Program-made: the position numbers and the translations under genes
From: Bacillota bacterium
GTDB lineage: Bacteria; Bacillota; Dethiobacteria; DTU022
Assembly (NCBI GenBank): GCA_033549065.1
Contig: JAWSUE010000010.1
Coordinates: 68,314-132,313, forward strand
Length of the DNA: 64,000 bases
Direction of reading: 5' to 3'
Part shown: positions 1 to 64,000 of the stretch, in pieces
How positions within the stretch are numbered: position 1 is the stretch's first letter
Layout: each line of letters opens with the position of its first letter
Notes under the pieces: model-generated
The model's database searches: none
What the model was told of the DNA's origin: nothing
The model's input: the letters and a program-made list of their open reading frames with translations, nothing else

Positions 1-327
1 TGAAGGTAAATATATTGAATAATAAATCACAATTTGTTAATTGTCTAATTCTATTTTCCTTATTTAAGTCCTCCCGGTAAACAAATTTTAGTCTTTATAA
101 AAATTTATTAAACCAATGAAAATTAAGGACATTGTGAAGGAATTAATTGCTTTTTGAAGAACTAATCCTAATGAATGATCAGAATGCAATAATTATACGA
201 AACCTTAGGCAAATACCTGGTTTTGAATAATTTCGGAGAGGGGGAATAGTTAGAAACTAAACATTTCAGTGGTGTGAGTTTATATGTGACAGACATTTTT
301 TATAAGAAAAAAGAGGAGGTTTTAATT

Positions 328-1440
328 GTGAAGAAGTGGCTGGCATTACTTTTGGTGTTTCTGTTTATTTTTGCCGTCATCGGCTGCGGAACTGCGGAAG
401 AACCACCGGAAGTTGATGATGGAGATGATGCCGTTGATGAAGAACCGGCTTCCGATCTCAAAGTCGGGATGGTTACAGATGCGGGAACTATCGACGATAA
501 ATCATTTAACCAGGGGACCTGGGAAGGTGTTTTACTTGCTGCCAGTGATTTTGGACTGGAAACCAGGTATTTGCAACCCGGAGGGACTACCGAAGCCGAC
601 TATATAACTGAAATCAGCAACCTGGTTGATGCCGGTTTCCTCTTTGTTGTATGCCCCGGATTTAAATTTGAAACAGCAATATATGATGTTCAAACCAGAT
701 ATCCGCAGGCCAAGTTTGTGATTCTCGATGGCTATCCACATGCCGGTGATTGGGTGCCGGATGTACAAGAGAACGTGGTTTCCATTTTCTTTGCCGAGCA
801 TGAAGCTGGTTTTCTTGGTGGGTTAGCTGCTGCATTGCAGCTTCAGGAAGGTGAGGTAGGATTCATTGGTGGCATGGAGATACCGGCTGTCCAGAAATTT
901 AACTGGGGTTTCCAGCAGGGTGTTTTATATGCCAATGAGAATTACGATACCAATGTTGTAATGCGCGCGGAAAACTTTATCTACGAAGGAACCTTTGATA
1001 ACGTGGCCGGTGGTCAACAGTTGGCTGCAGCCATGTATGACAAGGGTGTGGATGCAATATTTGCTGCTGCCGGTGGAGTCGGGATCGGGGCAATAAACGA
1101 GGCAAAGGCAAGGGCTGCAACAGGTCAGGAAGTATGGATTATCGGGGTTGACGTTGATCAGTATGCCGACGGTATTTACGAAGGGAACAACTCTATTATA
1201 TTGACGTCAGCGATGAAAGGAATTGATGTTGCCGCCTACGATATGATCGAAGCTGAACTAAATGGTGAATTCCCCGGTGGCCAGATCATCACTATGGATG
1301 CAAAGAATTACGGTATCGGCATTCCCGAGGAAAACCCCAACCTTGATGCTGAAGTAGAAGAACTGGTGTGGCAGGCATTTGCTGCGATGCAGGATGGATC
1401 CCTTGTTGTCTCTGATGAACAGGGAGATCTTATCAGATAG
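328..1440 (+). CDS. BMP-family ABC transporter substrate-binding lipoprotein (nucleoside-binding, PnrA/NupN-like)
   Basis: GTG start at 328 lies 8 nt after AAGAGGAGG. Signal peptide with lipobox VIGCG. Periplasmic-binding fold typical of the BMP/TmpC family. First gene of an ABC operon with pdp and deoC downstream. Confidence 0.8.
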   Translation: MKKWLALLLVFLFIFAVIGCGTAEEPPEVDDGDDAVDEEPASDLKVGMVTDAGTIDDKSFNQGTWEGVLLAASDFGLETRYLQPGGTTEADYITEISNLVDAGFLFVVCPGFKFETAIYDVQTRYPQAKFVILDGYPHAGDWVPDVQENVVSIFFAEHEAGFLGGLAAALQLQEGEVGFIGGMEIPAVQKFNWGFQQGVLYANENYDTNVVMRAENFIYEGTFDNVAGGQQLAAAMYDKGVDAIFAAAGGVGIGAINEAKARAATGQEVWIIGVDVDQYADGIYEGNNSIILTSAMKGIDVAAYDMIEAELNGEFPGGQIITMDAKNYGIGIPEENPNLDAEVEELVWQAFAAMQDGSLVVSDEQGDLIR

Positions 1441-1462
1441 TGATTGAATCGATGCATTTGAA

Positions 1463-1488
1463 AAGGGCGGTATCCCCGCCCTTTTTCT
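1463..1488 (+). terminator. Intra-operon hairpin/attenuator after the binding-protein gene
   Basis: AAGGGCGG-tatcc-CCGCCCTT followed by TTTTCT. Lies between the binding-protein gene and the ATPase gene, as is common for over-expressing binding proteins. Confidence 0.5.
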
Positions 1489-1535
1489 ATAAAATTTTCA
1501 TTGAAAAGTTTGTCAGATTGACCTGACAGGAGCTG

Positions 1536-3068
1536 GTGCTATTGAACGATAATATAGTTGAAATGCTCGATATACGAAAAGAATTTCCCGGGGTAGTGGC
1601 TTGTGATGATATCGATTTTAAGGTGAAGAAAGGCGAGATTCATGCCCTGCTTGGTGAGAATGGTGCCGGCAAATCTACCTTAATGAATATTTTATTTGGT
1701 CTTTACCAACCTGATCACGGTTCAATAAGGCTTAGAGGGGATAAAGTAAATATTACCAATCCCAATATTGCCAATAATCTCGGGATAGGAATGGTTCACC
1801 AACACTTCAAACTGGTCCACAATTTTACGGTGACTGAAAATATTATCCTGGGCCTGGAGCCGACCAGATTGATGATGATCGATACCCGCCGTGCTTCAGC
1901 CCGGATCAGAGAACTATCAGAAAGATATGGCTTAAACGTTGAACCCGATGCAAAAATTGAAGATGTATCTGTGGGTATGCAGCAGCGGGTTGAGATCCTT
2001 AAGATGCTTTATCGCGATGCCGAGGTATTGATCTTTGATGAACCAACAGCTGTGTTAACTCCCCAGGAAGTTGGAGAGTTAATGAAGATCATGCGGGGTT
2101 TGATCGATGAAGGTAAAACGATAATCCTGATCACTCATAAATTGAAAGAAATTATGAAAATTGCAGATCGCTGCACGGTAATCCGCTGGGGCAAGGTTGT
2201 CGGCACAGTTGATGTGGAAGATACAACGGAAGAAAAACTGGCTGAAATGATGGTGGGGCGCAAGGTTTTATTTGAGCTTGATAAAAAAGCGGCCAATCCC
2301 AGGGAAGAGATTTTACGTATTGAAAACCTTACGGTTTCCGGAAGCAGCGGCGCTCATGGTTTAAAGAATTTTTCTCTCAGTGTCAGGTGTGGGGAAATCG
2401 TCGGTCTTGCCGGGGTTGACGGTAATGGCCAGACTGAGCTGATTGAGGCAATTATCGGGTTGCGCAGGGTAGATTCCGGGAAAATATTTATCCACGGGTT
2501 AGATGTAACAGATATGTCAACCAGGGAAAGGATCAATGCGGGTATGGCCCATATCCCGGAGGATCGTCACAAACATGGGCTTATTCTTGAGTACACCGTT
2601 CAGGAAAACTTTATTTTGAAAAATTATTTTAAGGAGCCTTTTTCCAAAAAAGGCTTGCTTGATTGGGATTATGTTTACGAGCATGCCAACCGGGTGATCA
2701 ATGACTTTGATGTCAGATCCGGACAGGGTGCTGAAGCGCTGGCCCGTTCGCTTTCCGGAGGGAACCAGCAGAAAGCAATTCTCGGTCGGGAAATAGACGG
2801 TAATCCGGAAATACTGGTTGCTGTCCAACCAACCCGGGGTCTTGATGTCGGAGCTATCGAATATATTCATCAACGCCTGCTGGAACAGCGGGATCAGGGA
2901 AAAGCAGTTTTCATGATCTCACTCGAATTGGACGAGATACTGGACCTCTCGGACCGTATAGCGGTGATCTATAACGGTGAACTGGTAGGTATAGTTGATG
3001 CAGCCCAAACTGATGAAAATGAAATTGGCTTAATGATGGTCGGTGGGAAGAGAGGTGCTGTTGCTTGA
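1536..3068 (+). CDS. ABC transporter ATP-binding protein with duplicated ABC domains (nucleoside/simple-sugar type)
   Basis: GTG start after an AGGAG site. Two Walker A motifs (GENGAGKST and GVDGNGQT), two LSGG signature motifs, 510 aa. Confidence 0.85.
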   Translation: MLLNDNIVEMLDIRKEFPGVVACDDIDFKVKKGEIHALLGENGAGKSTLMNILFGLYQPDHGSIRLRGDKVNITNPNIANNLGIGMVHQHFKLVHNFTVTENIILGLEPTRLMMIDTRRASARIRELSERYGLNVEPDAKIEDVSVGMQQRVEILKMLYRDAEVLIFDEPTAVLTPQEVGELMKIMRGLIDEGKTIILITHKLKEIMKIADRCTVIRWGKVVGTVDVEDTTEEKLAEMMVGRKVLFELDKKAANPREEILRIENLTVSGSSGAHGLKNFSLSVRCGEIVGLAGVDGNGQTELIEAIIGLRRVDSGKIFIHGLDVTDMSTRERINAGMAHIPEDRHKHGLILEYTVQENFILKNYFKEPFSKKGLLDWDYVYEHANRVINDFDVRSGQGAEALARSLSGGNQQKAILGREIDGNPEILVAVQPTRGLDVGAIEYIHQRLLEQRDQGKAVFMISLELDEILDLSDRIAVIYNGELVGIVDAAQTDENEIGLMMVGGKRGAVA

Positions 3069-4180
3069 AAACCCGGGTCAGGGTAAAAAAAGATTTCTTG
3101 ATGTCGCTTTTTGCAGTTATGTTGGGTCTGCTGGCCGGAGCCGGTTTGATGGCTGTAACAGGGAATAACCCTGTTGAAGGCTTCCTGTATCTATTTAGAG
3201 GCGGCACGATGAATATAGAGCGGATTGGCAATACCCTTGCTACTGCTACTCCGCTTATTTTTGCCGGCCTTTCAGTTGCCTTTGCATTTAAAACCGGCCT
3301 TTTCAATATCGGTGGTGCCGGTCAGATGTTAATAGGCGGGCTTTGTGCAACTGCTATTGGCTTAACATTTGATTGGCCCAAGCCTATCCTGCTGACAGTT
3401 ATAATTATAGCTTCCCTGATCGGTGGTGGACTCTGGGCGGCCTTACCCGGCTTATTAAAGGCGAAATATAATGTCCATGAAGTTGTTGCCACTATTATGA
3501 TGAACTGGATAGCATACTGGGCGATCTACTATATTATTCCCCAACATTTTAAAGGGCCATTCCTGGAAACAGAATCGATGCGCATTCCGGCTGCAGCTTC
3601 GCTAAAAGTCCCCTGGTTAACTTCTCTTTTCAGCGGGTCTTACATTAACCTGGGGTTTTTTCTGGCCTTGATCTTTATTATCATCATTGCCTTTATTCTG
3701 GAAAGAACCACCCTCGGTTTTGAACTTAAAGCTGTCGGTTATAACCGCGATGCTGCGGAAGCAGCCGGGATCAGCGTAAACCGAAATATTATTTTTTCCA
3801 TGGCAATCGCCGGCGCCCTGGCCGGGTTGGGTGGAGCAACATTTTATGTCGGGTTTGCTAACAACATGCAGATCGGAGTATTGCCGGTGCAGGGTTTTGA
3901 TGGTATTGCCGTTGCACTCCTCGGTGCGAATGCCCCATGGGGTGTTTTTGCTGCCGCTGTTTTTTTTGGGCTGCTCCATACAGGAAAAGGTTTTATGAGC
4001 GCCATGACTGCCATCCCGCCCGAAATATCCGATACTATTATTGCCACGATTATTTATTTTGCCGCAACCAGTGTTTTGATCGAGAGAAATTGGGATAAAC
4101 TGCTAAAATTAGATTTTAGAAAATTATTTGCAAGGCTCACAGGAAAAAAACTTGAAACCAACACTGGGGGTGAGCAGTGA
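3065..4180 (+). CDS. ABC transporter permease (BMP-associated, NupP/YufP-like)
   Basis: TTG start overlaps the upstream stop (TTGA) and has an AGAGGTG site 8 nt upstream. Multi-pass hydrophobic protein. Confidence 0.75.
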   Translation: MKTRVRVKKDFLMSLFAVMLGLLAGAGLMAVTGNNPVEGFLYLFRGGTMNIERIGNTLATATPLIFAGLSVAFAFKTGLFNIGGAGQMLIGGLCATAIGLTFDWPKPILLTVIIIASLIGGGLWAALPGLLKAKYNVHEVVATIMMNWIAYWAIYYIIPQHFKGPFLETESMRIPAAASLKVPWLTSLFSGSYINLGFFLALIFIIIIAFILERTTLGFELKAVGYNRDAAEAAGISVNRNIIFSMAIAGALAGLGGATFYVGFANNMQIGVLPVQGFDGIAVALLGANAPWGVFAAAVFFGLLHTGKGFMSAMTAIPPEISDTIIATIIYFAATSVLIERNWDKLLKLDFRKLFARLTGKKLETNTGGEQ

Positions 4181-4181
4181 T

Positions 4182-5129
4182 ATGGTTGAACTGATCTATC
4201 AGCTATTTCCTTATGCCATAGCCTATACCATACCGCTGCTGATCACTTCCCTTGGCGGGCTATTCAGTGAACGCAGCGGTGTAATTAATATCGGCCTTGA
4301 AGGCCTGATGTTGATGGGTATGTTTGTCGGGGCTTATGCAATATCTACAGTTGAGACTGCCAATCCGGGGACTGTGATCTGGATCGGGTTACTCGCGGCA
4401 GCCTTTTTTGGGGCAATCTATGCGGTTCTGCATGCCTTTGCCTGTATTACCCTCAATGCCAACCAGGTGATCAGCGGTATAGCGATCAATATGATTGCCA
4501 GCGCGGTGACGGTCTATTTAGCCCGAATCCTGACCGGCAGCGGCAATGTCCAAATTATCCGTGGATTGAGCCGCCAGACCATTCCGGTTCTTTCTGAAAT
4601 ACCGGTTCTGGGTCGGCTTCTCTTCACCCAGTCTTATGCCACAACCTGGCTGGTCCTTTTGATCATTGCTTTTGCAACCTTCTTGCTTTATAAAACCCGT
4701 TTTGGTTTGCGACTCAGGGCTTGTGGTGAACATCCCCACGCAGCTGATTCTGCCGGGGTAAACGTCTACCTGATGCGTTACATGGCGGTTATGATCTCCG
4801 GTGCCTGCGCCGGATTGGGTGGGGCTATCTTTATTGTTACCCTTTCCGGTGAGTTTAACGGGACTGCAGCAGGCCTGGGATTCCTGGCTCTTGCTGCTTT
4901 GATTTTCGGACAGTGGAAGCCCTGGGGCATCCTGGGTGCAGCATTTTTCTTCGGCACAGCCTCTACCGTGGCCAATGTTTCACAGGCTATACCGACTTTA
5001 GCCCAGATACCGGGCATCTATTTAAAGACTTTTCCCTATGTAGTTACCTTGATCGCTCTCGTTCTCTCCTCGAAATCATCGCAGGCACCGAAGGCGATCG
5101 GAGAACCTTATGATAAAGGCAAGAGATAG
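4182..5129 (+). CDS. ABC transporter permease (NupQ/YufQ-like)
   Basis: ATG at 4182 lies 1 nt after the upstream stop, with a GGGGGTGAG site. Polytopic membrane protein. Confidence 0.75.
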   Translation: MVELIYQLFPYAIAYTIPLLITSLGGLFSERSGVINIGLEGLMLMGMFVGAYAISTVETANPGTVIWIGLLAAAFFGAIYAVLHAFACITLNANQVISGIAINMIASAVTVYLARILTGSGNVQIIRGLSRQTIPVLSEIPVLGRLLFTQSYATTWLVLLIIAFATFLLYKTRFGLRLRACGEHPHAADSAGVNVYLMRYMAVMISGACAGLGGAIFIVTLSGEFNGTAAGLGFLALAALIFGQWKPWGILGAAFFFGTASTVANVSQAIPTLAQIPGIYLKTFPYVVTLIALVLSSKSSQAPKAIGEPYDKGKR

Positions 5130-5162
5130 TTTGTTGAATTTAGTGCGTGGAGATGTGACTTA

Positions 5163-6476
5163 TTGAGAGTATATGATCTTATTCTAAAAAAAAGAAACGG
5201 ATCTTCCTTAAGCGAAAAAGAGATCAGTTATCTTGTATCGGGATATGTAAATGGAGATATCCCTGATTACCAGATGTCCGCCCTGGCTATGGCCATTTAC
5301 TTCCAGGATATGACTGAAGAAGAAACTCTGGCGTTGACCCGGGCGATGATCGAATCAGGGGATACAATTAATTTAGATGATATACCGGGTATCAAGGTTG
5401 ACAAACACAGTACAGGGGGAGTTGGTGATACAACAACCCTGGTTCTGGCTCCGCTCGTTGCTGCTGCCGGAGCGCCGGTGGCTAAACTCTCCGGCCGCGG
5501 ATTGGGACATACGGGAGGAACGCTCGATAAGCTGGAATCCATTCCGGGATTCAGAACTGAGATGACTGTTTCTCAACTGATCTCGGCGGTGAAAAAGGTC
5601 GGTGTTGCTGTAGCCGGACAGACCGGGAATCTAGTTCCTGCCGATAAGATGCTATATGCCCTGCGTGATGTGACCGCCACTGTTGACAGTATGCCCCTGA
5701 TTGCCAGCAGCATTATGAGTAAAAAACTTGCTGCCGGGGCGGATGCCCTGGTCCTTGATGTTAAAACCGGCGACGGCGCATTTTTAAAAGAAGAGGAAGA
5801 TGCTTTCGCTCTTGCAGAGCTAATGGTTAGAATTGGACAGGGGGCGGGGAAGAAAACTTTAGCCCTGGTGACTGGTATGGATCAACCGCTGGGTTGGGCT
5901 ATCGGTAATGCCCTTGAAGTGGAAGAAGCAATTATGACCCTGCGTGGAGAGGGGCCGGCTGATTTGGAGGAACTATGCCTGCAGCTGGGCTGCAGGATGC
6001 TTACCCTCGCCGGCAAGGTAAAAGATCCCGATAAGGGATATGTCTTGCTGAAACGGTTAATCGAGAGTGGTGCTGCATTGCAGAAATTTGGGGATTTGAT
6101 CAAGAGTCAACACGGTAATACTGCAGTTATCAATAATCCTTCTATCCTTCCGGTTACATCGAACAGGATTCCGGTCAAGTCAACTTCACAGGGGTATGTG
6201 AAAAAATTGAAAGCGGAAGCAATCGGGATTGCTGCCATGATCCTGGGTGCCGGAAGGGAAACCAAGAAATCTGTCATCGACCCGGCGGTTGGCCTTGTTA
6301 TGGAAAAGAAAATAGGGGACAGGATTGAAAAAGATGATACCCTGGCTGTTATTCATGCCGCTGAGGACGAAGAAACCGGCGTGATCAGTGAAGTAACTGA
6401 GATGATCCTGAGTGCTTATGATATTAGTTCGGAAAAGGCAATGGCACCGGAATTGATCTATGGTGAAGTCGGATAA
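5163..6476 (+). CDS. pdp: Pyrimidine-nucleoside (thymidine) phosphorylase
   Basis: HSTGGVGDTTTLVLAPLVAAAG phosphate-binding motif and glycosyltransferase family 3 architecture, 437 aa. TTG start with a GGAGATG site. Confidence 0.85.
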   Translation: MRVYDLILKKRNGSSLSEKEISYLVSGYVNGDIPDYQMSALAMAIYFQDMTEEETLALTRAMIESGDTINLDDIPGIKVDKHSTGGVGDTTTLVLAPLVAAAGAPVAKLSGRGLGHTGGTLDKLESIPGFRTEMTVSQLISAVKKVGVAVAGQTGNLVPADKMLYALRDVTATVDSMPLIASSIMSKKLAAGADALVLDVKTGDGAFLKEEEDAFALAELMVRIGQGAGKKTLALVTGMDQPLGWAIGNALEVEEAIMTLRGEGPADLEELCLQLGCRMLTLAGKVKDPDKGYVLLKRLIESGAALQKFGDLIKSQHGNTAVINNPSILPVTSNRIPVKSTSQGYVKKLKAEAIGIAAMILGAGRETKKSVIDPAVGLVMEKKIGDRIEKDDTLAVIHAAEDEETGVISEVTEMILSAYDISSEKAMAPELIYGEVG

Positions 6477-6503
6477 AGGCAGGTGTTTAATGTGTCTGAA
6501 AGT

Positions 6504-7139
6504 ATGGCTGATTATATTGATCATACCCTTCTTAAACCTGAAGCAACGGAAGCAGATATAATTAAGTTATGCAGGGAAGCAATAGAAAACCGGTTCTATG
6601 CCGTTTGTATCAACGCTTCTTATGTAAAAACAGCCGCTCTGGAACTGGCAGGAAGTGATGTTAAAGTCAGTGTTGTTGTCGGTTTCCCCCTGGGAGCAAC
6701 TACAACTGCGGTAAAAGCATTTGAAGCGGAAGAAGCGGTAAACAATGGTGCTGATGAAATTGATATGGTTATCCATATCGGTGCGTTGAAGAGCAGAAAC
6801 GAACAATATGTACTGAGTGATATTTCTGCTGTTGTAAAAGCGGCAAATGGGAAAATTGTTAAAGTGATCATTGAAACCGGACTGCTGGACGATGAAGAAA
6901 AGATTCTGGCCTGCAACCTGGCGAAAGAAGCGGGCGCTAACTTTGTCAAAACATCAACCGGTTTTGGACCGGGCGGGGCAACCATCGCTGATGTTCAGCT
7001 AATGCGTGAAACGGTTGGCCCCGGCATCGGTGTTAAAGCTTCGGGAGGTGTCAGGACACCGGAGGATGCCCGAAAGATGATCGAAGCCGGTGCGAGCAGA
7101 ATTGGCACCAGCTCTGGAGTAAAAATTGCCGGTCAATAG
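6504..7139 (+). CDS. deoC: Deoxyribose-phosphate aldolase
   Basis: N-terminus [15 protein letters not shown] and GFPLGATTT motif, class I aldolase. ATG 6504 is preferred over the upstream GTG codons because it matches the Bacillus-type DeoC N-terminus. Confidence 0.85.
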
Positions 7140-7240
7140 CCTGGGGTTTTGACAAATTGGTTGATTTTAAGCTAAAATTATAGAGAGAATATTCAAGACC
7201 GGTGCCAAGCCGGTATTTATTTTTAGGCGGAGGGATTTCA

Positions 7241-9985
7241 ATGCGCAGAAGGTTATTCCTGATAGTTATTGCTGTTATTATTCTGGGATCTATTATTCTG
7301 ACCGGAACAAATTTTTATCTGGATATGCTCTGGTTCCGTGAACTGGAAGCAGCACAGGTTTTCTGGACTCAATATATCACCCGTTGGGGCATGAGGCTGG
7401 GAGCTCTGGTCTTTTTATTTGCCGTCTTTTTTGTAAACCTCATGTTTACCAAGCGCTATATCCTCAGCTTTCCCAACCTGGTGCTCAGGGAAAAGCTGAT
7501 GGCAACCGGGTTCATGCGATACCTGACTCCAAAACGCCTGACCCTGTACTTTGCCATTGCCTCGGGTATCCTGGCTTACATGTTTTCCGGTTATGTGGGG
7601 AACCACTGGATGGATCTTCTGCGCTATTTGAATCATGTGCCTTTCAACATCAGCGACCCGGTATTTGGCGCCGATGCAGCTTTTTATGTGTTTCAACTTC
7701 CTTTCTTCCGGTTTATTTACAGTTTTCTGATGATGACCCTGGTTATTTCTTTGGTTATCGTTGCTGCCATATATCTGTTACTTAACCCTCCTTCCCAAGG
7801 GAAACAGGGCTGGATGCTTCCACTTACCAGGGGGATAAGCCATCTGGCCGTGCTATTCACCCTGATTTTCAGCCTGAAAGCATGGGATTACAGGCTTAAA
7901 CAGCTGGAGCTGGTTCTTTCTGAACGAGGGGTTGTTTACGGAGCAGGCTATACCGACATTAATGCCAATTACCCGGTTTTGATGATCCTTATGATCCTTG
8001 CCCTGGTTATTGCTCTTATATTTTTTGCAAATATATTTTTACGGCGATACCGGTTATTTATTTATGGTGTCCTGGTTTTAACCGGTGTTTCCCTGCTGGG
8101 GGGTTGGGCCTATCCGGCGGCGATCCAGAGTTTCGTGGTCGAACCAAGTGAGTTCAGTTATGAGCGTGAGTACCTGGAGCATAATATTGAGTTTACCAGG
8201 AATGCATACGGTATTGATCGTTTCTCATCCCGCCGTTACGATCCTTCAGCCATGCTTAACTGGGATGATCTGCGGGAAAACCCGGGAACAATCAACAATG
8301 TTCGTCTCTGGGATTATCGTCCGCTGCTGACAACTTTTAATGAGCTGCAGGCGATCAGGCTTTACTACCGCTTCAACGATGTTGATATCGATCGCTATGT
8401 AATTGATGGTGAATACAGGCAGGTTATGATCGCCGCCCGCGAGCTTGATAAAACACGCCTTGCTCCCCAGGCGCAGACCTGGGTTAACCTGCAGCTGCAA
8501 TACACTCATGGTTACGGGGTGACAATGAGTCCTGTAAATGAAGTTACCACTGAAGGATTACCCCGTTATTTCCTGGGCGATATCCCTCCAACGGGAAATC
8601 TGGAACTCGAAAACCCGGCTATATATTTTGGCGAACTGACCAATGACTATGTCATTATCAATACAGCCACACCTGAATTTCACTATGCCACAGCTGGAGA
8701 TGAAAACGAATTTGTTTACTATGACGGTGAAGCCGGAATACCAATCCAATCGTTCCTTCGCCGTATTTTGTTTGCCTTCAAATTTGGGGAATACAGGATT
8801 CTTGTGTCCAATGAGTTGAGCAATGAGAGCCGTGTCCTTTTTGATCGGAATATTCATGACCGGGTTCGGAAACTTGCCCCCTTCCTCCGCTACGACAGTG
8901 ACCCTTATATAGTAGTTTGTGATGGGCGGTTATTCTGGATCCAGGATGCATATACCGTAACCAGAAGTTTCCCCTATTCAGCGCCTTATGGAGATATAAA
9001 CTATATTCGCAATTCGGTTAAAGTAGTCGTCGATGCTTATAACGGCAGTGTAGATTACTATGTAATGGATCCTGAAGATCCGTTGGTCCAGACATACAGC
9101 CGGATATTCCCCGAATTTTTTAAGCCGATCGAGGAGATGCCTCAAAACCTGATCAGTAATTTACGTTATCCCGAGGATCTGTTCAATGTTCAGTCCCAAT
9201 TGTTGACCCTCTATCATATTACCGATCCCAACGTATTCTACACCAGGGAAGACCTTTGGGCAGTACCCTTTGAACAGTCCTTCGGGCAGGAACAATTTAT
9301 GGAGCCCTACTATACTATCCTACAGCTGCCGGGCTACTCGGAGCCAGAATATGTGCTGATTATACCTTTTACGCCTGATCAGCGTAATAACATGATTGCC
9401 TGGATGGTTGCCCGCTGTGATCAGCCCAATTATGGTCAGGTGGAAATATTCCTCTTTCCACCGGAAAGAGTTATTCTCGGCCCAAAACAGATCGAAAACC
9501 GGATAGATCAGAGCACAGAGATTTCGGAGCAGTTTACCCTTTGGGGGCAGGCCGGTTCAAGAGTAATTCGTGGCAACCTGCTCGTCTTACCGATTAATAA
9601 TTCCCTGCTCTATGTTGAACCGATATTCCTGGAGGCAGAAAGGGGAGGTTTGCCCGAGCTGGCCAGGGTAATCGTTGTCTATGGTGAGACAGTAGTGATG
9701 GAAGACACCCTGGAAAGAGCTCTGATCCGCATATTCGGCGAGATCGATGCCCTCCCGCCGGATCTTGATGATGATGAACAACCTATTGAAGTGCCTGAAG
9801 ATGAAGTTGAGCCGGGTGAACCAGTTGATCTGGATGATGCTGAGCTGGTAGATCTGATCCGACGAGCCCAGGAAGTATATGATGAGGCAATACTGCGGCA
9901 GCAGCAGGGTGACTGGGCAGGTTACGGAGAAAAACTTCAGGAATTCGAGCAGATTTTAAACGAACTGGTGCAGTTAACATTATAA
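7241..9985 (+). CDS. UPF0182 (COG1615) family large membrane protein
   Basis: About 915 aa. N-terminal cluster of about 7 TM helices, large extracytoplasmic domain, acidic C-terminal tail. ATG 7241 after a GGCGGAGGG site. Confidence 0.55.
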   Translation: MRRRLFLIVIAVIILGSIILTGTNFYLDMLWFRELEAAQVFWTQYITRWGMRLGALVFLFAVFFVNLMFTKRYILSFPNLVLREKLMATGFMRYLTPKRLTLYFAIASGILAYMFSGYVGNHWMDLLRYLNHVPFNISDPVFGADAAFYVFQLPFFRFIYSFLMMTLVISLVIVAAIYLLLNPPSQGKQGWMLPLTRGISHLAVLFTLIFSLKAWDYRLKQLELVLSERGVVYGAGYTDINANYPVLMILMILALVIALIFFANIFLRRYRLFIYGVLVLTGVSLLGGWAYPAAIQSFVVEPSEFSYEREYLEHNIEFTRNAYGIDRFSSRRYDPSAMLNWDDLRENPGTINNVRLWDYRPLLTTFNELQAIRLYYRFNDVDIDRYVIDGEYRQVMIAARELDKTRLAPQAQTWVNLQLQYTHGYGVTMSPVNEVTTEGLPRYFLGDIPPTGNLELENPAIYFGELTNDYVIINTATPEFHYATAGDENEFVYYDGEAGIPIQSFLRRILFAFKFGEYRILVSNELSNESRVLFDRNIHDRVRKLAPFLRYDSDPYIVVCDGRLFWIQDAYTVTRSFPYSAPYGDINYIRNSVKVVVDAYNGSVDYYVMDPEDPLVQTYSRIFPEFFKPIEEMPQNLISNLRYPEDLFNVQSQLLTLYHITDPNVFYTREDLWAVPFEQSFGQEQFMEPYYTILQLPGYSEPEYVLIIPFTPDQRNNMIAWMVARCDQPNYGQVEIFLFPPERVILGPKQIENRIDQSTEISEQFTLWGQAGSRVIRGNLLVLPINNSLLYVEPIFLEAERGGLPELARVIVVYGETVVMEDTLERALIRIFGEIDALPPDLDDDEQPIEVPEDEVEPGEPVDLDDAELVDLIRRAQEVYDEAILRQQQGDWAGYGEKLQEFEQILNELVQLTL

Positions 9986-10006
9986 AGACACCCGGAGGAA
10001 ACCACT

Positions 10007-10531
10007 TTGGTCAATAATTCATATTTAATATATACTGACGGGGCCTGTTCGGGCAATCCCGGTCCAGGTGGCTGGGCAGCTGTTATACAGATGGATGGTG
10101 AGACCCGGGAGATCAGCGGCCATGAAAAAGAGACCACCAACCAGCGTATGGAGCTCCGAGCAGCGATTGAAGCGCTAAAAACAACTCCTGAGGGGAGCCG
10201 GATTACGCTGCACAGCGACAGCGCTTACCTGGTTAACTGTTTTAAACAGAACTGGATGGAACGATGGTATAAAAACGGATGGCGAAATGCCAGGGGCGAA
10301 GCAGTGGAAAACCGTGATCTTTGGGAAGAGCTGTTTCAATTGGCTGAAAGCAGAAAAGTTGAATGGATCAAAGTTAAAGGGCATGGTGCAGATATTCTCA
10401 ATAAACAGGTTGACCAGTTAGCCCGTAAAGCCTTATTCAATGATCCACAACCTTCCTGTATTGAAATATGTGAACGAAAGAAAGATGAGTTAAGCAGATC
10501 GGAAATAACTGCAAAACGAGGTGGGAAATCG
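10007..10531 (+). CDS. rnhA: Ribonuclease HI domain ORF with no in-frame stop before pfkA
   Basis: TDGACSGNPGPGGWAAV motif and the RNase H catalytic region. The frame continues into pfkA without a stop codon. Confidence 0.7.
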
Positions 10532-11611
10532 ATGCGCAGATTGGGTTTATTAACCGGCGGAGGAGACTGTCCAGGTCTTAATGCCGTTATCAGGGCTGTA
10601 GTGAAAGGGGCAACATACAACCATGACCTTGAAGTCGTTGGCTTTAATAACGGATTTAGAGGTCTTGTTGAAAATGATGCCGGTTTAATTGATGACCTTG
10701 CGGTTTCGGGTATTTTAAACCGGGGGGGAACTATACTGGGAACTTCGAACCGGGATAACCCTTTTGATTATCGTCCCGGTGGGAGTGATTACCGTGAAAC
10801 GGGCAAAGACCGTTCTGCAGATGCCATAAGTAATCTGAAAGAATGGGCTGTAGAATGCCTGGTGGTCATCGGAGGAGATGGCAGTCTCTTTCTGGCACAT
10901 CGCTTCAGCGAGCTGGGAGTTCCGATTATCGGTATTCCGAAAACTATCGATAATGACCTCCCCGCTACCGATGTAACTTTCGGTTTTGATTCAGCTGTAA
11001 CAACTGCCACCGAGGCAATTGATAAAATACATACCACTGCAGAATCGCATCACAGGGTAATGGTTGTAGAAGTAATGGGCAGGCATGCAGGATGGATAGC
11101 TCTCCAGGCAGGAATGGCCGGTGGAGGCGATATTATCCTGATTCCCGAACTGCCCTTTGAATACAGCCACGTGATCAATAAGATTATGGAACGAAGAACC
11201 CGGGGCAAGAAATTCAGCATCATCGTTGTTGCTGAAGGGGCATACCCGGTTGGAGAAGAGCCGGTATACCAGTCAAGCGGAGATAAAAAACGACTTGGTG
11301 GAATCGGGATGATTGTATCGAATGAAATAGAAAAAAGAACGGGGCTGGAAAGCCGGGCAACAGTTCTGGGTCATTTGCAGAGGGGGGGAAGCCCTACTTC
11401 ATATGACCGGGTACTGGCAACCCGTTTTGGGGTAAAAGCTGTCGAGTTGTTTCAGGTGGGCAAGTTAAATGAAATGGTCTGTCTGAAAGGGAATCATATC
11501 GAATCGGTACCTCTCGATGTTGCGGTAGCCGGTACAAAGCTGGTTGATCCGAAAAGTGAACAGGTTCGAGCAGCGGTAGCTGTAGGCACTTCCTTTGGCT
11601 GCCCCATTTGA
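10532..11611 (+). CDS. pfkA: ATP-dependent 6-phosphofructokinase
   Basis: N-terminus MRRLGLLTGGGDCPGLNAVIR, plus GGDGS, PKTIDND and MGRHAGW motifs. Own GAGGTGGG site 6 nt upstream of ATG 10532. Confidence 0.85.
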   Translation: MRRLGLLTGGGDCPGLNAVIRAVVKGATYNHDLEVVGFNNGFRGLVENDAGLIDDLAVSGILNRGGTILGTSNRDNPFDYRPGGSDYRETGKDRSADAISNLKEWAVECLVVIGGDGSLFLAHRFSELGVPIIGIPKTIDNDLPATDVTFGFDSAVTTATEAIDKIHTTAESHHRVMVVEVMGRHAGWIALQAGMAGGGDIILIPELPFEYSHVINKIMERRTRGKKFSIIVVAEGAYPVGEEPVYQSSGDKKRLGGIGMIVSNEIEKRTGLESRATVLGHLQRGGSPTSYDRVLATRFGVKAVELFQVGKLNEMVCLKGNHIESVPLDVAVAGTKLVDPKSEQVRAAVAVGTSFGCPI

Positions 11612-11616
11612 TATGG

Positions 11617-12444
11617 CTATAACATCCTTTTAGTGTTGACAATAAGGAGAACCGTTAAAGCAATAAATATAACAGTGATCAGAGAAGCTATCAAATCAAC
11701 CCTGCCCATTTGCAGGGTTTTCATCTTTGTCCGGCCCTTTCCTCCGGTGTAATTCCTTGCTTCCATGGCAACTATCAAGTCTTCAGCTCTCTTAAAAGCA
11801 TTGATGAAGAGAGGAAGGAATACCGGAAAAAGCTTCCTTGTTTTTTGTATAAAATTTCCCCTGTCAAAAGCAACCCCGCGGGCCATTTGGGCTTTGATAA
11901 TTTTTTCAAGTTCTTCGGCCAGGATCAATACGAATCCGAGCGCAATTACCAGTGTCATCACCAGTTCCTGCGAGGGGATACCGATGGATCGCAGCGGTTT
12001 TGTGAGATTTTCCAGACCGTCGGTCAGGCTGACTACAGATGTTGACAGGGTCAAAAGAGTTGTAACAATAAATAGAAATATTACCCTTAGTGTGATCAAA
12101 TTTGCCATATGCAACCCGGCTGCTGTTGCTTCAAAAATCCACCAGTTGAAAAGTACTGCAGTTGATTCCGTCTTGTATAGAAAGAATTGGAAAATCCACA
12201 TAATAACCAGTACTGGCAGCATCGGCTTCAAACCACGCAGAGCATAACCCGTAGGAATATTTGACAGGATAATTATTGCGGCTGTAAACAGGAAAAAAAT
12301 GATATATGCATAATACGATTGGATAAACAGCAGAATAACGATCAGTGCAGCGGTTATAATTATTTTAGTCCTTGGATCAAGGCGATGTATAGGGGAATCA
12401 CCTGGAAGGTATACTCCCAGGGTAATGTTCTTTGTCAGTTCCAT
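11617..12444 (-). CDS. ecfT: Energy-coupling factor transporter transmembrane component EcfT
   Basis: 275 aa polytopic protein after two ABC ATPase genes on the minus strand. Matches the EcfT/CbiQ family. Confidence 0.8.
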   Translation of the reverse strand: MELTKNITLGVYLPGDSPIHRLDPRTKIIITAALIVILLFIQSYYAYIIFFLFTAAIIILSNIPTGYALRGLKPMLPVLVIMWIFQFFLYKTESTAVLFNWWIFEATAAGLHMANLITLRVIFLFIVTTLLTLSTSVVSLTDGLENLTKPLRSIGIPSQELVMTLVIALGFVLILAEELEKIIKAQMARGVAFDRGNFIQKTRKLFPVFLPLFINAFKRAEDLIVAMEARNYTGGKGRTKMKTLQMGRVDLIASLITVIFIALTVLLIVNTKRML

Positions 12445-13310
12445 CAGTCATCCGCCCCCTGTTCCCTGATGGCAGTCGATATATATGCTATGGCGTCGTG
12501 AATATTCAAGACACCTTTTGGCAGTCGATAACCAGCCAATTGGAGCCTGTCCATTATTCTGGTAATTTCAGGAAGTTCAAGGCCTATTTTATTCAATTCG
12601 TCAGTCCGGCTGAAGATCTGTCTGGCCGGGCCATCCATGATAATCCGGCCTTCATTCATGACTATAATTCTTTCTGCGAGGTCGGCAATTTCATCCATAC
12701 TGTTGCTGATGAAGATGATGGTGATATGCTCTGTCTTATGTAGACTGCTGATTACTCCCAGGATATCTTCACGACCGCCTGGATCAAGGCCGGCTGTTAT
12801 ATCGTCGAGAACCAGAATTTGAGGTTTGCAGGCCAGTACTCCGGCGATGGCAGTTCGCCGTTTTTGTCCACCGCTCAGAGCAAAAATATCCCTTTTGCAG
12901 AATGTCCCGTAATCAAGACCTACCTGGTTCATCGACTCTAAAACCCGTTCTTTAATTTCATTTTCTGTCAGGCGCTGAATGGTTGGACCGAATGCAATAT
13001 CTTCAGCAACAGTCGGGGCGAAAAGCTGGTAATCGGGGTTTTGGAATACATACCCCACTTTATGTCTGAGTCTGATCAGGTCGGCTTTGGGATTTGAGGT
13101 ATCCAGCCCGTCAATAAAAACCTTGCCCCGGTGGGGAATATATAAAGCATTCAGATGTTGAGCCAGGGTAGATTTCCCCGAACGTGTCGGGCCGATTAAG
13201 CCGACAAACTCGCCGTCGGTTATATTAAGATCAATATCATGAAGGACCTTGTGCTCAAAAGGAGTCCCTTCTTTGTAACTATGGCTGAGGTTTATGATCT
13301 CAATCGGCAT
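12444..13310 (-). CDS. ecfA2: ECF transporter ATPase EcfA2
   Basis: Walker A GPTRSGKST, LSGGQKRR signature motif, 288 aa. Start overlaps ecfA1. Confidence 0.8.
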   Translation of the reverse strand: MPIEIINLSHSYKEGTPFEHKVLHDIDLNITDGEFVGLIGPTRSGKSTLAQHLNALYIPHRGKVFIDGLDTSNPKADLIRLRHKVGYVFQNPDYQLFAPTVAEDIAFGPTIQRLTENEIKERVLESMNQVGLDYGTFCKRDIFALSGGQKRRTAIAGVLACKPQILVLDDITAGLDPGGREDILGVISSLHKTEHITIIFISNSMDEIADLAERIIVMNEGRIIMDGPARQIFSRTDELNKIGLELPEITRIMDRLQLAGYRLPKGVLNIHDAIAYISTAIREQGADD

Positions 13311-14134
13311 ATGGTTTCTATTAACTCCTCGGTATTAATAATAAAAGGTGAAATTTTATGGCCTTTCTTTTGCAGCTCTACAGCTATATGGGTTGCCAGA
13401 GGTATGTCGAGTCCAAGATTCTCAATTTCTGCGGGGTTGCGAAAAATTTTCCGTGGAGGTCCGTCCATCCGGAGCTCTCCCTGGTCCATCACTATCATCC
13501 GGTCGCAGTTGACCACTTCGTTCATGAAGTGAGTCAGTAGGATTATAGTAATACCTTCTTCCCTGTTTAACCTGAGGGCACTTTCCAGTACTTCCCTTCT
13601 TCCTCTCGGATCGAGGTGAGCTGTTGGTTCATCCATGATTATGCATTCAGGTTTCATGGCCAGAACGCCGGCAATCGCCACCTGTTGCTTCTGTCCGGCT
13701 GAAAGATTATGAGGAGATTCCAGGCGTAGTCTTTCAATTTTCATGGTTTGAAGCGCCCAGTCAACACGCTCTCTTATCTCACAGGGTGGCAGCCCCAGGT
13801 TTTCCGGTCCGAAAGCAATGTCTTCTTCAACGATGCTGCATACCAGCTGGTTGTCAGGATTTTGAAATACCATGCCAATTGAACGGCGGATAGCCCGGAT
13901 ATTTTCCGTAATATCGGTAGGCAGGCCTTTAACAAAAACACGACCTCTTTTTGGTAAAAGCAGGCCATTAAAATGTCTGGCCAATGTCGATTTACCCGAA
14001 CCGTTCCTGCCGGTTATAGCCAGAATTTCACCGCGGTTGACTGTCATATTGATGCTGTTCAACGCTTGAATTTCCTGTTGGGAGCCGTAGCGATAAAAGT
14101 ATGAAAGATCAACGGTTTCGATCAGCTTTTCCAA
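13292..14134 (-). CDS. ecfA1: ECF transporter ATPase EcfA1
   Basis: Walker A GRNGSGKST, LSAGQKQQ signature motif, 280 aa. Confidence 0.8.
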   Translation of the reverse strand: MEKLIETVDLSYFYRYGSQQEIQALNSINMTVNRGEILAITGRNGSGKSTLARHFNGLLLPKRGRVFVKGLPTDITENIRAIRRSIGMVFQNPDNQLVCSIVEEDIAFGPENLGLPPCEIRERVDWALQTMKIERLRLESPHNLSAGQKQQVAIAGVLAMKPECIIMDEPTAHLDPRGRREVLESALRLNREEGITIILLTHFMNEVVNCDRMIVMDQGELRMDGPPRKIFRNPAEIENLGLDIPLATHIAVELQKKGHKISPFIINTEELIETICRLRS

Positions 14135-14201
14135 GTATGAACAACTCCAATAATCAAGATTCAGGGATCAAGCGGATATGGGAAGTGTGCTCAGTAACAG
14201 T

Positions 14202-14735
14202 TTAAAGAGAACGCTCTTCGCCGGATCTGATGCGCTGAATTCCCTTAACCAATATAACAGTTAAGATTGCGGCGACTATAAGTTCGGGGATCCCATGTAG
14301 AATCCCAATAGATACGGAGAGCTCTGCCGGTAAATATCCCCGCAGGGTTGCCATACCCAACACCAGAACAGTATTGGTTACCGATCCAAAAGCCCCGGCC
14401 AATATACAGGCCAATACTGTGTTAATCCCTTTGGTTGAGATATAAACCAGGTATGAAACGACACCGATAAAAAGGCGGGGCAGGATCGAAACAAGGGGAT
14501 CGGCGAAAAAAGGGGCACCTGGCTGCAGGAAACTGAATAAACCGAAGATTGCGCCGGTGATCAGGCCAACCACCGGGCCTTCCAGAACACCGCCCAAAAT
14601 TGCCGGTATGTGCATAATTGTTGCATGGCCCGCCGGGGTGGGCACCGGAATAAACCCCAGTCTGGTCACGCCCAGCAGAATAGCGATTGCTCCGAGGATG
14701 CCTGATATAACAATTTTTCTGACTGATAAATTCAT
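14202..14735 (-). CDS. ECF transporter substrate-specific (S) component, substrate unknown
   Basis: 177 aa, 5-6 TM helices, located immediately upstream of ecfA1-ecfA2-ecfT. AGGAGGAG site before the start. Confidence 0.55.
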   Translation of the reverse strand: MNLSVRKIVISGILGAIAILLGVTRLGFIPVPTPAGHATIMHIPAILGGVLEGPVVGLITGAIFGLFSFLQPGAPFFADPLVSILPRLFIGVVSYLVYISTKGINTVLACILAGAFGSVTNTVLVLGMATLRGYLPAELSVSIGILHGIPELIVAAILTVILVKGIQRIRSGEERSL

Positions 14736-14927
14736 AAACTGCTCCTCCTGTTGCTCTGTTTGATCAAACCTAAGTTCTACATTATTGGGCTTTTATCCTT
14801 CACCTATCTCTGTTCAATGGTAATAAGCGGCCAAAGAAATTAATCTCCCGCAGGGGAAGGATTCTTTTTAATGATAGAGAATACTGAAGCATTGCAGTCG
14901 AACTGAATACATAAAGGAGTTGACGTA
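14736..14927 (-). promoter_or_regulatory. Long 5' leader of the S-component/ECF operon, possible riboswitch
   Basis: About 190 nt untranslated stretch between the minus-strand start at 14735 and the divergent gene at 14928. Contains complementary segments GGGAGATTA and CCTTCCCCTG. No known riboswitch consensus recognised by eye. Confidence 0.25.
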
Positions 14928-15338
14928 ATGATTAAACGCAATTTCTTGTTATTATTAACCCTATTCTTCCTGCTTATGATCTGTACCTCCTGCGGTGGTG
15001 ATTCAACTGTTACAAGTACTGCAGTGAGCGGATCGGTTCTTGAATTAGGCTATGAAATTGATGAAAACCTGGAGGTTGTCGCTGCCCAGACTAACTTCAA
15101 GGCTGGGGAAGATTTTTACTTTTCCTTTTTCAACAATGAACCATTTGGTGGTAATTCGGTTACAGTCCAGCTTATAGAAAGCTCATCGGATGAAATTTTG
15201 GCCGATGGTGTATACGAGGTTGATCCTGAATGGGATACCATTGCCGATATGATCTGGTTTAGCGATCCGGGAAAATATAAAGTGGTGATTAAAGTAGGTG
15301 AACAAACCAGGGCGACCCAGGAGGTAATAATTGAATAA
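14928..15338 (+). CDS. Hypothetical secreted or lipoprotein
   Basis: N-terminal signal sequence ending in a Cys-rich, lipobox-like CTSCGG segment. 136 aa, AAAGGAG site. Confidence 0.5.
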   Translation: MIKRNFLLLLTLFFLLMICTSCGGDSTVTSTAVSGSVLELGYEIDENLEVVAAQTNFKAGEDFYFSFFNNEPFGGNSVTVQLIESSSDEILADGVYEVDPEWDTIADMIWFSDPGKYKVVIKVGEQTRATQEVIIE

Positions 15339-15381
15339 CCAATAGTTATACCAGTTGTTATTTCTATATAAGTAACCTTAG

Positions 15382-15408
15382 GGCCTGCTGCTGCAGGTCT
15401 TTTATTTA
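15382..15408 (+). terminator. Rho-independent terminator
   Basis: GGCCTGC-tgct-GCAGGTC followed by TTTTATTT. Confidence 0.45.
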
Positions 15409-15521
15409 CACGGCAACGATGTTTTTTGGATCTCAGGCAGGATTTATATCTGAATCGTCGAATATGCAGAAAGATGTTTAGCCGGTTTATGCCGGTAATC
15501 TTACCTGGAGGCTGACATAAA

Positions 15522-15779
15522 ATGAAATTCAGTATACGATTGGCGCTGGTAGCTCTGATCGTTCTGGTAATGTTTATCCTGCATAACAGTTTCTGGTTGT
15601 GGGATCTTGATGCCAAGGTGCCCCTGCTCTTCGGATTTATGCCCTTTGCATTTTCCTATTATGTCGGGTATACAGTATTAGCTATTATTGCCATGAGGAT
15701 TATTATTGCCCTGGCCTGGCCTGATCCTTCACCGGAACTGATTGAGCTGCAGAATAATGGGGAGCCGAAAGAACAATGA
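15522..15779 (+). CDS. Small 2-TM membrane protein coupled to an SSS transporter (DUF3311/DUF4212-like accessory subunit)
   Basis: 85 aa. Its stop overlaps the symporter start (ATGA). GGAGG site. Confidence 0.5.
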   Translation: MKFSIRLALVALIVLVMFILHNSFWLWDLDAKVPLLFGFMPFAFSYYVGYTVLAIIAMRIIIALAWPDPSPELIELQNNGEPKEQ

Positions 15780-17254
15780 CAACAACAACAGGTATAATTA
15801 TACTGATCATTTACGTTTCCATATTACTTATGATAGGCGCATACGGGGCAAAAATTACTAAAAAAACGAAGGAAGATTATTTTTTAGCCGGGAGAGGATT
15901 AGGTAGTATAGCCGTGTTTATGGCACTTTTTGCCAGTAATATCACCGCATTTACAATCATCGGCTATTCCGGTTTTGCTTACCAGGTTGGTTATGGCGCA
16001 TACGGATATGTAATCGGCTGGAGTATATTTATTACACCTTTTACATTTTACCTAGTCGGTTATCGGTCCTGGTTGTTGGGTAAACATTACGGTTATGGAA
16101 CACAGCCACAGGTATTCGGAGCAATCTTCAAGAGTCGTTTTGTAGCCTTGTTGTTCTTGATCCTTCTCTTATATTATACATTACCCTACCTGGTGGTAAG
16201 TATTATTGGCGGCAGCCTGGCATTTACGACGATCTCAGAAGGTATTGTTCCTTACTGGCTTTCTGCATTTGTTATTATCGGGATTTCATTGATCTATACT
16301 CTTCCGGCGGGATTGAGAGGTACTGTCTGGACCGATATTTTCCAGGGCACTGTATTCCTTGTTGTTGCCGTCTTGCTTCTTTTTGCCGTAGCCCAGGCCC
16401 TGGGTGGTTTTTCTTCTATTACAGAGCGAATTGCCCAGAATAACCCGGCAATGCTGCAGAGGAGTCTTTCACCACAAATTGCACCGATAAACTGGTTCAG
16501 CTTTGCCTTTATAAATTCCATAGCAGTGATTGTTTTTCCCCAGATGTATACCAGGATTCTCGCTGCAAAGAGCAGCAAAAACCTGAAAAGGGTCAGCCTC
16601 TTTTATCCCCTGGCTATGGCGACCATTTTTGGCGTTTCGACCCTACTGGGCGTCTGGGGTTCGGTTGCTGTCCCGGGCTTGGTGGGTAAAGATACAGATA
16701 ATATTGTTCCAATGCTGATCCAGCAATTTCTGACCCCGACCTGGACGGTCCTCGGGTTGGTTGTAATTCTTGCAGTAGTTAAATCATCAATCGATTCTCA
16801 GCTGTTGACTGTATCACACCTGGTAACCGATGACCTTCTTCCCCGGTTCCGGAAGATCAGTTCCGGTCAGGCAGTATTATGGGGCAGGGGGTTGCTGGTT
16901 ATTTTTGCAGCTATAGCCTATTATATTGCCCTTGTCCGCCCGGCAGCTATCTTAAACATTGCTGCTTTTGCCTTTTCCGGTTTTTCTGTTATGCTTCCGG
17001 TAATGATCGGGGCGCTTTACTGGCCCCGGGCCAATAAATACGGGGCTGTCAGCGCATTAATAATTCCGGCGATAATGCTGCACCTTTGGTATCTTAAAGT
17101 ACTGCCGGAGTGGACCTCTCTGGGATTTATGCCGGTATTTCCCGCTTTTATTCTGGCCATTCTGATACTGATCGTGGTATCATTGCTGACCCCCGCTCCT
17201 CCTGTTGAACAGCGGGAAAAAACATTTGGTATATTCGATCAGGTTTTCAGGTAA
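15776..17254 (+). CDS. Sodium:solute symporter family transporter (PutP/PanF-like)
   Basis: 492 aa, about 13 TM helices, SSS family features. Confidence 0.8.
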   Translation: MTTTTGIIILIIYVSILLMIGAYGAKITKKTKEDYFLAGRGLGSIAVFMALFASNITAFTIIGYSGFAYQVGYGAYGYVIGWSIFITPFTFYLVGYRSWLLGKHYGYGTQPQVFGAIFKSRFVALLFLILLLYYTLPYLVVSIIGGSLAFTTISEGIVPYWLSAFVIIGISLIYTLPAGLRGTVWTDIFQGTVFLVVAVLLLFAVAQALGGFSSITERIAQNNPAMLQRSLSPQIAPINWFSFAFINSIAVIVFPQMYTRILAAKSSKNLKRVSLFYPLAMATIFGVSTLLGVWGSVAVPGLVGKDTDNIVPMLIQQFLTPTWTVLGLVVILAVVKSSIDSQLLTVSHLVTDDLLPRFRKISSGQAVLWGRGLLVIFAAIAYYIALVRPAAILNIAAFAFSGFSVMLPVMIGALYWPRANKYGAVSALIIPAIMLHLWYLKVLPEWTSLGFMPVFPAFILAILILIVVSLLTPAPPVEQREKTFGIFDQVFR

Positions 17255-17304
17255 TTAATAACTACCTGAAATAGAATCTATGAAGAAAGATACACAACCT
17301 AGTT

Positions 17305-19809
17305 ATGATAGCTAATACAGCCAAACATATCCTCCATCTGCAGCGGAATAACTTTCTCAACCGCTTTCTGCTGGTTATAACAGTTTTTTATACGGCCGGA
17401 ATCATAACCGGCCGTCTCTTTTTAATTCAGTCTCCGGGATACTTGATCTTTTCATTATCTATTATGGTTATTCTTTTTATTGCTGCAATCAATCAATGGA
17501 TAACAATATTTTATGCTCTGTTATTGATTTTGGCGGCATTCTCCGGCATTATATCATTTTACTATCCCTCGCTCCAGATCAAAGAAGGCCTTATGGAATA
17601 TGCAAACAGACCGCTTTATCTTGAGGGCACGGTCATTGGAGAGCCGGTTGTTTATAGCGATCATTCTGTATATATAGTTCAGTCAGAAAAAATCGAAATT
17701 GACAGAGAACAAATTTCTGTTACTGATAAATTAGAAGTCAGAATTTATGGAGATGGAAGTGATCGATACTGGTTTGGAGAAAAACTGCGTATAAGGGGAA
17801 CAATAGTTGAACCCAGGGGAAGGCGTAATCCTGATGGTTTCGATTACCGGCTCTACCTGCAGAGTCAGGGTATATCAGCTCTCATGTATCCCAATCCAGC
17901 CCAGGTTTCCTCTCTGGGAACCGGCAGGGTAGGTTGGCTGACTCATTCTGCAATCAATTTACGGCAGGCGATGACAGGCTCAATTATGCAAAACCTCCCG
18001 CCGCCTGCTTCAGAACTATTAACGGCGATGCTTTTCGGGCAGCGATATCGCCTTTCGGAAGAGGTTGAAGAAAATTTTCGCCGGTCTGGTGCCGGCCACC
18101 TGATGGCTGTATCGGGATTACATGTCGGATTGGTTGCGCTCATAATCCTCGGGTTTTTTCAGATGCTCAAAATAAAAGGGCGGTTTCCGCTATTACTTGC
18201 AATAATTCTGGTTTTCGCTTATGCCTATCTAACCGGTATGCGCCCTCCGGCATTGCGGGCTGCCATTATGGTCTCTGCAGCGTTGGCGGCGCTGCTTCTG
18301 GATCGCGAAAAAGATTTACCTTCTGCAATTGCCCTGGCTGCGCTGGTTACACTTTCCATGAACCCCTCCCTGCTTTTTACGGTTGGTTTTCAGTTATCCT
18401 ATGCAGCTACACTAACAATAATATATGCTTACAGGCCAGTTGAACATCTTTTAAGGTCAACCAGGGCGCCCCGTATCCTGCATGCGCCGTTAACTGTTAC
18501 CATCTCTGCACAAATCGGTGTGTTACCTTTATCATTATATTATTTTCACCATCTTCCCGTTGGAGCGTTGGGTTTTAACCTGCTGCTGATGCCCCTTATA
18601 GCCTTCATTATTGGATTCGGCCTTACCGGTGCATTGCTGAGTTTCATTTGGCCTTTGGCCGGTTCAATTTTGTTGTGGGCTGCCCGGCCTCTTTTGGAAT
18701 TGATGATTTTTCTGACAGGCATCAGTAAGCTGCCCGGCTTTTATTTAACTGTTTATCCACCTGGTTTATTGACCCTGATCGCTATATATCTACTCATGGC
18801 AGGGATAATATACTCGTATCATTACCGGAATATCCTCTTTGAATCTGTAAAGAAACCTGGCTTTTTATTCTGTATTGAGGCTGTTCACGCTGTAAAAAAC
18901 AATTTAATAAAACCGCATATCGGCAAAATAGTGGTGATAATTTTATTAATTGCTGTAGTACTGGTATGGGGCGGTATTATTTTTCCCGGCAATGATGATT
19001 TAAGAGTAACCTTTATTGATGTCGGCCAGGGTGCTGCGGTCTTGATCGAAACGCCCTGCAGCGCGGTTATCATGGTTGACGCTGGCGGTGAGCCGGCTTA
19101 CAGTGGAAACCCTGCTGCAGTTGGAGAAAAAGTAGTTCTGCCCTATTTGAGAAGCCAGGGGATCCGTTATTTAGATCTTGCGATAATTACCCACCCGCAC
19201 GAAGATCATTTCGGAGGGTTTATCCCACTGATTGGCACTATTCCGGTTGAGCAGTTATTAATTTCTCCGGCAGCAGGCAACTCCGAACTATATGATTTGC
19301 TTTTAACAAATGCAATTAATGCAGGCACAAAGGTTATTGAGGCAGTGGAAGGGATGGTTTGGACATGTGGGGACGATCTGCAGATCGAGATTATCAGTCC
19401 CCCAGGTAGGTTATTAACCGGCATCGGGAGTGATCTGAATAATAATTCAGTTGTTGCCCTGCTTCGCTATAAAGAATTTGTGATCTTGCTGACCGGAGAT
19501 ATTGAAGATGCAGCGGCAGTCAGATTACTCGGGAAAAATATCAACCTCAGCGCCCATGTTCTGCAGGTTCCACACCATGGGGGCTATATGGATTCCTTTC
19601 CGGAATTTATCGAGGCAGTATCACCAACCGTTGCCGTGATTCAAACCGGCCCGAATCCATTTGGGCATCCTCATCCTTACATTATTGATACGCTCGAAGA
19701 AATTGAGGTGATAACGTGCCGGACAGATTTACATGGAGCGGTAATCGTTAAGAGTGACGGTTACCTGGTAGAAGTTGAAACTGTCGAACAACCTGTTCTT
19801 TTTAAATAG
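17305..19809 (+). CDS. comEC: DNA internalization competence protein ComEC/Rec2
   Basis: Competence membrane domain plus C-terminal metallo-beta-lactamase domain with the HPHEDHFGG motif. 834 aa. Confidence 0.8.
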   Translation: MIANTAKHILHLQRNNFLNRFLLVITVFYTAGIITGRLFLIQSPGYLIFSLSIMVILFIAAINQWITIFYALLLILAAFSGIISFYYPSLQIKEGLMEYANRPLYLEGTVIGEPVVYSDHSVYIVQSEKIEIDREQISVTDKLEVRIYGDGSDRYWFGEKLRIRGTIVEPRGRRNPDGFDYRLYLQSQGISALMYPNPAQVSSLGTGRVGWLTHSAINLRQAMTGSIMQNLPPPASELLTAMLFGQRYRLSEEVEENFRRSGAGHLMAVSGLHVGLVALIILGFFQMLKIKGRFPLLLAIILVFAYAYLTGMRPPALRAAIMVSAALAALLLDREKDLPSAIALAALVTLSMNPSLLFTVGFQLSYAATLTIIYAYRPVEHLLRSTRAPRILHAPLTVTISAQIGVLPLSLYYFHHLPVGALGFNLLLMPLIAFIIGFGLTGALLSFIWPLAGSILLWAARPLLELMIFLTGISKLPGFYLTVYPPGLLTLIAIYLLMAGIIYSYHYRNILFESVKKPGFLFCIEAVHAVKNNLIKPHIGKIVVIILLIAVVLVWGGIIFPGNDDLRVTFIDVGQGAAVLIETPCSAVIMVDAGGEPAYSGNPAAVGEKVVLPYLRSQGIRYLDLAIITHPHEDHFGGFIPLIGTIPVEQLLISPAAGNSELYDLLLTNAINAGTKVIEAVEGMVWTCGDDLQIEIISPPGRLLTGIGSDLNNNSVVALLRYKEFVILLTGDIEDAAAVRLLGKNINLSAHVLQVPHHGGYMDSFPEFIEAVSPTVAVIQTGPNPFGHPHPYIIDTLEEIEVITCRTDLHGAVIVKSDGYLVEVETVEQPVLFK

Positions 19810-19886
19810 AATGTTAAATATTGAAGGGATAGAAGAGCCTTCGGCGAAATTATTAATAAGCTATCTGTTAACCGATGGAGGTTTAA

Positions 19887-20423
19887 ATGGAGCCGGAAAG
19901 AGTATTGGATCTGGTCAGACTGAATGACAATGACTCCCGAAGGGAGCTCTTTGAAGCATATTACAAGCGTACATATGCTCTAGTCTATAATATCCTCCGC
20001 CGACGGGAAAGTGCTGAAGATATAACCCAGGATGCCTTTATCAAGGCCTTTCAAAATATCCATCAGCTTCAGGATGGTAAAAAATTTGGGGCATGGCTGG
20101 CTGTAATAGCTTCGAATTTAGCCCGAAATTACCTAAAGAGGGAAAAAAGAATATTTTATACCGATGAATTACCTTACGATCAGGCTGGTGATTCTAATCG
20201 GGATACTGAAGAAGAGGCTATACGCAACATGGAAGTGGATCGGGTTAGAAAAGCAATCCGCACTCTTCCTGCCGATCAATACCAGGTAATTGTCCTCCAG
20301 TATTATCACAACCTGAAAGTCGATGAAATAGCCTCAATGTTGAAAATAAGGGTAGGTACGGTTAAATCAAGATTATTCAGGGCTCGGGAAAAACTGGCAG
20401 CTGCCCTGACGGAACTTGATTAG
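19887..20423 (+). CDS. RNA polymerase ECF-type sigma-70 factor
   Basis: Region 2 and region 4 organisation, 178 aa, GGAGG site. Confidence 0.8.
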   Translation: MEPERVLDLVRLNDNDSRRELFEAYYKRTYALVYNILRRRESAEDITQDAFIKAFQNIHQLQDGKKFGAWLAVIASNLARNYLKREKRIFYTDELPYDQAGDSNRDTEEEAIRNMEVDRVRKAIRTLPADQYQVIVLQYYHNLKVDEIASMLKIRVGTVKSRLFRAREKLAAALTELD

Positions 20424-20463
20424 TCCATAACTTGTCATTTAAATGAAGGAGGTGACCGGGCCA

Positions 20464-21234
20464 ATGGCAGATAACAATGAACGCTTATTACATGATGAAT
20501 TGATTCGAAAAGCGCTGCATATGGAATGTGATTGTGTTGACACTCCACCCGCTGATGTAATGTGGCAGCGGATTGAAAAATGCCTGGATAAACCCCGGCC
20601 AGCTCCGAAACAATTAGGTTTTAACTGGAGTAGATTGGCTGCGGTAGCAGCTGTTTTTCTGGTTGTTGTATTGGGTGGATTGGGTCTTTTCAGGTCACTT
20701 CAGACCGGAATTCCTGCTGCTGATAGCCTGATCCCTCCCGGTGAAATGGAAGAATCAGTTGCCCTTCATGAAGAGGATGATGGTGGAACGGTCGGTATAT
20801 TTGCTGAAGAATCAGCCCGAAATGGTGTTCAGGATTATTCTTTTTTAGGAGAGGAAGATAATCTGCCTCCTGACCGGCCGGTGGATTTACCGTTCGGACT
20901 CATTTTGGGTGATCAGATTATCCTTCGGAATGCCGGTGAACCTTTCTTTCAGGCTGCGCTTTACAGCAGTGAACAGTATGAAATATTATGGGCTGAGGAT
21001 GACACTGAGAATCTCGACCTGGTTGAATTTGTTAAACATTTAATCGGCCATACCGGAAGAATCACTGGGGGGAGCGAACTGATCACTGATGAAGTAAATG
21101 GAAAACTCTATTTTGAAAGCGGAGATTACAATGGAATTGCCTGGCAGGAAGGGAATGAGCATCAAGCGTTGCTTTCCTTAAACGGGTTCTTTGAAGTTGA
21201 CAAGTTTATCTTTCTGGCCGAAGCTGTCAAGTAA
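20464..21234 (+). CDS. Putative anti-sigma factor (single-pass membrane protein)
   Basis: Immediately downstream of the ECF sigma gene. Cys-containing N-terminal cytoplasmic segment, one TM helix (AAVAAVFLVVVLGGLGLF), extracytoplasmic domain. ATG 20464 is preferred because 20443 lies inside the SD-like GAAGGAGGTG. Confidence 0.5.
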   Translation: MADNNERLLHDELIRKALHMECDCVDTPPADVMWQRIEKCLDKPRPAPKQLGFNWSRLAAVAAVFLVVVLGGLGLFRSLQTGIPAADSLIPPGEMEESVALHEEDDGGTVGIFAEESARNGVQDYSFLGEEDNLPPDRPVDLPFGLILGDQIILRNAGEPFFQAALYSSEQYEILWAEDDTENLDLVEFVKHLIGHTGRITGGSELITDEVNGKLYFESGDYNGIAWQEGNEHQALLSLNGFFEVDKFIFLAEAVK

Positions 21235-21376
21235 TAAGAACCAACAGTAGTTGATATTCTAAAAACAAATGGACAAAAGGGTTTTTAGTATGGATAGTCT
21301 AATTATATACTGAAGCCCTTTTTTGATTGGAGACGAAGGGCCGGATCATATTAAACTGATAAAAAGGAGAGTCATT

Positions 21377-21949
21377 ATGAGCTTAAAAGGAAGCAGAACA
21401 GAAAAAAACATCTTAACGGCTTTTGCCGGAGAATCTCAGGCCCGAAATCGGTATACCTATTTTGCCAGCCAGGCCAAGAAGGATGGGTATGTTCAGATTC
21501 AAGCAATTTTTGAAGAAACGGCTAACCAGGAAAAAGAACATGCCAAGCGGCTTTTTAAACTTTTAGAAGGCGGTGAGGTTGAAATTCAGGCTGCCTTTCC
21601 GGCCGGAGTGATCGGAAGCACCGCTGAAAACCTGAAAGAGGCTGCCGGTGGTGAGAACTATGAATGGACCGATATGTATCCTGGTTTCGCTAAAATAGCA
21701 CGTGAAGAGGGTTTTGACAATATTGCCGATATCTTTGAATCGATTGCTGTTGCCGAGAAACAGCATGAAAAACGCTACCTCGGGTTATTGGCCAATATTA
21801 AGAATGGCACTGTATTTAAAAAGGATGGAACAGTTAGATGGTTTTGCCGCAACTGTGGATATATTCATGAAGGCAGCGAAGCGCCAGATCTTTGTCCTTC
21901 CTGTGATCATCCCCGTGATCACTTCGAAGTGATATGCGAAAACTGGTAG
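21377..21949 (+). CDS. rbr: Rubrerythrin
   Basis: Ferritin-like di-iron domain plus C-terminal rubredoxin-like CxxC...CxxC segment (CRNCGY...CPSCDHP). AAGGAGAG site. Confidence 0.85.
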
Positions 21950-21958
21950 ATCATAAGG

Positions 21959-21995
21959 CGGGTGCAGGTATGTATAACCTACACCCACTTTCTAT
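21959..21995 (+). terminator. Probable rho-independent terminator
   Basis: GGGTGCAGGT-atgtata-ACCTACACCC followed by a T-rich tail. Confidence 0.4.
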
Positions 21996-22148
21996 ATTTA
22001 GCATATTATTAATTGCACCTTAATTTTTATTAAGAGTTGTTTTTCTTTTTATAATTAAGCATGCGCAGAGCTATTTTCCCCTGCCCTGATCAGTAAAAAT
22101 ATCAAAGAATAGCGCTTCAAATAGCGCGGTGGAAGTATTTCAGATAGT

Positions 22149-22177
22149 TTGACAGTATGTTCTATTAACAGTATAAT
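22149..22177 (+). promoter_or_regulatory. Consensus sigma-A promoter upstream of the GntR regulator gene
   Basis: TTGACA (22149-22154), 17-nt spacer, TATAAT (22172-22177). Confidence 0.5.
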
Positions 22178-22180
22178 ATG

Positions 22181-22201
22181 CTTGTCTGACAGGAAGACAA
22201 G
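22181..22201 (+). promoter_or_regulatory. Palindromic operator candidate (GntR-type box)
   Basis: CTTGTCTGACAGGAAGACAAG contains TGTCTGACA (TGTC-n-GACA) and the outer inverted repeat CTTGTCT/AGACAAG. Lies just downstream of the -10 element. Confidence 0.4.
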
Positions 22202-22218
22202 CGGAAAGGTAGTGAACG

Positions 22219-22983
22219 ATGAGAGAGGATGTTTTCAGTACGATTCAACCGGTTGAAAAGAAGGCTTTATCTTTCAGAATTATTGAACAGATCAAAGGGA
22301 AGATTATGCGCGGCGAGCTAAAGGCAAACCAGCAGCTGCCCACAGAGAAAGAACTGACCGAAATTTTTCAGGTAGGCAGAAGCACGGTAAGGGAAGCCTT
22401 AACCGCCCTTGTATCAATGGGTCTGATCAGCAGGGAGAAAGAAGGTCTGTTTGTAGTTGAGAATGCCATTAATGCCTTTAAAAATCAGGTGAATCCGCTT
22501 CAGCTTTCCAAAGTTGTTACCTTCAGCGAAGTTTTTGAACTGAGAAAACTCCTGGAATCTTCACTTGTTCCGCTGGTGGTACTCCGGGCCACGGACGAAG
22601 ATATCGAAGATATTGAAAACTGTCTGCAGGATCATGAAGATTTAGGTTTGAATCATATAAGTCTTGATGTGGAAACACTTGAGAAATTTTTCTCACTTGA
22701 TATCTGTTTCCACACCTTATTCGCCCGGGCTTCACATAATTCTGTAGCTCACGATCTATTTAATAACATAAAGGATATGCTCTTCTATACCCATGAAATG
22801 TATTCACTGTTTTGGGATATCGAAGACGAAGAAATCAGAAATACATTGTGTAATGCAGTCAAAGAACACCGGGCTCTGCTCAATGCTCTCAAAGATCGGG
22901 ATGCCCTTTTAATGGAAGATTTAATCAACCAGCACCTCGATAATGTATTCAAGACTTTGAAAAGTTCTATTGACAGTAAGTAA
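22219..22983 (+). CDS. GntR-family transcriptional regulator (FadR/FCD subfamily)
   Basis: N-terminal winged HTH (TEKELTEIFQVGRSTVREAL) and C-terminal all-helical FCD-like domain. 254 aa. Confidence 0.8.
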   Translation: MREDVFSTIQPVEKKALSFRIIEQIKGKIMRGELKANQQLPTEKELTEIFQVGRSTVREALTALVSMGLISREKEGLFVVENAINAFKNQVNPLQLSKVVTFSEVFELRKLLESSLVPLVVLRATDEDIEDIENCLQDHEDLGLNHISLDVETLEKFFSLDICFHTLFARASHNSVAHDLFNNIKDMLFYTHEMYSLFWDIEDEEIRNTLCNAVKEHRALLNALKDRDALLMEDLINQHLDNVFKTLKSSIDSK

Positions 22984-23072
22984 TATTTTCACTGTGAATG
23001 GCAAAAGTTTGATCCCTTTTTATGGTAAACAGCCAGGATGCGATGAACTATAATTAAAAAGGCTGTGATCGG

Positions 23073-23996
23073 TTGCATAAGTTCCGCAAGCGTAGGTGTG
23101 AGCTGGCGACGCCGGCAGTAAACCTCAAAATGATCGAGAAAGCTTTGGGGCTTAGTGTTGATCAGGTATTTCTTGATCTTGAAGACAGCATTCCGGCTGA
23201 GCGTAAAGGGGAAGCCAGGGATAATGCGATATCTGCCCTTAACGAATTGGACTGGGGTGATATTACCCGGTCAATCAGGATCAATGATGCCTCTTCGATT
23301 TGGTGTTATAGGGATGTTGTGGAGATAGTCAGCAAAGCCGGAGCAAATCTGGATGTTATAATATTGCCGAAAGTTAAAGGCCCTGGCGATCTTCATTTTC
23401 TCGATCGCTTACTGACCCAGTTGGAAAAAGAATTTAGCCTTCCTGGCAGCATAGGAATCGAATGTCTGATTGAAAGTCCTGAAGCTGTGGAGTATATCCG
23501 GGAAATTGCATTTTCCACCCCCCGCCTGGAAGCGCTGATATTTGGCGCTGCTGATTTTGCCGCATCAATGGGCATCCCAATCATGAATTTAACTGAACTA
23601 TATGAACATAAAGATAAACCTGCAATACATCCCTGGTCTTATATTTTAAACCGGATTGCTGTAGCAGGCAGGGCAGCCGGATTACAGCTTATCGGCGGCT
23701 CTTTTCCCGGATTCAGGGAAGAAGTTCTTGAGAATTACAGGTATGAGGCGGAGCAGGAAGAAACTTTCGGTTTTGATGGGAAATGGGCCATTCATCCCAA
23801 CCAGGTTCAAATTGCCATGAATGTTTTTACCCCATCAGAGCAGGTAGTTGATAAAGCTCGAAAGCTGATTACCGCTCATAAAGAAGCGCTTTCACGGGGC
23901 AGCGGAGCGTTTGTCCATGATGGTGAGATGTCCGATGCGGCCACGGTGGAAGTTGCTGAAAGAATTCTTGCCCGCTCCGGCGGGTTGAGATTTTAG
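23073..23996 (+). CDS. HpcH/HpaI aldolase or citrate lyase beta (CitE)-like lyase
   Basis: FLDLEDS and AADF motifs of the CitE/malyl-CoA lyase-like fold. TTG start is uncertain. Confidence 0.6.
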   Translation: MHKFRKRRCELATPAVNLKMIEKALGLSVDQVFLDLEDSIPAERKGEARDNAISALNELDWGDITRSIRINDASSIWCYRDVVEIVSKAGANLDVIILPKVKGPGDLHFLDRLLTQLEKEFSLPGSIGIECLIESPEAVEYIREIAFSTPRLEALIFGAADFAASMGIPIMNLTELYEHKDKPAIHPWSYILNRIAVAGRAAGLQLIGGSFPGFREEVLENYRYEAEQEETFGFDGKWAIHPNQVQIAMNVFTPSEQVVDKARKLITAHKEALSRGSGAFVHDGEMSDAATVEVAERILARSGGLRF

Positions 23997-24095
23997 TGAA
24001 GATGAAATAACCTATGAGAGGAGTTGATAAAATACACCAGATTGATTTACGGCTTTATGAGAGGGTTATCAACATATCTTAAGGAGGTAATGCAC

Positions 24096-25148
24096 GTGAA
24101 GAAAAGTTTATTTTTGGTTTTAGCTTTTTTTGTCGTTCTTCTGCTGATTGCAGGGTGTGGTCAACCGGCTCCGGCTCCCACTCCGGAAGAAACAGAAGAA
24201 CCGGAAGAAGAAGTGGTTGAGGAGATCCAGGAAATGTCGATTTCTATCGGTTCAGCATTTCCGGAAGGCAGTGAAGTGTTTAACTCGGCAGTATTGTTTA
24301 AAGAACTGCTGGAAGAACGCAGTGAGGGTAAAATCTCCGTAAGCCTGCTGTTGGCCGGAGCTGCTGGTAATGAAGAAGCGGTAGCTGAAGCTGTATCGAT
24401 CGGTGAACTGGAAGGCCAGTGCGCCGGTGTAACATTCCTGAATATGTTTGCTCCCGAGTATTTCTTCATGGAAGTTCCCTTTGCTGCAGTTGATTTCGAG
24501 CACTGGAAAAATGTCTGGGAGAGTCAGTACGGTGAGGATCTCCGGACATCAATGAGGGAAAGAGGAAATACCGAAATAGTTCAGTATATCTTCCGCGGAC
24601 AGCGTTTCCTTTTTGCCAAGAAACCTGTTACTGCACCGGAGGATATGGCTGGCGTTAAGATCCGTATGCCATCTATCCGCGGCTGGATCTATGTTTGGGA
24701 ACAGGGTATCGGGGCAGCCCCGATAGGTGTACCGATGACCGAGATTTACACCGCTCTTGCGACCGGTGTCGTTGACTCGGCCGACGGCGACCTTTCTGCA
24801 GCTCTCGGTTACCGATATGATGAAGTTCTCGATTACTGCATGCTGAGTCGCCATCAGGTAATGATGGGCTACTGGGCCTTTAATGTTGACTGGTTGAACA
24901 GTTTAAATGGCCCGACTCATGATATGATCGTTCAGGCTGCAATCGATGCCGGCGCAGAGATTACTGCCGACTCCTTAAGCCGTGAACCTGATTATCTTGC
25001 AGAGCTGGAAGAACGCGGTGTAACCCTGGTCGAATGGACTCCGGAACAGCGCCAGGTATTCCAGGATGCAGCTGAAGAAGCCCTCATTCAGCTTTATGAA
25101 GAAGACTATATCCTGACTCGTGAAGAGGTTCTTCAGTTTGCAAATTAA
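24096..25148 (+). CDS. TRAP transporter substrate-binding protein (DctP family), lipoprotein
   Basis: GTG start 8 nt after AAGGAGG. Lipobox LIAGC. DctP-type periplasmic-binding fold. Confidence 0.8.
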   Translation: MKKSLFLVLAFFVVLLLIAGCGQPAPAPTPEETEEPEEEVVEEIQEMSISIGSAFPEGSEVFNSAVLFKELLEERSEGKISVSLLLAGAAGNEEAVAEAVSIGELEGQCAGVTFLNMFAPEYFFMEVPFAAVDFEHWKNVWESQYGEDLRTSMRERGNTEIVQYIFRGQRFLFAKKPVTAPEDMAGVKIRMPSIRGWIYVWEQGIGAAPIGVPMTEIYTALATGVVDSADGDLSAALGYRYDEVLDYCMLSRHQVMMGYWAFNVDWLNSLNGPTHDMIVQAAIDAGAEITADSLSREPDYLAELEERGVTLVEWTPEQRQVFQDAAEEALIQLYEEDYILTREEVLQFAN

Positions 25149-25204
25149 TCGAAACTGTTATTCACTGTAGGTCGATGATTGTTTAGTGGATTCTGAAGGA
25201 TGAT

Positions 25205-25238
25205 AATGCGGGCCGGTGCCCCCAGGGATGGCCCGCAT
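25205..25238 (+). terminator. Hairpin/attenuator between the TRAP binding-protein gene and the permease genes
   Basis: AATGCGGGCC-14 nt-GGCCCGCATT with a weak U-tract. Confidence 0.4.
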
Positions 25239-25329
25239 TATTAATCAATTTAAAGAGAGATTTCAGATAAAAGTTTTGATTTACTGAAGTTGAACATTAT
25301 AATTCCCTGCAAAGGAGGGACATGTTACT

Positions 25330-25923
25330 TTGAGCGAAGAGTCGAAAACTATTATTCTCACCGAAGCAGAAATCAAGAAGGAACTCGGTATGGTTCGGGA
25401 GCTTAAAAATACGCTGTTTGACCGGTTTTTCCTTAATTTTATGTCGATAATCTTCCTGATTATGATTGCCCTGGTAATGTCACAGGTGGTAGTCCGTTAC
25501 CTGACTGCCCCCCTGGGTATTACCATGCACTGGTCGGAGGAAGTAGCCCGCTATATCATGATTGTTGTTGCTTTTATGGGCTCGGCGGTTGCCTGGAGGA
25601 AACGAGAAAATATTTCAATCAGCATGCTGATCGATATGCTGCCTCCCAGGATCAAGGTTCCCCTGGATCTTTTTAAAGATATAACTATTTTGGCTTTCTC
25701 CCTGTTTTGTGCTTACGGAGCTTACAGCATGTCTGTTAAGATGCAGTATTCTCCGCTTGGAGCTTTAAAAATAGGAAAGCTTGGGGATATTTATTTAGTC
25801 CTCTGCTTCGTCTTTTTATTGGTTGCTGTATACCTCGTTCGCTGGATCATCAGGGGTATTATTGAAACCAAAGAACTTTTCTTTTCGAAACAGGGAACCG
25901 AGAAAGAAGGTGTTAATACTTGA
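25330..25923 (+). CDS. TRAP transporter small permease (DctQ family)
   Basis: 197 aa, 4 TM helices. TTG start after AAAGGAGGGA. Confidence 0.75.
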   Translation: MSEESKTIILTEAEIKKELGMVRELKNTLFDRFFLNFMSIIFLIMIALVMSQVVVRYLTAPLGITMHWSEEVARYIMIVVAFMGSAVAWRKRENISISMLIDMLPPRIKVPLDLFKDITILAFSLFCAYGAYSMSVKMQYSPLGALKIGKLGDIYLVLCFVFLLVAVYLVRWIIRGIIETKELFFSKQGTEKEGVNT

Positions 25924-27221
25924 GCGAGTGGACATTACTGGCGATGTTTGTAGGTATATTAATGTTTTTCCTTTTTACCGGTTATCCTGTCGCCTACGGC
26001 ATTGGCCTTACTGCAGTAGTATTAATGATTTTCGGAGTTGGGCGCAGTCTCAATGCTGAAATTTTTGTATCACGGATGTTTTTTGGCTTGAATAACTTTA
26101 CGCTCCTGGCCATTCCTTTCTTTTTATTTGCTGGCCGGATTATGAATGTGGGTGGAATGACCACCAGGATTTTTGATTTCTCGAAAGCACTAGTCGGCAG
26201 CATGAAGGGTGGCCTTGGCCACGTAAATGTGGTGGCCAGTATGATTTTTGCCGGAATGAGCGGCCTGGCCACAGCTGATGCAGCCGGACTTGGGGCTATC
26301 GAATATAAGGCAATGAAAGACGGCGGTTATCCGGAAGGATGCTGTGTCGGATTGGCTGCAGCTTCATCGACCATTGGGGCAATATTCCCACCAAGTGTTC
26401 CGATTGTTATGTTTGCGATTATTGCTCACCTGTCGGTAGGGCAGCTCTTAATTGGCGGGATAGTTCCCGGATTACTCATCGGAGCCGTCCTTATGGCCAT
26501 GGTATTTGTCCAGTCTCACCTCGGACATCTGCCCCAGGGCATTCACTTCAGTTGGCCGGAGCTCTGGAAAACTTTCAAAAGAGGAATCCTCGCTCTGGGC
26601 ACGCCGATTATCCTGGTCTCCGGGATCATGCTCGGGATTTTTACCCCAACTGAAGCGGCAGCGGTAACTGTTATCTATGCCCTGTTATTGGCAATATTTA
26701 TTTACCGGGAGGTAAATATAAAAGATTTATGGGAAGTTATCAAGGGGACGGCGATAGACTCTACGGTAATTATTGCTTTGATTGGCATGGCCAGTATCTA
26801 TGGTTTCCTGATCGTTCAGAGCCAGGTACCCCAGATCTTTGCGTCAAAAGTTTTAACATTAACTGAGAATCCTTATATGATCTTACTTTTAGTTAACCTT
26901 CTGTTGCTGACGGTCGGTATGTTTATGGAGACTATGGCAATTCTGGGTATCCTGACTCCCATCCTGCTTCCTTTGGTCAGGGAAGTCGGAGTTGATCCCA
27001 TTCACTTCGGGATAATCATGAACTTTAATCTGCAGATCGGCCTGATGACTCCACCCTTTGGAATGCTGCTCTTTGTCTTGAACAAGGCTACGGGTGTACC
27101 ACTGGGCAAGGTAATTCGCGGGGTTCTCCTCTATTACGTCCCGCTGATCATATGTTTGATCCTGATTACATATTTCCCCATATTCACTCTTTGGTTACCC
27201 AATCTTGTGTTTGGCGGATAA
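25920..27221 (+). CDS. TRAP transporter large permease (DctM family)
   Basis: 433 aa, about 12 TM helices. Start overlaps the dctQ stop (TTGA). Confidence 0.85.
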   Translation: MSEWTLLAMFVGILMFFLFTGYPVAYGIGLTAVVLMIFGVGRSLNAEIFVSRMFFGLNNFTLLAIPFFLFAGRIMNVGGMTTRIFDFSKALVGSMKGGLGHVNVVASMIFAGMSGLATADAAGLGAIEYKAMKDGGYPEGCCVGLAAASSTIGAIFPPSVPIVMFAIIAHLSVGQLLIGGIVPGLLIGAVLMAMVFVQSHLGHLPQGIHFSWPELWKTFKRGILALGTPIILVSGIMLGIFTPTEAAAVTVIYALLLAIFIYREVNIKDLWEVIKGTAIDSTVIIALIGMASIYGFLIVQSQVPQIFASKVLTLTENPYMILLLVNLLLLTVGMFMETMAILGILTPILLPLVREVGVDPIHFGIIMNFNLQIGLMTPPFGMLLFVLNKATGVPLGKVIRGVLLYYVPLIICLILITYFPIFTLWLPNLVFGG

Positions 27222-27305
27222 ACAACCTGTGGGAGGTTGATCAATGAGGATAAAATTCGATTTAAAGGACCGACATATTTCTTTTCTGAAAGGAGAGAGG
27301 AGCGC

Positions 27306-28166
27306 TTGGCTATAAACCAAATTATTAAACCTGATGATCTTGAAAGCGCTTTATCTGCTTTGGCCGCAAACGCGGAAAAAGCCAGTGTGATTGCCGGAGG
27401 CACAGATTTACTGCCGGCGATGGCCAAAAATTTAATGTCGCCTACCGTCTTGGTAGATATCGGCAGTTTAGAGGACTTGAAGGTTCTGAAGGAAGAGGGC
27501 GACGATATCATCATCGGCGCTGCCCTTACCCATAACGAGATACTCGAATCATTTGTCGGAGAGCAGCTGCCGGCTTTCGGGGAATCAATGTCCAGTATTG
27601 CCTGTAACCAGACCCGTAATATGGGAACTATCGGAGGTAATGTGGCCATGGCTGTTCCTTCAGCCGATACCGCCCCCGCACTGCTGGTTTACGATGCCCA
27701 GGTAGTTCTGGCCAGCCAGAAAAAGGGTAAACGGCAGGTTCCGCTCGATCAGTTTTTTACCGGACCGAGAAGAACTGTGATGGAGCCGGGTGAAATAATC
27801 GTCAGCTTTATCCTGCCCGGAGCAAAAAAGAGACGTTCTGCATTTATCAAGCACGGTCGTAGAAAAGCTTTATCGCTTGCCGTTGTAAACGTTGCAGCAA
27901 GTATGCGGCTTGAAAACAATCTATGCAGGGAAGTCCGGATTGCCATGGGTGCAGTTGCTCCCACGCCGGTGAGAGCCTACGAAGCCGAGAAAATGCTAGA
28001 AGGTAAAGAACCTTCGGAAAGCAATATAAGGCAGGCAGCAGAACTTGCCGCCTTGCAGGAATGCAGTCCCATTGATGATTTCAGAGCCAGTTGTGCTTAC
28101 CGCCAGGAGCTTGTCAAGGTTTACGTCCGGCGGGTCCTGGAATCGATAACCGGTTCAGGCAATTAG
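27306..28166 (+). CDS. Molybdenum hydroxylase FAD-binding subunit (CoxM/XdhB/NdhF-like)
   Basis: AGGTDLL FAD-binding motif and CO dehydrogenase flavoprotein-type C-terminal domain. TTG 27306 after AGGAGAGAGGAG. Confidence 0.8.
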   Translation: MAINQIIKPDDLESALSALAANAEKASVIAGGTDLLPAMAKNLMSPTVLVDIGSLEDLKVLKEEGDDIIIGAALTHNEILESFVGEQLPAFGESMSSIACNQTRNMGTIGGNVAMAVPSADTAPALLVYDAQVVLASQKKGKRQVPLDQFFTGPRRTVMEPGEIIVSFILPGAKKRRSAFIKHGRRKALSLAVVNVAASMRLENNLCREVRIAMGAVAPTPVRAYEAEKMLEGKEPSESNIRQAAELAALQECSPIDDFRASCAYRQELVKVYVRRVLESITGSGN

Positions 28167-28186
28167 CCTGATCCCTGGAAAGGATG

Positions 28187-28675
28187 ATGAACACCATGAT
28201 TTATGAAGTCAATCTGAAAGTAAATGGACAGGACTACAAGGTTGAAGTTCCTGCAGATGAAAAACTGGTTGATACTTTGCGAGACAGGCTGGAACTGACC
28301 GGTACCAAAAAAGGCTGCGGGGTTGGTGAGTGCGGGACCTGTACTATTTTGCTGGATGGTAAACCGGTGAGCTCCTGTCTTTATTTAACGGTAAGAGCTG
28401 AAGGCAAAGAGATTATGACTATTGAAGGCTTAGGAGATCCGGACAATCTACATCCGCTGCAGGAAAATTTTAAAGATCTTCAGGCCCTGCAGTGTGGATT
28501 TTGCGGTCCCGGGATATTCATGTCTGCCAAGGCTTTACTTGACAAGAATTCAGATCCCAGTGATTTAGAAATTAAAGAGGCGTTGGCCGGCAACCTTTGC
28601 CGCTGTACAGGTCATGTAAAGATTATTGATGCCATAAAAGCCACCGCGGCTGAAATGCAAGGGAGGGTTAAATAA
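28187..28675 (+). CDS. Molybdenum hydroxylase (2Fe-2S)-binding small subunit (CoxS-like)
   Basis: Plant-type ferredoxin motif GCGVGECGTC plus a second CGFCGPG...CRCTGH cluster. Confidence 0.85.
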   Translation: MNTMIYEVNLKVNGQDYKVEVPADEKLVDTLRDRLELTGTKKGCGVGECGTCTILLDGKPVSSCLYLTVRAEGKEIMTIEGLGDPDNLHPLQENFKDLQALQCGFCGPGIFMSAKALLDKNSDPSDLEIKEALAGNLCRCTGHVKIIDAIKATAAEMQGRVK

Positions 28676-28676
28676 G

Positions 28677-29948
28677 ATGGATCCCAAAGCATTCAAAACT
28701 ATCAATAAATCTATCCCCCGGCTTGATGTCCTTGATCAGTTGACCGGCAGGATGGTTTATGGTGTTGACATGAAGATGCCGGGTATGCTTTACGGTAAGA
28801 TTATGAGAAGCCCTCACGCTCATGCAAAAATAGTTGAAATCGACACCTCAGCAGCTGAAAAGCTTCCCGGGGTTCATTCCATTTGCAAGGCTGAAGATTT
28901 TCCTTATAACGCCTTTGGCTTTTCTCACATGGATCAGCCGCTGCTGGCAGAAGGCAAGGTCCGCTATGTCGGAGAGCCGGTCGTTGCTGTAGCTGCCGAT
29001 ACGGAAGAGATTGCCGATGAAGCTTTGAACCTGATCAAGGTAACCTATGAACAGCTTCCGGTTATTATAGACCCCATTGAAGCGCTTAAGCCCGATGCCT
29101 GTCCGATTCATGAAAAGGGTAACCTGGTTACCCATATCAAGTTTATCAAGGGCGATATCGATAAGGGATTTGCCGAATCCGATGAAATTATTGAAGAACA
29201 TTTCAAAACACCCAGCGTGGAACACGTCCACCTGGAGCCTCATGTCGCAATAGCCCAATATTCTACTGAAGGAGAATATACGGTTTGGACATCAGCCCAG
29301 CGACCCTTTACTTCTGCTGAGGGAGTAGCCAAGATTCTGAAAGTCCCTCAAAGTAAAATTCGCATAGTAGCAACCAAGATTGGCGGCGGTTTTGGTGGTA
29401 AGAATGAGATTACCATGGAACCGGTTGCCATGGTTCTGGCCAGGAAGGCAAAAAGGCCGGTTAAAATCGAGTACTCCCGTGAAGATGAATTCCTCGGTTC
29501 TACCAACAGGCATGCCTATCACCTGACCTATAAAACAGGTTTCAAGCGGGATGGGACTTTCATGGCCCGTCACATCGATATTATCAGTGATTCCGGAGCT
29601 TATGTGGGTTGGGGTCAGTGGACACTACAGAAAGCAGGCGTTTTTGCCACCGGACCTTACAACATTCCTCATGTCAGAATTGATGGGCGACTGGTCTATA
29701 CCAACAAAACTATGGGCGGAGCAATGCGCGGGTTCGGAACGCCCCAGGTTGGATTTGCCTATGAAGCGCATATGGATACTATTGCGAAAAAACTTAACAT
29801 GGATCCGGCAGATCTTCGCTTTAAAAATATATTCCATGATGGCAGTATTACCAGCTCCGGCCAGGTACTTAATAACGTCAACCTCGAGAAGACTCTGCGC
29901 AAGGTCGTGGAGGAATCAGGCTGGTACGAGAGGAGAAATAGAAAATGA
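28677..29948 (+). CDS. Molybdopterin-binding subunit, N-terminal part (NdhL-like)
   Basis: a/b-hammerhead and first MoCo-binding domains of xanthine dehydrogenase-family large subunits. 423 aa. Confidence 0.8.
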   Translation: MDPKAFKTINKSIPRLDVLDQLTGRMVYGVDMKMPGMLYGKIMRSPHAHAKIVEIDTSAAEKLPGVHSICKAEDFPYNAFGFSHMDQPLLAEGKVRYVGEPVVAVAADTEEIADEALNLIKVTYEQLPVIIDPIEALKPDACPIHEKGNLVTHIKFIKGDIDKGFAESDEIIEEHFKTPSVEHVHLEPHVAIAQYSTEGEYTVWTSAQRPFTSAEGVAKILKVPQSKIRIVATKIGGGFGGKNEITMEPVAMVLARKAKRPVKIEYSREDEFLGSTNRHAYHLTYKTGFKRDGTFMARHIDIISDSGAYVGWGQWTLQKAGVFATGPYNIPHVRIDGRLVYTNKTMGGAMRGFGTPQVGFAYEAHMDTIAKKLNMDPADLRFKNIFHDGSITSSGQVLNNVNLEKTLRKVVEESGWYERRNRK

Positions 29949-30952
29949 AAAAACGGGGAATTGGTATAGCTTGCATGCAGTATTCTAACGGGGGAACAGC
30001 CTACCCTAACCCGTCAGCTGTTTTCGTAAAAATTAATGAGGATGGAAGCGCGGTAGTTCTAACCGGAATAACCGATGTTGGGCAGGGTTCTGCCACGGTT
30101 TTCTCCCAGATGGCTGCTGAAGCGCTGGGATTACCTCTTGAGAAGGTAGGTATAGTTTATGCCGACACCAAGGGAACTCCTTTTGATTTCGGTACTGTAG
30201 CCAGCCGGGTTACCTATATAGCCGGAAAGGCTTTATTGATAGCCTGCAAGGATGCCCTGGACACCGTGCTCGAAGTAGCCTCCAAAGAACTACATGTTAA
30301 CAAGGACTCACTTATCGTAGAGGATGGAGTTATTATGATGGAGGGGTATCCTGCCCTGAGTATGCCCATGCAGGAAGCAGCCCTGAAGAGTTATAAAATA
30401 TATGGTAAACCACCGATCGGCAAGGGCAGTTTTAACCCCCTGACGACATTTGTAGATGCAGAAAAAGGACAGGGAAAACCATTTGATGTATTTGTCTATG
30501 CCGCCCAGGTTGCCGAAGTGGAAGTCGATACAGAAACAGGTGTTGTGGAGGTGCTGAAGATCTATGCCGCCCATGACTGTGGAGTACCGATCAACCCCAG
30601 TTTTGCTGAAGGGCAGGTATTCGGCGGTATTCACATGGGTTTTGGTTATGCAACCATGGAAGAGATTCTCTGGAGCCAGGATGGTCAGATGGTCAACCCT
30701 CAGTTGACTGATTACATGATTCCAACAGCCCTGGATATGCCTGAACTGGAATGCCACCTTATTACCGATCCTGAACCGACTGGTCCTTTTGGAGCTAAGG
30801 GTATAGGAGAACCTTCACTTTTACCCACCGCGCCGGCTATTCTCAATGCGATTTATGATGCTGTGGGAGTAAGGCTGTATGAGCTGCCTGTAACTCCGGA
30901 AAAAGTTTTCTGGGCCCTCAGGGAAAAGGAAAAAATGGAACAGTCAGTTTGA
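29945..30952 (+). CDS. Molybdopterin-binding subunit, C-terminal part (NdhM-like)
   Basis: Second MoCo-binding domain, 335 aa. ATGA overlap with the previous gene, and GAGAGGAGAAA site 7 nt upstream. Confidence 0.8.
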   Translation: MKKRGIGIACMQYSNGGTAYPNPSAVFVKINEDGSAVVLTGITDVGQGSATVFSQMAAEALGLPLEKVGIVYADTKGTPFDFGTVASRVTYIAGKALLIACKDALDTVLEVASKELHVNKDSLIVEDGVIMMEGYPALSMPMQEAALKSYKIYGKPPIGKGSFNPLTTFVDAEKGQGKPFDVFVYAAQVAEVEVDTETGVVEVLKIYAAHDCGVPINPSFAEGQVFGGIHMGFGYATMEEILWSQDGQMVNPQLTDYMIPTALDMPELECHLITDPEPTGPFGAKGIGEPSLLPTAPAILNAIYDAVGVRLYELPVTPEKVFWALREKEKMEQSV

Positions 30953-30984
30953 CATCATCATGACCATGGTTAGGAGGATTTGAT

Positions 30985-31356
30985 TTGAAACTAATCGATT
31001 ACAAGAGCAAAGAAACATCTGTCGCACCTTTACATTATGAGTGCTTTGCTCAGGAGATAGCCGGGAAAAGCCTTGATTTTGGTAACATGGCGATTAATTA
31101 TGTTGAAATGCCCAAAGAAGGCTATGCTGATCCGCACTATCATCCTCATTCAGAACATATTTACCTGGTGCTTGAAGGCGAAATGATAGTTAACAATGGA
31201 AAAGAAGTAATAACTGTTTCAGCAGGTCAGGCAGCTTACGTTGAAAAAGGGGAACCGCATAAAGTCACCAGTAATGGCAGGGATGCTATCAAATATTTTA
31301 TTATTACTGTCCCCCCCGGAGAATTTATCCCGGCGGAAGGTGATTTCAACTGCTAA
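30985..31356 (+). CDS. Cupin-domain protein
   Basis: 123 aa. Cupin motifs with conserved His residues (HYHPHSEHIYLVLEG, GEPHK). TAGGAGGA site. Confidence 0.6.
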   Translation: MKLIDYKSKETSVAPLHYECFAQEIAGKSLDFGNMAINYVEMPKEGYADPHYHPHSEHIYLVLEGEMIVNNGKEVITVSAGQAAYVEKGEPHKVTSNGRDAIKYFIITVPPGEFIPAEGDFNC

Positions 31357-31449
31357 CTTGCCGGTATAATGCAAAACTTTATTTCCGGTTTTTCGGATGA
31401 ATGATTTGAACTTAGGTATATATTTATGCTGCATAAGGAGGACAATATC

Positions 31450-32463
31450 ATGAAAGCAGCAGTTTTAAGAGCCCCCAGCCAGTTGAAGGTTGAAGAATTA
31501 CTCACACCTGAACCGGGTTTCGGTGAGGTATTGGTCCGGATCAGGGCTACGGCGATTTGCGGTACTGACCTCGGTATCTATCAGGGTAAGCACAAGGTAA
31601 ATTATCCCCTGGTCCTCGGTCACGAGACAACCGGTGAAGTTGAAAAGGTCGGAGAAGGAGTAACCGAATTTAAACCCGGGGATCGCGTAGCTAATAACCC
31701 TCTAACCTACTGTAATATGTGCTATCAATGTTATCTGGGCAATGTTCAGCTCTGCGAAAAAGGTGGTTTGATCGGGCGCGAATCAGATGGGTCTTTTGCC
31801 GAGTACATCTCAATACCCAAGGAAAGGCTCTTTCCAATGCCGGAATCCATCTCTTACGTTGATGGGACGAATATAAATCTGTTGGCCACCTGTCTCTGGG
31901 GCCTGGCCAAGATCTCCATTACCCCCATCGATTCTGTTGTAATCCTGGGACAGGGTGCTTCCGGTTTGTTGTGGAACCAACTGGCCAGGGTATCCGGAGC
32001 AGATCCGGTTATCGGCATATCCCGCAGTCAGTGGAAGCTTGATCTTTGCGAGAAGATGGGCGCCATCGCGGTTAATGCCAGAGATAAAGATCCGGTTCAA
32101 GCCGTTAAAGAGGCAACAGGCGGGAAGGGCGCTACAGTTGTTATTGAAGCTGCCGGAACTTCCGAAACCATCAACCAGGCAATTGATATGGCAGCTCCGG
32201 GGGGGACAATTCTTCATTTCGGGATCGGTCCTGTATCTGTTCCTGATTACAACTTCAGCCAGCTATATTTCAAAGAAGTTAAACTGGTCGGGACAAGAGC
32301 AATGCGCCCCCTGGACTTTATGGACGGGATTAAGCTGATCGACCGGGGAACAATTGACATATCATTCCTGGTTACTCATAAGTATCCGCTTTCCGAGATA
32401 CAGGAAGCTTTCGATCTCGTAGATAAAGGCGGTAAAACACTTAGAACCGTAATAGAAATTTAA
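31450..32463 (+). CDS. Zinc-dependent alcohol dehydrogenase (MDR family, sorbitol/threonine DH-like)
   Basis: Catalytic-zinc Cys/His positions, structural-zinc ligands (CNMCYQCYLGNVQLC), Rossmann GQGASG motif. Confidence 0.8.
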   Translation: MKAAVLRAPSQLKVEELLTPEPGFGEVLVRIRATAICGTDLGIYQGKHKVNYPLVLGHETTGEVEKVGEGVTEFKPGDRVANNPLTYCNMCYQCYLGNVQLCEKGGLIGRESDGSFAEYISIPKERLFPMPESISYVDGTNINLLATCLWGLAKISITPIDSVVILGQGASGLLWNQLARVSGADPVIGISRSQWKLDLCEKMGAIAVNARDKDPVQAVKEATGGKGATVVIEAAGTSETINQAIDMAAPGGTILHFGIGPVSVPDYNFSQLYFKEVKLVGTRAMRPLDFMDGIKLIDRGTIDISFLVTHKYPLSEIQEAFDLVDKGGKTLRTVIEI

Positions 32464-32482
32464 TAGAACTTGATAATGTTTA

Positions 32483-32535
32483 AAGAGCCGGTGTCATGAA
32501 CTTACTGCCTTGACCGGCAGCCGGCTCTTTTTAAG
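32483..32535 (+). terminator. Rho-independent terminator
   Basis: AAAGAGCCGG...CCGGCTCTTTTT with an inner CTGCC/GGCAG helix. Confidence 0.55.
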
Positions 32536-32550
32536 TTAAGGAGTGATTAT

Positions 32551-33165
32551 ATGCCGGAGAGTTATGAACCAGTACTCGAAGCTTTGCGGAAAAATAATTT
32601 TGATGCCTGTTTTGCTGTAGATAGTAATGAAGCTTGCCTTGAAGTTCTGAAAAGAATTCCGGAAAATGCCCCGGTTGGAATCGGTGGGTCGCTGACTGTA
32701 AGCCAGATTGGTCTGGCTGATCTATTGGCTGAGCACAATTTAACAATTCATAACCAGGCTGATGGAAAAAGTAAGGAAGAGATCGCAGCTATTAAAAAGA
32801 AGGCCAACAGTTGTGAGGTATATATCTCCGGGATCAATGCCCTGACTGAAGATGGAAAACTGGTTTATATGGATGGTTCGGGAAATCGTGTATCGGCAAT
32901 TGCTTACGGTCCTTCCAAAGTGATCACCATATGCGGTGTAAATAAGATTGTAAAAAATATTGATGAAGGTCTGCAGCGGATCAGGGATATTGCCGGTCCG
33001 GCAAATGCCAAAAGACTAAATTATAATACACCCTGTGCAAAAACCGGAAAATGTGAAGACTGCAGTTCACCGCAGCGTATCTGCAATATATTTACAGTAA
33101 TCCAGAAAAAGCCTATGATGAAGGACTTTTCGGTCATTCTGGTCGATCAGGAATTGGGACTATAG
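32551..33165 (+). CDS. LUD (LutC/YkgG-like) domain protein
   Basis: 204 aa. PVGIGGS and ISGINALTEDGKLV...ICGVNKIV resemble the LUD fold. Unusual Cys-rich C-terminus (CAKTGKCEDCSSPQRIC). Confidence 0.4.
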   Translation: MPESYEPVLEALRKNNFDACFAVDSNEACLEVLKRIPENAPVGIGGSLTVSQIGLADLLAEHNLTIHNQADGKSKEEIAAIKKKANSCEVYISGINALTEDGKLVYMDGSGNRVSAIAYGPSKVITICGVNKIVKNIDEGLQRIRDIAGPANAKRLNYNTPCAKTGKCEDCSSPQRICNIFTVIQKKPMMKDFSVILVDQELGL

Positions 33166-33224
33166 GTAACTTAATTATTAGGTTTTTATTAGGGTAGAAG
33201 CACTGAATCAGGAGGCATATACAG

Positions 33225-35303
33225 ATGGAAGTGGTTAAAACAGTTTGCGCATGCTGCGCCCAGAATGATTGCGGTATGAATGTTTTCACAGATAACGGAG
33301 AGATTGTCAGGGTCAGCGGAATGAAGGAGCATCCCTATAACAAGGGTGTGCTTTGTCCGAAGGGGCTGGCTGCCCAAAAACTTGTAAAAGATCCTCAGCG
33401 GCTAAAGTATCCTTTAAAACGCATCGGCAAGCGGGGTGAAGGCCGATGGGCCAGAATTAGCTGGGATGAAGCGCTTACTTCAATTGCCGGTGAATTGAAC
33501 CGGATAAAAGAAACCGACGGACCTGAAGCTTTTGGTGTTTTTCGTGGAGCCGGCCCCGGTTGGGGAGGTAGTTGGGTATACACTCAGAGATTCATGCATG
33601 CCTTCGGATCGCCAAACTATGCAACCCAGGTCCATCTCTGTTTTGGTCCCCGGGCAGTGACCATGGCTACCACTTACGGCGGTGTGCCTGAAGCCGATTT
33701 TGATCACGCCGATCAAATTATTCTATGGGCTTCCAATCCTGCCGAAACTTCACTGCCAAATTACTGGCGCAGGGTCAGTAAGGCAAAGAACAGGGGGGCA
33801 CGGCTGGTGGTAATTGACCCCAGGTTCACCAGGACAGCTTCAAAGGCAGATCTATATGTGCCGATCAAGCCTGGAACCGATGCTGTACTTGCCCTTGGGA
33901 TGGCCAATGTCATTATTAATGAGGGATTGACTGATTCGGAGTTTATTGAAAAATATGTTCATGGTTTTGAAGAGTATAAAGACCTGGTTAAATCTTATAC
34001 TCCTGAAAAGGTAGAAGAAATAACAACTGTCTCCCGGGATATGGTTATCAAACTGGCAAGAATGTATGCTGAAATCAGGGCGACTGCTTTGATGGTCGGC
34101 AACGGGGTAGAACAGCTGACCAATACGATGCAGACCATGAGGGCTATCCAGTGCCTGCCTGCTCTTACCGGCAAGCTGGCTGTAAAAGGCGGCTATATCT
34201 TTACTCCCAATGTGGGATGGACTGATGTGCCCCTTAAAGCCAAGTTCAATGAAGAATTAATGAGCCGCTCGGTCTCAAAACATGACATGTTCTCCGGGTT
34301 TTCCCTGGTCTATCCTGACCTGCTTGATGCCATTGCTACCGGAGAGCCCTATCCGATCAAAGCGGTTGTCTGTCTTGGAGCGCCTCTGACAGTCCTTCCT
34401 GAAGGGAATAAATACAGGGAAATCCTAAAAGAGAAACTTGAACTGCTGGTTGTCCATGATCTATACATGACCAGCGAAGCAGAGATTGCCGATTATGTTT
34501 TGCCGGCTACAAGTTTTTTGGAATGTTCCCGTCTTCGCTCAACCCGTTATAAATTCGATGCCTATACCCAGCATATTGCTCTTCAGAATAAAGCAGTAGA
34601 ACCGGTTGGGGAGAGCCGTCCTGATGAAGAACTCTTTTTCGAGTTGGGCCGAAAACTGGGGATGGCCGATCTTTTTCCCTGGACCGATGCTCTGGAAGCT
34701 GCGGCAGATGCTATTGAACCGCTTGAACTCACCCTTGAAGATCTTAAGAATAACCCCGGGGGGAAAGTATGGCGTTTTCCGGAGGAAGATGTGATCGGGT
34801 TTTATAAAAAAAATGGGTTTAATACCCCTACCAAAAAGGTTGAGCTGTATAATACCATTTTCGAAAAAAATGGTTATGATCCCCTTCCAGTATATATTGA
34901 ATCGGAAGAGTTAAATGATCATGAGTTGAAAAAAGAATATCCGCTTACCTGCGTCAACGGGATAAAATCAGTACTCTATTCCCATACCCAGTTCAGGACC
35001 ATTAAAGAATTAAGAACACTTATGCCCGATCCCTGGGTAGAAATCCATCCGGATAAAGCGAAAGAACTCGGAATAGAAGATGGCAGTCTTGTTCTGGTCA
35101 GTTCACCCAGATTCCAGGTAAGATTGGTTGCGAAGTTAACGGAAGGGATTGCTGATCCAGAGGTTATCTTTATGCCTTACGGTTGGGGACAGGCTTATAT
35201 TGGCGGTCCGGTTACGAACTATCTTTCACCGGATAATCCGCGCGATCCCATCTCCGGTTCAACATCAAGCCATGCATTTGCATGCCGGATTGAAACAATA
35301 TAA
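33225..35303 (+). CDS. Molybdopterin (bis-PGD) oxidoreductase catalytic subunit, cytoplasmic (DMSO reductase/FdhA superfamily)
   Basis: N-terminal 4Fe-4S CxxCxxxC...C motif (CACCAQNDCGMN...CPKG), MopB domains, 692 aa. No TAT signal and no in-frame TGA. Confidence 0.75.
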   Translation: MEVVKTVCACCAQNDCGMNVFTDNGEIVRVSGMKEHPYNKGVLCPKGLAAQKLVKDPQRLKYPLKRIGKRGEGRWARISWDEALTSIAGELNRIKETDGPEAFGVFRGAGPGWGGSWVYTQRFMHAFGSPNYATQVHLCFGPRAVTMATTYGGVPEADFDHADQIILWASNPAETSLPNYWRRVSKAKNRGARLVVIDPRFTRTASKADLYVPIKPGTDAVLALGMANVIINEGLTDSEFIEKYVHGFEEYKDLVKSYTPEKVEEITTVSRDMVIKLARMYAEIRATALMVGNGVEQLTNTMQTMRAIQCLPALTGKLAVKGGYIFTPNVGWTDVPLKAKFNEELMSRSVSKHDMFSGFSLVYPDLLDAIATGEPYPIKAVVCLGAPLTVLPEGNKYREILKEKLELLVVHDLYMTSEAEIADYVLPATSFLECSRLRSTRYKFDAYTQHIALQNKAVEPVGESRPDEELFFELGRKLGMADLFPWTDALEAAADAIEPLELTLEDLKNNPGGKVWRFPEEDVIGFYKKNGFNTPTKKVELYNTIFEKNGYDPLPVYIESEELNDHELKKEYPLTCVNGIKSVLYSHTQFRTIKELRTLMPDPWVEIHPDKAKELGIEDGSLVLVSSPRFQVRLVAKLTEGIADPEVIFMPYGWGQAYIGGPVTNYLSPDNPRDPISGSTSSHAFACRIETI

Positions 35304-35323
35304 CGGGGGGAGGCATATAATAA

Positions 35324-35656
35324 ATGTCAGATAAGAAAATGCTGCTTGTAGATCTTGAAAAATGTGTTGGCTGCTACGCCTGTGAAGTTGGTTGTCAGCA
35401 GTGGCATGGTGAATCTGAAGTCAATAAACGGGTCAGGGTTAAGCTGATCGGTCCCTCTTTCTATGAAGGAAAACCGGTCAGGGATTTCGTACCAATATTT
35501 ACTGAACGCTGTGATTTATGTGCATCAGAAAACACAAATATCCCGTTTTGTGTATCTCACTGCCCCGTTAATGCAATATATTGTTATCAAGAGGACGACG
35601 CACTCGGTTGCCTGCATGGCCCGGGTAGGGTTCAAATAGGCAAAATATCCGAATGA
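35324..35656 (+). CDS. 4Fe-4S cluster ferredoxin-like protein
   Basis: CVGCYACEVGC plus a second Cys cluster (CDLC...CVSHCP). Confidence 0.6.
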   Translation: MSDKKMLLVDLEKCVGCYACEVGCQQWHGESEVNKRVRVKLIGPSFYEGKPVRDFVPIFTERCDLCASENTNIPFCVSHCPVNAIYCYQEDDALGCLHGPGRVQIGKISE

Positions 35657-35731
35657 TACCGGAACTGGAAATTCTTGAAAAAGGGGGGCATAAAATGCCC
35701 CTCTTAATAAATTAAGCGGAGGTTAAAGTCG

Positions 35732-35992
35732 ATGTATATCGATACTGAAAAATGCACCGGCTGCAGGTCTTGTGAGCTGGCCTGTTCAATGCATCATTAT
35801 GGCTGCTTTAATCCGGTACGGTCCAGCATTCAGGTCGCAGCCAGAGGAAGAAGTTTCCAGATAAAGGTATTTAAAGATGAAAATGAAGGAAGGCCGCCCT
35901 GCGACAACTGTACCGGTGAAACTGAAAGAATGTGTATTAAATACTGCACATCCTTTGTCAGGGATGAATTAGCTGCTATTATCAACAGGTAG
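35732..35992 (+). CDS. Small Cys-rich Fe-S protein
   Basis: CTGCRSCELAC canonical motif plus atypical CDNC-x7-C-x3-C spacing. 86 aa. Confidence 0.5.
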   Translation: MYIDTEKCTGCRSCELACSMHHYGCFNPVRSSIQVAARGRSFQIKVFKDENEGRPPCDNCTGETERMCIKYCTSFVRDELAAIINR

Positions 35993-36031
35993 ACAGTTTA
36001 CGATTCATATAACACAGGAGGCCGATTAACA

Positions 36032-37978
36032 ATGGCATCTCAATCATTTGGTTATGTGGGGAATATTTTATGGGTAAATCTCACGGCGGGAACCTTTTCA
36101 ACCGAACCGACTGAACACTATAAAGAGTGGCTTGGCGGTTCGGGAATAAGTCAATGGATTATGTACAGGGATACCAAACCATGGATGGCTCCCTTTGATC
36201 CGGCGGTTCCGTTCATAGTGGGAACAGGGCCGCTTACCGGAACACTTGCTCCCACTTCCGGCCGTTTTAATGTCGATGCAAAAAGCCCGCTTACCCTGGG
36301 TACAGGATCTTCAAATGCCGGAGGCTATGTTGGCCCGGAGATTAAGTTTGCCGGGTTTGACCATATTATGATCAAAGGTAAAGCGGCCAGGCCGGTTTAC
36401 CTATTCATTGAAGACGGCGAAGCAAAAATTTACGATGCTGATCATCTATGGGGTAAAACTACCTGGGAAACAGTCGATATGATCCAGGCCGATTTTGAAG
36501 ATCCGGAACTGCAGGTGATGTGCATCGGTCCCGGTGGTGAGAATTTAGCCCGTGGGGCGAGTATCATGGTCAATAAGAACCGTGCTTTCGGACGCTGCGG
36601 GATGGGTGCTGTTATGGGATCGAAGAACCTTAAGGCTATAGCAGTCAGGGGAAGCGGCACAATAAACATTGCTGAACCGGAAAGATTTATGGCCGCCGTT
36701 AACCGTGTTCGCGATTCTTATCAAATATCTCCGATCACCGAGAATTTTATCAGGTATGGGACGCTCTCGATCGTCGATATAAAGTCGAAAAGTTCGGGCT
36801 TTCCCTATAGAAATTTTCAGGATCTGAATATCCCCGAAGAGATGGAGAGAAATTTTAATCCTGAAACGATCAAGCAGAAATATGCCGAGCGGATAACCAG
36901 CTGTTTTGCCTGTCCTCTTCCCTGTCAGCGTTACTTCTATGTTAAGGAAGGACCTCATGCAGGGTTGAAAACAGAAGTGGCCCAATTTGAATCCATGGTC
37001 GATTTCGGCAGTAAGATGGATATCGATGATTTTTCTTTTTGCCTCAAGGCAACAGCACTCTGTAATCAATATGGACTAGATGTTGATCTTCCCGGGTCAA
37101 CTATTGCCTGGGCAATGGAATGTTATGAGAAAGGTATTCTGACCGAGAAGCATTTTGACGGTCTCAAGCCTGCCTGGGGTGATGCTGGCGTAGCTTTGGA
37201 ATTGATCAGGAAGATTGCTTACAGAGAAGGTGTGGGAGATATTCTCGCTGAAGGCGTGGCCAGGGCGGCTGATATCATGGGTGAAGATACCAGGTACTAT
37301 GCCTTCCATATCAAGGGGCAGGACCTCTACGAGCCATTAAGATCGACTATCGGTTGGGCTCTTGGAGCCTGTACGGCCACCCGGGGCGGTGGGCATACCA
37401 CAGGATGTCCCCTCTGTGAGATAAACCCGAAGTTAAACCAGGATCTTGTTAAAGAAAAATTTGGATTGGAACAACTTGGTGGTCCCCTCGATTATGAAGG
37501 GAAAGTGGAATTGGTCCACTACTATGAGATATTGCACAGGCTGAATAACAGTTTTGGTCTCTGTCATTTCGGTACTGACTGGCTTGATCTTAACCATCCC
37601 GGCATCAAAGAAGTATCCGAACTTTTTGTTGCAGCAACCGGATCTGAATTAAATGTGGAGCAGATTAAAAGAAATGCCCTTCGTATACTGAACCTTGAAA
37701 AGGTCTATAATTATATTCACGCCGGTTTTGATCGCAAAAACGATTATCCTCCGCTCCGGGATATGGAAGAGCCGGTACCCAGTGGAGCAGCTAAGGGATT
37801 CAGATTGGAAAAGGAAAGATTCGATCAGATGCTAGATGAATATTACAGCGGTCACGGTTGGGATATCAAAACAGGTTTACCGACCAGGGAGCGTCTTGTT
37901 GAACTGGGATTAGACAACCTCGCAGATGATCTTGATCCAGATCAGCTAAAACAGCAGCGCATGGGATTGAACCATTGA
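36032..37978 (+). CDS. Aldehyde:ferredoxin oxidoreductase family tungsten enzyme (AOR)
   Basis: N-terminal GNILWVNLTAG...GGSG AOR signature. Two-domain tungstopterin architecture, 648 aa. Confidence 0.85.
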   Translation: MASQSFGYVGNILWVNLTAGTFSTEPTEHYKEWLGGSGISQWIMYRDTKPWMAPFDPAVPFIVGTGPLTGTLAPTSGRFNVDAKSPLTLGTGSSNAGGYVGPEIKFAGFDHIMIKGKAARPVYLFIEDGEAKIYDADHLWGKTTWETVDMIQADFEDPELQVMCIGPGGENLARGASIMVNKNRAFGRCGMGAVMGSKNLKAIAVRGSGTINIAEPERFMAAVNRVRDSYQISPITENFIRYGTLSIVDIKSKSSGFPYRNFQDLNIPEEMERNFNPETIKQKYAERITSCFACPLPCQRYFYVKEGPHAGLKTEVAQFESMVDFGSKMDIDDFSFCLKATALCNQYGLDVDLPGSTIAWAMECYEKGILTEKHFDGLKPAWGDAGVALELIRKIAYREGVGDILAEGVARAADIMGEDTRYYAFHIKGQDLYEPLRSTIGWALGACTATRGGGHTTGCPLCEINPKLNQDLVKEKFGLEQLGGPLDYEGKVELVHYYEILHRLNNSFGLCHFGTDWLDLNHPGIKEVSELFVAATGSELNVEQIKRNALRILNLEKVYNYIHAGFDRKNDYPPLRDMEEPVPSGAAKGFRLEKERFDQMLDEYYSGHGWDIKTGLPTRERLVELGLDNLADDLDPDQLKQQRMGLNH

Positions 37979-37994
37979 AACGTATTATTGCCGG

Positions 37995-39257
37995 CTATTT
38001 CTTGACCTCTCCGGCAAGTAGATGATCATCGGCAGACATCGTATCTTTCGGTTTTGGTAACAGGAGAACAATGATGATGCCGATCAGCAGCATCAGGGTA
38101 TTGAACAGGTAGGCAGGGCCAATTCCGAAACGCTCACTCAGTGATCCGATAATCACCGGGCCGATGCCGTTTCCAACCCTCCCTATATTAAAACAGAAGC
38201 CAATGGCCGTTCCCCTTATAATTGTCGGGAAATATTCTGACATGAGAGACGTATATCCCGAGAAGAATCCGATAGAAAAGGCTAACATTGCACCGGCAGC
38301 CGTGGCAAGGACGATAAACAATACAGTTGGAGTTGGAGAAGGTGTAAAAAGAGACAGAGAAGCACTGAACAGCGCCGCACTGCCGAGGAATAATATAAAA
38401 GTCGGTTTTCTCCCAAAGCGGTCAGAGATAAACCCATATCCCAGGTAACCCGCTGTGCCGATTATGAATACAATTAATGTAATATAGGGCAGGAGAAAAG
38501 GAGTAATATTCAGGCTGCGGTAGAATGAAGGGAGCCAGACCTGTGAAGAATTACCGGATACAAAACCGATAAAAGCAAGTATGCTGGTTAGTATGATTTT
38601 TGTTCGATAATTTTTTGTAAAAAGGAATTCTTTTTTCCCGCTGGTTACGATAGTTTTTTCATTGAGCCATCGCGGCGATTCATGAACAAAGTGATATGAA
38701 AAAACTAAAATAATAAATTGAAAGGCAGCGAGGCTGTAATAAGCTGTCCTCCAGGTTAAAGTTAAAGGTAAGACAATCAGGGCAATCGATATCAGCACAT
38801 GTGAAAACGAGAATCCTGACTGAACAACCGAACTGACCCTTCCGAGGTAGCGGTATTGCCAGCTTTCATTAATAAGTGTAGCCCCTGTAGTCAGGGTGCC
38901 GGCCAGGGTAAATCCGGAAATCAGGCGGCCGACGATAAACATCGCAGGAGTTATTGAAGCAGCTACGAGAAGCATGGAGACAACTGATCCGCACAGACAG
39001 AAGATAAACCCTTTTTTCCTACCTGACTGATCGGAAAAGTATCCGAACCCCAACCCCCCCAATGATGCAAAGATCAGGGGTAAAAAGCCCATCAGAGTTG
39101 TCTGAAGGGGAGTTATGGCAAAGTCAGCCTGTATGTTCTGCATGAAATATCCGAATAGAAAGGTATTGCTGGCTTCAAATGTGACTCCGGCGGCTACCAG
39201 TATTAATTGTCCGGTGCGGTTTATCAAAAGATTACCCCCTGAAAGGGATGTTTGCAA
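37995..39257 (-). CDS. MFS transporter
   Basis: 420 aa, 12 TM helices, GRxxDRxGRK-like loop motifs. TTG start is uncertain. Confidence 0.7.
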   Translation of the reverse strand: MQTSLSGGNLLINRTGQLILVAAGVTFEASNTFLFGYFMQNIQADFAITPLQTTLMGFLPLIFASLGGLGFGYFSDQSGRKKGFIFCLCGSVVSMLLVAASITPAMFIVGRLISGFTLAGTLTTGATLINESWQYRYLGRVSSVVQSGFSFSHVLISIALIVLPLTLTWRTAYYSLAAFQFIILVFSYHFVHESPRWLNEKTIVTSGKKEFLFTKNYRTKIILTSILAFIGFVSGNSSQVWLPSFYRSLNITPFLLPYITLIVFIIGTAGYLGYGFISDRFGRKPTFILFLGSAALFSASLSLFTPSPTPTVLFIVLATAAGAMLAFSIGFFSGYTSLMSEYFPTIIRGTAIGFCFNIGRVGNGIGPVIIGSLSERFGIGPAYLFNTLMLLIGIIIVLLLPKPKDTMSADDHLLAGEVKK

Positions 39258-39365
39258 ATTTTAATGACTATTATATGCCATAAAAGCTGAATTGACTACA
39301 TTGAATCTATTCCGATCTAAATATTGCGCCGGCTCACAAATAGAGAATCGAGGAGAGAATAATCA

Positions 39366-40430
39366 ATGTACCCTCACTTTACTTTAAGTGGAACTCCTTA
39401 CGAAATAGGGTTAAAACATGGTTCACTGGCAAAAGAACTAGTTATCAGGAACATCACAGGATACGAAAAGTTATTCAGAGATTTAAACGGTCTGTCCTGG
39501 GATTCTGTAATTAATGAGGCTATTAATTATATCCCGGCAATTAAAAAGTTTGATGAAGATCTAATTGAGGAAATGAAGGGCCTTGCTGATGGGGCTGGTG
39601 TGGATTTTAACTCTATTCTTGCGCTGAACTGCCGTAGCGAACTGATAATGAACTCTAAAATGATCGATGCCATCGGGGGATGTACCAGCTTTGGCATTAT
39701 GCCAGAAAAAACATCAGGGTCGACTTACATGGGGCAGAACTGGGATTTCTTTGAATCCCAAAAAGATGTAATTATTGTCCTGGAGATAGATCAGGCAAAT
39801 AAACCAAAAATACTGATGATCACTGAAGCCGGAATTATCGGAAAGATCGGTATTAATTCAAACGGCCTGGCTGTATGTCTGAATGCTTTGGTTACAGAAC
39901 AGGTAACAGATGGCACTCCGCTTCACCTGGTGCTCAGAGGAATATTAAATGCCCCAAACCTTAATGCTGCAGTCGCGACAGCACAGGGCAGTGAAATTGC
40001 TTCGGCGTGTAATTTTTTAATAGGCCAGCAGGGGGTAACAGTTATCTCCATGGAAATGATCCCTGATGATTTTGAAATTATATTTCCTGATGAAGGGACA
40101 ATCATTCATACCAACCATATATTAAGTGACAGGCTTGACCGGAAGGTTGTAGATTTGGGCAGGGGTTTTGGTTTTTCTACATTTTTCCGTTTGCAGAGGG
40201 CAAAGAAGCTTTATGGAGAGGTAAGCGAGCATGATCTGGACTCGATCATGGCACTTCAGAGTGATCATGTAAATTTTCCCAACTCGATTTGCGCTCACAT
40301 GGATCCTGATAAGCCGCAGAGTATGCGCACGATCTTTTCAGTTATATTTGACCTGGAAACATGCTCTTTATATTTATCTTCCGGTTACCCATGTGAAAGC
40401 GAATATAAGAATATTTCTTTTATAGATTGA
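39366..40430 (+). CDS. Peptidase C45 / acyl-CoA:6-aminopenicillanic acid acyltransferase-family Ntn hydrolase
   Basis: N-terminus FTLSGTPYEIGLKHG and the G-C autoproteolytic nucleophile site (IGGCTSF). Confidence 0.75.
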   Translation: MYPHFTLSGTPYEIGLKHGSLAKELVIRNITGYEKLFRDLNGLSWDSVINEAINYIPAIKKFDEDLIEEMKGLADGAGVDFNSILALNCRSELIMNSKMIDAIGGCTSFGIMPEKTSGSTYMGQNWDFFESQKDVIIVLEIDQANKPKILMITEAGIIGKIGINSNGLAVCLNALVTEQVTDGTPLHLVLRGILNAPNLNAAVATAQGSEIASACNFLIGQQGVTVISMEMIPDDFEIIFPDEGTIIHTNHILSDRLDRKVVDLGRGFGFSTFFRLQRAKKLYGEVSEHDLDSIMALQSDHVNFPNSICAHMDPDKPQSMRTIFSVIFDLETCSLYLSSGYPCESEYKNISFID

Positions 40431-40465
40431 TAATGTTCTTATAAATATATAAAGAAGGTGATGGA

Positions 40466-41233
40466 ATGAAAAAGGAAGCTTTACTTTCTGAAAAGGTGAG
40501 CATTATAACCGGCGGGGCTTCCGGCATTGGCCTGGCGACAGCCCTGGTATTTGCCAGGGAAGGGGCAAGGGTAATTATCGCTGATATTAATTTTGAAGCA
40601 GGCCGGGCAGCAGCTAAACAATGTAATGAAATTTCTAATCTTGGTCATACTTATGTTGAAACCGATGTTCTAGATAAAACCAGCGTGTTGAAACTAACAG
40701 ATACTGTTCTCGAAGAAAGTATGCGGATAGACATTTTGATTAACTGTGCGGGTGGGTTCAGCCAGGGTCGGGAAACCGTCGACATCCCTGAGGAAGAATG
40801 GGATTATATTATTGATTTAAATCTTAAATCAGCATTTTTATGCTGCCAGGCGGTTATCCCATCAATGAAGAATCAAAGGTATGGCAGGATTGTTAACCTC
40901 TCATCAGATTCGGGGCGCAGTGCGATTACTCTCTCGGCTTCACACTATGCGGCTGCAAAAGCAGCTATCCTGGGATTTACCAGACACCTGGCCAGGGAAC
41001 TTGGACCATATAATATATACGTCAATGCAGTTGCTCCCGGGACAACTCTGACTGAACGTATTGAAAAAGTTCGGTCCGAGGAATTCAAGAAAATGGCTGC
41101 CGGTTTTTCTCCGCTCGGCCGCTTGGCCGAAGTTGGAGAACAGGCTGAGGCAATTCTCTTTCTTGCGTCAGACCGCGCTTCTTATATTACGGGAGCTACC
41201 CTCGATGTGAGCGGTGGCAGAATCATGTTCTAA
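40466..41233 (+). CDS. SDR-family oxidoreductase (FabG-like)
   Basis: TGGASGIG Rossmann motif and Yx3K catalytic motif (YAAAK). Confidence 0.8.
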   Translation: MKKEALLSEKVSIITGGASGIGLATALVFAREGARVIIADINFEAGRAAAKQCNEISNLGHTYVETDVLDKTSVLKLTDTVLEESMRIDILINCAGGFSQGRETVDIPEEEWDYIIDLNLKSAFLCCQAVIPSMKNQRYGRIVNLSSDSGRSAITLSASHYAAAKAAILGFTRHLARELGPYNIYVNAVAPGTTLTERIEKVRSEEFKKMAAGFSPLGRLAEVGEQAEAILFLASDRASYITGATLDVSGGRIMF

Positions 41234-41470
41234 ATTTTATATTGCTTTTTTTTTGTAAAACCGATATCATCATTACTATCAGGTTGTCTGTTTGTGTTCA
41301 ATATGAAGGTCAAAATATATGACGAAAAAAAAGGAGATCATAAATCTTACTCGAAACTGTAGTATAAACATTTAGCAGGGTTGAAATATTATAGAAATCC
41401 ATATGTAACCCGAAAGTTATTAATCGGCATGATATGACATAGATGATTCGAACATGAAGGAGTTGGACCG

Positions 41471-42325
41471 ATGACATTTTGGGTAGTTCAATTGTTGAAT
41501 GGATTGGCATTTTCGTCTCTATTATTTCTGCTTTCTGTAGGTTTTACCTTGATTTTCGGTTTGATGAGAATCTTGAAGTTAACCCATGGCGCCTTTTTTG
41601 CTCTTGGAGGCTACGTTGGATTAACAGTTCTTCAGGTAACAGGTAATTTTTACCTGGCCATCCTTGCCGGTGGAGCAGCAATGACTATCATCGGCTTACT
41701 TCAGCACAAAATTTTACTTCATCGATTCCACGGTATTCCCCTGAACCAGGTCTTACTCACCCTTGGACTCTGGCTGATTTATGATGATATTATTTTGGTC
41801 ATTTGGGGAGGAATCCCCCAGAGAGTTCCGCCACCACCACTTCTTGAGGGTGCCATGTCTGTCTTTGGCACTGCATTTCCCAAATATCGGTTTGCCCTTA
41901 TTCTGCTTGGTGTCGTAGTTGCCATTGTCGTCTGGTTAATTATTGAAAAGACAAAGCTTGGTGCTGTTATCCGAGCAGGGGCGGATAATGAAGAAATTGC
42001 CCGGGCGATGGGTATTAATGTCAATAAAGTCTTTATTTTTGCTTTCGGTTTCGGCTCATTCCTGGCTGGTATCGCCGGTGTCCTTGGCGCTCCATTGCTC
42101 GGACTTGAACCGGCAACATCCAGTCTAATTCTTCCACTTGCCCTGGTTGTAGTCATCGTCGGGGGTTTGGGTAGCTTAAAGGGTGCAATGGTTGGAAGTC
42201 TATTCGTTGGCCTTGTGGATAATTTCGGCCGGGTATTGATTCCCGATTTTGCTTATTTTACACTTTTTGCGCCAATGGCCCTGATTCTTATTTTCAGACC
42301 ACAGGGTATGTTTGGTCGAAAATAA
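41471..42325 (+). CDS. livH: Branched-chain amino acid-type ABC transporter permease (LivH family)
   Basis: 284 aa polytopic. GAAGGAG site. Confidence 0.75.
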   Translation: MTFWVVQLLNGLAFSSLLFLLSVGFTLIFGLMRILKLTHGAFFALGGYVGLTVLQVTGNFYLAILAGGAAMTIIGLLQHKILLHRFHGIPLNQVLLTLGLWLIYDDIILVIWGGIPQRVPPPPLLEGAMSVFGTAFPKYRFALILLGVVVAIVVWLIIEKTKLGAVIRAGADNEEIARAMGINVNKVFIFAFGFGSFLAGIAGVLGAPLLGLEPATSSLILPLALVVVIVGGLGSLKGAMVGSLFVGLVDNFGRVLIPDFAYFTLFAPMALILIFRPQGMFGRK

Positions 42326-42343
42326 AGGAGGGTGACAACAAGT

Positions 42344-43336
42344 ATGATAGCTGCGATTATAACCAAAAACAAATACAAGGTGATATTCCTGGTTGCCATG
42401 TTAGTGTTACTGGTCCTGGCGCCCCAGTTTGTATCACGTTTTACCGTTACATTGATAACTCTATGTTTTGTTTATAGCATCCTGGCCATGAGCCTTGATT
42501 TACTGGCCGGTTATATGGGTTATGCCTCCTTGGGCCATGCTGCATTTTTTGGTGTAGCCGCTTACTCGGTGGCCATTGCAAACACAAAGATGGGGTACAG
42601 CTTTTTACCATCAGTAATATTTTCCCTGGCCATAACTATTTTTCTTGCCCTGATTTTTGGTCTCTTGGTTTCCAGTCTTAAAGGAGTTCAGTTTACCCTT
42701 GTGAACCTTGCCCTCGGTCAGGTAATCTGGGGTGTGGCTTATCGCTGGTATAATCTTACCGGTGGAGATGATGGACTTCGAGGTGTAGCCAGACCGGAAA
42801 TCGGTTCACTGGTGTTACGAGGTGATTCATTCTATTATTTTGCATTAATTGTTTTTGTCGTATCGTTGATCTGCCTGGTCATGCTGGTTCAATCACCCTT
42901 TGGACAAACAATCAGGGGTATTAAACTCAGTGAATCACGAATGCGGGTTTTAGGCTATAACGTATTTTTACATAAGTACCTGAATTATATTATTGCCGGT
43001 TTTTTTGCCGGCGTAGCCGGGATATTAATGGTTTACTTCAATACTTATATAGGACCAAGTTCTTTGGAAGTGTTTGCTTCAGCTTCAGCGCTGTTGATGG
43101 TTCTGGTAGGCGGAGCCGGAACACTATTTGGTCCCATCATCGGTGCATCTTTTGTCGTTCTGTTGGAAAACTTCTTCAGCGCACAGACTGAAAGATGGAT
43201 GATGATTATGGGTTTACTGTACGTATCAGTGGTGCTGTTTCTGCCCGGAGGAATTTTTGGTCTTTTCAAAAACCTGATTAACCGTATTTTTTCCAGGAAA
43301 ATTCAGAAGCCTGTTTCTGATAGCATTGATAAATAG
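42344..43336 (+). CDS. livM: Branched-chain amino acid-type ABC transporter permease (LivM family)
   Basis: ATG 42344 lies 9 nt after AAAGGAGGGTG. Polytopic. Confidence 0.75.
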   Translation: MIAAIITKNKYKVIFLVAMLVLLVLAPQFVSRFTVTLITLCFVYSILAMSLDLLAGYMGYASLGHAAFFGVAAYSVAIANTKMGYSFLPSVIFSLAITIFLALIFGLLVSSLKGVQFTLVNLALGQVIWGVAYRWYNLTGGDDGLRGVARPEIGSLVLRGDSFYYFALIVFVVSLICLVMLVQSPFGQTIRGIKLSESRMRVLGYNVFLHKYLNYIIAGFFAGVAGILMVYFNTYIGPSSLEVFASASALLMVLVGGAGTLFGPIIGASFVVLLENFFSAQTERWMMIMGLLYVSVVLFLPGGIFGLFKNLINRIFSRKIQKPVSDSIDK

Positions 43337-43434
43337 TCTGCAGGATAATTATTGGCAGCAGGAGGTGAATTAGGGGGCAACTACTTTATGAATACTGTAT
43401 TACTGCTTACAATTCTGAGAGGAGAGTAATCTGC

Positions 43435-44703
43435 ATGATTAAAAAGATGACGGTTGGCTTGTTGGTTTTGCTAATGGTAACTGCGCTGTTCGCGGTTGCA
43501 GGATGTGGAGGAGATACAACAACACCTCCAACAGAAGAACCTGGTGAAAATGGCGAGGATCTTCCGGTAATTAAAATTGGCTTCCTTGCTCCGTTAACCG
43601 GGACTTTTGCAGCCAGTGGTGTTGACATGCGTGACGGTATGCTGCTTTACCTGTTCGAAAAAGACTCGGTTCTGGCTGGCTATAAAATCGAGGTTGTCGT
43701 TGAAGATACCGCCGGTAACCCTGATGTAGCTCTGACCAAGGCCCGTCGTTTAGTCGAACAGGAGAACGTTGATTTTCTGATGGGTGGTCTGCTCGCTTCA
43801 GAGGGATATGCTCTCTACGAGTATGCCAAAGATATGGAAATTACCTATCTGGCTCCAATCCCTTCATCTGAAACCCTGACCAAGGGCGATGTAAGCGACT
43901 ATTTCCTGAGGACCGGATGGTCCAGTGCTCAGCCGATGATGCCCCTTGGCGAATGGATGTACGAGAATGGATACAGAAAAGTAGTTTATATCGCCATGGA
44001 CTATGCCTTCGGTTATGAAACTGCCGGTGGATTCCAGAGAGCGTTCGAGAATGCCGGTGGAGAAGTAGTCAAAAAGATCTGGACTCCAATCGGTGTCCCC
44101 GACTTTGGTCCTTACCTGGCTGAGATTGCCGGGATGGCCGGTGAAATTGATGCTGTTGTTGCTACTATAGTCGGTGGTGATGCAACAAGATTTATCCCTG
44201 CTTATGCTGAATATGGTCTCAAAGATCTGCTGCCGTTGTTTGGCCCGGGTAACCTTACCGACCAATCGACTATGCAGACCATGGGTGATGAATGCCTCGG
44301 TATTATTACGGCACTCCACTATACTGATGGTATAGATACTCCCGAAAATAAGGCATATGATCAGGCATTCCGTAATCGCTACGGCCGGATGAACGGATAC
44401 TTCAATGAAGGTCCCTATACCGGGATGATGGCTTTCGAAGCAACTCTGGAGATGGTTGGTGAAAACTACAATGATCCAATCGCTTTTGCGGAAGCATTTC
44501 GCCAAATCGAGCTGATTGCACCACGTGGCCCGATGTCTATTGATGATTACAACCATCCTGTTTACAAAGTCTACATTTCTGAGGTTAAGAGGATCGATGG
44601 GATATTACGTAATATTCCATTTGACGAAATTGAAAATGTTACACAGTGGGGACCCTATACACCTGAAGAATACATGGCTTTGCCGTTATACGAAAGAGAC
44701 TAG
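43435..44703 (+). CDS. ABC transporter substrate-binding lipoprotein (LivJ/K, periplasmic binding protein type I)
   Basis: Lipobox AVAGCG, type I periplasmic-binding fold, 422 aa. Confidence 0.8.
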   Translation: MIKKMTVGLLVLLMVTALFAVAGCGGDTTTPPTEEPGENGEDLPVIKIGFLAPLTGTFAASGVDMRDGMLLYLFEKDSVLAGYKIEVVVEDTAGNPDVALTKARRLVEQENVDFLMGGLLASEGYALYEYAKDMEITYLAPIPSSETLTKGDVSDYFLRTGWSSAQPMMPLGEWMYENGYRKVVYIAMDYAFGYETAGGFQRAFENAGGEVVKKIWTPIGVPDFGPYLAEIAGMAGEIDAVVATIVGGDATRFIPAYAEYGLKDLLPLFGPGNLTDQSTMQTMGDECLGIITALHYTDGIDTPENKAYDQAFRNRYGRMNGYFNEGPYTGMMAFEATLEMVGENYNDPIAFAEAFRQIELIAPRGPMSIDDYNHPVYKVYISEVKRIDGILRNIPFDEIENVTQWGPYTPEEYMALPLYERD

Positions 44704-44716
44704 TAGAGTTATAAAC

Positions 44717-44750
44717 ATCCCGGCTGTTATTATTACAGCCGGGATTGTTT
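44717..44750 (+). terminator. Rho-independent terminator/attenuator
   Basis: ATCCCGGCTGT-tattatt-ACAGCCGGGAT followed by TGTTTAAAAA. Confidence 0.55.
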
Positions 44751-44851
44751 AAAAACCATCATGCTAGAAAGTTCAGGCTGGAGTAAAATTTTTATTGACG
44801 ATAACCCGGGCAGGAGGATACCGGTTTTATCTAGGGGGAGAGAGGATAATA

Positions 44852-45628
44852 GTGGTTAACGAGAAGAAAGGTTTGGAACCAATTGTAGTTATTGAAAATG
44901 TTACAAAGAGATTCGGGGGGCTTGTTGCTGTCGATGACGTGAGCCTTAAAGTTTATCCCGGCGAGAGACACTCAATAATAGGTTCTAATGGTGCCGGAAA
45001 GACCACCCTGTTTAACATGATCAGCGGAGAGCTTAGTGTGACCAGTGGAAAAATATATATTAAAGGTATTGACGTAACTGACATGAAAACTTATAAAAGA
45101 GTTCCCCTGGGATTGGCCCGGACATTCCAGATTACCAACCTGTTTCCTACTTTAAGTGTTTTGGAGAACGTTATTTTGGGTCTTCAGGGTATTAAGCCTT
45201 CCAAGTTCGTCATGTGGAAACCTTTAAGCAGTTACCGGGAGTACTATGAAGAAGCCGAGAATTTATTAAACCAGTTTGACCTGTGGAGGCTGAAAGATAC
45301 CCTGGTTAAAAATCTCTCCTACGGCGATCAGCGCCTGATGGAAGTAATTCTCGGTTTGGCCAGTAAGCCTGAAATATTAGCGCTGGATGAACCCAGTTCA
45401 GGTCTTTCCAGTGCCGAAACCGACCGCTTGATCGATGTATTGAATGGTTTAGAGAAAGAACTGACTATCATTCTGATCGAGCATGACATGAAGGTTGCTT
45501 ATGATGTAACCGAGAATATGACAGTGCTTGCTGATGGTGTTGTTGTTGCCGAAGGAACCGTTGAAGAGGTTCGGAATAACGAGCGGGTTAAAGAAATTTA
45601 TCTTGGAAAGGTTGCGACACAACAATGA
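44852..45628 (+). CDS. livG: ABC transporter ATP-binding protein (LivG family)
   Basis: GTG 44852 lies 7 nt after GGGGGAGAGAGG. Walker A GSNGAGKTT. Confidence 0.8.
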   Translation: MVNEKKGLEPIVVIENVTKRFGGLVAVDDVSLKVYPGERHSIIGSNGAGKTTLFNMISGELSVTSGKIYIKGIDVTDMKTYKRVPLGLARTFQITNLFPTLSVLENVILGLQGIKPSKFVMWKPLSSYREYYEEAENLLNQFDLWRLKDTLVKNLSYGDQRLMEVILGLASKPEILALDEPSSGLSSAETDRLIDVLNGLEKELTIILIEHDMKVAYDVTENMTVLADGVVVAEGTVEEVRNNERVKEIYLGKVATQQ

Positions 45629-46326
45629 TTCTTAATGTTGAAGGAGTTCACACCTATTATGGTGACAGCCACATTTTACATGGGGTTGATATCGGTGTTG
45701 AAGAGAACCAGGTTATCGCCCTTTTAGGCCGGAACGGTGTTGGCAAAACTACCTTGGTAAGGACTATTATGGGTATAGTTCAACCGAAAGAGGGCAGGAT
45801 TGAATTTAATGGAGAAGATATTACCCGTAAGCCTTCAGATATGATAGCCCGTAGAGGTCTCGGATATGTTCCCCAGGGAAGATTTGTCTTCCCCTCGCTT
45901 ACCGTTATGGAGCACCTGCAGGTTGTAGCCCGCAATTCAGAAAATGGAGCCGGTTGGACAATTGAAAAAGCACTGGACTTTTTCCCGCGTCTAAAAGAGC
46001 GCCTGAAAAACAGGGGAGATGAACTGTCCGGTGGAGAACAGCAGATGCTGGTTATAGCCAGAGCCCTGGTTACAAATCCAAAGATGCTGATCATGGACGA
46101 ACCTACGGAAGGGTTGGCCCCTGTTATTGTTGAAGAAGTGGGCAAGCTGATTCATGATATCAAGAATCAGGGTTATCCGATATTTCTGGTAGAACAAAAT
46201 ATATCTTTTGCTACCGAAGTTGCTGATGTGACCTATATTATGTCGAAAGGTACTATAGTCTACAAGGGATTGCCGCAGGAACTGCTTGCCGACAAAGCCT
46301 GTATGGATGAACATCTCTGCGTCTAG
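45625..46326 (+). CDS. livF: ABC transporter ATP-binding protein (LivF family)
   Basis: Walker A GRNGVGKTT, LSGGEQQ signature motif. ATGA overlap with the previous gene. Confidence 0.8.
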   Translation: MILNVEGVHTYYGDSHILHGVDIGVEENQVIALLGRNGVGKTTLVRTIMGIVQPKEGRIEFNGEDITRKPSDMIARRGLGYVPQGRFVFPSLTVMEHLQVVARNSENGAGWTIEKALDFFPRLKERLKNRGDELSGGEQQMLVIARALVTNPKMLIMDEPTEGLAPVIVEEVGKLIHDIKNQGYPIFLVEQNISFATEVADVTYIMSKGTIVYKGLPQELLADKACMDEHLCV

Positions 46327-46392
46327 GCATTTAGCGATAATGTTTTTTAATAAATCAGGCTTAAGTGTCAATTTGCCTTTGGGGGTTTTAAG

Positions 46393-47247
46393 ATGCGATT
46401 AACAGATAATATATATTTTTCTCGTCTTGATTTTGATATTAACATGCCTGATGGTTCTAAAAATTCCAGGATGACTTATGCGGTATTGTTAAAATACCGG
46501 GATATTTGCCTGGTTGACAGTGGTGTAATGCCTACCATAAATGATCTTTTAAAAATGTTTAAAGAGGCAGAGGTGGAAGCCGGAGATATTAATTATTTAA
46601 TCAACACCCACTGCCACTTTGATCATTCGGGGGGGAATGCTCTTCTTAAAGAGCTTAATCCTCATTTGCAGTTAATGTCTCACCCTGCAGGGCAGGAATT
46701 TATAGAGTCCCCTGAAGCTCAAAATTCTGTAAGGCCGGTTCCATCATACAGGGACCTTGTTAAAGACGGCGTAAAGGTAGACAGGCTGCTTGCAGAAGGC
46801 GATCTGATTGACATAGGAACGCCACTTGAAATAATCTATACCCCCGGCCATTCCAGGGATTCAATAAGCGTCTACCTGCCAAAGGAAAAACTGGTAATTG
46901 TCGGAGATGCCATTCCTCTTAGCGGAGATCTTCCTATCTATGAAGATCTCAATGCACTGAAAGAATCCCTTAATAAAATTGGCAAACTCGACTATCGATA
47001 CATGCTGACAGCTTTTCAGGGTTTATATGATAGAAATGAAGATCCGGATGGAAAAAATAATCCCATAGATCAAGCCCTGGGATATCTGGATGTCATTGAT
47101 AAACATGTTAAGTCTATAACGGATGATGATCCATCCCTTAGTGTTAATGAAATTACCGGCAAATTAGTATCTGAATTGAACCTTCCACCGAAATTCCCTC
47201 CATTTGTATACACGAGTGTTGCAGAGCATGTAAAAAATTTAAAATAA
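46393..47247 (+). CDS. MBL-fold metallo-hydrolase
   Basis: HCHFDHSGG metal-binding motif. Confidence 0.7.
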   Translation: MRLTDNIYFSRLDFDINMPDGSKNSRMTYAVLLKYRDICLVDSGVMPTINDLLKMFKEAEVEAGDINYLINTHCHFDHSGGNALLKELNPHLQLMSHPAGQEFIESPEAQNSVRPVPSYRDLVKDGVKVDRLLAEGDLIDIGTPLEIIYTPGHSRDSISVYLPKEKLVIVGDAIPLSGDLPIYEDLNALKESLNKIGKLDYRYMLTAFQGLYDRNEDPDGKNNPIDQALGYLDVIDKHVKSITDDDPSLSVNEITGKLVSELNLPPKFPPFVYTSVAEHVKNLK

Positions 47248-47278
47248 TTTAGATCAAATAAATCAAAGGAGAACTACC

Positions 47279-48352
47279 ATGGGAGATACCTATCCTACCT
47301 TAAAAGTTGCGGCTGTCCAGGCTGTGCCGGTATTTCTTGATCGGGAAGCAACTACGGAAAAAGCATGTAAATTAATCCGGGAAGCCGGAGAGGGAGGAGC
47401 AAAATTTATAGTATTTCCGGAAGGTTTTATTCCTTCTCACCCGGTATGGTATCATTTTCACCCGGGCACAAGTTCTACAGGAATCAAGCTGAGTGTTGAA
47501 CTCTTCAAGAATTCTGTCGAAATCCCCGGCCCACAGATTACCGATCTCTGCCAGGCGGCCAAAGATGCTGAAGCCTATGTTGTAATGGGACTTTGTGAAA
47601 AATTACCTAATACTATTGGAACAATGTATAACACGCAGGTTTTTATCGGTCCTGACGGAAGTTACCTGGGCAAACATCAGAAGCTTGCGCCTACGGTTGG
47701 AGAGAGGTTGGTCCATAAAGGCGGGTTTGGTGACACTTTCGGTACTATTGAAACCGAGTATGGTCCTGTCAGCGGCCTGCTCTGCAGTGAAAACTCCAAT
47801 CCTTTGATGATCATGGCTTTATGCGCCGAAGGTACCAGAATCCATGCTGCGGCATGGCCAAATCATTGGAGCAAACTCCAGAAGTCAATGAAAGAATTTG
47901 TATCAATAGCTACATTGAATTTTGCTCAGGCTACAAAAGCATTTGTGATCAGTTCATGCGCTACAGTAGATGAACGAATGATCAAAATGATGGAATTAAC
48001 CCCTGAAGAAGAAAATATACTTAGAGAACCTGAATATGCCGGAGGGTCGATGATTGCGGCTCCCAATGGCAAATTGATAGCCGGACCCATGGGAAATGAA
48101 GAAGGTATCCTTTATGCAGATATTGATCTTGAACTATCTGTAAGACATAAGCTGGAGCATGATTTTGCCGGTCACTATAATCGTTCTGATGTATTTCAGC
48201 TGTTTATTAACAGAAATGCTCCACAACTATATATCCAGCAGGGAAAAAAATTTCCCGATCCGGAAAATCTTTTTGAAAAGATTCAGGATTCATCAGATAT
48301 TGATGAGTTGGCTTTGAATTATTTTCAGGATGAAGAATCAGATGGATGTTAA
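47279..48352 (+). CDS. Nitrilase-family carbon-nitrogen hydrolase
   Basis: Catalytic triad context FPEGF (Glu), Lys, and LLCSEN (Cys). 357 aa. Confidence 0.75.
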   Translation: MGDTYPTLKVAAVQAVPVFLDREATTEKACKLIREAGEGGAKFIVFPEGFIPSHPVWYHFHPGTSSTGIKLSVELFKNSVEIPGPQITDLCQAAKDAEAYVVMGLCEKLPNTIGTMYNTQVFIGPDGSYLGKHQKLAPTVGERLVHKGGFGDTFGTIETEYGPVSGLLCSENSNPLMIMALCAEGTRIHAAAWPNHWSKLQKSMKEFVSIATLNFAQATKAFVISSCATVDERMIKMMELTPEEENILREPEYAGGSMIAAPNGKLIAGPMGNEEGILYADIDLELSVRHKLEHDFAGHYNRSDVFQLFINRNAPQLYIQQGKKFPDPENLFEKIQDSSDIDELALNYFQDEESDGC

Positions 48353-48387
48353 TAAATAACTAATCAGCCCGGTGGGAGAGTTTATAG

Positions 48388-49530
48388 ATGAAAAAGGTTC
48401 TTATTGTTGACAGTAATTATGAAAACTGCATTGAAGCTGTAAGGGAAGTATTTGCCCAATTCCCTTCGAATCTGCGTGGGAAAAAGGTTGCCGTTAAGGT
48501 AAACGCGATCAAAGCAGGCGACCCGGACAAAGATGCCTTTACAACCAACTATAATTTTGTTAAAGCAGTAATCAGTCACCTGGAAACTCTCGGGCCATCG
48601 TCAATTGTTGTCGGTGATTCTGTGGGAACCGAGTCGTACGGTAATTCTGATGATGTTTTCACCAGGGCCAGGCTGAAAGAAGCTGCCGGTCCCTATTATA
48701 AAAACTTTAATCAGAATCTTGAACTGGTAGAATTGGGAAGACCTCTCAAACGAAAAGTGGCGGTATTGAAGGATATCCTTGATGCCGATTTTTATATTTC
48801 GCTCCCAAAATTGAAAACCCATGGATTAACCCTGCTGAGCGGGGGAATGAAAAATAATTTTGGACTGCTCACGGGAGCTCAAAAATCCTGGTACCATTAT
48901 TACTCAAAAACACCGGAAGCTTTTGCCTCGATCGTAACTGAAATGTTCCGTTTGCGACCCCCTGATCTGGTTGTCATGGATGCCGTTTTGGCTATGGAAG
49001 GTTACGGCCCGGCTTCTCCTGAAACTAGGTGGGTAAAAAAAGTAATTGCCTCAGATGATGCAGTAGCGCTCGATACAGTTGCTGCTAAAATTGTTGGATT
49101 TACCGTAGAAGAAGTGCCCACTTTATCCCAGGCCAGGGATTTAAGTTTGGGGGAAACTTTCCTGGAGAACATTGAGATTATTGGTGAGGCCCCTACTATA
49201 CAGGAATACCATCGTCCCACACCGCCTGAATTGTCTTACAGCTATAAAGCCGGGGTAGGCTCGGGCAGGACTTCAATCGAATTCTACCGGGTCCGGGTTG
49301 CCATGCGGCCGGTTTTTGATCCTGAAAAATGTCAGGCAGGTTGTACAATATGTGTCGATAACTGTCTATTTAAAGCTCTAAGCAGGGATGAGGGATTACC
49401 TGAGATTAATCCTGCTTTGTGTATGTTATGCAGTGGTTGCAAGGAAATTTGCCCTTATGATGCGGTACAGCTTCTACCGGATGATACGATAGTTAAAGAG
49501 CTGGAAATTAAAGAAAAAGACTGGATGTAA
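48388..49530 (+). CDS. DUF362-domain protein with C-terminal 2x[4Fe-4S] ferredoxin domain
   Basis: N-terminus KVAVKVN...DP resembles DUF362. C-terminus CQAGCTICVDNC...CMLCSGCKEICP. Confidence 0.6.
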   Translation: MKKVLIVDSNYENCIEAVREVFAQFPSNLRGKKVAVKVNAIKAGDPDKDAFTTNYNFVKAVISHLETLGPSSIVVGDSVGTESYGNSDDVFTRARLKEAAGPYYKNFNQNLELVELGRPLKRKVAVLKDILDADFYISLPKLKTHGLTLLSGGMKNNFGLLTGAQKSWYHYYSKTPEAFASIVTEMFRLRPPDLVVMDAVLAMEGYGPASPETRWVKKVIASDDAVALDTVAAKIVGFTVEEVPTLSQARDLSLGETFLENIEIIGEAPTIQEYHRPTPPELSYSYKAGVGSGRTSIEFYRVRVAMRPVFDPEKCQAGCTICVDNCLFKALSRDEGLPEINPALCMLCSGCKEICPYDAVQLLPDDTIVKELEIKEKDWM

Positions 49531-49668
49531 CCCAGGTACATTTCATCTCACTCCCATACCTAAAAAAGTATAAAAAAACAGATTAATCCAGGACAAGTAA
49601 TTTGGCAAATAACGGGAAAAGTTCGTTATTAAATCATTCCAAATGCTGACAAACAGGGGTAGGTTGTA

Positions 49669-49698
49669 TTGCTTTTTGAATGTCTGATATGCTATAAT
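49669..49698 (+). promoter_or_regulatory. Sigma-A promoter candidate
   Basis: TTGCTT, 18-nt spacer, TGcTATAAT (extended -10). Confidence 0.4.
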
Positions 49699-49729
49699 TC
49701 AGTAAATAAGACAAGGAGGTTTGACAGGT

Positions 49730-51049
49730 ATGCAATACGGTCAGTTTGCTGTTGATTATGAGCATCGCCCTTATAATCCTGAAAGAATGCGTATTGAAAG
49801 AGTAGAGCGGGCTCAGCAGGCTTTAAAAAAACATGGTCTCGGGGCGTTAATCCTTTATGACTATGATTATCACCGTTATTTAGGTTACTATTCTTACCAT
49901 CAATATGCGAGGCGCAGGTTAGGTACTTACGTATTATTGGTTCAGGGACAGGGATTTCCATATGTCAACGTTGATAAATATGAACACGGTTGGGAAAGCT
50001 TAAGGATGCCCTGGTTTGAAGGTAAAATGGTTTTAAAATCATCAAAACCTTACCAGCTTTGCAACGGGTTACCCGACACCCCCGAATTCATGGAAAAATC
50101 CTTTGAAGAGAACGCTGCAGAAATAAAAGCACTGCTTAAAAAGCATGATTTGCTTGATATGCCGGTCGGTATCGATGTTGCGAGCGCACACCTACTCGAT
50201 GTTTTGAGAAGAAACGGCTTAAATGTTGTAGATGGAAATAACTGTATGGTTGATGCCATCAGGGTAAAAACTGAGGATGAAATTCACTGTCTGCGCATGG
50301 CGGGTGCGATTACCGAAGCTGCTCACTGGGAAGTAGCCCAGGCGTTGCGTCCGGGAATGACTGAGCTGGAGATAGCCGGTATTGCGGCCAATGGATGTTT
50401 CAAGCATGGAGCAGAAGAACTTGAAGGCCCCAGCTTTGTCGTTTGTTCCGGTGAACGTTCCGGATACGGATTGCCGAACATGCCTACTGACAGAAGAGTA
50501 AGGCCTGGTGATTTTGTGGTTCTTGACATAAATGGTGTCAGCTTTAACGGCTACCGGACCTGTTTTTACCGTACATACCTGGTTGGTGACAAACCGACTG
50601 AATTCCAGAAAGAAGTTTATGATATCGCCTACGAAGGCTTGATGGCCATGTCGTCCTGCATGAAGCCGGGTATCACAACAGCCGATGTTCAGAAAGAATG
50701 GCTTAAAAAAGGCGATGCACCGGGACTCTGGGGTAGAGAACCAAAATGGCCGGAACCGGGACGTTATTTCTTTGGTTCAGGCGGACATCCCATAGGGCTG
50801 CGTTCAGGTGATCCGGGCGCAACCATAGCAGGTTCAGGCTGGATTTTCGGGGACTTCCCGGGTGGCAAAATTGAGAAGAACATGACATTTGCCAACGAAG
50901 TTGCAGTATTTACCTGGCTGGGAGACAGATGGGCAAAAGACGGTGTTAAACTGGAACACTGCGGTGTTGTAACCGATGACGGCTTTGAAATCTTCTACCG
51001 CTTCCCGATGAAAGACCTGATCGTTTGCGGATTGCCGGGCCTATACTAA
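49730..51049 (+). CDS. M24-family metallopeptidase/creatinase-like hydrolase (creatinase N-domain plus pita-bread fold)
   Basis: ATG 49730 lies 10 nt after AAGGAGG. Two-domain Xaa-Pro aminopeptidase/creatinase architecture, 439 aa. Confidence 0.7.
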   Translation: MQYGQFAVDYEHRPYNPERMRIERVERAQQALKKHGLGALILYDYDYHRYLGYYSYHQYARRRLGTYVLLVQGQGFPYVNVDKYEHGWESLRMPWFEGKMVLKSSKPYQLCNGLPDTPEFMEKSFEENAAEIKALLKKHDLLDMPVGIDVASAHLLDVLRRNGLNVVDGNNCMVDAIRVKTEDEIHCLRMAGAITEAAHWEVAQALRPGMTELEIAGIAANGCFKHGAEELEGPSFVVCSGERSGYGLPNMPTDRRVRPGDFVVLDINGVSFNGYRTCFYRTYLVGDKPTEFQKEVYDIAYEGLMAMSSCMKPGITTADVQKEWLKKGDAPGLWGREPKWPEPGRYFFGSGGHPIGLRSGDPGATIAGSGWIFGDFPGGKIEKNMTFANEVAVFTWLGDRWAKDGVKLEHCGVVTDDGFEIFYRFPMKDLIVCGLPGLY

Positions 51050-51082
51050 AAATGAGGCCAGTTCGGTAAACAGAACTACTTT

Positions 51083-51133
51083 CGAAATATTCCTCACTCC
51101 CTTCGGGAGTGTGGAATATTTCTTTAGTTTTTT
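51083..51133 (+). terminator. Rho-independent terminator
   Basis: 17-bp stem GAAATATTCCTCACTCCC-ttcg-GGGAGTGTGGAATATTTC followed by TTTAGTTTTTT. Confidence 0.65.
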
Positions 51134-51200
51134 CCCTTGCTTAACCGATCTATCTTAATTGTGGTAAAGGAAATAATGGTAAGGAGGGATTATTGTATAT

Positions 51201-52517
51201 ATGCCTTCATCGAATAACCCCCGGGTAGTGATTACCCATCGAGAATCTATCCCCGGTACACCTGGCAGCTATACAAATGAAGAACTTGCTGTTGTCTATG
51301 AAATGGTCAGAGAATCGGTAGATATACTTGGTGGCATAGATTCTATAATAAAGCCGGGCGATAAAGTTGTAGTTAAGATCAATGCCGGTGTTCCTACTCC
51401 TGCAGACAAGGGATATGATACAGATCCACGAGTTCTTGAGGCTGTTATCAAGTTGATCAAAGAGGAAACAAAGGCGGAATCTGTTAAGGTAATTGAAAGA
51501 TCTGCTTCCTATGGGGACACTTCAAAATCTCTCGAGGTTTCCGGTTTAAAAGCTGCTGCTGAACGGGCAGGTGTTGATGAAATTATCAATCTGCAGCATG
51601 TTGAACGGGTTTCAGTTCAGGTACCTAAACCTGAAGTTCTTTTTGAACCGGTTATGCTTCCCCGGTGCCTACTTGAAGCCGACAGGATTATTTACATTCC
51701 CAAAATGAAAGTTCATAAGCTTACCCAGGTATCGCTGTCCATGAAGTTAAGCCAGGGTTTACTGGCCTGGAGCGATATTCACCGCAACCACCGGACCGAT
51801 ATTGATCAGAAAATGGCCGATCTCCTGCAGCTTATCAAGCCCGATCTTATTATCATGGATGCCCTTTGGCCTACGCAGGGTCAGGGTCCGGTATCGCCAT
51901 TTCCGGACGATTTAATCAAAGATTTTAATGTAATAATTGCCGGAACTGATTCGGTTGCAGTTGATACAGTTGCCTCTACTATTATGGGGTTTGAACCCCT
52001 TCACGAGATACCTATGATCAGAACCGCATCCATGCTCGGTCTGGGTGAAGGTAGCCTTGAAAAAATTGAAGTATTGGGCACTCCAATAGAGAAGGTTAAA
52101 CGTAACTTCAGGCGAGGTAATATTGACCTGGCCGGGATTCATCCCAAGGTTAAAGCTTATTACGGAAGCGCCTGTAAGGGTTGCATACATTTGACCAGGA
52201 CTAGTCTTGACTCATGGTTGGCCATTCCTGAAAACCTCAAGCAGCTAGAGCAGCTTGAACAGCTCACATTTATCATAGGGCCGCGGACTACAGTCCCCGA
52301 TAACATTCCACACAATCCTCCTCATTCATACACATTTGTTATTGGCGACTGTGCCTGTGAGCACAAGAATAAAGGCATATTTTTACCGGGTTGTACTTCC
52401 TGGAGTATCGCTCAGATGGACTTTATCGGAAAGACTGAAGAAGAACTGGTCGATTGGTATCTGAAACGTTACCCCGGGGTTGAGAAAGATGAGAATCAAT
52501 GCCCGTTAATACCCTAG
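51201..52517 (+). CDS. DUF362-domain protein with non-canonical Cys-rich C-terminus
   Basis: N-terminal region is paralogous to 48388 and 63460 (KVVVKINAG...DP, TDPRVLEAVIKLI). C-terminus CKGCIH...GDCACEH...PGC. Confidence 0.6.
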   Translation: MPSSNNPRVVITHRESIPGTPGSYTNEELAVVYEMVRESVDILGGIDSIIKPGDKVVVKINAGVPTPADKGYDTDPRVLEAVIKLIKEETKAESVKVIERSASYGDTSKSLEVSGLKAAAERAGVDEIINLQHVERVSVQVPKPEVLFEPVMLPRCLLEADRIIYIPKMKVHKLTQVSLSMKLSQGLLAWSDIHRNHRTDIDQKMADLLQLIKPDLIIMDALWPTQGQGPVSPFPDDLIKDFNVIIAGTDSVAVDTVASTIMGFEPLHEIPMIRTASMLGLGEGSLEKIEVLGTPIEKVKRNFRRGNIDLAGIHPKVKAYYGSACKGCIHLTRTSLDSWLAIPENLKQLEQLEQLTFIIGPRTTVPDNIPHNPPHSYTFVIGDCACEHKNKGIFLPGCTSWSIAQMDFIGKTEEELVDWYLKRYPGVEKDENQCPLIP

Positions 52518-52553
52518 CATTAAATTCTTACTTACAGGAGGATGATATTATCG

Positions 52554-53582
52554 ATGAAAGCGATGGTACTGGAAGAGTTTAACCAGCCTTTAAAATTGAG
52601 AGAGTTAGATATACCGAAGCCTGCCGCTGATGAAGTGCTGATCAAGGTGCGTGCTTGCAGTATTTGCGGAACAGATTTAAAAATTATCAGCGGCAAAATT
52701 GACACTGTTCCCCTGCCCCTGATACCCGGGCATGAATCAACCGGTGATGTAATCGAGATTGGGGCCGAAGTAAAAGATTTGAAAGTGGGCGACAGGGTAA
52801 CGGTGGATCTTTATGTAACCTGTGGTCAGTGCAAAAATTGTCTCGCCGGAAGAAATACCATTTGCATGGAATCAATAAAACGGTATGGTTTTGAAGTTAA
52901 CGGTGGCTTTGCCGAATACATGGTAGTCAAAGAAGAAAAAGCGGTAAAAGTACCCGACACTATGACCTACCCCGAAGCGGCGCTTATACCGGATGCTATT
53001 GCCACTTCTGTCCGGGCCTTTGCTGACAGGTATCATCTTCAGGAAGGTGAAATAGTGCTGGTTCTCGGCATAGGTGGCCTGGGAATACACGGTGTCCAGG
53101 TGGCAAAAGCATATGGAGCCACTGTAATTGCTGCAGATGTGGATAATAAAAAACTGCAGAGGGCCAAAGAATTGGGCGCAGATTATACCTGCAACACCGC
53201 CGAAGAAGATCTTGTCGCATTTTGCAAATCACTGACAAACGGTTATGGTGTGGATGTTGTCGGTGAGTATGTAGGCATCCCAAAGGTCAGTGAACTTGGG
53301 TTGAAATGCCTGAGAATGGGTGGAACGATGATCTTCCTCGGTTATGCTCCCGGTACTGTTTTTGAGGTTCCCTCCATGGATATAGCTATGGGCGAGAGAA
53401 CTATTACCGGTTCGAGAGCAATGGACAGGAAGAGTATGCTGGAAGCAATCAGGTTGGTCAGCGAAGGTAAGGTAAAGCCGCAGGTAGACAGCTACTTTGC
53501 GTTGGAAGATGCAAATGCAGCGCTGGAGAGGTTGAAAGGCGAAGGCTACCTTGGCAGGGGATTGCTTGCTATAGATTTATAA
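52554..53582 (+). CDS. Zinc-dependent alcohol dehydrogenase (MDR family)
   Basis: N-terminus MKAMVLEEF, structural-zinc CGQCKNC motif, Rossmann GIGGLG. Confidence 0.8.
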   Translation: MKAMVLEEFNQPLKLRELDIPKPAADEVLIKVRACSICGTDLKIISGKIDTVPLPLIPGHESTGDVIEIGAEVKDLKVGDRVTVDLYVTCGQCKNCLAGRNTICMESIKRYGFEVNGGFAEYMVVKEEKAVKVPDTMTYPEAALIPDAIATSVRAFADRYHLQEGEIVLVLGIGGLGIHGVQVAKAYGATVIAADVDNKKLQRAKELGADYTCNTAEEDLVAFCKSLTNGYGVDVVGEYVGIPKVSELGLKCLRMGGTMIFLGYAPGTVFEVPSMDIAMGERTITGSRAMDRKSMLEAIRLVSEGKVKPQVDSYFALEDANAALERLKGEGYLGRGLLAIDL

Positions 53583-53662
53583 ATTGAATCCGATAACATC
53601 AGGAAATTGCCGGTAAGGACGGCTAAAAAAATAAACACGGTTCAGAGAGGAGAGTTCGGGTT

Positions 53663-54499
53663 ATGGGTAAAAGGTACACTTGTGATGAGGTTGTTGCCCG
53701 CTTGAAAAATGAAATAGCAAACAAAAGATCGATTCTCCTGGTTGGTGTAGGCAACGGCATAGTAGCGAAAATGTGCGAGCTCGGCGGAGTTGATTTGATT
53801 GCAACATATATTATGGCTCGCTACCGGATGGCCGGACATAGTTCTATGCTTGGTTATCTTTCCATAGGAGATGCGAATGCGGTAGCTCTGGAGTTGGGAG
53901 AACGCGAAGTAATTCCAGTTGTCAAAGAAACCCCGGTCATTGCCGGTCTTCTTGGGTGTGATGTAACCCGTGACCTCGGTTATTTGCTGGATCAGGTGAA
54001 AGCGGTTGGTTTTTCGGGGATTCACAACTGCCCCACGCTTGCCCTGATTGACGGGGTCTTCAGGCAGGTTCTGGAAGAGACCGGCATCAAATTTGATCGT
54101 GAAGTAGAAATGGTCCGGCTGGCCCGTGAACGGGACCTATTCTGTGAAGTATTTGTAACTAACGAAGAAGAAACAGAGAAGATGGTAAAAGCAGGAGCCA
54201 ATTTGATCATCGCCCACATGGGCAATTCTCTCGGGGGAACTATTGGCTCGGATTATACTTTAACACTTGATGAATCTGTAGAGCGCACCCAGAAAATTAT
54301 CGACGCGGCCAGGGCAATAGATCCCGAAGTTATTACCATGTGTCATGGTGGTCCCATCGCTTATCTCGATGATTTTAAATATGTTCTCTCCCGGGTAAAG
54401 GGACTCGATGGTTTTATGGGTGGTTCCAGTGTTGAGAGACTTCCGGTTGAGAAAAGCCTCCTGGAAGTGGTTCGCGAATATAAATCGGTAACATTGTGA
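53663..54499 (+). CDS. Phosphoenolpyruvate-hydrolase-like TIM-barrel protein (COG5564, Tm-1 C-domain-like)
   Basis: 278 aa. Conserved partnership with the following UPF0261 gene. Confidence 0.5.
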   Translation: MGKRYTCDEVVARLKNEIANKRSILLVGVGNGIVAKMCELGGVDLIATYIMARYRMAGHSSMLGYLSIGDANAVALELGEREVIPVVKETPVIAGLLGCDVTRDLGYLLDQVKAVGFSGIHNCPTLALIDGVFRQVLEETGIKFDREVEMVRLARERDLFCEVFVTNEEETEKMVKAGANLIIAHMGNSLGGTIGSDYTLTLDESVERTQKIIDAARAIDPEVITMCHGGPIAYLDDFKYVLSRVKGLDGFMGGSSVERLPVEKSLLEVVREYKSVTL

Positions 54500-54511
54500 G
54501 GGTAGAATGTA

Positions 54512-55762
54512 ATGGCAAAATGCGTTGCCTTAATCGGTGCATTCAATACAAAAAGAAAAGAGCTTGAATACATCAGGCAGAGTTTACTGAAGAATAAACT
54601 GGAAACGATTTTGATTGACCTGAGCTGTCTGGAATATGAAGACTCGGAGAGTAAAACCGATTACTCCCAGGAAATAGTGGCCAATAAGGCAGGAGTAAAC
54701 ATTGAAGATGTTTTTGGCAAGCCCCTTTTCAAGGTTGCTCCTCACATGTCACTGGGGGCCTCTCGGATACTCTCTGAGCTGATTGAAGAGAATAAGATCC
54801 ATGGCTGTATCGGCATCGGGGGTGCTAATGGAACACTGCTTGCTGCTTCAGTGATGGAGAACCTGCCTTTTGGATTTCCGAAGGCGATCATCTCGGTTAT
54901 GGCAGCCGTTGATTCCAGGCGTCTGATCAGCCATACCGATATAGTCCTCTTCAATACAATCGGTGACGCAGTCCTTAATCCAGTCCTTGAAGTAATGATC
55001 AAGACTGCAACCGCAGCCCTTAAAGGGATGGTTGATGCCGCTGTTAAACCGGATCTGCCTCAAATGGTCGGCTTGACTGTGTTAGGGGTAACAGATCAAT
55101 GTGTTCATCAGTGCATGGAGCTGTTGAGTGAAAAAGACTATCCGTACCTGCTGTTGCACAGTAATGGCCCCGGTGGAGCCACTTTGGAGAAGATGACTTC
55201 ACGGGATGCTTTTTGGGGCATTCTCGACATAACGACTAATGAGCTGTTGAACAATCTGCTTGGGGGAGTTTTTGATGCTGGTTCCAACCGGCTGGAAGCG
55301 GCCGTGAAAAAAGGACTGCCCCTTGTTGTATCAACCGGAGCGGTCGATTTTGTTAACTTCTGGGGGCTCCAGATACCTGAAAAATATCACGGCAGGCTTT
55401 TCATCAGGCATAATATCGTTAATACACTGATGAGAACCGATCCCGATGAAAATGCTCTTCTGGGCAGGGTAATGGCCGAAAGATTGAACAGAGCCGTAGC
55501 TCCGGTAAAAGTGTTAATTCCGGAAAAAGGATTTTCCAAGTATGATCGCCAGGGCGGCATCAAGGGCACAGATCTTGATGGGAATGTCCGTGGAGACTGG
55601 TACTGGCCGGAAGCAAACCGGGCTTTTGTTAATTCGCTTCAGGAAAATTTATCCAATGAGCTGGTCAGGGTGGAAGTAAAGAATATGCATGTAAATGATC
55701 CCGATTTTTCAAGAGAGTTGGTTGATGCCTTACTGGCGATTAAGATTGCAAATGAGTTTTAG
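54512..55762 (+). CDS. UPF0261 (COG5441) family protein (Tm-1 N-domain-like)
   Basis: 416 aa. N-terminus KCVALIGAFNTKRKE resembles the UPF0261 start. Confidence 0.5.
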   Translation: MAKCVALIGAFNTKRKELEYIRQSLLKNKLETILIDLSCLEYEDSESKTDYSQEIVANKAGVNIEDVFGKPLFKVAPHMSLGASRILSELIEENKIHGCIGIGGANGTLLAASVMENLPFGFPKAIISVMAAVDSRRLISHTDIVLFNTIGDAVLNPVLEVMIKTATAALKGMVDAAVKPDLPQMVGLTVLGVTDQCVHQCMELLSEKDYPYLLLHSNGPGGATLEKMTSRDAFWGILDITTNELLNNLLGGVFDAGSNRLEAAVKKGLPLVVSTGAVDFVNFWGLQIPEKYHGRLFIRHNIVNTLMRTDPDENALLGRVMAERLNRAVAPVKVLIPEKGFSKYDRQGGIKGTDLDGNVRGDWYWPEANRAFVNSLQENLSNELVRVEVKNMHVNDPDFSRELVDALLAIKIANEF

Positions 55763-55789
55763 TAACTCAAAGAAAGGAAGGATATATTT

Positions 55790-56575
55790 ATGTTAAGAAA
55801 AATGGAAAATATGACCTGGCTGGAAATGGCCGATGCAGTCAAAGAAACTGATACTGTTTTAGTACCTATCGGAGCAATTGAGATGCAGGGGCCTCACCTG
55901 CCCCTGGTTGTCGATAGCCTGGCTGCCCAGTATGTTGCTGAAAAGGTTGCGGAGAAAACTAATACTGTTTTAGCGCCTCTTATCAACGTGGGTACTAGCG
56001 AGTGGCACAAGTATTTCCCGGGAATAATCAGCTTATCAAAGACAACGCTGTTGGAATATTTGCGTGATTACTGCAATAGTCTGGTGCTTAATGGTTTTAA
56101 AAGAATTTTATTCTTCAGCCCGCATGTTATCAACGATGATGTCATCGCATCAGTCGGACTCGAGTTGAGGGAAAAGGGAATCCTGGTAGGTTCAGTCAAC
56201 CTGTGGCATATAAGCGCCGAGATAGTACAGAACAAGAATATTGAATTTGAAGAGAAAAACTTCACCCATGCCGGTGAGATTATGACATCGGTTATTATGG
56301 CTATTGCTCCTGAACTGGTTAAAATGGATAAAGCGGAGACTGAATATCCGCGGACACCGATTCCCGACACGCCATTTGCCGGTCTTCATAAGCTTAAGTA
56401 CCGTGATACAAGCTTCTCAATCTTCAGGTTTTCAAATGAAGAAACTACTTCCGGTTCGCTGGGCAATCCGATGGCAGCTACTCCGGAAAAAGGCCAGAAA
56501 GTGATCGACGGCTGGCTCGAAGTTATAGTCCCATTCGTCGGCGAATTTCAAAAATGCACAGATTCTACCTGCTAA
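55790..56575 (+). CDS. Creatininase-family amidohydrolase
   Basis: LVPIGAIEMQGPHLPL motif (compare LPxGSxEQHGPHLP). Confidence 0.7.
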   Translation: MLRKMENMTWLEMADAVKETDTVLVPIGAIEMQGPHLPLVVDSLAAQYVAEKVAEKTNTVLAPLINVGTSEWHKYFPGIISLSKTTLLEYLRDYCNSLVLNGFKRILFFSPHVINDDVIASVGLELREKGILVGSVNLWHISAEIVQNKNIEFEEKNFTHAGEIMTSVIMAIAPELVKMDKAETEYPRTPIPDTPFAGLHKLKYRDTSFSIFRFSNEETTSGSLGNPMAATPEKGQKVIDGWLEVIVPFVGEFQKCTDSTC

Positions 56576-56592
56576 TAAATATGCAACTATTG

Positions 56593-56628
56593 GAAGGGCT
56601 GTCGGAAGAGCAGCCCTTCTCACTTTCC
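56593..56628 (+). terminator. Probable terminator
   Basis: GAAGGGCTG-tcggaagag-CAGCCCTTC with a weak T-tail. Confidence 0.45.
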
Positions 56629-56664
56629 ATCACTCCTGAAAGATATTTATATTTTAAAAAGGAC

Positions 56665-56693
56665 TTGAAAAATTGTTAGCGAAATAATATAGT
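56665..56693 (+). promoter_or_regulatory. Promoter candidate with overlapping inverted repeat
   Basis: TTGAAA, 17-nt spacer, TATAGT. Inverted repeat TAGTCAT-18 nt-ATGACTA begins in the -10 element and extends to 56723. Confidence 0.35.
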
Positions 56694-56845
56694 CATAGTA
56701 TCATATGACGTCTGATGACTAAATATTTAAACAAATTATTTCCTGCACTTTTAAAGTAGTCAGCCATAGATAAGGAAAATGTGTCTATAATTTGATCGAT
56801 GTCATACTGATGGGCCTAAATATTAATAGGTAGGAGTTGAATGCT

Positions 56846-57607
56846 ATGAAGGAAATGTTCTCTTTAGAAGGAAAGGTAGCTTTGGTTACCGGTGCCGCAC
56901 AGGGGATAGGCAAGGAAATGGCCTTGGGTTTTGCCAGGTCCGGTGCTGATCTCTGCTTAGTAGATCTAAACCTTGAAAAACTGGAAGCTGTAAAAAAAGA
57001 AATTGAAGATCTTGGTAAGAAGTGTCTGGCCTTAAAAGTGAATCTTAATTCAGTTGAAGAAATTGAAAAGATGGCTGCAGATGCATATGCAAAGTTTGGA
57101 AAGATAGATATACTCGCAAATATTGCAGGGGTAAATGTTCACAAGGCTGCTGAAGAAATGACCGAAGAAGATTGGGATTTTGTTCTCGATGTAAACTTGA
57201 AAGCTCTATTCTTCTGCTGTAAAGCAGTCGGCAAATATATGCTGGAAAAAGGCAGCGGAAGAATTATTAATATGAGTTCATCCTTTGGAATAGTCGGTTT
57301 TTGGGGCCGCACAGCCTATGCTTCCAGCAAGGCCGCTGTTTCCAACCTGACAAAGACTCTGGCTATTGAATGGTCCGGAAAGGGCATCAATGTTAACGCA
57401 ATTGCTCCCGGTCCGGTTTGGACAGAAGCGCGTGATCACCTCTTTTCTGATAAAGAATTCTATAAAAAATTAATGGAAAAACTGCCGATAAACAGGGTAG
57501 CCAAGCCGATCGATATTGTCGGTCCGGCCATTTTCCTGGCCAGTCCAGCCTCAGATTTTGTAACCGGGGAAACACTGCTTGTTGATGGTGGTTGGTGCGC
57601 GCACTAA
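56846..57607 (+). CDS. SDR-family oxidoreductase
   Basis: TGAAQGIG Rossmann motif and YASSK catalytic motif. ATG 56846 lies 9 nt after GGTAGGAG. Confidence 0.8.
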   Translation: MKEMFSLEGKVALVTGAAQGIGKEMALGFARSGADLCLVDLNLEKLEAVKKEIEDLGKKCLALKVNLNSVEEIEKMAADAYAKFGKIDILANIAGVNVHKAAEEMTEEDWDFVLDVNLKALFFCCKAVGKYMLEKGSGRIINMSSSFGIVGFWGRTAYASSKAAVSNLTKTLAIEWSGKGINVNAIAPGPVWTEARDHLFSDKEFYKKLMEKLPINRVAKPIDIVGPAIFLASPASDFVTGETLLVDGGWCAH

Positions 57608-57648
57608 TACTATTGGCTCTAATAGATCAAGTAGGAGGAAAATAAACA

Positions 57649-58197
57649 TGAATATTGACATTCACACTCACTATTTACCGCAGGAATTTATAGACCTGGT
57701 CAAAAAGGATCCGGTGAAGTACCAGGCCAGAATTGAAAAGAACGACCTTGGGGAAGAGATTATTTATCATGATCAGGGATATTCCTATCCTCTCTATCCC
57801 GGTTTTTATGATCTTGAGGCACGTCTTCGTGATATGGACGCTAGGAACATTGATCTGGATATTTTATCAATAGCACCCACGCTGTATTATTACTGGGCGG
57901 AAAACTCTCTTGCTCTTGAAATCGCAAAAATATGCAATGACAGCGTATACAGGATGGTCCAACAAAAACCTGAAAGACTGAAGGCGATGGCTACAGTTCC
58001 GAACAATAACGCACTGGGGACCTGCCCTTAAAGCGCTGATTGATACGCATTCAGCTGATAAGATAATGTTGGGTAGCGATTACCCCTTTGATATGGCCGA
58101 TCCTGATCCTGTAAGAAGCGTAAAAAGTTTAAATCTTGATAGTGATACAGAAAAGAAAGTTCTCGGTAGCAATGCAGAAAACTTGTTTCGGGATTGA
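57649..58197 (+). pseudogene. Amidohydrolase-2 (ACMSD-like) remnant with internal deletion and frameshift
   Basis: N-terminal fragment MNIDIHTHY... ends at the 58031 stop. A C-terminal fragment ...ADKIMLGSDYPF...NAENLFRD runs in the +1 frame to 58197. About 120 middle residues are missing. Confidence 0.6.
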
Positions 58198-58240
58198 TTT
58201 GAAACTGATTGAGATTTGTGAAAACTAAGAGGTGATAAAT

Positions 58241-60082
58241 GTGGACTGCTTAAAAGGCAAATTGTTGGAAATTAATTTATCCAGCGGCCAGACCAGGGTG
58301 CGCGATATTGATGATAAAGTTCAGAAGCTGTTCTTTGGGGGCAGGTCTCTGGGCGCAAAACTGCTTTATGATGAACTAATGAAAGGAGTAGAACCCCTTT
58401 CACCGGATAATAAGCTTTTTGTTTTAACCGGTCCTGTAACCGGAACCATCGTGCCGAATGCGGGGAAGTATGTGGTTGTAACCAAATCACCGTTGACCGG
58501 AGCTTTTCTTGATTCCTATGCCAGTGGTTTGATATCGGCACAGATCCGTTTTGCCGGTTATGATGGTTTGCTGATCAGTGGAAAAGCTGAAAAACCGGTT
58601 TATATCTGGATTAAAGACGATCAGGTTGAAATAAGAGATGCCGGTCATCTCTGGGGTAAAGATACGATCGAATCAGAGGATCTGATCAAAGAGGAAACAG
58701 AAGATCAGGCCGGTGTGATGGTCATCGGCCCTGCCGGAGAGAAGATGGTTAGAATAGCCAGTATTAACAGTGATCACTACCGGCAGGCAGGCAGGGGCGG
58801 CGGTGGAGCTGTCATGGGTTATAAAAACCTGAAAGGCATAGCAGTTTTTGGTACCGGTGATGTAATCCCCCATGACGGGAAAAAGCTGCAAAAGAAATAT
58901 GAAGAAGACCTATCAAAGCTGCTCTCAAGTGATGTGGGCGTTGCCAGAAAGAGATTTGGTACTCCCCTAACCCTGACAATCACAAACAAGGCAGGAATGC
59001 TGCCGGTCAATAATTTTCAGAAATGTACTTTTCCGGAGGCTGTTGATCAGATCGATGGTTTAGGCGTTGAAAAATCAACGATTAAAACACGGGCTTGCTG
59101 GGGATGCATGGTTGCCTGTTCGAAAATAACCAAGGTTATAGAGGAGGGCCCCTATGAAGGTGATGAAGTCGAAGGACCTGAATATGAAACACTGAGTATT
59201 TTGGGATCAAACCTGGGTATCGCCACCCTGCCTCCGATAATCAGGGCTAATATACTTTGTGACAGGTTGGGCATCGATACCATCTCTGCCGGTGTTGTTA
59301 TCGCTTTCGTTATGGAGTGTTACCAGAGAGATCTTCTCAGTGAAGACGAAATTGGTGTCAAAAATCCCGCTTTCGGTAATGATGCAGCAGTTATGGAATT
59401 GATCGAGATGATTGCTTACAGGCGGGGCTTCGGTGATAAAATGGCTGAAGGTACTCTGCGCCTTGCTGAAGTTGTCGGTAAAGGCAGCAGTGTATTTGCC
59501 ATGCATGTGAAAGGTATGGAGTTCCCGGGGTATGAACCTAGAGCTGCCTTCGGAGCATGTCTTTCTTATGCTGTATCCCCCCGCGGCGCCTGTCACCGCC
59601 GGGCCTGGCCACCTGCCAAAGAAGTGCTCGGAGGATACCCTCCCTTTACCACGGAAGGCAAAGCGGAAATCGTCAGAGATCTCTATAATGAAAATGGTAT
59701 CCTGCACAGCCTGCTGGTATGCGATTTCCCCGCTAAATTTATACCGCTCAATATGGCAGATTACGCCGAGTATGTAACCTATGCCTGCGGTATGGAAACC
59801 ACCCGGGAAGACCTGCAGCAGATGACAGAACGTGGTGAAACGATGATCCGCATGTTCAACAACAGGGAAGGATTCACCCGGGATGATGATACTCTGCCGG
59901 CCAGGATATTGGAAGAAACCCTATCCGATGGCCCAAACCCGGGACAGCGTTTTACGAAAGCCGATCTCGATTTTATGATCGATGAGTATTATGCACTGAG
60001 GGGATGGGATTCAAAGGGAACACCTTTGCCTGAGACCTTGAAAAAACTGGGCATAGAGGATCAGGGGAGGGCTCTAAAATGA
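58241..60082 (+). CDS. Aldehyde:ferredoxin oxidoreductase family tungsten enzyme (AOR), paralog 2
   Basis: GKLLEINLSSG...GGRSLG AOR N-domain. GTG 58241 lies 6 nt after AAGAGGTGA. Confidence 0.85.
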   Translation: MDCLKGKLLEINLSSGQTRVRDIDDKVQKLFFGGRSLGAKLLYDELMKGVEPLSPDNKLFVLTGPVTGTIVPNAGKYVVVTKSPLTGAFLDSYASGLISAQIRFAGYDGLLISGKAEKPVYIWIKDDQVEIRDAGHLWGKDTIESEDLIKEETEDQAGVMVIGPAGEKMVRIASINSDHYRQAGRGGGGAVMGYKNLKGIAVFGTGDVIPHDGKKLQKKYEEDLSKLLSSDVGVARKRFGTPLTLTITNKAGMLPVNNFQKCTFPEAVDQIDGLGVEKSTIKTRACWGCMVACSKITKVIEEGPYEGDEVEGPEYETLSILGSNLGIATLPPIIRANILCDRLGIDTISAGVVIAFVMECYQRDLLSEDEIGVKNPAFGNDAAVMELIEMIAYRRGFGDKMAEGTLRLAEVVGKGSSVFAMHVKGMEFPGYEPRAAFGACLSYAVSPRGACHRRAWPPAKEVLGGYPPFTTEGKAEIVRDLYNENGILHSLLVCDFPAKFIPLNMADYAEYVTYACGMETTREDLQQMTERGETMIRMFNNREGFTRDDDTLPARILEETLSDGPNPGQRFTKADLDFMIDEYYALRGWDSKGTPLPETLKKLGIEDQGRALK

Positions 60083-60471
60083 AAAGAATAAAAGTAATCA
60101 AGGAAAACTGTTATGACTGCAGAATTTGTGAACTTGTCTGCTCCCAGACTCATACTGGCGTATACAGACCTATGATGAGCCGCATAAAAGCGCCTTCTTC
60201 AATACCGGGGTCGGATAAACCTGTCGTCTGTCGTCAGTGTAAAAAACCTAAATGCGTGGAAGCCTGTCCGACCGGTGCTCTGACCAAAGGTGAGGAATGG
60301 ATCCTCTTTGACGAATCCCTTTGTGACAGCTGTGGGTTATGTGTGGAGGCCTGTCCTTTCGATGCTATATGGCTGGTTGAAGAGAAACTTCTAAAATGTG
60401 ATTTATGTGATGGAAATCCCCAGTGCGTTGCCGTCTGTCCCGGCAAGGCACTCGTTTATGAAGATTATTGA
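60079..60471 (+). CDS. 4Fe-4S dicluster ferredoxin-like electron-transfer subunit (AorA-like)
   Basis: Four Cys clusters (CxxCxxC...CP repeated). ATGA overlap with the AOR gene. Confidence 0.7.
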   Translation: MKRIKVIKENCYDCRICELVCSQTHTGVYRPMMSRIKAPSSIPGSDKPVVCRQCKKPKCVEACPTGALTKGEEWILFDESLCDSCGLCVEACPFDAIWLVEEKLLKCDLCDGNPQCVAVCPGKALVYEDY

Positions 60472-60499
60472 TCCATATGAAAGAAACGCAGGTGAAAAT

Positions 60500-60775
60500 A
60501 TGAAAGTAATGATTCATCGGGTAGCGATAGCCGAAAACCTGCCTCCTCATTTTGAATTTAAACTTGAGGATAATGCAACATTTCACGATCTTGTTGTTCG
60601 TCTTAATGATGAATACGGCGAAGGAACCAGCGAAAAGATACTGTCCGGGGACAAACTTCGGGAGGGTGTTTTAGTCCTGGTTAATGGTAAATCCCTGCTT
60701 CAACTGGGAGGCCCTGAGCTGATTTTGAATGACGGCGACGATATTATGCTGGCTGTAACTGTATTTGGTGGTTAA
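60500..60775 (+). CDS. MoaD/ThiS-like ubiquitin-fold sulfur-carrier protein
   Basis: 91 aa, ends in VFGG (C-terminal Gly-Gly). Follows the AOR and ferredoxin genes. Confidence 0.55.
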   Translation: MKVMIHRVAIAENLPPHFEFKLEDNATFHDLVVRLNDEYGEGTSEKILSGDKLREGVLVLVNGKSLLQLGGPELILNDGDDIMLAVTVFGG

Positions 60776-60782
60776 AGGGGAT

Positions 60783-62540
60783 ATGATTACAATGGATTAT
60801 TATTTGAGTGAAGTCCGGGATGGAATGCAAATTGACTGGGATGTTCCGATCAAGATGGATGACGGATTAATATTAAAAGCGGATGTATTCAGGCCGGTTG
60901 AAGAAGGGAAATATCCGGTAATTATGACCTACGGCCCCTATGGAAAAGGCCTTTCTTTCCAGGAAGGTTACCCGGGCCAGTGGAATAAAATGATCAGTGC
61001 CCATCCCGATGTTCCATATGGTTCAACGAATAAATATCAAAATTGGGAAGCTGTAGATCCTGAAAAGTGGGTTTCTGAAGGGTATGTTTGTGTCAGGGTT
61101 GATTCCAGAGGTTGCGGTCGGTCACCAGGGTTTGTTGATCACTTTTCAGAACGGGAAACGAAAGACTTCTATCAATGTATCGAATGGGCTGGTACCCAAC
61201 TCTGGTCAAATGGTAAGGTTGGGTTAAACGGAATCTCCTATTATGCAATGAACCAGTGGCAGGTAGCTTCACTGAACCCTCCTCACCTATGTGCAATTTG
61301 CCCCTGGGAAGGGTCATCTGATTGGTACAGGGATGCGACTCATCACGGTGGTATGCTCTCAACATTTTGGACTCACTGGTATGATATGCAGGTAAAAACA
61401 GTGCAATATGGTTTAGGGGAAAGAGGCCTTCGTAATAAGGTTACAGGACAATTGGTTTGTGGTGATGAGAATCTATCGGATATTGAACTTGCAAAAAACC
61501 GTGCATCCTTTGGTGATGAAATTCTTGCTCACCCTTTAGATGATGAATATCATCGTGAAAGATCCCCTCAGTGGGACAAGATTACTGTTCCCATGCTTTC
61601 ATCAGGGAACTGGGGTGGACAAGGCCTGCATTTAAGAGGCAACGTAGAGGGTTTTGTCCGGGCTGCTTCAAAACAAAAGTGGCTGGAAATTCACGGTTTG
61701 GAACACTGGACCCATTTTTATACAGATTACGGGGTTAATCTGCAGAAAAGATTCTTTGATTATTTCCTGAAGGGCGAGGAAAATGGATGGGACAAGCAGC
61801 CCTCTATTCAACTTCAAATTCGCCAGGTTGATGGTACTTTCGTCCAGCGCTTTGAGAACGAATGGCCTCTGGCCAGAACTGAATGGCGTAAATATTATTT
61901 ACACCCTCGCGGTTATAAGCTTTCAACTGAATATGCAGATGACAAAACAAAAATCGAATTTGAAGCTCTTGGTGATGGGTTGACATTTCTTTCAGATCCA
62001 TTTTCTGAAGAAACTGAAATAACTGGTCCGGTAGCATCGAAACTATTTATATCATCAAGTACGGAAGACGCTGATATTTTTGTTGTACTGAGGCTTTTCA
62101 GGCCTGACCTGCGTGAAGTAAACTTCGTAGGAGCTGTAGATCCGAACATGCCTCTTACGCTTGGATGGCTTAGAGCTTCGCATGGAAAGTTAGATCCACA
62201 ATTAAATAAGCCTTATCGCCCTTACAATAAGCATGATGAAAAACAGCCTCTGAAACCCGGTGTGCCTTTTGAATTAGACGTAGAACTATGGCCAACTTGC
62301 ATTGTTATCCCTAAAGGTTTTCGTATCGGATTTTCAATTCGTGGGAAAGACTACATATATCTCGAAAAAACAGGTATAAGAATTCCGAGCTTTAAAAATG
62401 AACTTAGAGGCTGTGGACCTTTTCTGCACGATGAACCGAGAGACCGGTTAAGTGGTGTTTTCGATGGTCGGACTGCTTTGCATTTCAGGCATGATAAACA
62501 GCCTTATCTTTTGGTTCCTGTTATACCGACTGTCGGTTAG
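60783..62540 (+). CDS. CocE/NonD-family alpha/beta hydrolase (S15 X-Pro dipeptidyl-peptidase-like)
   Basis: N-terminus VPIKMDDGLILKADVFRP...YPVIMTYGPYGKG, about 586 aa. Confidence 0.7.
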   Translation: MITMDYYLSEVRDGMQIDWDVPIKMDDGLILKADVFRPVEEGKYPVIMTYGPYGKGLSFQEGYPGQWNKMISAHPDVPYGSTNKYQNWEAVDPEKWVSEGYVCVRVDSRGCGRSPGFVDHFSERETKDFYQCIEWAGTQLWSNGKVGLNGISYYAMNQWQVASLNPPHLCAICPWEGSSDWYRDATHHGGMLSTFWTHWYDMQVKTVQYGLGERGLRNKVTGQLVCGDENLSDIELAKNRASFGDEILAHPLDDEYHRERSPQWDKITVPMLSSGNWGGQGLHLRGNVEGFVRAASKQKWLEIHGLEHWTHFYTDYGVNLQKRFFDYFLKGEENGWDKQPSIQLQIRQVDGTFVQRFENEWPLARTEWRKYYLHPRGYKLSTEYADDKTKIEFEALGDGLTFLSDPFSEETEITGPVASKLFISSSTEDADIFVVLRLFRPDLREVNFVGAVDPNMPLTLGWLRASHGKLDPQLNKPYRPYNKHDEKQPLKPGVPFELDVELWPTCIVIPKGFRIGFSIRGKDYIYLEKTGIRIPSFKNELRGCGPFLHDEPRDRLSGVFDGRTALHFRHDKQPYLLVPVIPTVG

Positions 62541-62569
62541 GTTAATTTGATATAGTGGAGGCAAATATC

Positions 62570-63400
62570 ATGAATGTTAAGGTCGCGCTGGTACAAACCA
62601 AGGTTGATGAAAGTGAAAATAGCTATGAGATTAATATACAGAGAGCATATGATTATATCGATAATGCTTTAAAAACAGGAGCACAGTTAATCTGTTTTCC
62701 CGAATCATATCCCGGTCCCTGGAAGAAGCCTCTTGACTTTTCTCCCCATGATGATCTGGCTAGAATAGCAAAGCAGAAAAGTATATATCTCATTTACGGT
62801 ACAGCTGAAGAAGCCGAAGGACATCCCGGTAGGCACAGGATTGTGCAGGTTATGCTTGGTCCTGATGGTAATACTGTCGGTAAATATATGCGCACATCTC
62901 CACTCGGTCCCTGGATTTATCGGAAGAGCAGGTTCTGGGATCTGGAATATCTTGAAGCAGAAGATCTGCCTGTTTTTGAAACCGACCTGGGTGTAATCGG
63001 CATGCTGATCTGCAGTGAGGTTTACGTGCCTGAACTCAGCAGAATTCTCGCTATAAAAGGAGCTGAAATCACCTTTTTACCTGCCGGAATCTATAAAGCC
63101 GAACTCTTGGATACCTGGCGAACCCTGATCCATGCCCGGGCAATAGAAAATCTGATGTATACAGCCACCTGCCAGAATATATTGGGAGCTGAAGAAGGAT
63201 TATGTATGGTGGCAAGTCCGGAAAATATCATCGGCGAGATAAAAACTGAAGGAGTTCTGACAGTTGATATAGACCTTCAGCGGATCAGGGAGATGCGGGA
63301 AGCGACAGATCAATATTCTCTTCCTCTGCAATATCGGACCAAGCCGGGTCTTTTAAAACAGTGGCGCCGACCAGTCATTTATGGAGATCTTGTTAAGTAA
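62570..63400 (+). CDS. Carbon-nitrogen hydrolase (nitrilase superfamily, class 13-like)
   Basis: ICFPES (Glu), Lys, and GMLICSE (Cys) triad context. 276 aa. ATG lies 8 nt after GTGGAGG. Confidence 0.75.
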   Translation: MNVKVALVQTKVDESENSYEINIQRAYDYIDNALKTGAQLICFPESYPGPWKKPLDFSPHDDLARIAKQKSIYLIYGTAEEAEGHPGRHRIVQVMLGPDGNTVGKYMRTSPLGPWIYRKSRFWDLEYLEAEDLPVFETDLGVIGMLICSEVYVPELSRILAIKGAEITFLPAGIYKAELLDTWRTLIHARAIENLMYTATCQNILGAEEGLCMVASPENIIGEIKTEGVLTVDIDLQRIREMREATDQYSLPLQYRTKPGLLKQWRRPVIYGDLVK

Positions 63401-63459
63401 ATAATTAGATTACTTAATCCCGGGAATTGCCGGCAGATTAAAGTAAAGGAGTTTATCAG

Positions 63460-64000
63460 ATGAAGACCAAACCAAAGGTTTCAATCGTCCACGGGCAAAA
63501 TGTAAGTGGTACTCCATGCAGCTATAATGAAGCGGATCTTGATGCAGTATACAACCTGGTTAAGGAAAGTATAGACTTAATTGGGGGGATAAGTTCTGTT
63601 GTCCAACCGGGAGACAGGGTGCTTTTGAAGGTCAACAGTACCGGTGAAGCTGCTGCCGATCGAGCAGCAACAACAGATCCCCGCGTGCTTCAATCGGTTA
63701 TCCGCCTGATCAGAGATGAGGCAAAGCCTCGTTATATTAAGGTAATGGATCGAACTGGCGCTGCTCGCTGCACAGAACAATCTTTTTGTGCTACCGGATT
63801 AAAAGACGCTGCACTGAATGCCGGTGCCGATGATGTTATCAACCTCGAAAATGAAGCACGAGTGCAGGTGCGAATTCCGAAAGCCATGGCCCTGACCAAA
63901 GATGTGATCCACATCCCTAAGTGCTTGTTGGAAGCCGATACACTGATTTACATTCCAAAGCTAAAAGCACATAAGATCACATCTGTGAGCCTCACAATGA
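63460..64000 (+). CDS. DUF362-domain protein, paralog 3 (partial, runs off the window end)
   Basis: ATG lies 8 nt after AAAGGAG. N-terminal region is paralogous to 51201 (VYNLVKESIDLIGGISS..PGDRVLLKVN...TDPRVLQSVIRLI). Confidence 0.55.
   Translation, partial: MKTKPKVSIVHGQNVSGTPCSYNEADLDAVYNLVKESIDLIGGISSVVQPGDRVLLKVNSTGEAAADRAATTDPRVLQSVIRLIRDEAKPRYIKVMDRTGAARCTEQSFCATGLKDAALNAGADDVINLENEARVQVRIPKAMALTKDVIHIPKCLLEADTLIYIPKLKAHKITSVSLTM

Follow-up and report, generated by a model that had tools for sequence, protein, structure and literature searches.

A candidate anaerobic catabolic region built of DUF362-containing modules in a Bacillota bacterium

The right-hand part of the 64,000-nt stretch analyzed here (the window; uncultured anaerobic Bacillota bacterium, assembly GCA_033549065.1, contig JAWSUE010000010.1, positions 68,314-132,313, forward strand) consists of at least three gene modules (A, B and C) with separate evolutionary counterparts, and not of the single 18-kb island put forward in the preliminary description. 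It is best explained as the right-hand portion of a catabolic region that covers about 42 kb, starts near a GntR gene at 22.2 kb and extends beyond 64 kb. Every module appears to center on a DUF362 protein, accompanied by a C-N hydrolase and by either a dehydrogenase or a tungsten aldehyde oxidoreductase. Modules or their cores recur as neighbors in other anaerobes, in physical linkage with organic-acid transporters and a split Mo hydroxylase that resembles nicotinate dehydrogenase. We propose, with about an even chance of being right, that the modules act in parallel to hydroxylate, reduce, hydrolyze and oxidize N-heteroaromatic acids (putatively of the pyridine, pyrimidine or purine type) without oxygen.

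Layout and gene content of the region

The ORF listing and Pfam scans reproduced the genes previously described for the focal region (46.4-64 kb), with their order and domains: 17 genes and one pseudogene, all on the plus strand. The minus strand contained only short overlapping ORFs. The modules and the hairpins between them are as follows.

41.5-51.0 kb, + strand: module A, with Liv-type ABC transporter, metallo-beta-lactamase-fold (MBL), nitrilase-like, DUF362-ferredoxin and M24 genes
51084-51125, + strand: hairpin followed by a U-run (dG -26.2 kcal/mol, z -7.5), probable terminator of module A
51.2-56.6 kb, + strand: module B, with DUF362, Zn-ADH, TIM-barrel, UPF0261 and creatininase-like genes
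56592-56621, + strand: hairpin with a weak U-tract (dG -19.2, z -3.9), probable end of module B
56.8 to beyond 64 kb, + strand: module C, with SDR, ACMSD-like relic, W-AOR, polyferredoxin, MoaD, CocE/NonD, omega-amidase-like and DUF362 genes

Both hairpins, noted earlier as terminators at 51083 and 56593, lay in the intergenic gaps of greatest length (151 and 261 bp), and no shuffled sequence was as stable as either (0/200 for the first). The gap 3' of the second hairpin was AT-rich and included promoter-like sites, one of which (56665-56693) matched 10 of 12 positions. Separate transcription of the three modules is the best explanation of this layout. A generic terminator scan showed no overall enrichment (21 found vs 17.8 expected), and a search for a shared operator or riboswitch linking the modules found none. 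The GC (0.40-0.48) and GC3 (0.34-0.49) of the focal genes were inside the range of the flanks, with slightly low GC3 (0.34-0.36) only in the MBL, nitrilase-like and CocE genes, giving no compositional sign of recent acquisition. As the source is a metagenome-assembled genome (MAG), misassembly may have affected the region. The window contained paralogous sets (three DUF362 proteins and two each of CN_hydrolases, AORs, Zn-ADHs and SDRs, with 26-47% identity within pairs), and therefore parallel modules for related substrates were presumed rather than one linear pathway.

The genes of module A are listed below.

41471-46326, + strand: Liv-type ABC transporter comprising two permeases, a Peripla_BP_6 binding protein and two ATPases (Pfam)
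46393-47247, + strand: MBL-fold hydrolase, 284 aa (PF00753, E 4e-23)
47279-48352, + strand: CNhyd1, nitrilase-like CN_hydrolase, 357 aa (PF00795, E 2e-37)
48388-49530, + strand: DUF362_1, 380 aa, with a C-terminal 2x[4Fe-4S] ferredoxin domain (PF04015, E 6e-41, plus Fer4)
49721-51049, + strand: divergent M24 protein of the creatinase, prolidase or ectoine-hydrolase family, 442 aa (PF00557, E 7e-33)

The left edge formerly placed at 46393 was incorrect, because the ABC transporter most likely provides the first genes of the module A transcription unit. The gap between the transporter and the MBL gene was 66 bp, and orthologs of the transporter (59-70% identity) were located directly 5' of a module-B-type operon in a related Bacillota MAG (locus L087). 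The MBL hydrolase scored below every NCBIfam beta-lactamase cut-off, and an MBL protein with 30% identity to it was encoded 3' of a DUF362 ortholog in locus L061. CNhyd1, possessing the Cys motif LLCSENSNP, scored 179 bits against TIGR04048 (Nit6803-family nitrilase, cut-off 502.6). All the NCBIfam matches of the M24 protein were far under the cut-offs (the best being DddP, PepQ and DoeA, 50-66 bits), and inspection by eye suggested that Cys takes the place of one canonical metal-ligand Asp.

Module B comprises five genes.

51201-52517, + strand: DUF362_2, predicted two-domain LarA-fold protein, 438 aa (PF04015, E 1e-40)
52542-53582, + strand: Zn-dependent alcohol dehydrogenase family protein, 346 aa (ADH_N, ADH_zinc_N)
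53663-54499, + strand: PEP_hydrolase-like TIM barrel (TBST domain, COG5564), 278 aa (PF09370, E 2e-96)
54512-55762, + strand: UPF0261 protein of the Tm-1/MarK family, 416 aa (PF06792, PF23189)
55790-56575, + strand: creatininase-family hydrolase, 261 aa (PF02633, E 2e-58)

The Zn-ADH reached the cut-off of no NCBIfam model. The sole PDB match of the TIM barrel was 2P10 (Mll9387, E 9e-65), and its homologs in L087, L001 and L002 (87, 64 and 57% identity) all adjoined a UPF0261 gene. The UPF0261 protein matched Tm-1 (3WRW, E 3e-53) and 9MPY, a 'UPF0261 domain-containing protein' (E 3e-41) which we take to be MarK. As MarK, a stand-alone UPF0261 member, is an ATP-dependent aromatic kinase (PMC12624787), UPF0261 no longer belongs wholly among the members without known function, and the protein in the window is probably an ATP-dependent kinase. 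The creatininase-family protein scored 112.8 against TIGR04448 creatininase (cut-off 235) and also matched MftE and IolN (83 bits for IolN), both under cut-off. It fills a hydrolase slot of module B, as the slot after TIM/UPF0261 was occupied by three unrelated hydrolase families in three genomes, namely creatininase in the window, Amidohydro_1 in L087 and, within its cluster, M24 in L001.

Module C contains the following genes.

56837-57607, + strand: short-chain dehydrogenase/reductase (SDR), 256 aa (adh_short_C2, E 9e-65)
57648-58191, + strand: pseudogene of an Amidohydro_2 decarboxylase/hydrolase resembling ACMSD (tblastn, intact L087 ortholog as query)
58232-60082, + strand: AOR2, tungsten/molybdopterin aldehyde:ferredoxin oxidoreductase family, 616 aa (AFOR_N, E 5e-76; AFOR_C, E 5e-124)
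60079-60471, + strand: polyferredoxin, 130 aa, with 16 Cys in four CxxCxxCxxxC-type motifs (Fer4 families)
60500-60775, + strand: MoaD/ThiS/Urm1-like small protein, 91 aa, with a Gly-Gly end (...VFGG) (PF09138, E 2e-5)
60765-62540, + strand: CocE/NonD-family serine hydrolase, 591 aa (Peptidase_S15, PepX_C)
62555-63400, + strand: CNhyd2, Nit2/omega-amidase-like CN_hydrolase, 281 aa (PF00795, E 4e-36)
63460-64000, + strand: DUF362_3, cut by the window end (PF04015, E 2e-20 on 180 in-window residues)

Among the 25 matches listed for the SDR, only the generic PRK07231 glucose 1-dehydrogenase subfamily model passed (218.6 bits vs 215). The amidohydrolase relic noticed earlier proved to be real. Its pieces, 57648-58001 and 57991-58191 in different frames, matched residues 1-117 (69%) and 261-327 (70%) of the intact 327-aa ortholog in L087, indicating that about 143 codons are missing. 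The best PDB match of the intact protein was human ACMSD (E 6.5e-52). A pseudogene among the pathway genes may leave module C partially inactive in this genome. The start of the polyferredoxin gene overlapped the AOR2 stop codon by 4 bp, and its product is a probable electron-transfer partner of AOR2. The CocE/NonD protein scored 246.9 against TIGR00976 (cut-off 66.3), the sole clear family-level pass among the focal genes. CNhyd2 matched Nit2 best (2W1V, E 2e-15), with further matches to N-carbamoyl-D-amino-acid amidohydrolases and beta-ureidopropionase-like proteins. Bacterial pyridine-ring pathways usually end with an omega-amidase step (PMC9304392). The region does continue past the window end, as DUF362_3 is encoded in full length (P0123, 436 aa) on the same 133,568-bp contig. 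Its identity to DUF362_2 was 47% over 176 aa, and 58% for the full-length protein.

Three loci outside the focal region were also considered.

22219-22983, + strand: GntR/FCD regulator (Pfam)
27237-30952, + strand: four-gene Mo hydroxylase, with FAD, 2Fe-2S and split large (L and M) subunits (Pfam)
39366: C45 Ntn acyltransferase/hydrolase

The focal region indeed lacked a regulator, and the GntR/FCD gene was the only one found within 22-64 kb. The best PDB match of the L subunit was nicotinate dehydrogenase NdhL of E. barkeri (3HRD_A, E 2.5e-85, full length).

Recurrence of the modules or their cores in other anaerobes

In L087, a single strand encoded LivHMJGF (59-70% identity), Amidohydro_2 (the relic ortholog, 69-70%), Mo hydroxylase F/S/L/M, DUF362 (71%), Zn-ADH (73%, at the same position as in the window), TIM (87%), UPF0261 (68%) and Amidohydro_1. 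The module B genes (68-87%) thus came directly after the ABC transporter orthologs and a split Mo hydroxylase resembling nicotinate dehydrogenase. L001 contained an SSF transporter, TIM (64%), UPF0261 (40%), GntR (33%, flanked by the genes for UPF0261 and Zn-ADH), Zn-ADH, M24 and Mo hydroxylase F/S/L/M. Mo hydroxylase homologs adjoined TIM/UPF0261 in both loci (43-57% in L001 and 32-53% in L087) and a DUF362 ortholog in L017, in support of the connection suspected earlier with the 27-31 kb Mo hydroxylase, which in the window is 20 kb from module B and not adjacent.

The module C core (DUF362, AOR/MoaD, CN_hydrolase and Amidohydro_2) was found on at least four independent contigs, represented by L088-L093. 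These loci encoded nitroreductase, DUF362 and cupin, with AOR, HIBDH-like and GFO/IDH/MocA genes on the opposite strand, plus Amidohydro_2. Identities, measured for L088 and L089 only, were 53-56% for DUF362 and 54-55% for AOR, and 52% for the CNhyd2 homolog in L089. AORs at this identity to AOR2 also adjoined DUF362 genes in L043 and L051, and the AOR at the matching position in L090-L093 was identified by Pfam only. In L089-L093 the AOR had an adjoining ThiS/MoaD-like gene. Four of these loci (L089-L092) also had a CN_hydrolase call, L093 ending short of that position. L004, L005 and L012 harbored creatininase, SDR, AOR, cupins, hydantoinase-like amidohydrolase, a DUF362_1 ortholog (64%), M24 and CocE (54%), and L017 harbored Mo hydroxylase (57%), cupin, hydantoinase-like amidohydrolase, DUF362 (64%) and a HIBDH-like gene. 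The best PDB matches of the amidohydrolase neighbor in the related clusters were L-hydantoinase and allantoinase (E 1e-57 to 1e-60). Across loci, the M24 proteins of L001 and L004 were 57% identical, and the cupins of L017 and L088 72%. Instead of being scattered in other genomes, which would speak against a common system, orthologous blocks recur, and the gene set is therefore functionally associated rather than juxtaposed by chance.

Predicted fold and neighbors of the DUF362 proteins

For the AF2 model of DUF362_1 (pLDDT 85), the top Foldseek PDB matches covering the DUF362 domain were all LarA or LarA-like enzymes (probability 1.0). The top 19 matches of the DUF362_2 model (pLDDT 90.4) were likewise all LarA or LarA homologs, over about 390-510 aligned columns, and four Cys (C325, C328, C384 and C398) were located in conserved alignment columns. 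Both types are thus predicted to fold like lactate racemase (LarA) and to carry added Fe-S or Cys-rich parts. LarA is a hydride-shuttling, nickel-pincer enzyme, and its fold indicates racemase/epimerase chemistry at least as much as net reduction. DUF362 and LarA are placed in one Pfam clan (PMC11770544). A literature search found no paper assigning a function to DUF362, which thus remains on the earlier list of members without known function. No focal protein reached an NCBIfam equivalog cut-off either, so that 'uncharacterised' is a fair label for the system, in line with the earlier statement that it matches no characterized pathway.

DUF362_1 had hundreds of orthologs (54-67% identity), usually encoded directly 3' of the last TRAP or Liv transporter gene or of a cyclic amidohydrolase. 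Their commonest neighbors were transporters, GlcG/HbpS-like proteins and hydroxy-acid or semialdehyde dehydrogenases, a profile that fits small hydroxy-acid metabolism as well as N-heterocycles. The fetched loci around about 80 DUF362_1 orthologs contained no CNhyd1 homolog adjoining DUF362.

Candidate pathway, alternatives and known systems

The gene order in relatives (Mo hydroxylase, DUF362, dehydrogenase, TIM/UPF0261, cyclic amidohydrolase) suggests that hydroxylation and reduction precede hydrolysis, contrary to the former theme of hydrolysis followed by redox chemistry. The substrate may be a nitrile, lactam or N-heterocycle, as considered previously. After uptake, Mo-dependent hydroxylation beside the ring nitrogen would give a lactam, and DUF362 would perform hydride or electron chemistry on the ring, supported by an NAD(P) dehydrogenase. 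In module B, the UPF0261 kinase and its TIM-barrel partner may then activate the enol or lactam oxygen in an ATP-dependent manner. Hydrolytic ring opening would be catalyzed by the creatininase-like or M24 protein here and by Amidohydro_1 in relatives, the CN_hydrolases would hydrolyze the resulting amide or carbamoyl group, and AOR would oxidize the released aldehyde with transfer of electrons to the polyferredoxin. The three candidate ring-opening families each include non-C-N or non-ring members, such as the M24 peptidases and IolN, a C-C hydrolase within the creatininase family.

An unlikely alternative is the salvage of amino-acid-derived cyclic amides/amidines or unusual peptides (creatinine/creatine, hydantoins, ectoine-like compounds, lactams or amino-acid esters), in which the hydrolases would each act on a separate small substrate, with the redox enzymes doing no more than processing the products. 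The family-level matches to creatininase, creatinase, ectoine hydrolase, prolidase, N-carbamoyl-amino-acid amidohydrolases and CocE/NonD, the C45 gene, the amino-acid-type (Liv) transporter and the several substrates suggested by paralogous modules agree with this; however, the creatininase, DoeA and PepQ scores were 2- to 12-fold under the curated cut-offs, and the conserved link to the NDH-like Mo hydroxylase, ACMSD-like decarboxylase, AOR and TIM/UPF0261 is left unexplained.

Still less probable is a route for the catabolism of aromatic or phenolic acids that lack a ring nitrogen. In this reading, UPF0261 would act like MarK and phosphorylate a phenolic hydroxyl group. The ACMSD-like Amidohydro_2 would (de)carboxylate hydroxybenzoate, and the Mo enzyme would be a dehydroxylase of the 4-hydroxybenzoyl-CoA reductase type. 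Reduction of the ring or carboxyl group would fall to DUF362 and AOR, and cleavage of a C-C bond of a cyclic diketone, as by IolN, to the creatininase-like protein. Besides MarK and the IolN match, it is favored by 4-hydroxybenzoyl-CoA reductase being the second-best PDB match of L (1RM6, 5.6e-74) and the top NCBIfam match of M, and by the Amidohydro_2 family, which takes in LigW, gamma-resorcylate decarboxylase and salicylate decarboxylase; aromatic acids can also be ligands of Peripla_BP_6 binding proteins. Against it, the two CN_hydrolases here, and the CN_hydrolases and hydantoinase-like amidohydrolases of related clusters, are C-N-acting families, and Pfam found no CoA ligase, CoA transferase or biotin carboxylase in 22-64 kb. 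Moreover, 4-hydroxybenzoyl-CoA reductase carries an extra 4Fe-4S insertion, whereas the FAD subunit in the window has four scattered Cys only and no sign of one.

Chance adjacency of unrelated small operons without common function, in a gene-dense and co-oriented part of the chromosome, is very improbable: the two strong hairpins, the lack of a shared operator motif or riboswitch, the heterogeneous DUF362_1 neighborhoods (L003 has no window-type neighbor) and the nitrilase-DUF362_1 pair, which among the loci compared occurs in the window only, would fit it, but synteny has largely refuted it, with the same families, often at ortholog level (52-87%), together on many independent contigs and separate loci cross-linked through common M24, cupin, AOR and CocE orthologs.

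Parallel degradation of N-heteroaromatic acids would involve several enzyme families still without assigned function. MarK acts alone and its gene belongs to the acvCDEF operon, whereas the UPF0261 gene in the window sits beside a TIM-barrel gene in a cluster lacking acvCDEF, which also speaks against the aromatic-acid alternative. The Mo hydroxylase, in turn, has the same L/M split as the nicotinate dehydrogenase of E. barkeri.

Gene content and unit boundaries

The 17.6-kb region at the right end of the window contained 16 intact genes, a pseudogene and a further gene truncated by the window end, all of which were on the + strand in the ORF listing. Pfam searches reproduced every domain call of the preliminary description.

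Features of the 17.6-kb region in gene order (Pfam; coordinates where they are used in the text)
+, MBL hydrolase
+, nitrilase-like CN_hydrolase (CNhyd1)
+, DUF362_1, with a C-terminal 2x[4Fe-4S] domain
+, divergent M24 protein
+, DUF362_2
+, Zn-ADH
+, PEP_hydrolase-like TIM barrel (PF09370)
+, UPF0261 protein
55790-56575, +, creatininase-family protein
+, SDR
+, AOR-family enzyme (AOR2), followed by the polyferredoxin and MoaD-like genes
+, 16-Cys polyferredoxin, directly after AOR2 (Pfam and Cys count)
+, MoaD-like protein with a C-terminal Gly-Gly (Pfam and sequence)
60765-62540, +, CocE/NonD hydrolase
+, second CN_hydrolase (CNhyd2)
+, third DUF362 protein (DUF362_3), cut by the window end

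The amidohydrolase relic described previously proved to be an ACMSD-like Amidohydro_2 pseudogene that has lost approximately 143 internal codons and undergone a frame change. Its two remnants showed 69-70% identity to the ortholog in L087, a locus of another Bacillota MAG; unlike the relic, that ortholog is intact, and its best solved relative was ACMSD (E 6.5e-52).

The hairpins behind the two proposed terminators were borne out by the folding analysis, as both (51084-51125 and 56592-56621) were much more stable than shuffled sequence, with z of -7.5 and -3.9. They occupied the two widest gaps of the region (151 and 261 bp), the remaining gaps being mostly 80 bp or less with the exception of 190 bp before the M24 gene. 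The first of the resulting units almost certainly starts upstream of the region as originally delimited, at the Liv-type ABC transporter (41471-46326), which is co-directional with the MBL gene and separated from it by 66 bp; the unit boundaries drawn previously were thus incorrect. We refer to the units as module A (41.5-51.0 kb), module B (51.2-56.6 kb) and module C (from 56.8 kb). The statement that the cluster continues past the window end was confirmed, since the truncated DUF362 gene encodes a 436-aa protein on the same contig.

No compositional sign of horizontal acquisition was detected, because neither GC nor GC3 set the region apart from its flanks, and this origin was rejected. The lowest GC3 within the region (0.34-0.36, against 0.40-0.49 in neighboring genes) was found for the MBL and nitrilase-like genes (46393-48352) and the CocE/NonD gene (60765-62540). 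As the syntenic L087 array also lacks all three, they may have been inserted later.

The neighborhood was catabolic throughout from approximately 22 kb onward according to Pfam.

Features of the wider neighborhood, from approximately 22 kb onward (Pfam)
GntR/FCD regulator
at 23073, HpcH/CitE-like lyase
TRAP transporter
27237-30952, four-gene Mo hydroxylase
cupin
second Zn-ADH, outside module B
LUD-domain protein
Mo-bisPGD enzyme
35324-35656, +, small Cys-rich ferredoxin-like ORF (110 aa)
35732-35992, +, small Cys-rich ferredoxin-like ORF (86 aa)
first AOR
MFS transporter
C45 Ntn hydrolase
SDR, outside module C

Accordingly, the reported lack of a regulator gene holds solely within the 17.6 kb, as the wider neighborhood includes the GntR/FCD gene. 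The pair of ferredoxin-like ORFs lies in an apparent gap of 728 bp that separates the Mo-bisPGD oxidoreductase from the first AOR, which points to a further module for Mo/W electron transfer.

No 10-mer or GntR-type half-palindrome was convincingly common to the promoters of the three modules, and across the window no Rfam family, including Moco/Tuco riboswitches, scored at or above its gathering threshold. The GntR/FCD gene was preceded by two GT-n-AC half-palindromes of nearly the same sequence, TAGTTTGACAG and TTGTCTGACAG (22145-22192), and a weaker look-alike, ATGTCATACTG, was located at 56799-56809, upstream of the SDR gene opening module C. These are at most weak candidates for operators.

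Two further observations were made toward the left end of the window. A single 534-aa ORF at 10007-11611 (+) combined RNase H (residues 4-142) and phosphofructokinase (residues 178-481) domains, possibly as an unusual fusion or through a missed stop or frameshift. The segment 274-7139 (+) encoded a Bmp/PnrA-type nucleoside ABC transporter, pyrimidine-nucleoside phosphorylase and DeoC; a xanthine/uracil permease (16833-18164) also lies beside the L087 cluster, and this nearby nucleobase theme may bear on the substrate.

Recurrence of the modules in other genomes

The preliminary description would have had to be abandoned if its genes were scattered in other genomes. The opposite was found, as orthologous blocks recurred. 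In L087, the cluster genes formed a single co-directional array in the order LivHMJGF, Amidohydro_2, Mo hydroxylase F/S/L/M, DUF362, Zn-ADH, TIM barrel, UPF0261 and Amidohydro_1, with identities to the window proteins of 59-70% for LivHMJGF, 71% for DUF362, 73% for Zn-ADH, 87% for the TIM barrel and 68% for UPF0261. L001, from a third Bacillota MAG, showed the order SSF transporter, TIM barrel, UPF0261, GntR, Zn-ADH, M24 and Mo hydroxylase F/S/L/M; the identities were 64% for the TIM barrel, 40% for UPF0261 and 43-57% for the hydroxylase subunits when compared with the genes at 27-31 kb. These two arrays indicated that module B is a conserved operon repeatedly joined to a nicotinate dehydrogenase (NDH)-like type of Mo hydroxylase. 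The suspected connection to the Mo hydroxylase was therefore supported by a homologous split enzyme joined to module-B genes in both loci.

Counterparts of module C were found in L088-L093, representing at least four independent contigs from ENA, NCBI and JGI data. These loci carried nitroreductase, DUF362 and cupin genes, AOR, HIBDH-like dehydrogenase and GFO/IDH/MocA genes on the opposite strand, and Amidohydro_2, and the set had five families in common with the module C array of the window. A ThiS/MoaD-like gene adjoined AOR in L089-L093, and CN_hydrolase was called in L089-L092, L093 stopping short of that position. In L088 and L089, the two loci in which identities were measured, DUF362 was 53-56% identical to DUF362_2 and AOR 54-55% identical to AOR2; the L089 CN_hydrolase was 52% identical to CNhyd2.

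For DUF362_1, hundreds of orthologs with 54-67% identity were obtained, largely from Thermodesulfobacteriota-type metagenome bins. Their neighborhoods varied, with two recurring positions, namely directly 3' of the final TRAP or Liv transporter gene and directly 3' of a hydantoinase/allantoinase-like amidohydrolase (best PDB match 1GKR, E 1.7e-60). The census within two genes of the orthologs (n=139 proteins) counted DctM (11), GlcG/HbpS-like proteins (11), HIBDH-like proteins (10), Liv permease (10), cupin (7), 2-hydroxy-acid dehydrogenase (6) and Amidohydro_1 (5). The pairing of the nitrilase-like gene with DUF362 was rejected as a conserved pair: it was found beside no DUF362_1 ortholog in the fetched loci and was the sole pairing for which no counterpart was found elsewhere. 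CN_hydrolase did recur with the other DUF362 type, 5-6 kb apart inside the same cluster.

Other loci combined genes of different modules. One contig family (L004/L005/L012) contained creatininase, SDR, AOR, cupins, amidohydrolase, DUF362, M24 and CocE (54%), while L017 contained Mo hydroxylase (57%), cupin, amidohydrolase, DUF362 and an HIBDH-like gene. Cross-links were seen between the M24 proteins of L001 and L004 (57% identity) and between the cupins of L017 and L088 (72% identity), and AOR2-type enzymes adjoined both DUF362 types. We read this pattern as a probable recurring gene set reshuffled between genomes rather than a fixed operon. The single island proposed at first was not sustained; there are at least three modules, each with its own counterparts elsewhere.

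In four metagenome loci, a CinA-family gene (MoCF_biosynth, CinA_KH and CinA domains) was located beside the DUF362-ferredoxin gene. It follows this gene immediately in L070, L072 and L083, and in L066 it lies upstream at a distance of two genes. The C-terminal domain of CinA includes NMN deamidases (PncC), and this neighbor hints at a tie to pyridine-nucleotide/nicotinate metabolism or to a nicotinate-derived cofactor.

Family affiliation of the encoded proteins

The matches of the focal proteins to NCBIfam models were nearly all well under the cut-off. None of these proteins passed an equivalog model, the only passes being a CocE/NonD subfamily model and, marginally, a generic SDR subfamily model. 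Membership in creatinine degradation was not supported for the creatininase-like protein (112.8 bits against the cut-off of 235, TIGR04448), and for the M24 protein no creatinase match reached E 1e-10, the highest-scoring models being DddP, PepQ and DoeA at 50-66 bits. Likewise, neither CNhyd1 (179 against 502.6, TIGR04048) nor CNhyd2 (64.5 against 500, NF040852) scored as a true nitrilase, and both are assigned at the level of the CN_hydrolase superfamily only. CNhyd2 was closest to Nit2 omega-amidase and carbamoylases; bacterial pyridine pathways usually end with an omega-amidase reaction (PMC9304392). AOR2 showed AFOR_N (E 5e-76) and AFOR_C (E 5e-124) domains; the 16-Cys polyferredoxin gene overlaps its stop codon and the MoaD-like gene follows. 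By these domain matches, AOR2 is a member of the tungsten/molybdopterin AOR family with an adjacent, putative ferredoxin-type partner.

The Mo hydroxylase at 27237-30952 consisted of FAD_binding_5, Fer2_2, MoCoBD_1 (423 aa) and MoCoBD_2 (335 aa) proteins. Its L subunit matched NdhL (3HRD_A, 425 aa) best in the PDB over the full length (E 2.5e-85), and the enzyme is, as judged from sequence, a four-subunit Mo hydroxylase with a split large subunit as in Eubacterium barkeri NdhFSLM. The large subunit was split into overlapping genes (28677-29948 and 29945-30952, +) exactly as NdhL/NdhM, and this split was also seen in L001 and L087. Identity as 4-hydroxybenzoyl-CoA reductase is unlikely because the FAD subunit has no Cys cluster.

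The UPF0261 protein possessed full-length N- and C-terminal domains (PF06792, E 2e-39; PF23189, E 4e-64) and matched plant Tm-1 (E 3e-53) and, over residues 7-349, PDB 9MPY (E 3e-41), which we take to be MarK. MarK is the only UPF0261 member with a reported activity, the ATP-dependent phosphorylation of phenolic ketones (PMC12624787). The sole structure match of the TIM barrel was the uncharacterised Mll9387. UPF0261 and the PF09370 TIM barrel co-evolve in bacteria and are fused in plant Tm-1 (PMC5028733), and the window genes adjoin each other as in this described pairing. In contrast, MarK is a stand-alone kinase without a TIM partner, located in an acetovanillone operon with the acvCDEF biotin carboxylase and phosphatase, whereas the pair in the window is accompanied by DUF362, Zn-ADH and a cyclic-amide hydrolase, to which the relatives add the Mo hydroxylase. 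Pfam detected no carboxylase domains in the window, so that an acvCDEF-type operon was not found there. The hydrolase accompanying the pair was creatininase-like in the window (55790-56575), Amidohydro_1 in L087 (14692-16047) and M24 in L001 (13206-14465). The presence of three unrelated families in one slot suggests an equivalent role, and resembles the replacement of one enzyme by non-orthologous ones at a single step of the pathway.

The structural models of DUF362_1 and DUF362_2 were confident (pLDDT 85 and 90). In Foldseek searches against the PDB, the only confident matches to the DUF362 domain were LarA and its homologs (probability 1.0), which made up the top 12 matches of DUF362_1 (E down to 2e-6) and the top 19 of DUF362_2 (E down to 5e-9). 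The two types are thus predicted to have the two-domain fold of LarA, a likeness at the fold level only, with TM-scores of only 0.31-0.42 and identities of 10-16%. In agreement with this result, Pfam assigns DUF362 to the same clan as the N-terminal domain of LarA (PMC11770544). A link at the sequence level was rejected, as the profile of the DUF362_2-type alignment did not retrieve LarA from the PDB and gave only a spurious match (E 3.1); the relationship rests on fold and clan membership rather than on a sequence profile. In Pfam terms, these proteins are PF04015 only, whereas the LarA superfamily is DUF2088.

The two types aligned with each other over 257 columns (hhalign probability 99.9) and shared an invariant PKxKxH-x9-K motif, corresponding to H145-x9-K155 in DUF362_1 and H172-x9-K182 in DUF362_2, while a candidate third His fell in different aligned columns. 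In LarA1, the cofactor and catalytic residues are R75, H108, H174, K184 and H200, of which His174 is catalytic and Lys184 tethers the cofactor (PMC11770544). The His-to-Lys spacing in DUF362 equals that of His174-Lys184, a lead that concerns spacing and not residue superposition. The DUF362 proteins differ from LarA by a 2x[4Fe-4S] domain in type 1 and four conserved Cys in types 2 and 3 (DUF362_2 and DUF362_3), additions of a kind not described in the LarA literature searched. The genomic context also differs, being catabolic clusters with Mo and W enzymes, and neither the window nor the 25 commonest neighbor families included LarB, LarC or LarE for NPN biosynthesis. The family is large, as one query at a threshold of E 1e-3 retrieved 5,479 cluster representatives (clustering at 50% identity).

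Proposed pathway and comparison with known systems

The window and its relatives showed a conserved association of transporters, NDH-like Mo hydroxylase, DUF362, NAD(P) dehydrogenases, TIM/UPF0261, cyclic-amide-type hydrolases, CN_hydrolases, an ACMSD-like enzyme and AOR/ferredoxin/MoaD. The cluster is probably an anaerobic heterocycle/amide catabolic cluster built largely from families without assigned function. That it comprises parallel modules for the anaerobic catabolism of N-heteroaromatic acids is a reading to which we give about an even chance. An N-heteroaromatic acid would be taken up and hydroxylated beside the ring nitrogen by the Mo enzyme, whose closest solved relative is nicotinate dehydrogenase with the identical L/M split. 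DUF362, with an adjacent dehydrogenase, would then perform hydride or electron chemistry on the ring. In module B, UPF0261 would catalyze ATP-dependent O-phosphorylation, and the PEP-mutase-like TIM barrel would act on the phospho-enol or imidate. The ring would be opened hydrolytically by the creatininase-like protein here, Amidohydro_1 in L087 or M24 in L001, the amide or carbamoyl nitrogen would be removed by CN_hydrolases, and AOR would oxidize the released aldehyde. The paralogous genes of the window favor several related substrates over a single linear route. The C-N catabolic theme and the Mo-hydroxylase link of the preliminary description are retained here, while its unit boundaries, its single island and its order of chemistry are not; instead of hydrolysis followed by redox steps, the relatives suggest hydroxylation, reduction and then hydrolysis.

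Several points weigh against the N-heterocycle reading. The LarA fold suits a hydroxy-acid racemase or epimerase equally, and the neighbors of type-1 DUF362, hydroxy-acid and semialdehyde dehydrogenases and GlcG-like proteins, fit such an enzyme too. In this genome, the Mo hydroxylase lies 20 kb from module B, one cluster gene (the Amidohydro_2 relic) is dead, no operator or riboswitch is common to the modules in the promoter comparison and the Rfam search of the window, and the NCBIfam scores of the focal proteins are nearly all under the cut-off.

A collection of enzymes for the salvage of small amides and peptides would account for the hydrolases but not for the conserved Mo, W and ATP components, and we consider it unlikely. 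A phenolic-acid pathway would draw on the MarK precedent, the similarity of the Mo enzyme to 4-hydroxybenzoyl-CoA reductase and the decarboxylase family; it leaves the C-N hydrolases unexplained, no additional Fe-S site is evident in the FAD subunit, and Pfam found no CoA-activating enzyme at 22-64 kb, making this pathway quite improbable. Chance juxtaposition is contradicted by the synteny and is very improbable.

Within the N-heterocycle reading, a bolder proposal is that DUF362 forms a second, redox-wired branch of the LarA superfamily that reduces N-heteroaromatic rings, and that UPF0261/TIM is a new ATP-dependent O-phosphorylating system; we regard this as speculative and probably wrong as a whole. 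Metal sites of the [4Fe-4S] or Cys-bound kind would be linked to a LarA-like hydride-accepting cofactor (nickel-pincer nucleotide or similar), and ferredoxin would supply low-potential electrons that reach the ring as hydride and dearomatize or reduce it. DUF362 would then take the place of 6-hydroxynicotinate reductase or dihydropyrimidine dehydrogenase, needing neither oxygen nor flavin, and UPF0261/TIM would power the following step by phosphorylating an enol or lactam oxygen. If true, this would represent a widespread, undescribed anaerobic route of N-heterocycle breakdown.

No function has been assigned to the large DUF362 family, and UPF0261/TIM, the prokaryotic form of plant Tm-1, has one biochemical data point (MarK). 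The window and its relatives give both a defined, conserved catabolic context of nicotinate-dehydrogenase-like Mo hydroxylase, tungsten AOR and C-N hydrolases, clearest in the compact L087 operon. The locus and this operon narrow the candidate substrates to a few and supply genes for expression and assay, making the functions of both experimentally approachable. If the N-heterocycle reading is right, it would help to account for the oxygenase-independent degradation of pyridine-, pyrimidine- or purine-type rings by strict anaerobes, and LarA-type chemistry would reach further than racemisation.

In the reductive pyrimidine/hydantoin pathway, a ring reductase is followed by dihydropyrimidinase/hydantoinase and a CN_hydrolase-family N-carbamoyl amidohydrolase. 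Similarly, the related clusters combine DUF362 as a putative Fe-S redox protein, hydantoinase/allantoinase-like Amidohydro_1, and a CN_hydrolase akin to carbamoylases and beta-ureidopropionase, and JGI labels the ferredoxin domain 'PreA-like'. Unlike that pathway, they have no flavoprotein dihydropyrimidine dehydrogenase, the window lacks Amidohydro_1, and the Mo, W and ATP-dependent components have no counterpart. The cluster resembles reductive pyrimidine/hydantoin catabolism in logic, not in enzymes.

The nearest described system is the nicotinate fermentation cluster of E. barkeri, which reportedly consists of NdhFSLM, Hnr, Ena, Hgd and downstream genes (Alhapel et al. 2006, as cited in PMC9304392). 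The gene order in L017 and L087 (Mo hydroxylase, DUF362, amidohydrolase, dehydrogenase) presumably mirrors ndh-hnr-ena-hgd. Among window ORFs of at least 120 aa, Pfam found no match to Amidohydro_1 (enamidase), NAD_binding_2 (HIBDH-type Hgd) or B12-binding/mutase families (2-methyleneglutarate mutase), nor to the aconitase and ICL/PEP-mutase lyase families (dimethylmalate dehydratase and lyase), the only lyase being the HpcH/CitE-like one at 23073. The amidohydrolases of the relatives resemble hydantoinase/allantoinase, enamidase being absent among the 60 matches listed. The window has TIM/UPF0261, AOR, CN_hydrolases, M24 and the creatininase-like protein in addition; DUF362 would also be extra, unless Hnr is itself a DUF362 protein. 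The nicotinate pathway proceeds through hydroxylation, ring reduction, hydrolytic ring opening with ammonia loss, and aldehyde handling (PMC9304392). What the two systems have in common is the split Mo hydroxylase and the logic of hydroxylating, reducing and then hydrolyzing the ring.

Follow-up and report, generated by a model that had tools for sequence, protein, structure and literature searches.

In the 64,000-nucleotide stretch of bacterial DNA analysed here (the window), two nitrilase-superfamily genes are each followed by a gene of the DUF362 family, and comparison of gene neighbourhoods indicates that this pairing is a local arrangement, not a two-part enzyme, because it was not found in other genomes. 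The DUF362 proteins of the window are predicted by structural modelling to adopt the fold of LarA, the nickel-pincer racemase. The explanation that we favour, and that we hold to be about evenly poised between right and wrong, is that the DUF362 proteins act on their own as LarA-fold oxidoreductases linked to ferredoxin and are encoded in a catabolic island of mosaic make-up, with the nitrilases not being obligate partners. The pertinent features are as follows.

41471-46326, + strand: Liv-type ABC transporter, with two permeases, a binding protein (43435-44703) and two ATPases (Pfam BPD_transp_2, Peripla_BP_6, ABC_tran)
46393-47247, + strand: MBL-fold hydrolase (Pfam Lactamase_B, 82.7 bits)
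47279-48352, + strand: CNH1, branch-1 nitrilase/cyanide-dihydratase-like CN_hydrolase (Pfam CN_hydrolase, 129.7 bits)
48388-49530, + strand: DUF362a, LarA-fold DUF362 domain (predicted) and C-terminal 2x[4Fe-4S] ferredoxin domain (Pfam DUF362, 141.3 bits; Fer4_6, Fer4)
49721-51049, + strand: M24 family (creatinase/prolidase-like) hydrolase (Pfam Peptidase_M24)
51201-52517, + strand: DUF362b, DUF362 domain and C-terminal domain with four conserved Cys (Pfam DUF362, 140.4 bits)
52542-53582, + strand: Zn-dependent alcohol dehydrogenase (Pfam ADH_N, ADH_zinc_N)
53663-55762, + strand: PEP_hydrolase-like and UPF0261 gene pair (Pfam)
57648-58191, + strand: Amidohydro_2 pseudogene with an internal deletion (tblastn against the orthologue in locus L005)
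58232-62540, + strand: AFOR, 4Fe-4S protein, MoaD/Urm1-like small protein and S15 (CocE/NonD-type) hydrolase (Pfam)
62570-63400, + strand: CNH2, Nit2/PH0642-like CN_hydrolase (Pfam CN_hydrolase, 125.1 bits)
63460-64000, + strand: DUF362c, 5' part only (Pfam DUF362, 74.4 bits over 63460-63999, cut by the window end)

The layout described in the first-pass annotation holds: Pfam recognizes both hydrolases (47279, 62570) and the DUF362 genes that follow them (48388, 63460) as well as the third DUF362 gene (51201), located after the M24 gene, and the ATG at 62570, with GGAGG 8 nt upstream, is the most likely start of CNH2 (vs 62555). The gaps between CNH1 and DUF362a (35 nt) and between CNH2 and DUF362c (59 nt) each contain a purine run resembling a ribosome-binding site, and their shortness suggests co-transcription; promoter and terminator scans yielded counts no higher than chance, and a plasmid tblastn search gave three uninformative matches. 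Under random gene order in the 58-gene window, both adjacencies together have a probability of about 0.002, so the arrangement in this genome is not random, and there may be a genuine local functional link between DUF362 and the nitrilases in this organism.

These two independent adjacencies, along with one near-adjacent case elsewhere (L094, in which a second DUF362 gene is two ORFs away from an orthologue of CNH1), speak for the earlier proposal that the nitrilase-family hydrolase and the DUF362 protein form a two-component enzyme, or that DUF362 is a maturase of the hydrolase. The broader comparison makes this proposal very improbable. The co-occurrence in other genomes on which it had been staked in advance is absent: in a set of 113 DUF362 loci that were dereplicated and drawn from other genomes and from metagenomes, a sample biased to relatives of the two queries and with genes called by a simple ORF heuristic, CN_hydrolase is a neighbour in 0/104 cases upstream and 0/104 downstream. 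Within about 6 kb of DUF362, CN_hydrolase genes were detected in 6 of 153 loci, always at least three ORFs away. No DUF362 gene was found near CNH1 orthologues (63-71% identical) in five distinct contexts. In L127 and L135, the two kinds of gene are about 3 kb apart. No fusion of CN_hydrolase with DUF362 occurs among the best 120 homologues of the one partner or of the other. Beside DUF362, the recurring hydrolases belong to other superfamilies, namely, Amidohydro_1, M24, MBL and S15. Furthermore, the two hydrolases of the window come from different branches and their DUF362 mates from different subfamilies. Enzymes of the nitrilase superfamily employ a Cys-Glu-Lys triad and do not depend on metal or Fe-S maturation; a maturase role of DUF362 was rejected because nitrilases need no metal cofactor. 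Recent tandem duplication of the pairs, which had been weighed as another origin of the pattern, was rejected as well, given that the hydrolases are 26% identical to each other and DUF362a shares 31-33% identity with the two remaining DUF362 proteins of the window.

Both hydrolases far exceed the gathering threshold of PF00795 (23.2 bits). In PDB, CNH1 comes closest to cyanide dihydratases and nitrilases (E 4e-56), and, as read from a nine-sequence MAFFT alignment, the Glu, Lys and Cys positions of the triad are occupied (FPEGF, HQKLAP, LLCSEN). CNH1 resembles branch-1 nitrilases and cyanide dihydratases in sequence and triad motifs but differs from the Nit6803 nitrilase family, scoring 179.2 bits against TIGR04048, below the curated cut-off of 502.6. 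CNH2 is similar to Nit2 and PH0642 (E 2e-15) but, unlike amidases of this type, has Arg at the expected position of the catalytic Lys (KYMRTSP, alongside FPESY and LICSE), as do its homologues in L165 and L171, all within the same nine-sequence alignment. In L165 and L171, the CNH1 operon also encodes a 277-aa CN_hydrolase, to which CNH2 is 50% identical; orthologues of CNH1 and CNH2 are mates in one operon elsewhere. Intact Amidohydro_2 orthologues form part of such CNH1/CNH2 operons in L165, L171 and L172, and the window has a decayed copy; compared by tblastn with the orthologue in L005, it retains amino acids 1-117 and 261-327, with 69-70% identity. The operon association of the nitrilases elsewhere and the decay of Amidohydro_2 in the window indicate reshuffling. 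CNH1 and CNH2 look like lineage-specific additions to DUF362 neighbourhoods.

All three DUF362 genes score above the gathering threshold of PF04015 (24 bits), including the partial DUF362c gene. Within the window, DUF362c comprises the first 180 residues, ending just before K182; the full protein (P0123, 436 aa, same 133,568-bp contig) belongs to the DUF362b subfamily and is 57-58% identical to DUF362b. The earlier description of DUF362 as Fe-S proteins with no assigned function is supported. DUF362a contains eight conserved cysteines in two four-Cys motifs, C315-x3-C-x2-C-x3-C and C345-x2-C-x2-C-x3-C-P, which together with the Fer4_6 and Fer4 matches delineate a 2x[4Fe-4S] ferredoxin domain; the spacing of the first motif is non-canonical. 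In DUF362b, four of the cysteines in the reported CKGC...GDCACEH...PGC cluster (C325-x2-C328, GDC384 and PGC398) are conserved throughout the subfamily alignment but C386 is not, and the DUF362b type, with only these four conserved Cys, has no Fer4 match in Pfam. A radical-SAM enzyme was considered and rejected, since the CX3CX2C motif belongs to a domain of ferredoxin fold and no match to a radical-SAM domain turned up. Across 96 dereplicated DUF362 proteins, K143, H145, K155, G159, H170 and D229 are 100% conserved, and all these invariant residues are present in DUF362a and DUF362b; H145, K155 and H170 are H172, K182 and H197 in the numbering of the DUF362b type. Distant DUF362-Fer4 relatives (30-37% identity) are located among housekeeping genes, so the family is functionally heterogeneous. 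In the searchable literature, DUF362 (PF04015) appears only as an outgroup or in mentions of its clan, and a biochemical datum was found for no DUF362 protein.

The prediction of a LarA fold comes from confident AF2 models with pLDDT of 91.9 (DUF362a) and 92.1 (DUF362b). The best Foldseek matches of the DUF362a model are LarA-family racemases (E 4e-7, prob 1.0, TM about 0.4), its weaker remaining matches covering the ferredoxin domain only; the DUF362b model matches the same family with E 7e-9, prob 1.0 and TM about 0.4, and its nine best alignments span 462-503 columns and cover both LarA domains. With either model, nothing in PDB other than LarA-family nickel-pincer-nucleotide (NPN) racemases matched the DUF362 domain significantly. 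This result agrees with the placement of DUF362 in Pfam clan CL0471 together with the LarA family (PMC11770544). In addition to the fold and clan, the DUF362 proteins have in common with LarA (DUF2088; PDB 5HUQ, 7S91, 9EIA) a His/Lys/His set with similar spacing. They differ from LarA in having Fe-S sites and in sequence, with 9-18% identity and no HMM-level match: the family recognized at that region is PF04015 and not PF09861 (Pfam, E <= 1e-3), and searches of PDB with both DUF362 sequences and two profiles returned ferredoxin-domain matches or nothing, with LarA not matched.

This structural likeness raises the possibility that DUF362 proteins are themselves enzymes with an NPN or a similar Lys-tethered cofactor, like LarA, in which the invariant His-x9-Lys-x14-His would correspond to His174, Lys184 and His200 of LarA (numbering from PMC11770544), and the Fe-S domain would turn the hidden hydride shuttle of LarA into net ferredoxin-coupled redox chemistry on hydroxy or oxo acids. 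The common fold and clan, the spacing of H145, K155 and H170 and the abundance of hydroxyacid and alcohol dehydrogenases among the neighbours are all consistent with this scheme, which we nevertheless regard as doubtful. The match to LarA 174/184/200 is one of spacing alone, sequence and profile searches having given no residue-level alignment, and members of the DUF362a subfamily do not conserve the residue that takes the place of LarA Arg75. Unlike in LarA systems, Lar cofactor-synthesis genes do not accompany the window DUF362 genes: no larB-, larC- or larE-like gene is present in the 64-kb window or among the top 25 families listed in three neighbour scans (306 neighbour ORFs). The NPN papers searched make no mention of Fe-S-fused LarA relatives. 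A still wider proposal, to which we give a similarly low probability, is that DUF362 (COG2006) constitutes a large, unrecognised LarA-type class, in which a Lys-tethered nickel-pincer-like cofactor or metal centre is wired to Fe-S sites for the ferredoxin-dependent oxidoreduction of hydroxy or oxo acids or N-heterocycle intermediates in anaerobes.

Returning to the reading of DUF362 as autonomous oxidoreductases, the recurring neighbours of each orthogroup are informative. Next to DUF362a-type genes, NAD_binding_2 (7/70 ORFs), Amidohydro_1 (5/70) and M24 (3/70) recur, with the gene order Amidohydro_1 - DUF362 - dehydrogenase in L007 and L008. The Amidohydro_1 neighbour is L-hydantoinase-like (1GKR, E 2e-103), and the dehydrogenase (3CKY-like, E 7e-38) resembles tartronate-semialdehyde reductase and 2-hydroxymethylglutarate dehydrogenase. 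At DUF362b loci, Zn-ADH is the commonest family within two positions (7/140 ORFs), 13 of 80 loci have a nitroreductase-like gene immediately upstream, and separate Fer4 proteins, Amidohydro_1 and AFOR also recur. The window itself matches the MBL, M24, S15 and AFOR synteny of DUF362b-type loci. Homologues of its MBL protein (E 1e-33 to 1e-54) occupy positions +1 or +2 of DUF362 in L011, L012, L090, L102, L116, L117, L119 and L121; a close orthologue of its M24 protein (E 1e-247), for which PDB similarity is weak only, is encoded directly upstream of a DUF362b gene in L112, and at 11 other loci M24 genes occur in the vicinity of DUF362. L005 conserves the block DUF362b - ZnADH - PEP_hydrolase - UPF0261, and AFOR, 4Fe-4S, MoaD/Urm1-like and S15 genes also surround DUF362b-type genes in L087, L091, L105, L106 and L140. 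TRAP or Liv transporters adjoin DUF362 loci, with Liv-type systems flanking the orthologues in L010, L015, L017-L022, L116 and L117. Clusters that join the DUF362a type to hydrolases of C-N bonds recur, which makes a redox step in amide or heterocycle breakdown reasonable; this much survives of the earlier idea of a redox partner in C-N cleavage, and the nitrilase-specific partnership does not.

A more specific form of the favoured explanation is that proteins of the DUF362a type use ferredoxin to reduce a ring C=C bond of an N-heterocyclic acid and so prime the ring for a hydrolytic cyclic amidase; hydrolysis of the linear amide by a nitrilase-family or M24 enzyme would follow, and then aldehyde reduction. 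The proposed parallels are dihydropyrimidine dehydrogenase - dihydropyrimidinase - beta-ureidopropionase and the Ndh-Hnr-Ena-Hgd series of Eubacterium barkeri. The PreT/PreA and E. barkeri nicotinate modules are echoed around the DUF362a orthogroup by the 1GKR-like amidohydrolase and the 3CKY-like dehydrogenase, in their recurrent order with DUF362-Fer4, and by carboxylate transporters of the TRAP or Liv type and a split, four-gene Mo hydroxylase (27237-30952 in the window; directly upstream of the DUF362b orthologue in L005 and also present in L011). PreA, furthermore, contains a 2x[4Fe-4S] domain, as DUF362a does, and the E. barkeri 6-hydroxynicotinate reductase (Hnr, EC 1.3.7.1) may be a DUF362 protein. 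We consider this route possible but on balance unlikely. In contrast to the known modules, DUF362 has no detectable flavin-binding (FMN/FAD) domain, and the likeness to them is one of neighbour logic; the Amidohydro_1 proteins are hydantoinase-like and not enamidase-like; CNH1 is of the true nitrilase/cyanide-dihydratase type and not of the carbamoylase type; and a nitrilase-family step occurs near the DUF362a orthogroup in this window only.

Under the favoured explanation, each DUF362 protein would be a self-contained LarA-fold oxidoreductase whose own Fe-S site connects it to low-potential electron carriers; the DUF362a type would do so by two [4Fe-4S] clusters, the DUF362b/DUF362c type by a single four-Cys site. 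The analysis itself establishes the domain content, the modelled fold, the invariant residues and which neighbours recur and which do not; we infer ferredoxin dependence, redox catalysis, reaction direction and substrate class from domains and context. The setting would be an extensive island of mosaic composition, in the metagenome-assembled genome of an anaerobic member of the Bacillota, dedicated to the uptake and breakdown of N-containing organic acids or heterocycles. Besides transporters and the split Mo hydroxylase, the island carries numerous C-N hydrolases as well as AFORs and dehydrogenases. Electrons from reduced ferredoxin would pass through the Fe-S site and reach a catalytic centre where LarA has its cofactor. 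With the invariant Lys/His/Lys/His/Asp residues as its lining, this centre would reduce an unsaturated or oxo intermediate, or catalyse the reverse reaction. Neighbouring hydrolases would then open or trim C-N bonds, and dehydrogenases and AFOR would process the resulting aldehydes and hydroxy acids. CNH1 and CNH2 may share a pathway or a transcript with DUF362 but would be neither subunits nor maturation clients.

DUF362 is a very large family without an assigned function, and once the nitrilase pairing is recognized as an accident of this locus, it need not mislead annotation through guilt by association. The starting points for its functional study are instead the LarA fold, the invariant Lys/His/Lys/His/Asp site, the built-in Fe-S sites and the orthogroup-specific partners: the hydantoinase-like amidohydrolase and beta-hydroxyacid dehydrogenase for the DUF362a type, and the nitroreductase-like, MBL, Zn-ADH and AFOR genes for the DUF362b type. 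Genomes without LarA can carry Lar cofactor-synthesis genes, and the existence of a COG2006 LarA-type class, if true, would help explain this distribution. If DUF362 proteins are indeed ferredoxin-coupled LarA-type enzymes, nickel-pincer or LarA-fold chemistry would extend beyond racemases.

All genes named in the first-pass annotation were confirmed by Pfam at their places in the window, as follows.

47279-48352, + strand: CNH1, nitrilase-superfamily gene (Pfam CN_hydrolase)
48388-49530, + strand: DUF362a (Pfam DUF362)
49721-51049, + strand: M24 gene (Pfam Peptidase_M24)
51201-52517, + strand: DUF362b (Pfam DUF362)
62555/62570-63400, + strand: CNH2, nitrilase-superfamily gene (Pfam CN_hydrolase)
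63460 to window end, + strand: DUF362c (Pfam DUF362)

The start of CNH2 is most likely the ATG at 62570, which is preceded by GGAGG, and full-length DUF362c is P0123 (436 aa, protein database), from the window's own 133,568-bp contig, which carries a Bacillota MAG label. The gaps between CNH1 and DUF362a (35 nt) and between CNH2 and DUF362c (59 nt) both contain RBS-like sequences. The two pairs are independent of each other: CNH1 shares 26% identity with CNH2, and DUF362a 31-33% with DUF362b and DUF362c. Under random gene order in the 58-gene window, both hydrolase-DUF362 adjacencies would jointly arise with P ~0.002, and the observation is therefore correct and locally non-random.

The first-pass annotation took this pairing to be recurrent and to suggest a two-component enzyme or a maturase. 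We compared 79 loci of DUF362a relatives from species-representative genomes, 80 loci of DUF362b/c relatives from metagenomes and, as a third set, the contexts of individual orthologues. ORFs were called by a simple greedy procedure that reproduces the window's genes; for CN_hydrolases an iterated search was used, which in a control locus picks up three widely differing members of the family. A CN_hydrolase lies within ~6 kb in 6 of the 153 loci with a DUF362 ORF, the closest three ORFs off; in 113 dereplicated loci, it is never the direct neighbour of DUF362 (upstream 0/104, downstream 0/104), and it is not among the commonest families listed in Pfam scans of 306 neighbour ORFs. DUF362 is absent from five distinct contexts of CNH1 orthologues (63-71% identity), and the best 120 homologues of DUF362a, DUF362b or CNH1 include no CN_hydrolase-DUF362 fusions. 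The only echoes of the pairing outside the window, in the loci surveyed, are L094, where a CNH1 orthologue lies two ORFs from a second DUF362, and L127 and L135, where a DUF362b gene has a CNH1 orthologue ~3 kb away. By the first-pass annotation's own yardstick, co-occurrence in other genomes, the neighbour counts, the CNH1 contexts and the lack of fusions therefore refute the specific pairing. Across the loci compared, the recurrent nitrilase pairing is confined to this genome, and a two-component enzyme, for which the paired adjacencies were the argument, is very improbable.

At both places in the window, the nitrilase-family gene is the element missing from related neighbourhoods. The first block reads MBL, CNH1, DUF362a, M24, DUF362b, ZnADH, PEP_hydrolase, UPF0261, with the stretch from DUF362b to UPF0261 syntenic in comparison locus L005; the second reads AFOR, Fer4, MoaD-like, S15, CNH2, DUF362c. 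In other Firmicutes, CNH1 orthologues and a 50%-identical CNH2 relative share an operon, also with Amidohydro_1, Amidohydro_2 and two FAA hydrolases, and intact Amidohydro_2 orthologues adjoin CNH1 orthologues in L165, L171 and L172. A decayed copy of this Amidohydro_2 lies in the window at 57648-58191 (ORF 57579-58031, without a match in a Pfam scan; the remnant is seen by tblastn) and matches the intact L005 orthologue at 69-70% identity over aa 1-117 and 261-327, the middle third having been lost. Given these operon mates elsewhere and the decayed copy here, the island looks reshuffled.

CNH1 is a relative of branch-1 nitrilases and cyanide dihydratases (E 4e-56), far under the Nit6803 family cut-off, and CNH2 is Nit2/PH0642-like. 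CNH2 (62570-63400) and its 50%-identical homologues (L165:8733-9566, L171:7114-7947) share GKY(M/R)RTSP; the alignment places Arg at the catalytic-Lys position of the superfamily in CNH2 and its closest homologues, with the Glu and Cys motifs kept. This Arg could mean that the triad is atypical or that the alignment is shifted there, and may merit a separate look. A ~405-417-aa protein matching Fer4_7 and Fer4_16 is found repeatedly near CNH1 orthologues (L094:1846-3060, L127:7403-8623, L170:3304-4557), the L094 and L127 copies also having weak reductive-dehalogenase matches.

In a four-gene molybdenum hydroxylase elsewhere in the window (27237-30952), the Mo subunit is divided between two genes, one for MoCoBD_1 (423 aa) and one for MoCoBD_2 (335 aa), which follow the FAD subunit; between the FAD and MoCoBD_1 genes lies a 163-aa ORF, the L005 counterpart of which is the 2Fe-2S (Fer2) subunit. 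Upstream (22219-27221) are a GntR regulator, an HpcH-type aldolase and a TRAP transporter. In L005, a Mo hydroxylase of the same architecture directly precedes the DUF362b orthologue; Eubacterium (E.) barkeri nicotinate dehydrogenase presumably has the same four-subunit architecture. At 10007-11611, one 534-aa ORF joins an N-terminal RNase H domain to a complete phosphofructokinase domain, an unusual fusion unless the TTG start has misled the annotation.

The eight Cys of DUF362a form the motifs CX3CX2CX3C and CX2CX2CX3CP; DUF362b and DUF362c have four conserved Cys (CxGC, GDC, PGC). The first DUF362a motif (residues 315-326), not the canonical CX2CX2CX3C, is kept across the orthogroup and is superficially radical-SAM-like, yet lies inside the ferredoxin-fold domain. 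PDB sequence and profile searches with the DUF362 proteins found no solved-structure relative at the sequence level. AF2 gives confident models (pLDDT 92) for DUF362a and DUF362b, and the sole significant PDB matches of their DUF362 domain in a structure search are LarA-family nickel-pincer racemases (best E 4e-7 and 7e-9, respectively; the DUF362b alignment spans both LarA domains), in agreement with the placement of DUF362 and DUF2088 in one Pfam clan (PMC11770544). Invariant in 96 dereplicated DUF362 proteins are K143, H145, K155, G159, H170 and D229 (DUF362a numbering), and a spacing close to LarA's suggests that H-x9-K-x14-H may be equivalent to LarA His174, Lys184 and His200 (PMC11770544). 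That DUF362 is itself a nickel-pincer enzyme, as this likeness might imply, seems unlikely; no Lar cofactor-synthesis genes lie within the 64-kb window. On the best-supported reading, the DUF362 proteins are oxidoreductases of LarA fold that work autonomously; each would exchange electrons with ferredoxin via its own Fe-S site, its substrate being an intermediate from the catabolic routes of the island.

The DUF362a orthogroup is tight (54-68% identity) and comes mostly from Desulfobacterota and Syntrophia MAGs. Enriched among its 70 neighbour ORFs at +-2 are NAD_binding_2 dehydrogenases (7), Amidohydro_1 (5) and M24 with Creatinase_N (3), and likewise Liv and TRAP transporters and MBL hydrolases. 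The order Amidohydro_1, DUF362a, dehydrogenase occurs in both L007 and L008, with variant settings including M24, cupin, MBL or Mo hydroxylase in L002, L006, L011 and L012. The Amidohydro_1 neighbour is L-hydantoinase-like (1GKR, E 2e-103), and the dehydrogenase is similar to tartronate-semialdehyde reductase and 2-hydroxymethylglutarate dehydrogenase. These hydantoinase-like and beta-hydroxyacid-dehydrogenase partners suggest a sequence in which DUF362a would reduce an N-heterocyclic or unsaturated acid, a C-N bond would then be cleaved hydrolytically and an aldehyde would finally be reduced, in parallel to reductive pyrimidine degradation or nicotinate fermentation. The 6-hydroxynicotinate reductase of E. 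barkeri might itself belong to DUF362, an idea to which we give little weight. More distant DUF362-Fer4 relatives (30-37% identity) are set among housekeeping genes; the family is functionally non-uniform.

Around DUF362b-type genes, a co-oriented nitroreductase-like gene (Pfam Nitroreductase in the neighbour scan) lies immediately upstream in 13 of the 80 metagenome loci (L086-L088, L091, L092, L095-L097, L104, L105, L110, L132, L140); its product has ~183-257 aa, the L095 and L104 copies being partial at contig ends. Missing from the window, this nitroreductase-fold protein is a better candidate than the nitrilases for a dedicated partner. In another setting of DUF362b/c relatives, MBL follows directly, or Zn-ADH, then MBL, then a Liv transporter; M24 is immediately upstream in L112 (an orthologue, E 1e-247) and L134; a further setting comprises AFOR, a MoaD-like small protein and S15 hydrolase. 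The window's MoaD/ThiS/Urm1-like gene (60398-60775), after AFOR and ferredoxin, overlaps the preceding gene by ~70 nt in its longest ORF, the true start being probably later; such a protein adjoins AFOR near DUF362b in L096-L098, L104-L106, L126 and L004. The PEP_hydrolase-like (PF09370) and UPF0261 pair (53663-55762) is uncharacterised, and UPF0261 also occurs near DUF362b in L090, L124 and L125.

Of the earlier interpretation, what holds is that DUF362 is an Fe-S protein of unknown function often found in C-N-hydrolase-rich catabolic clusters; the nitrilase pairing does not recur outside this genome in the loci compared. The feature is a further instance of a known uncharacterised family within a mosaic catabolic island, and its main interest lies in the leads toward assigning DUF362 a function.
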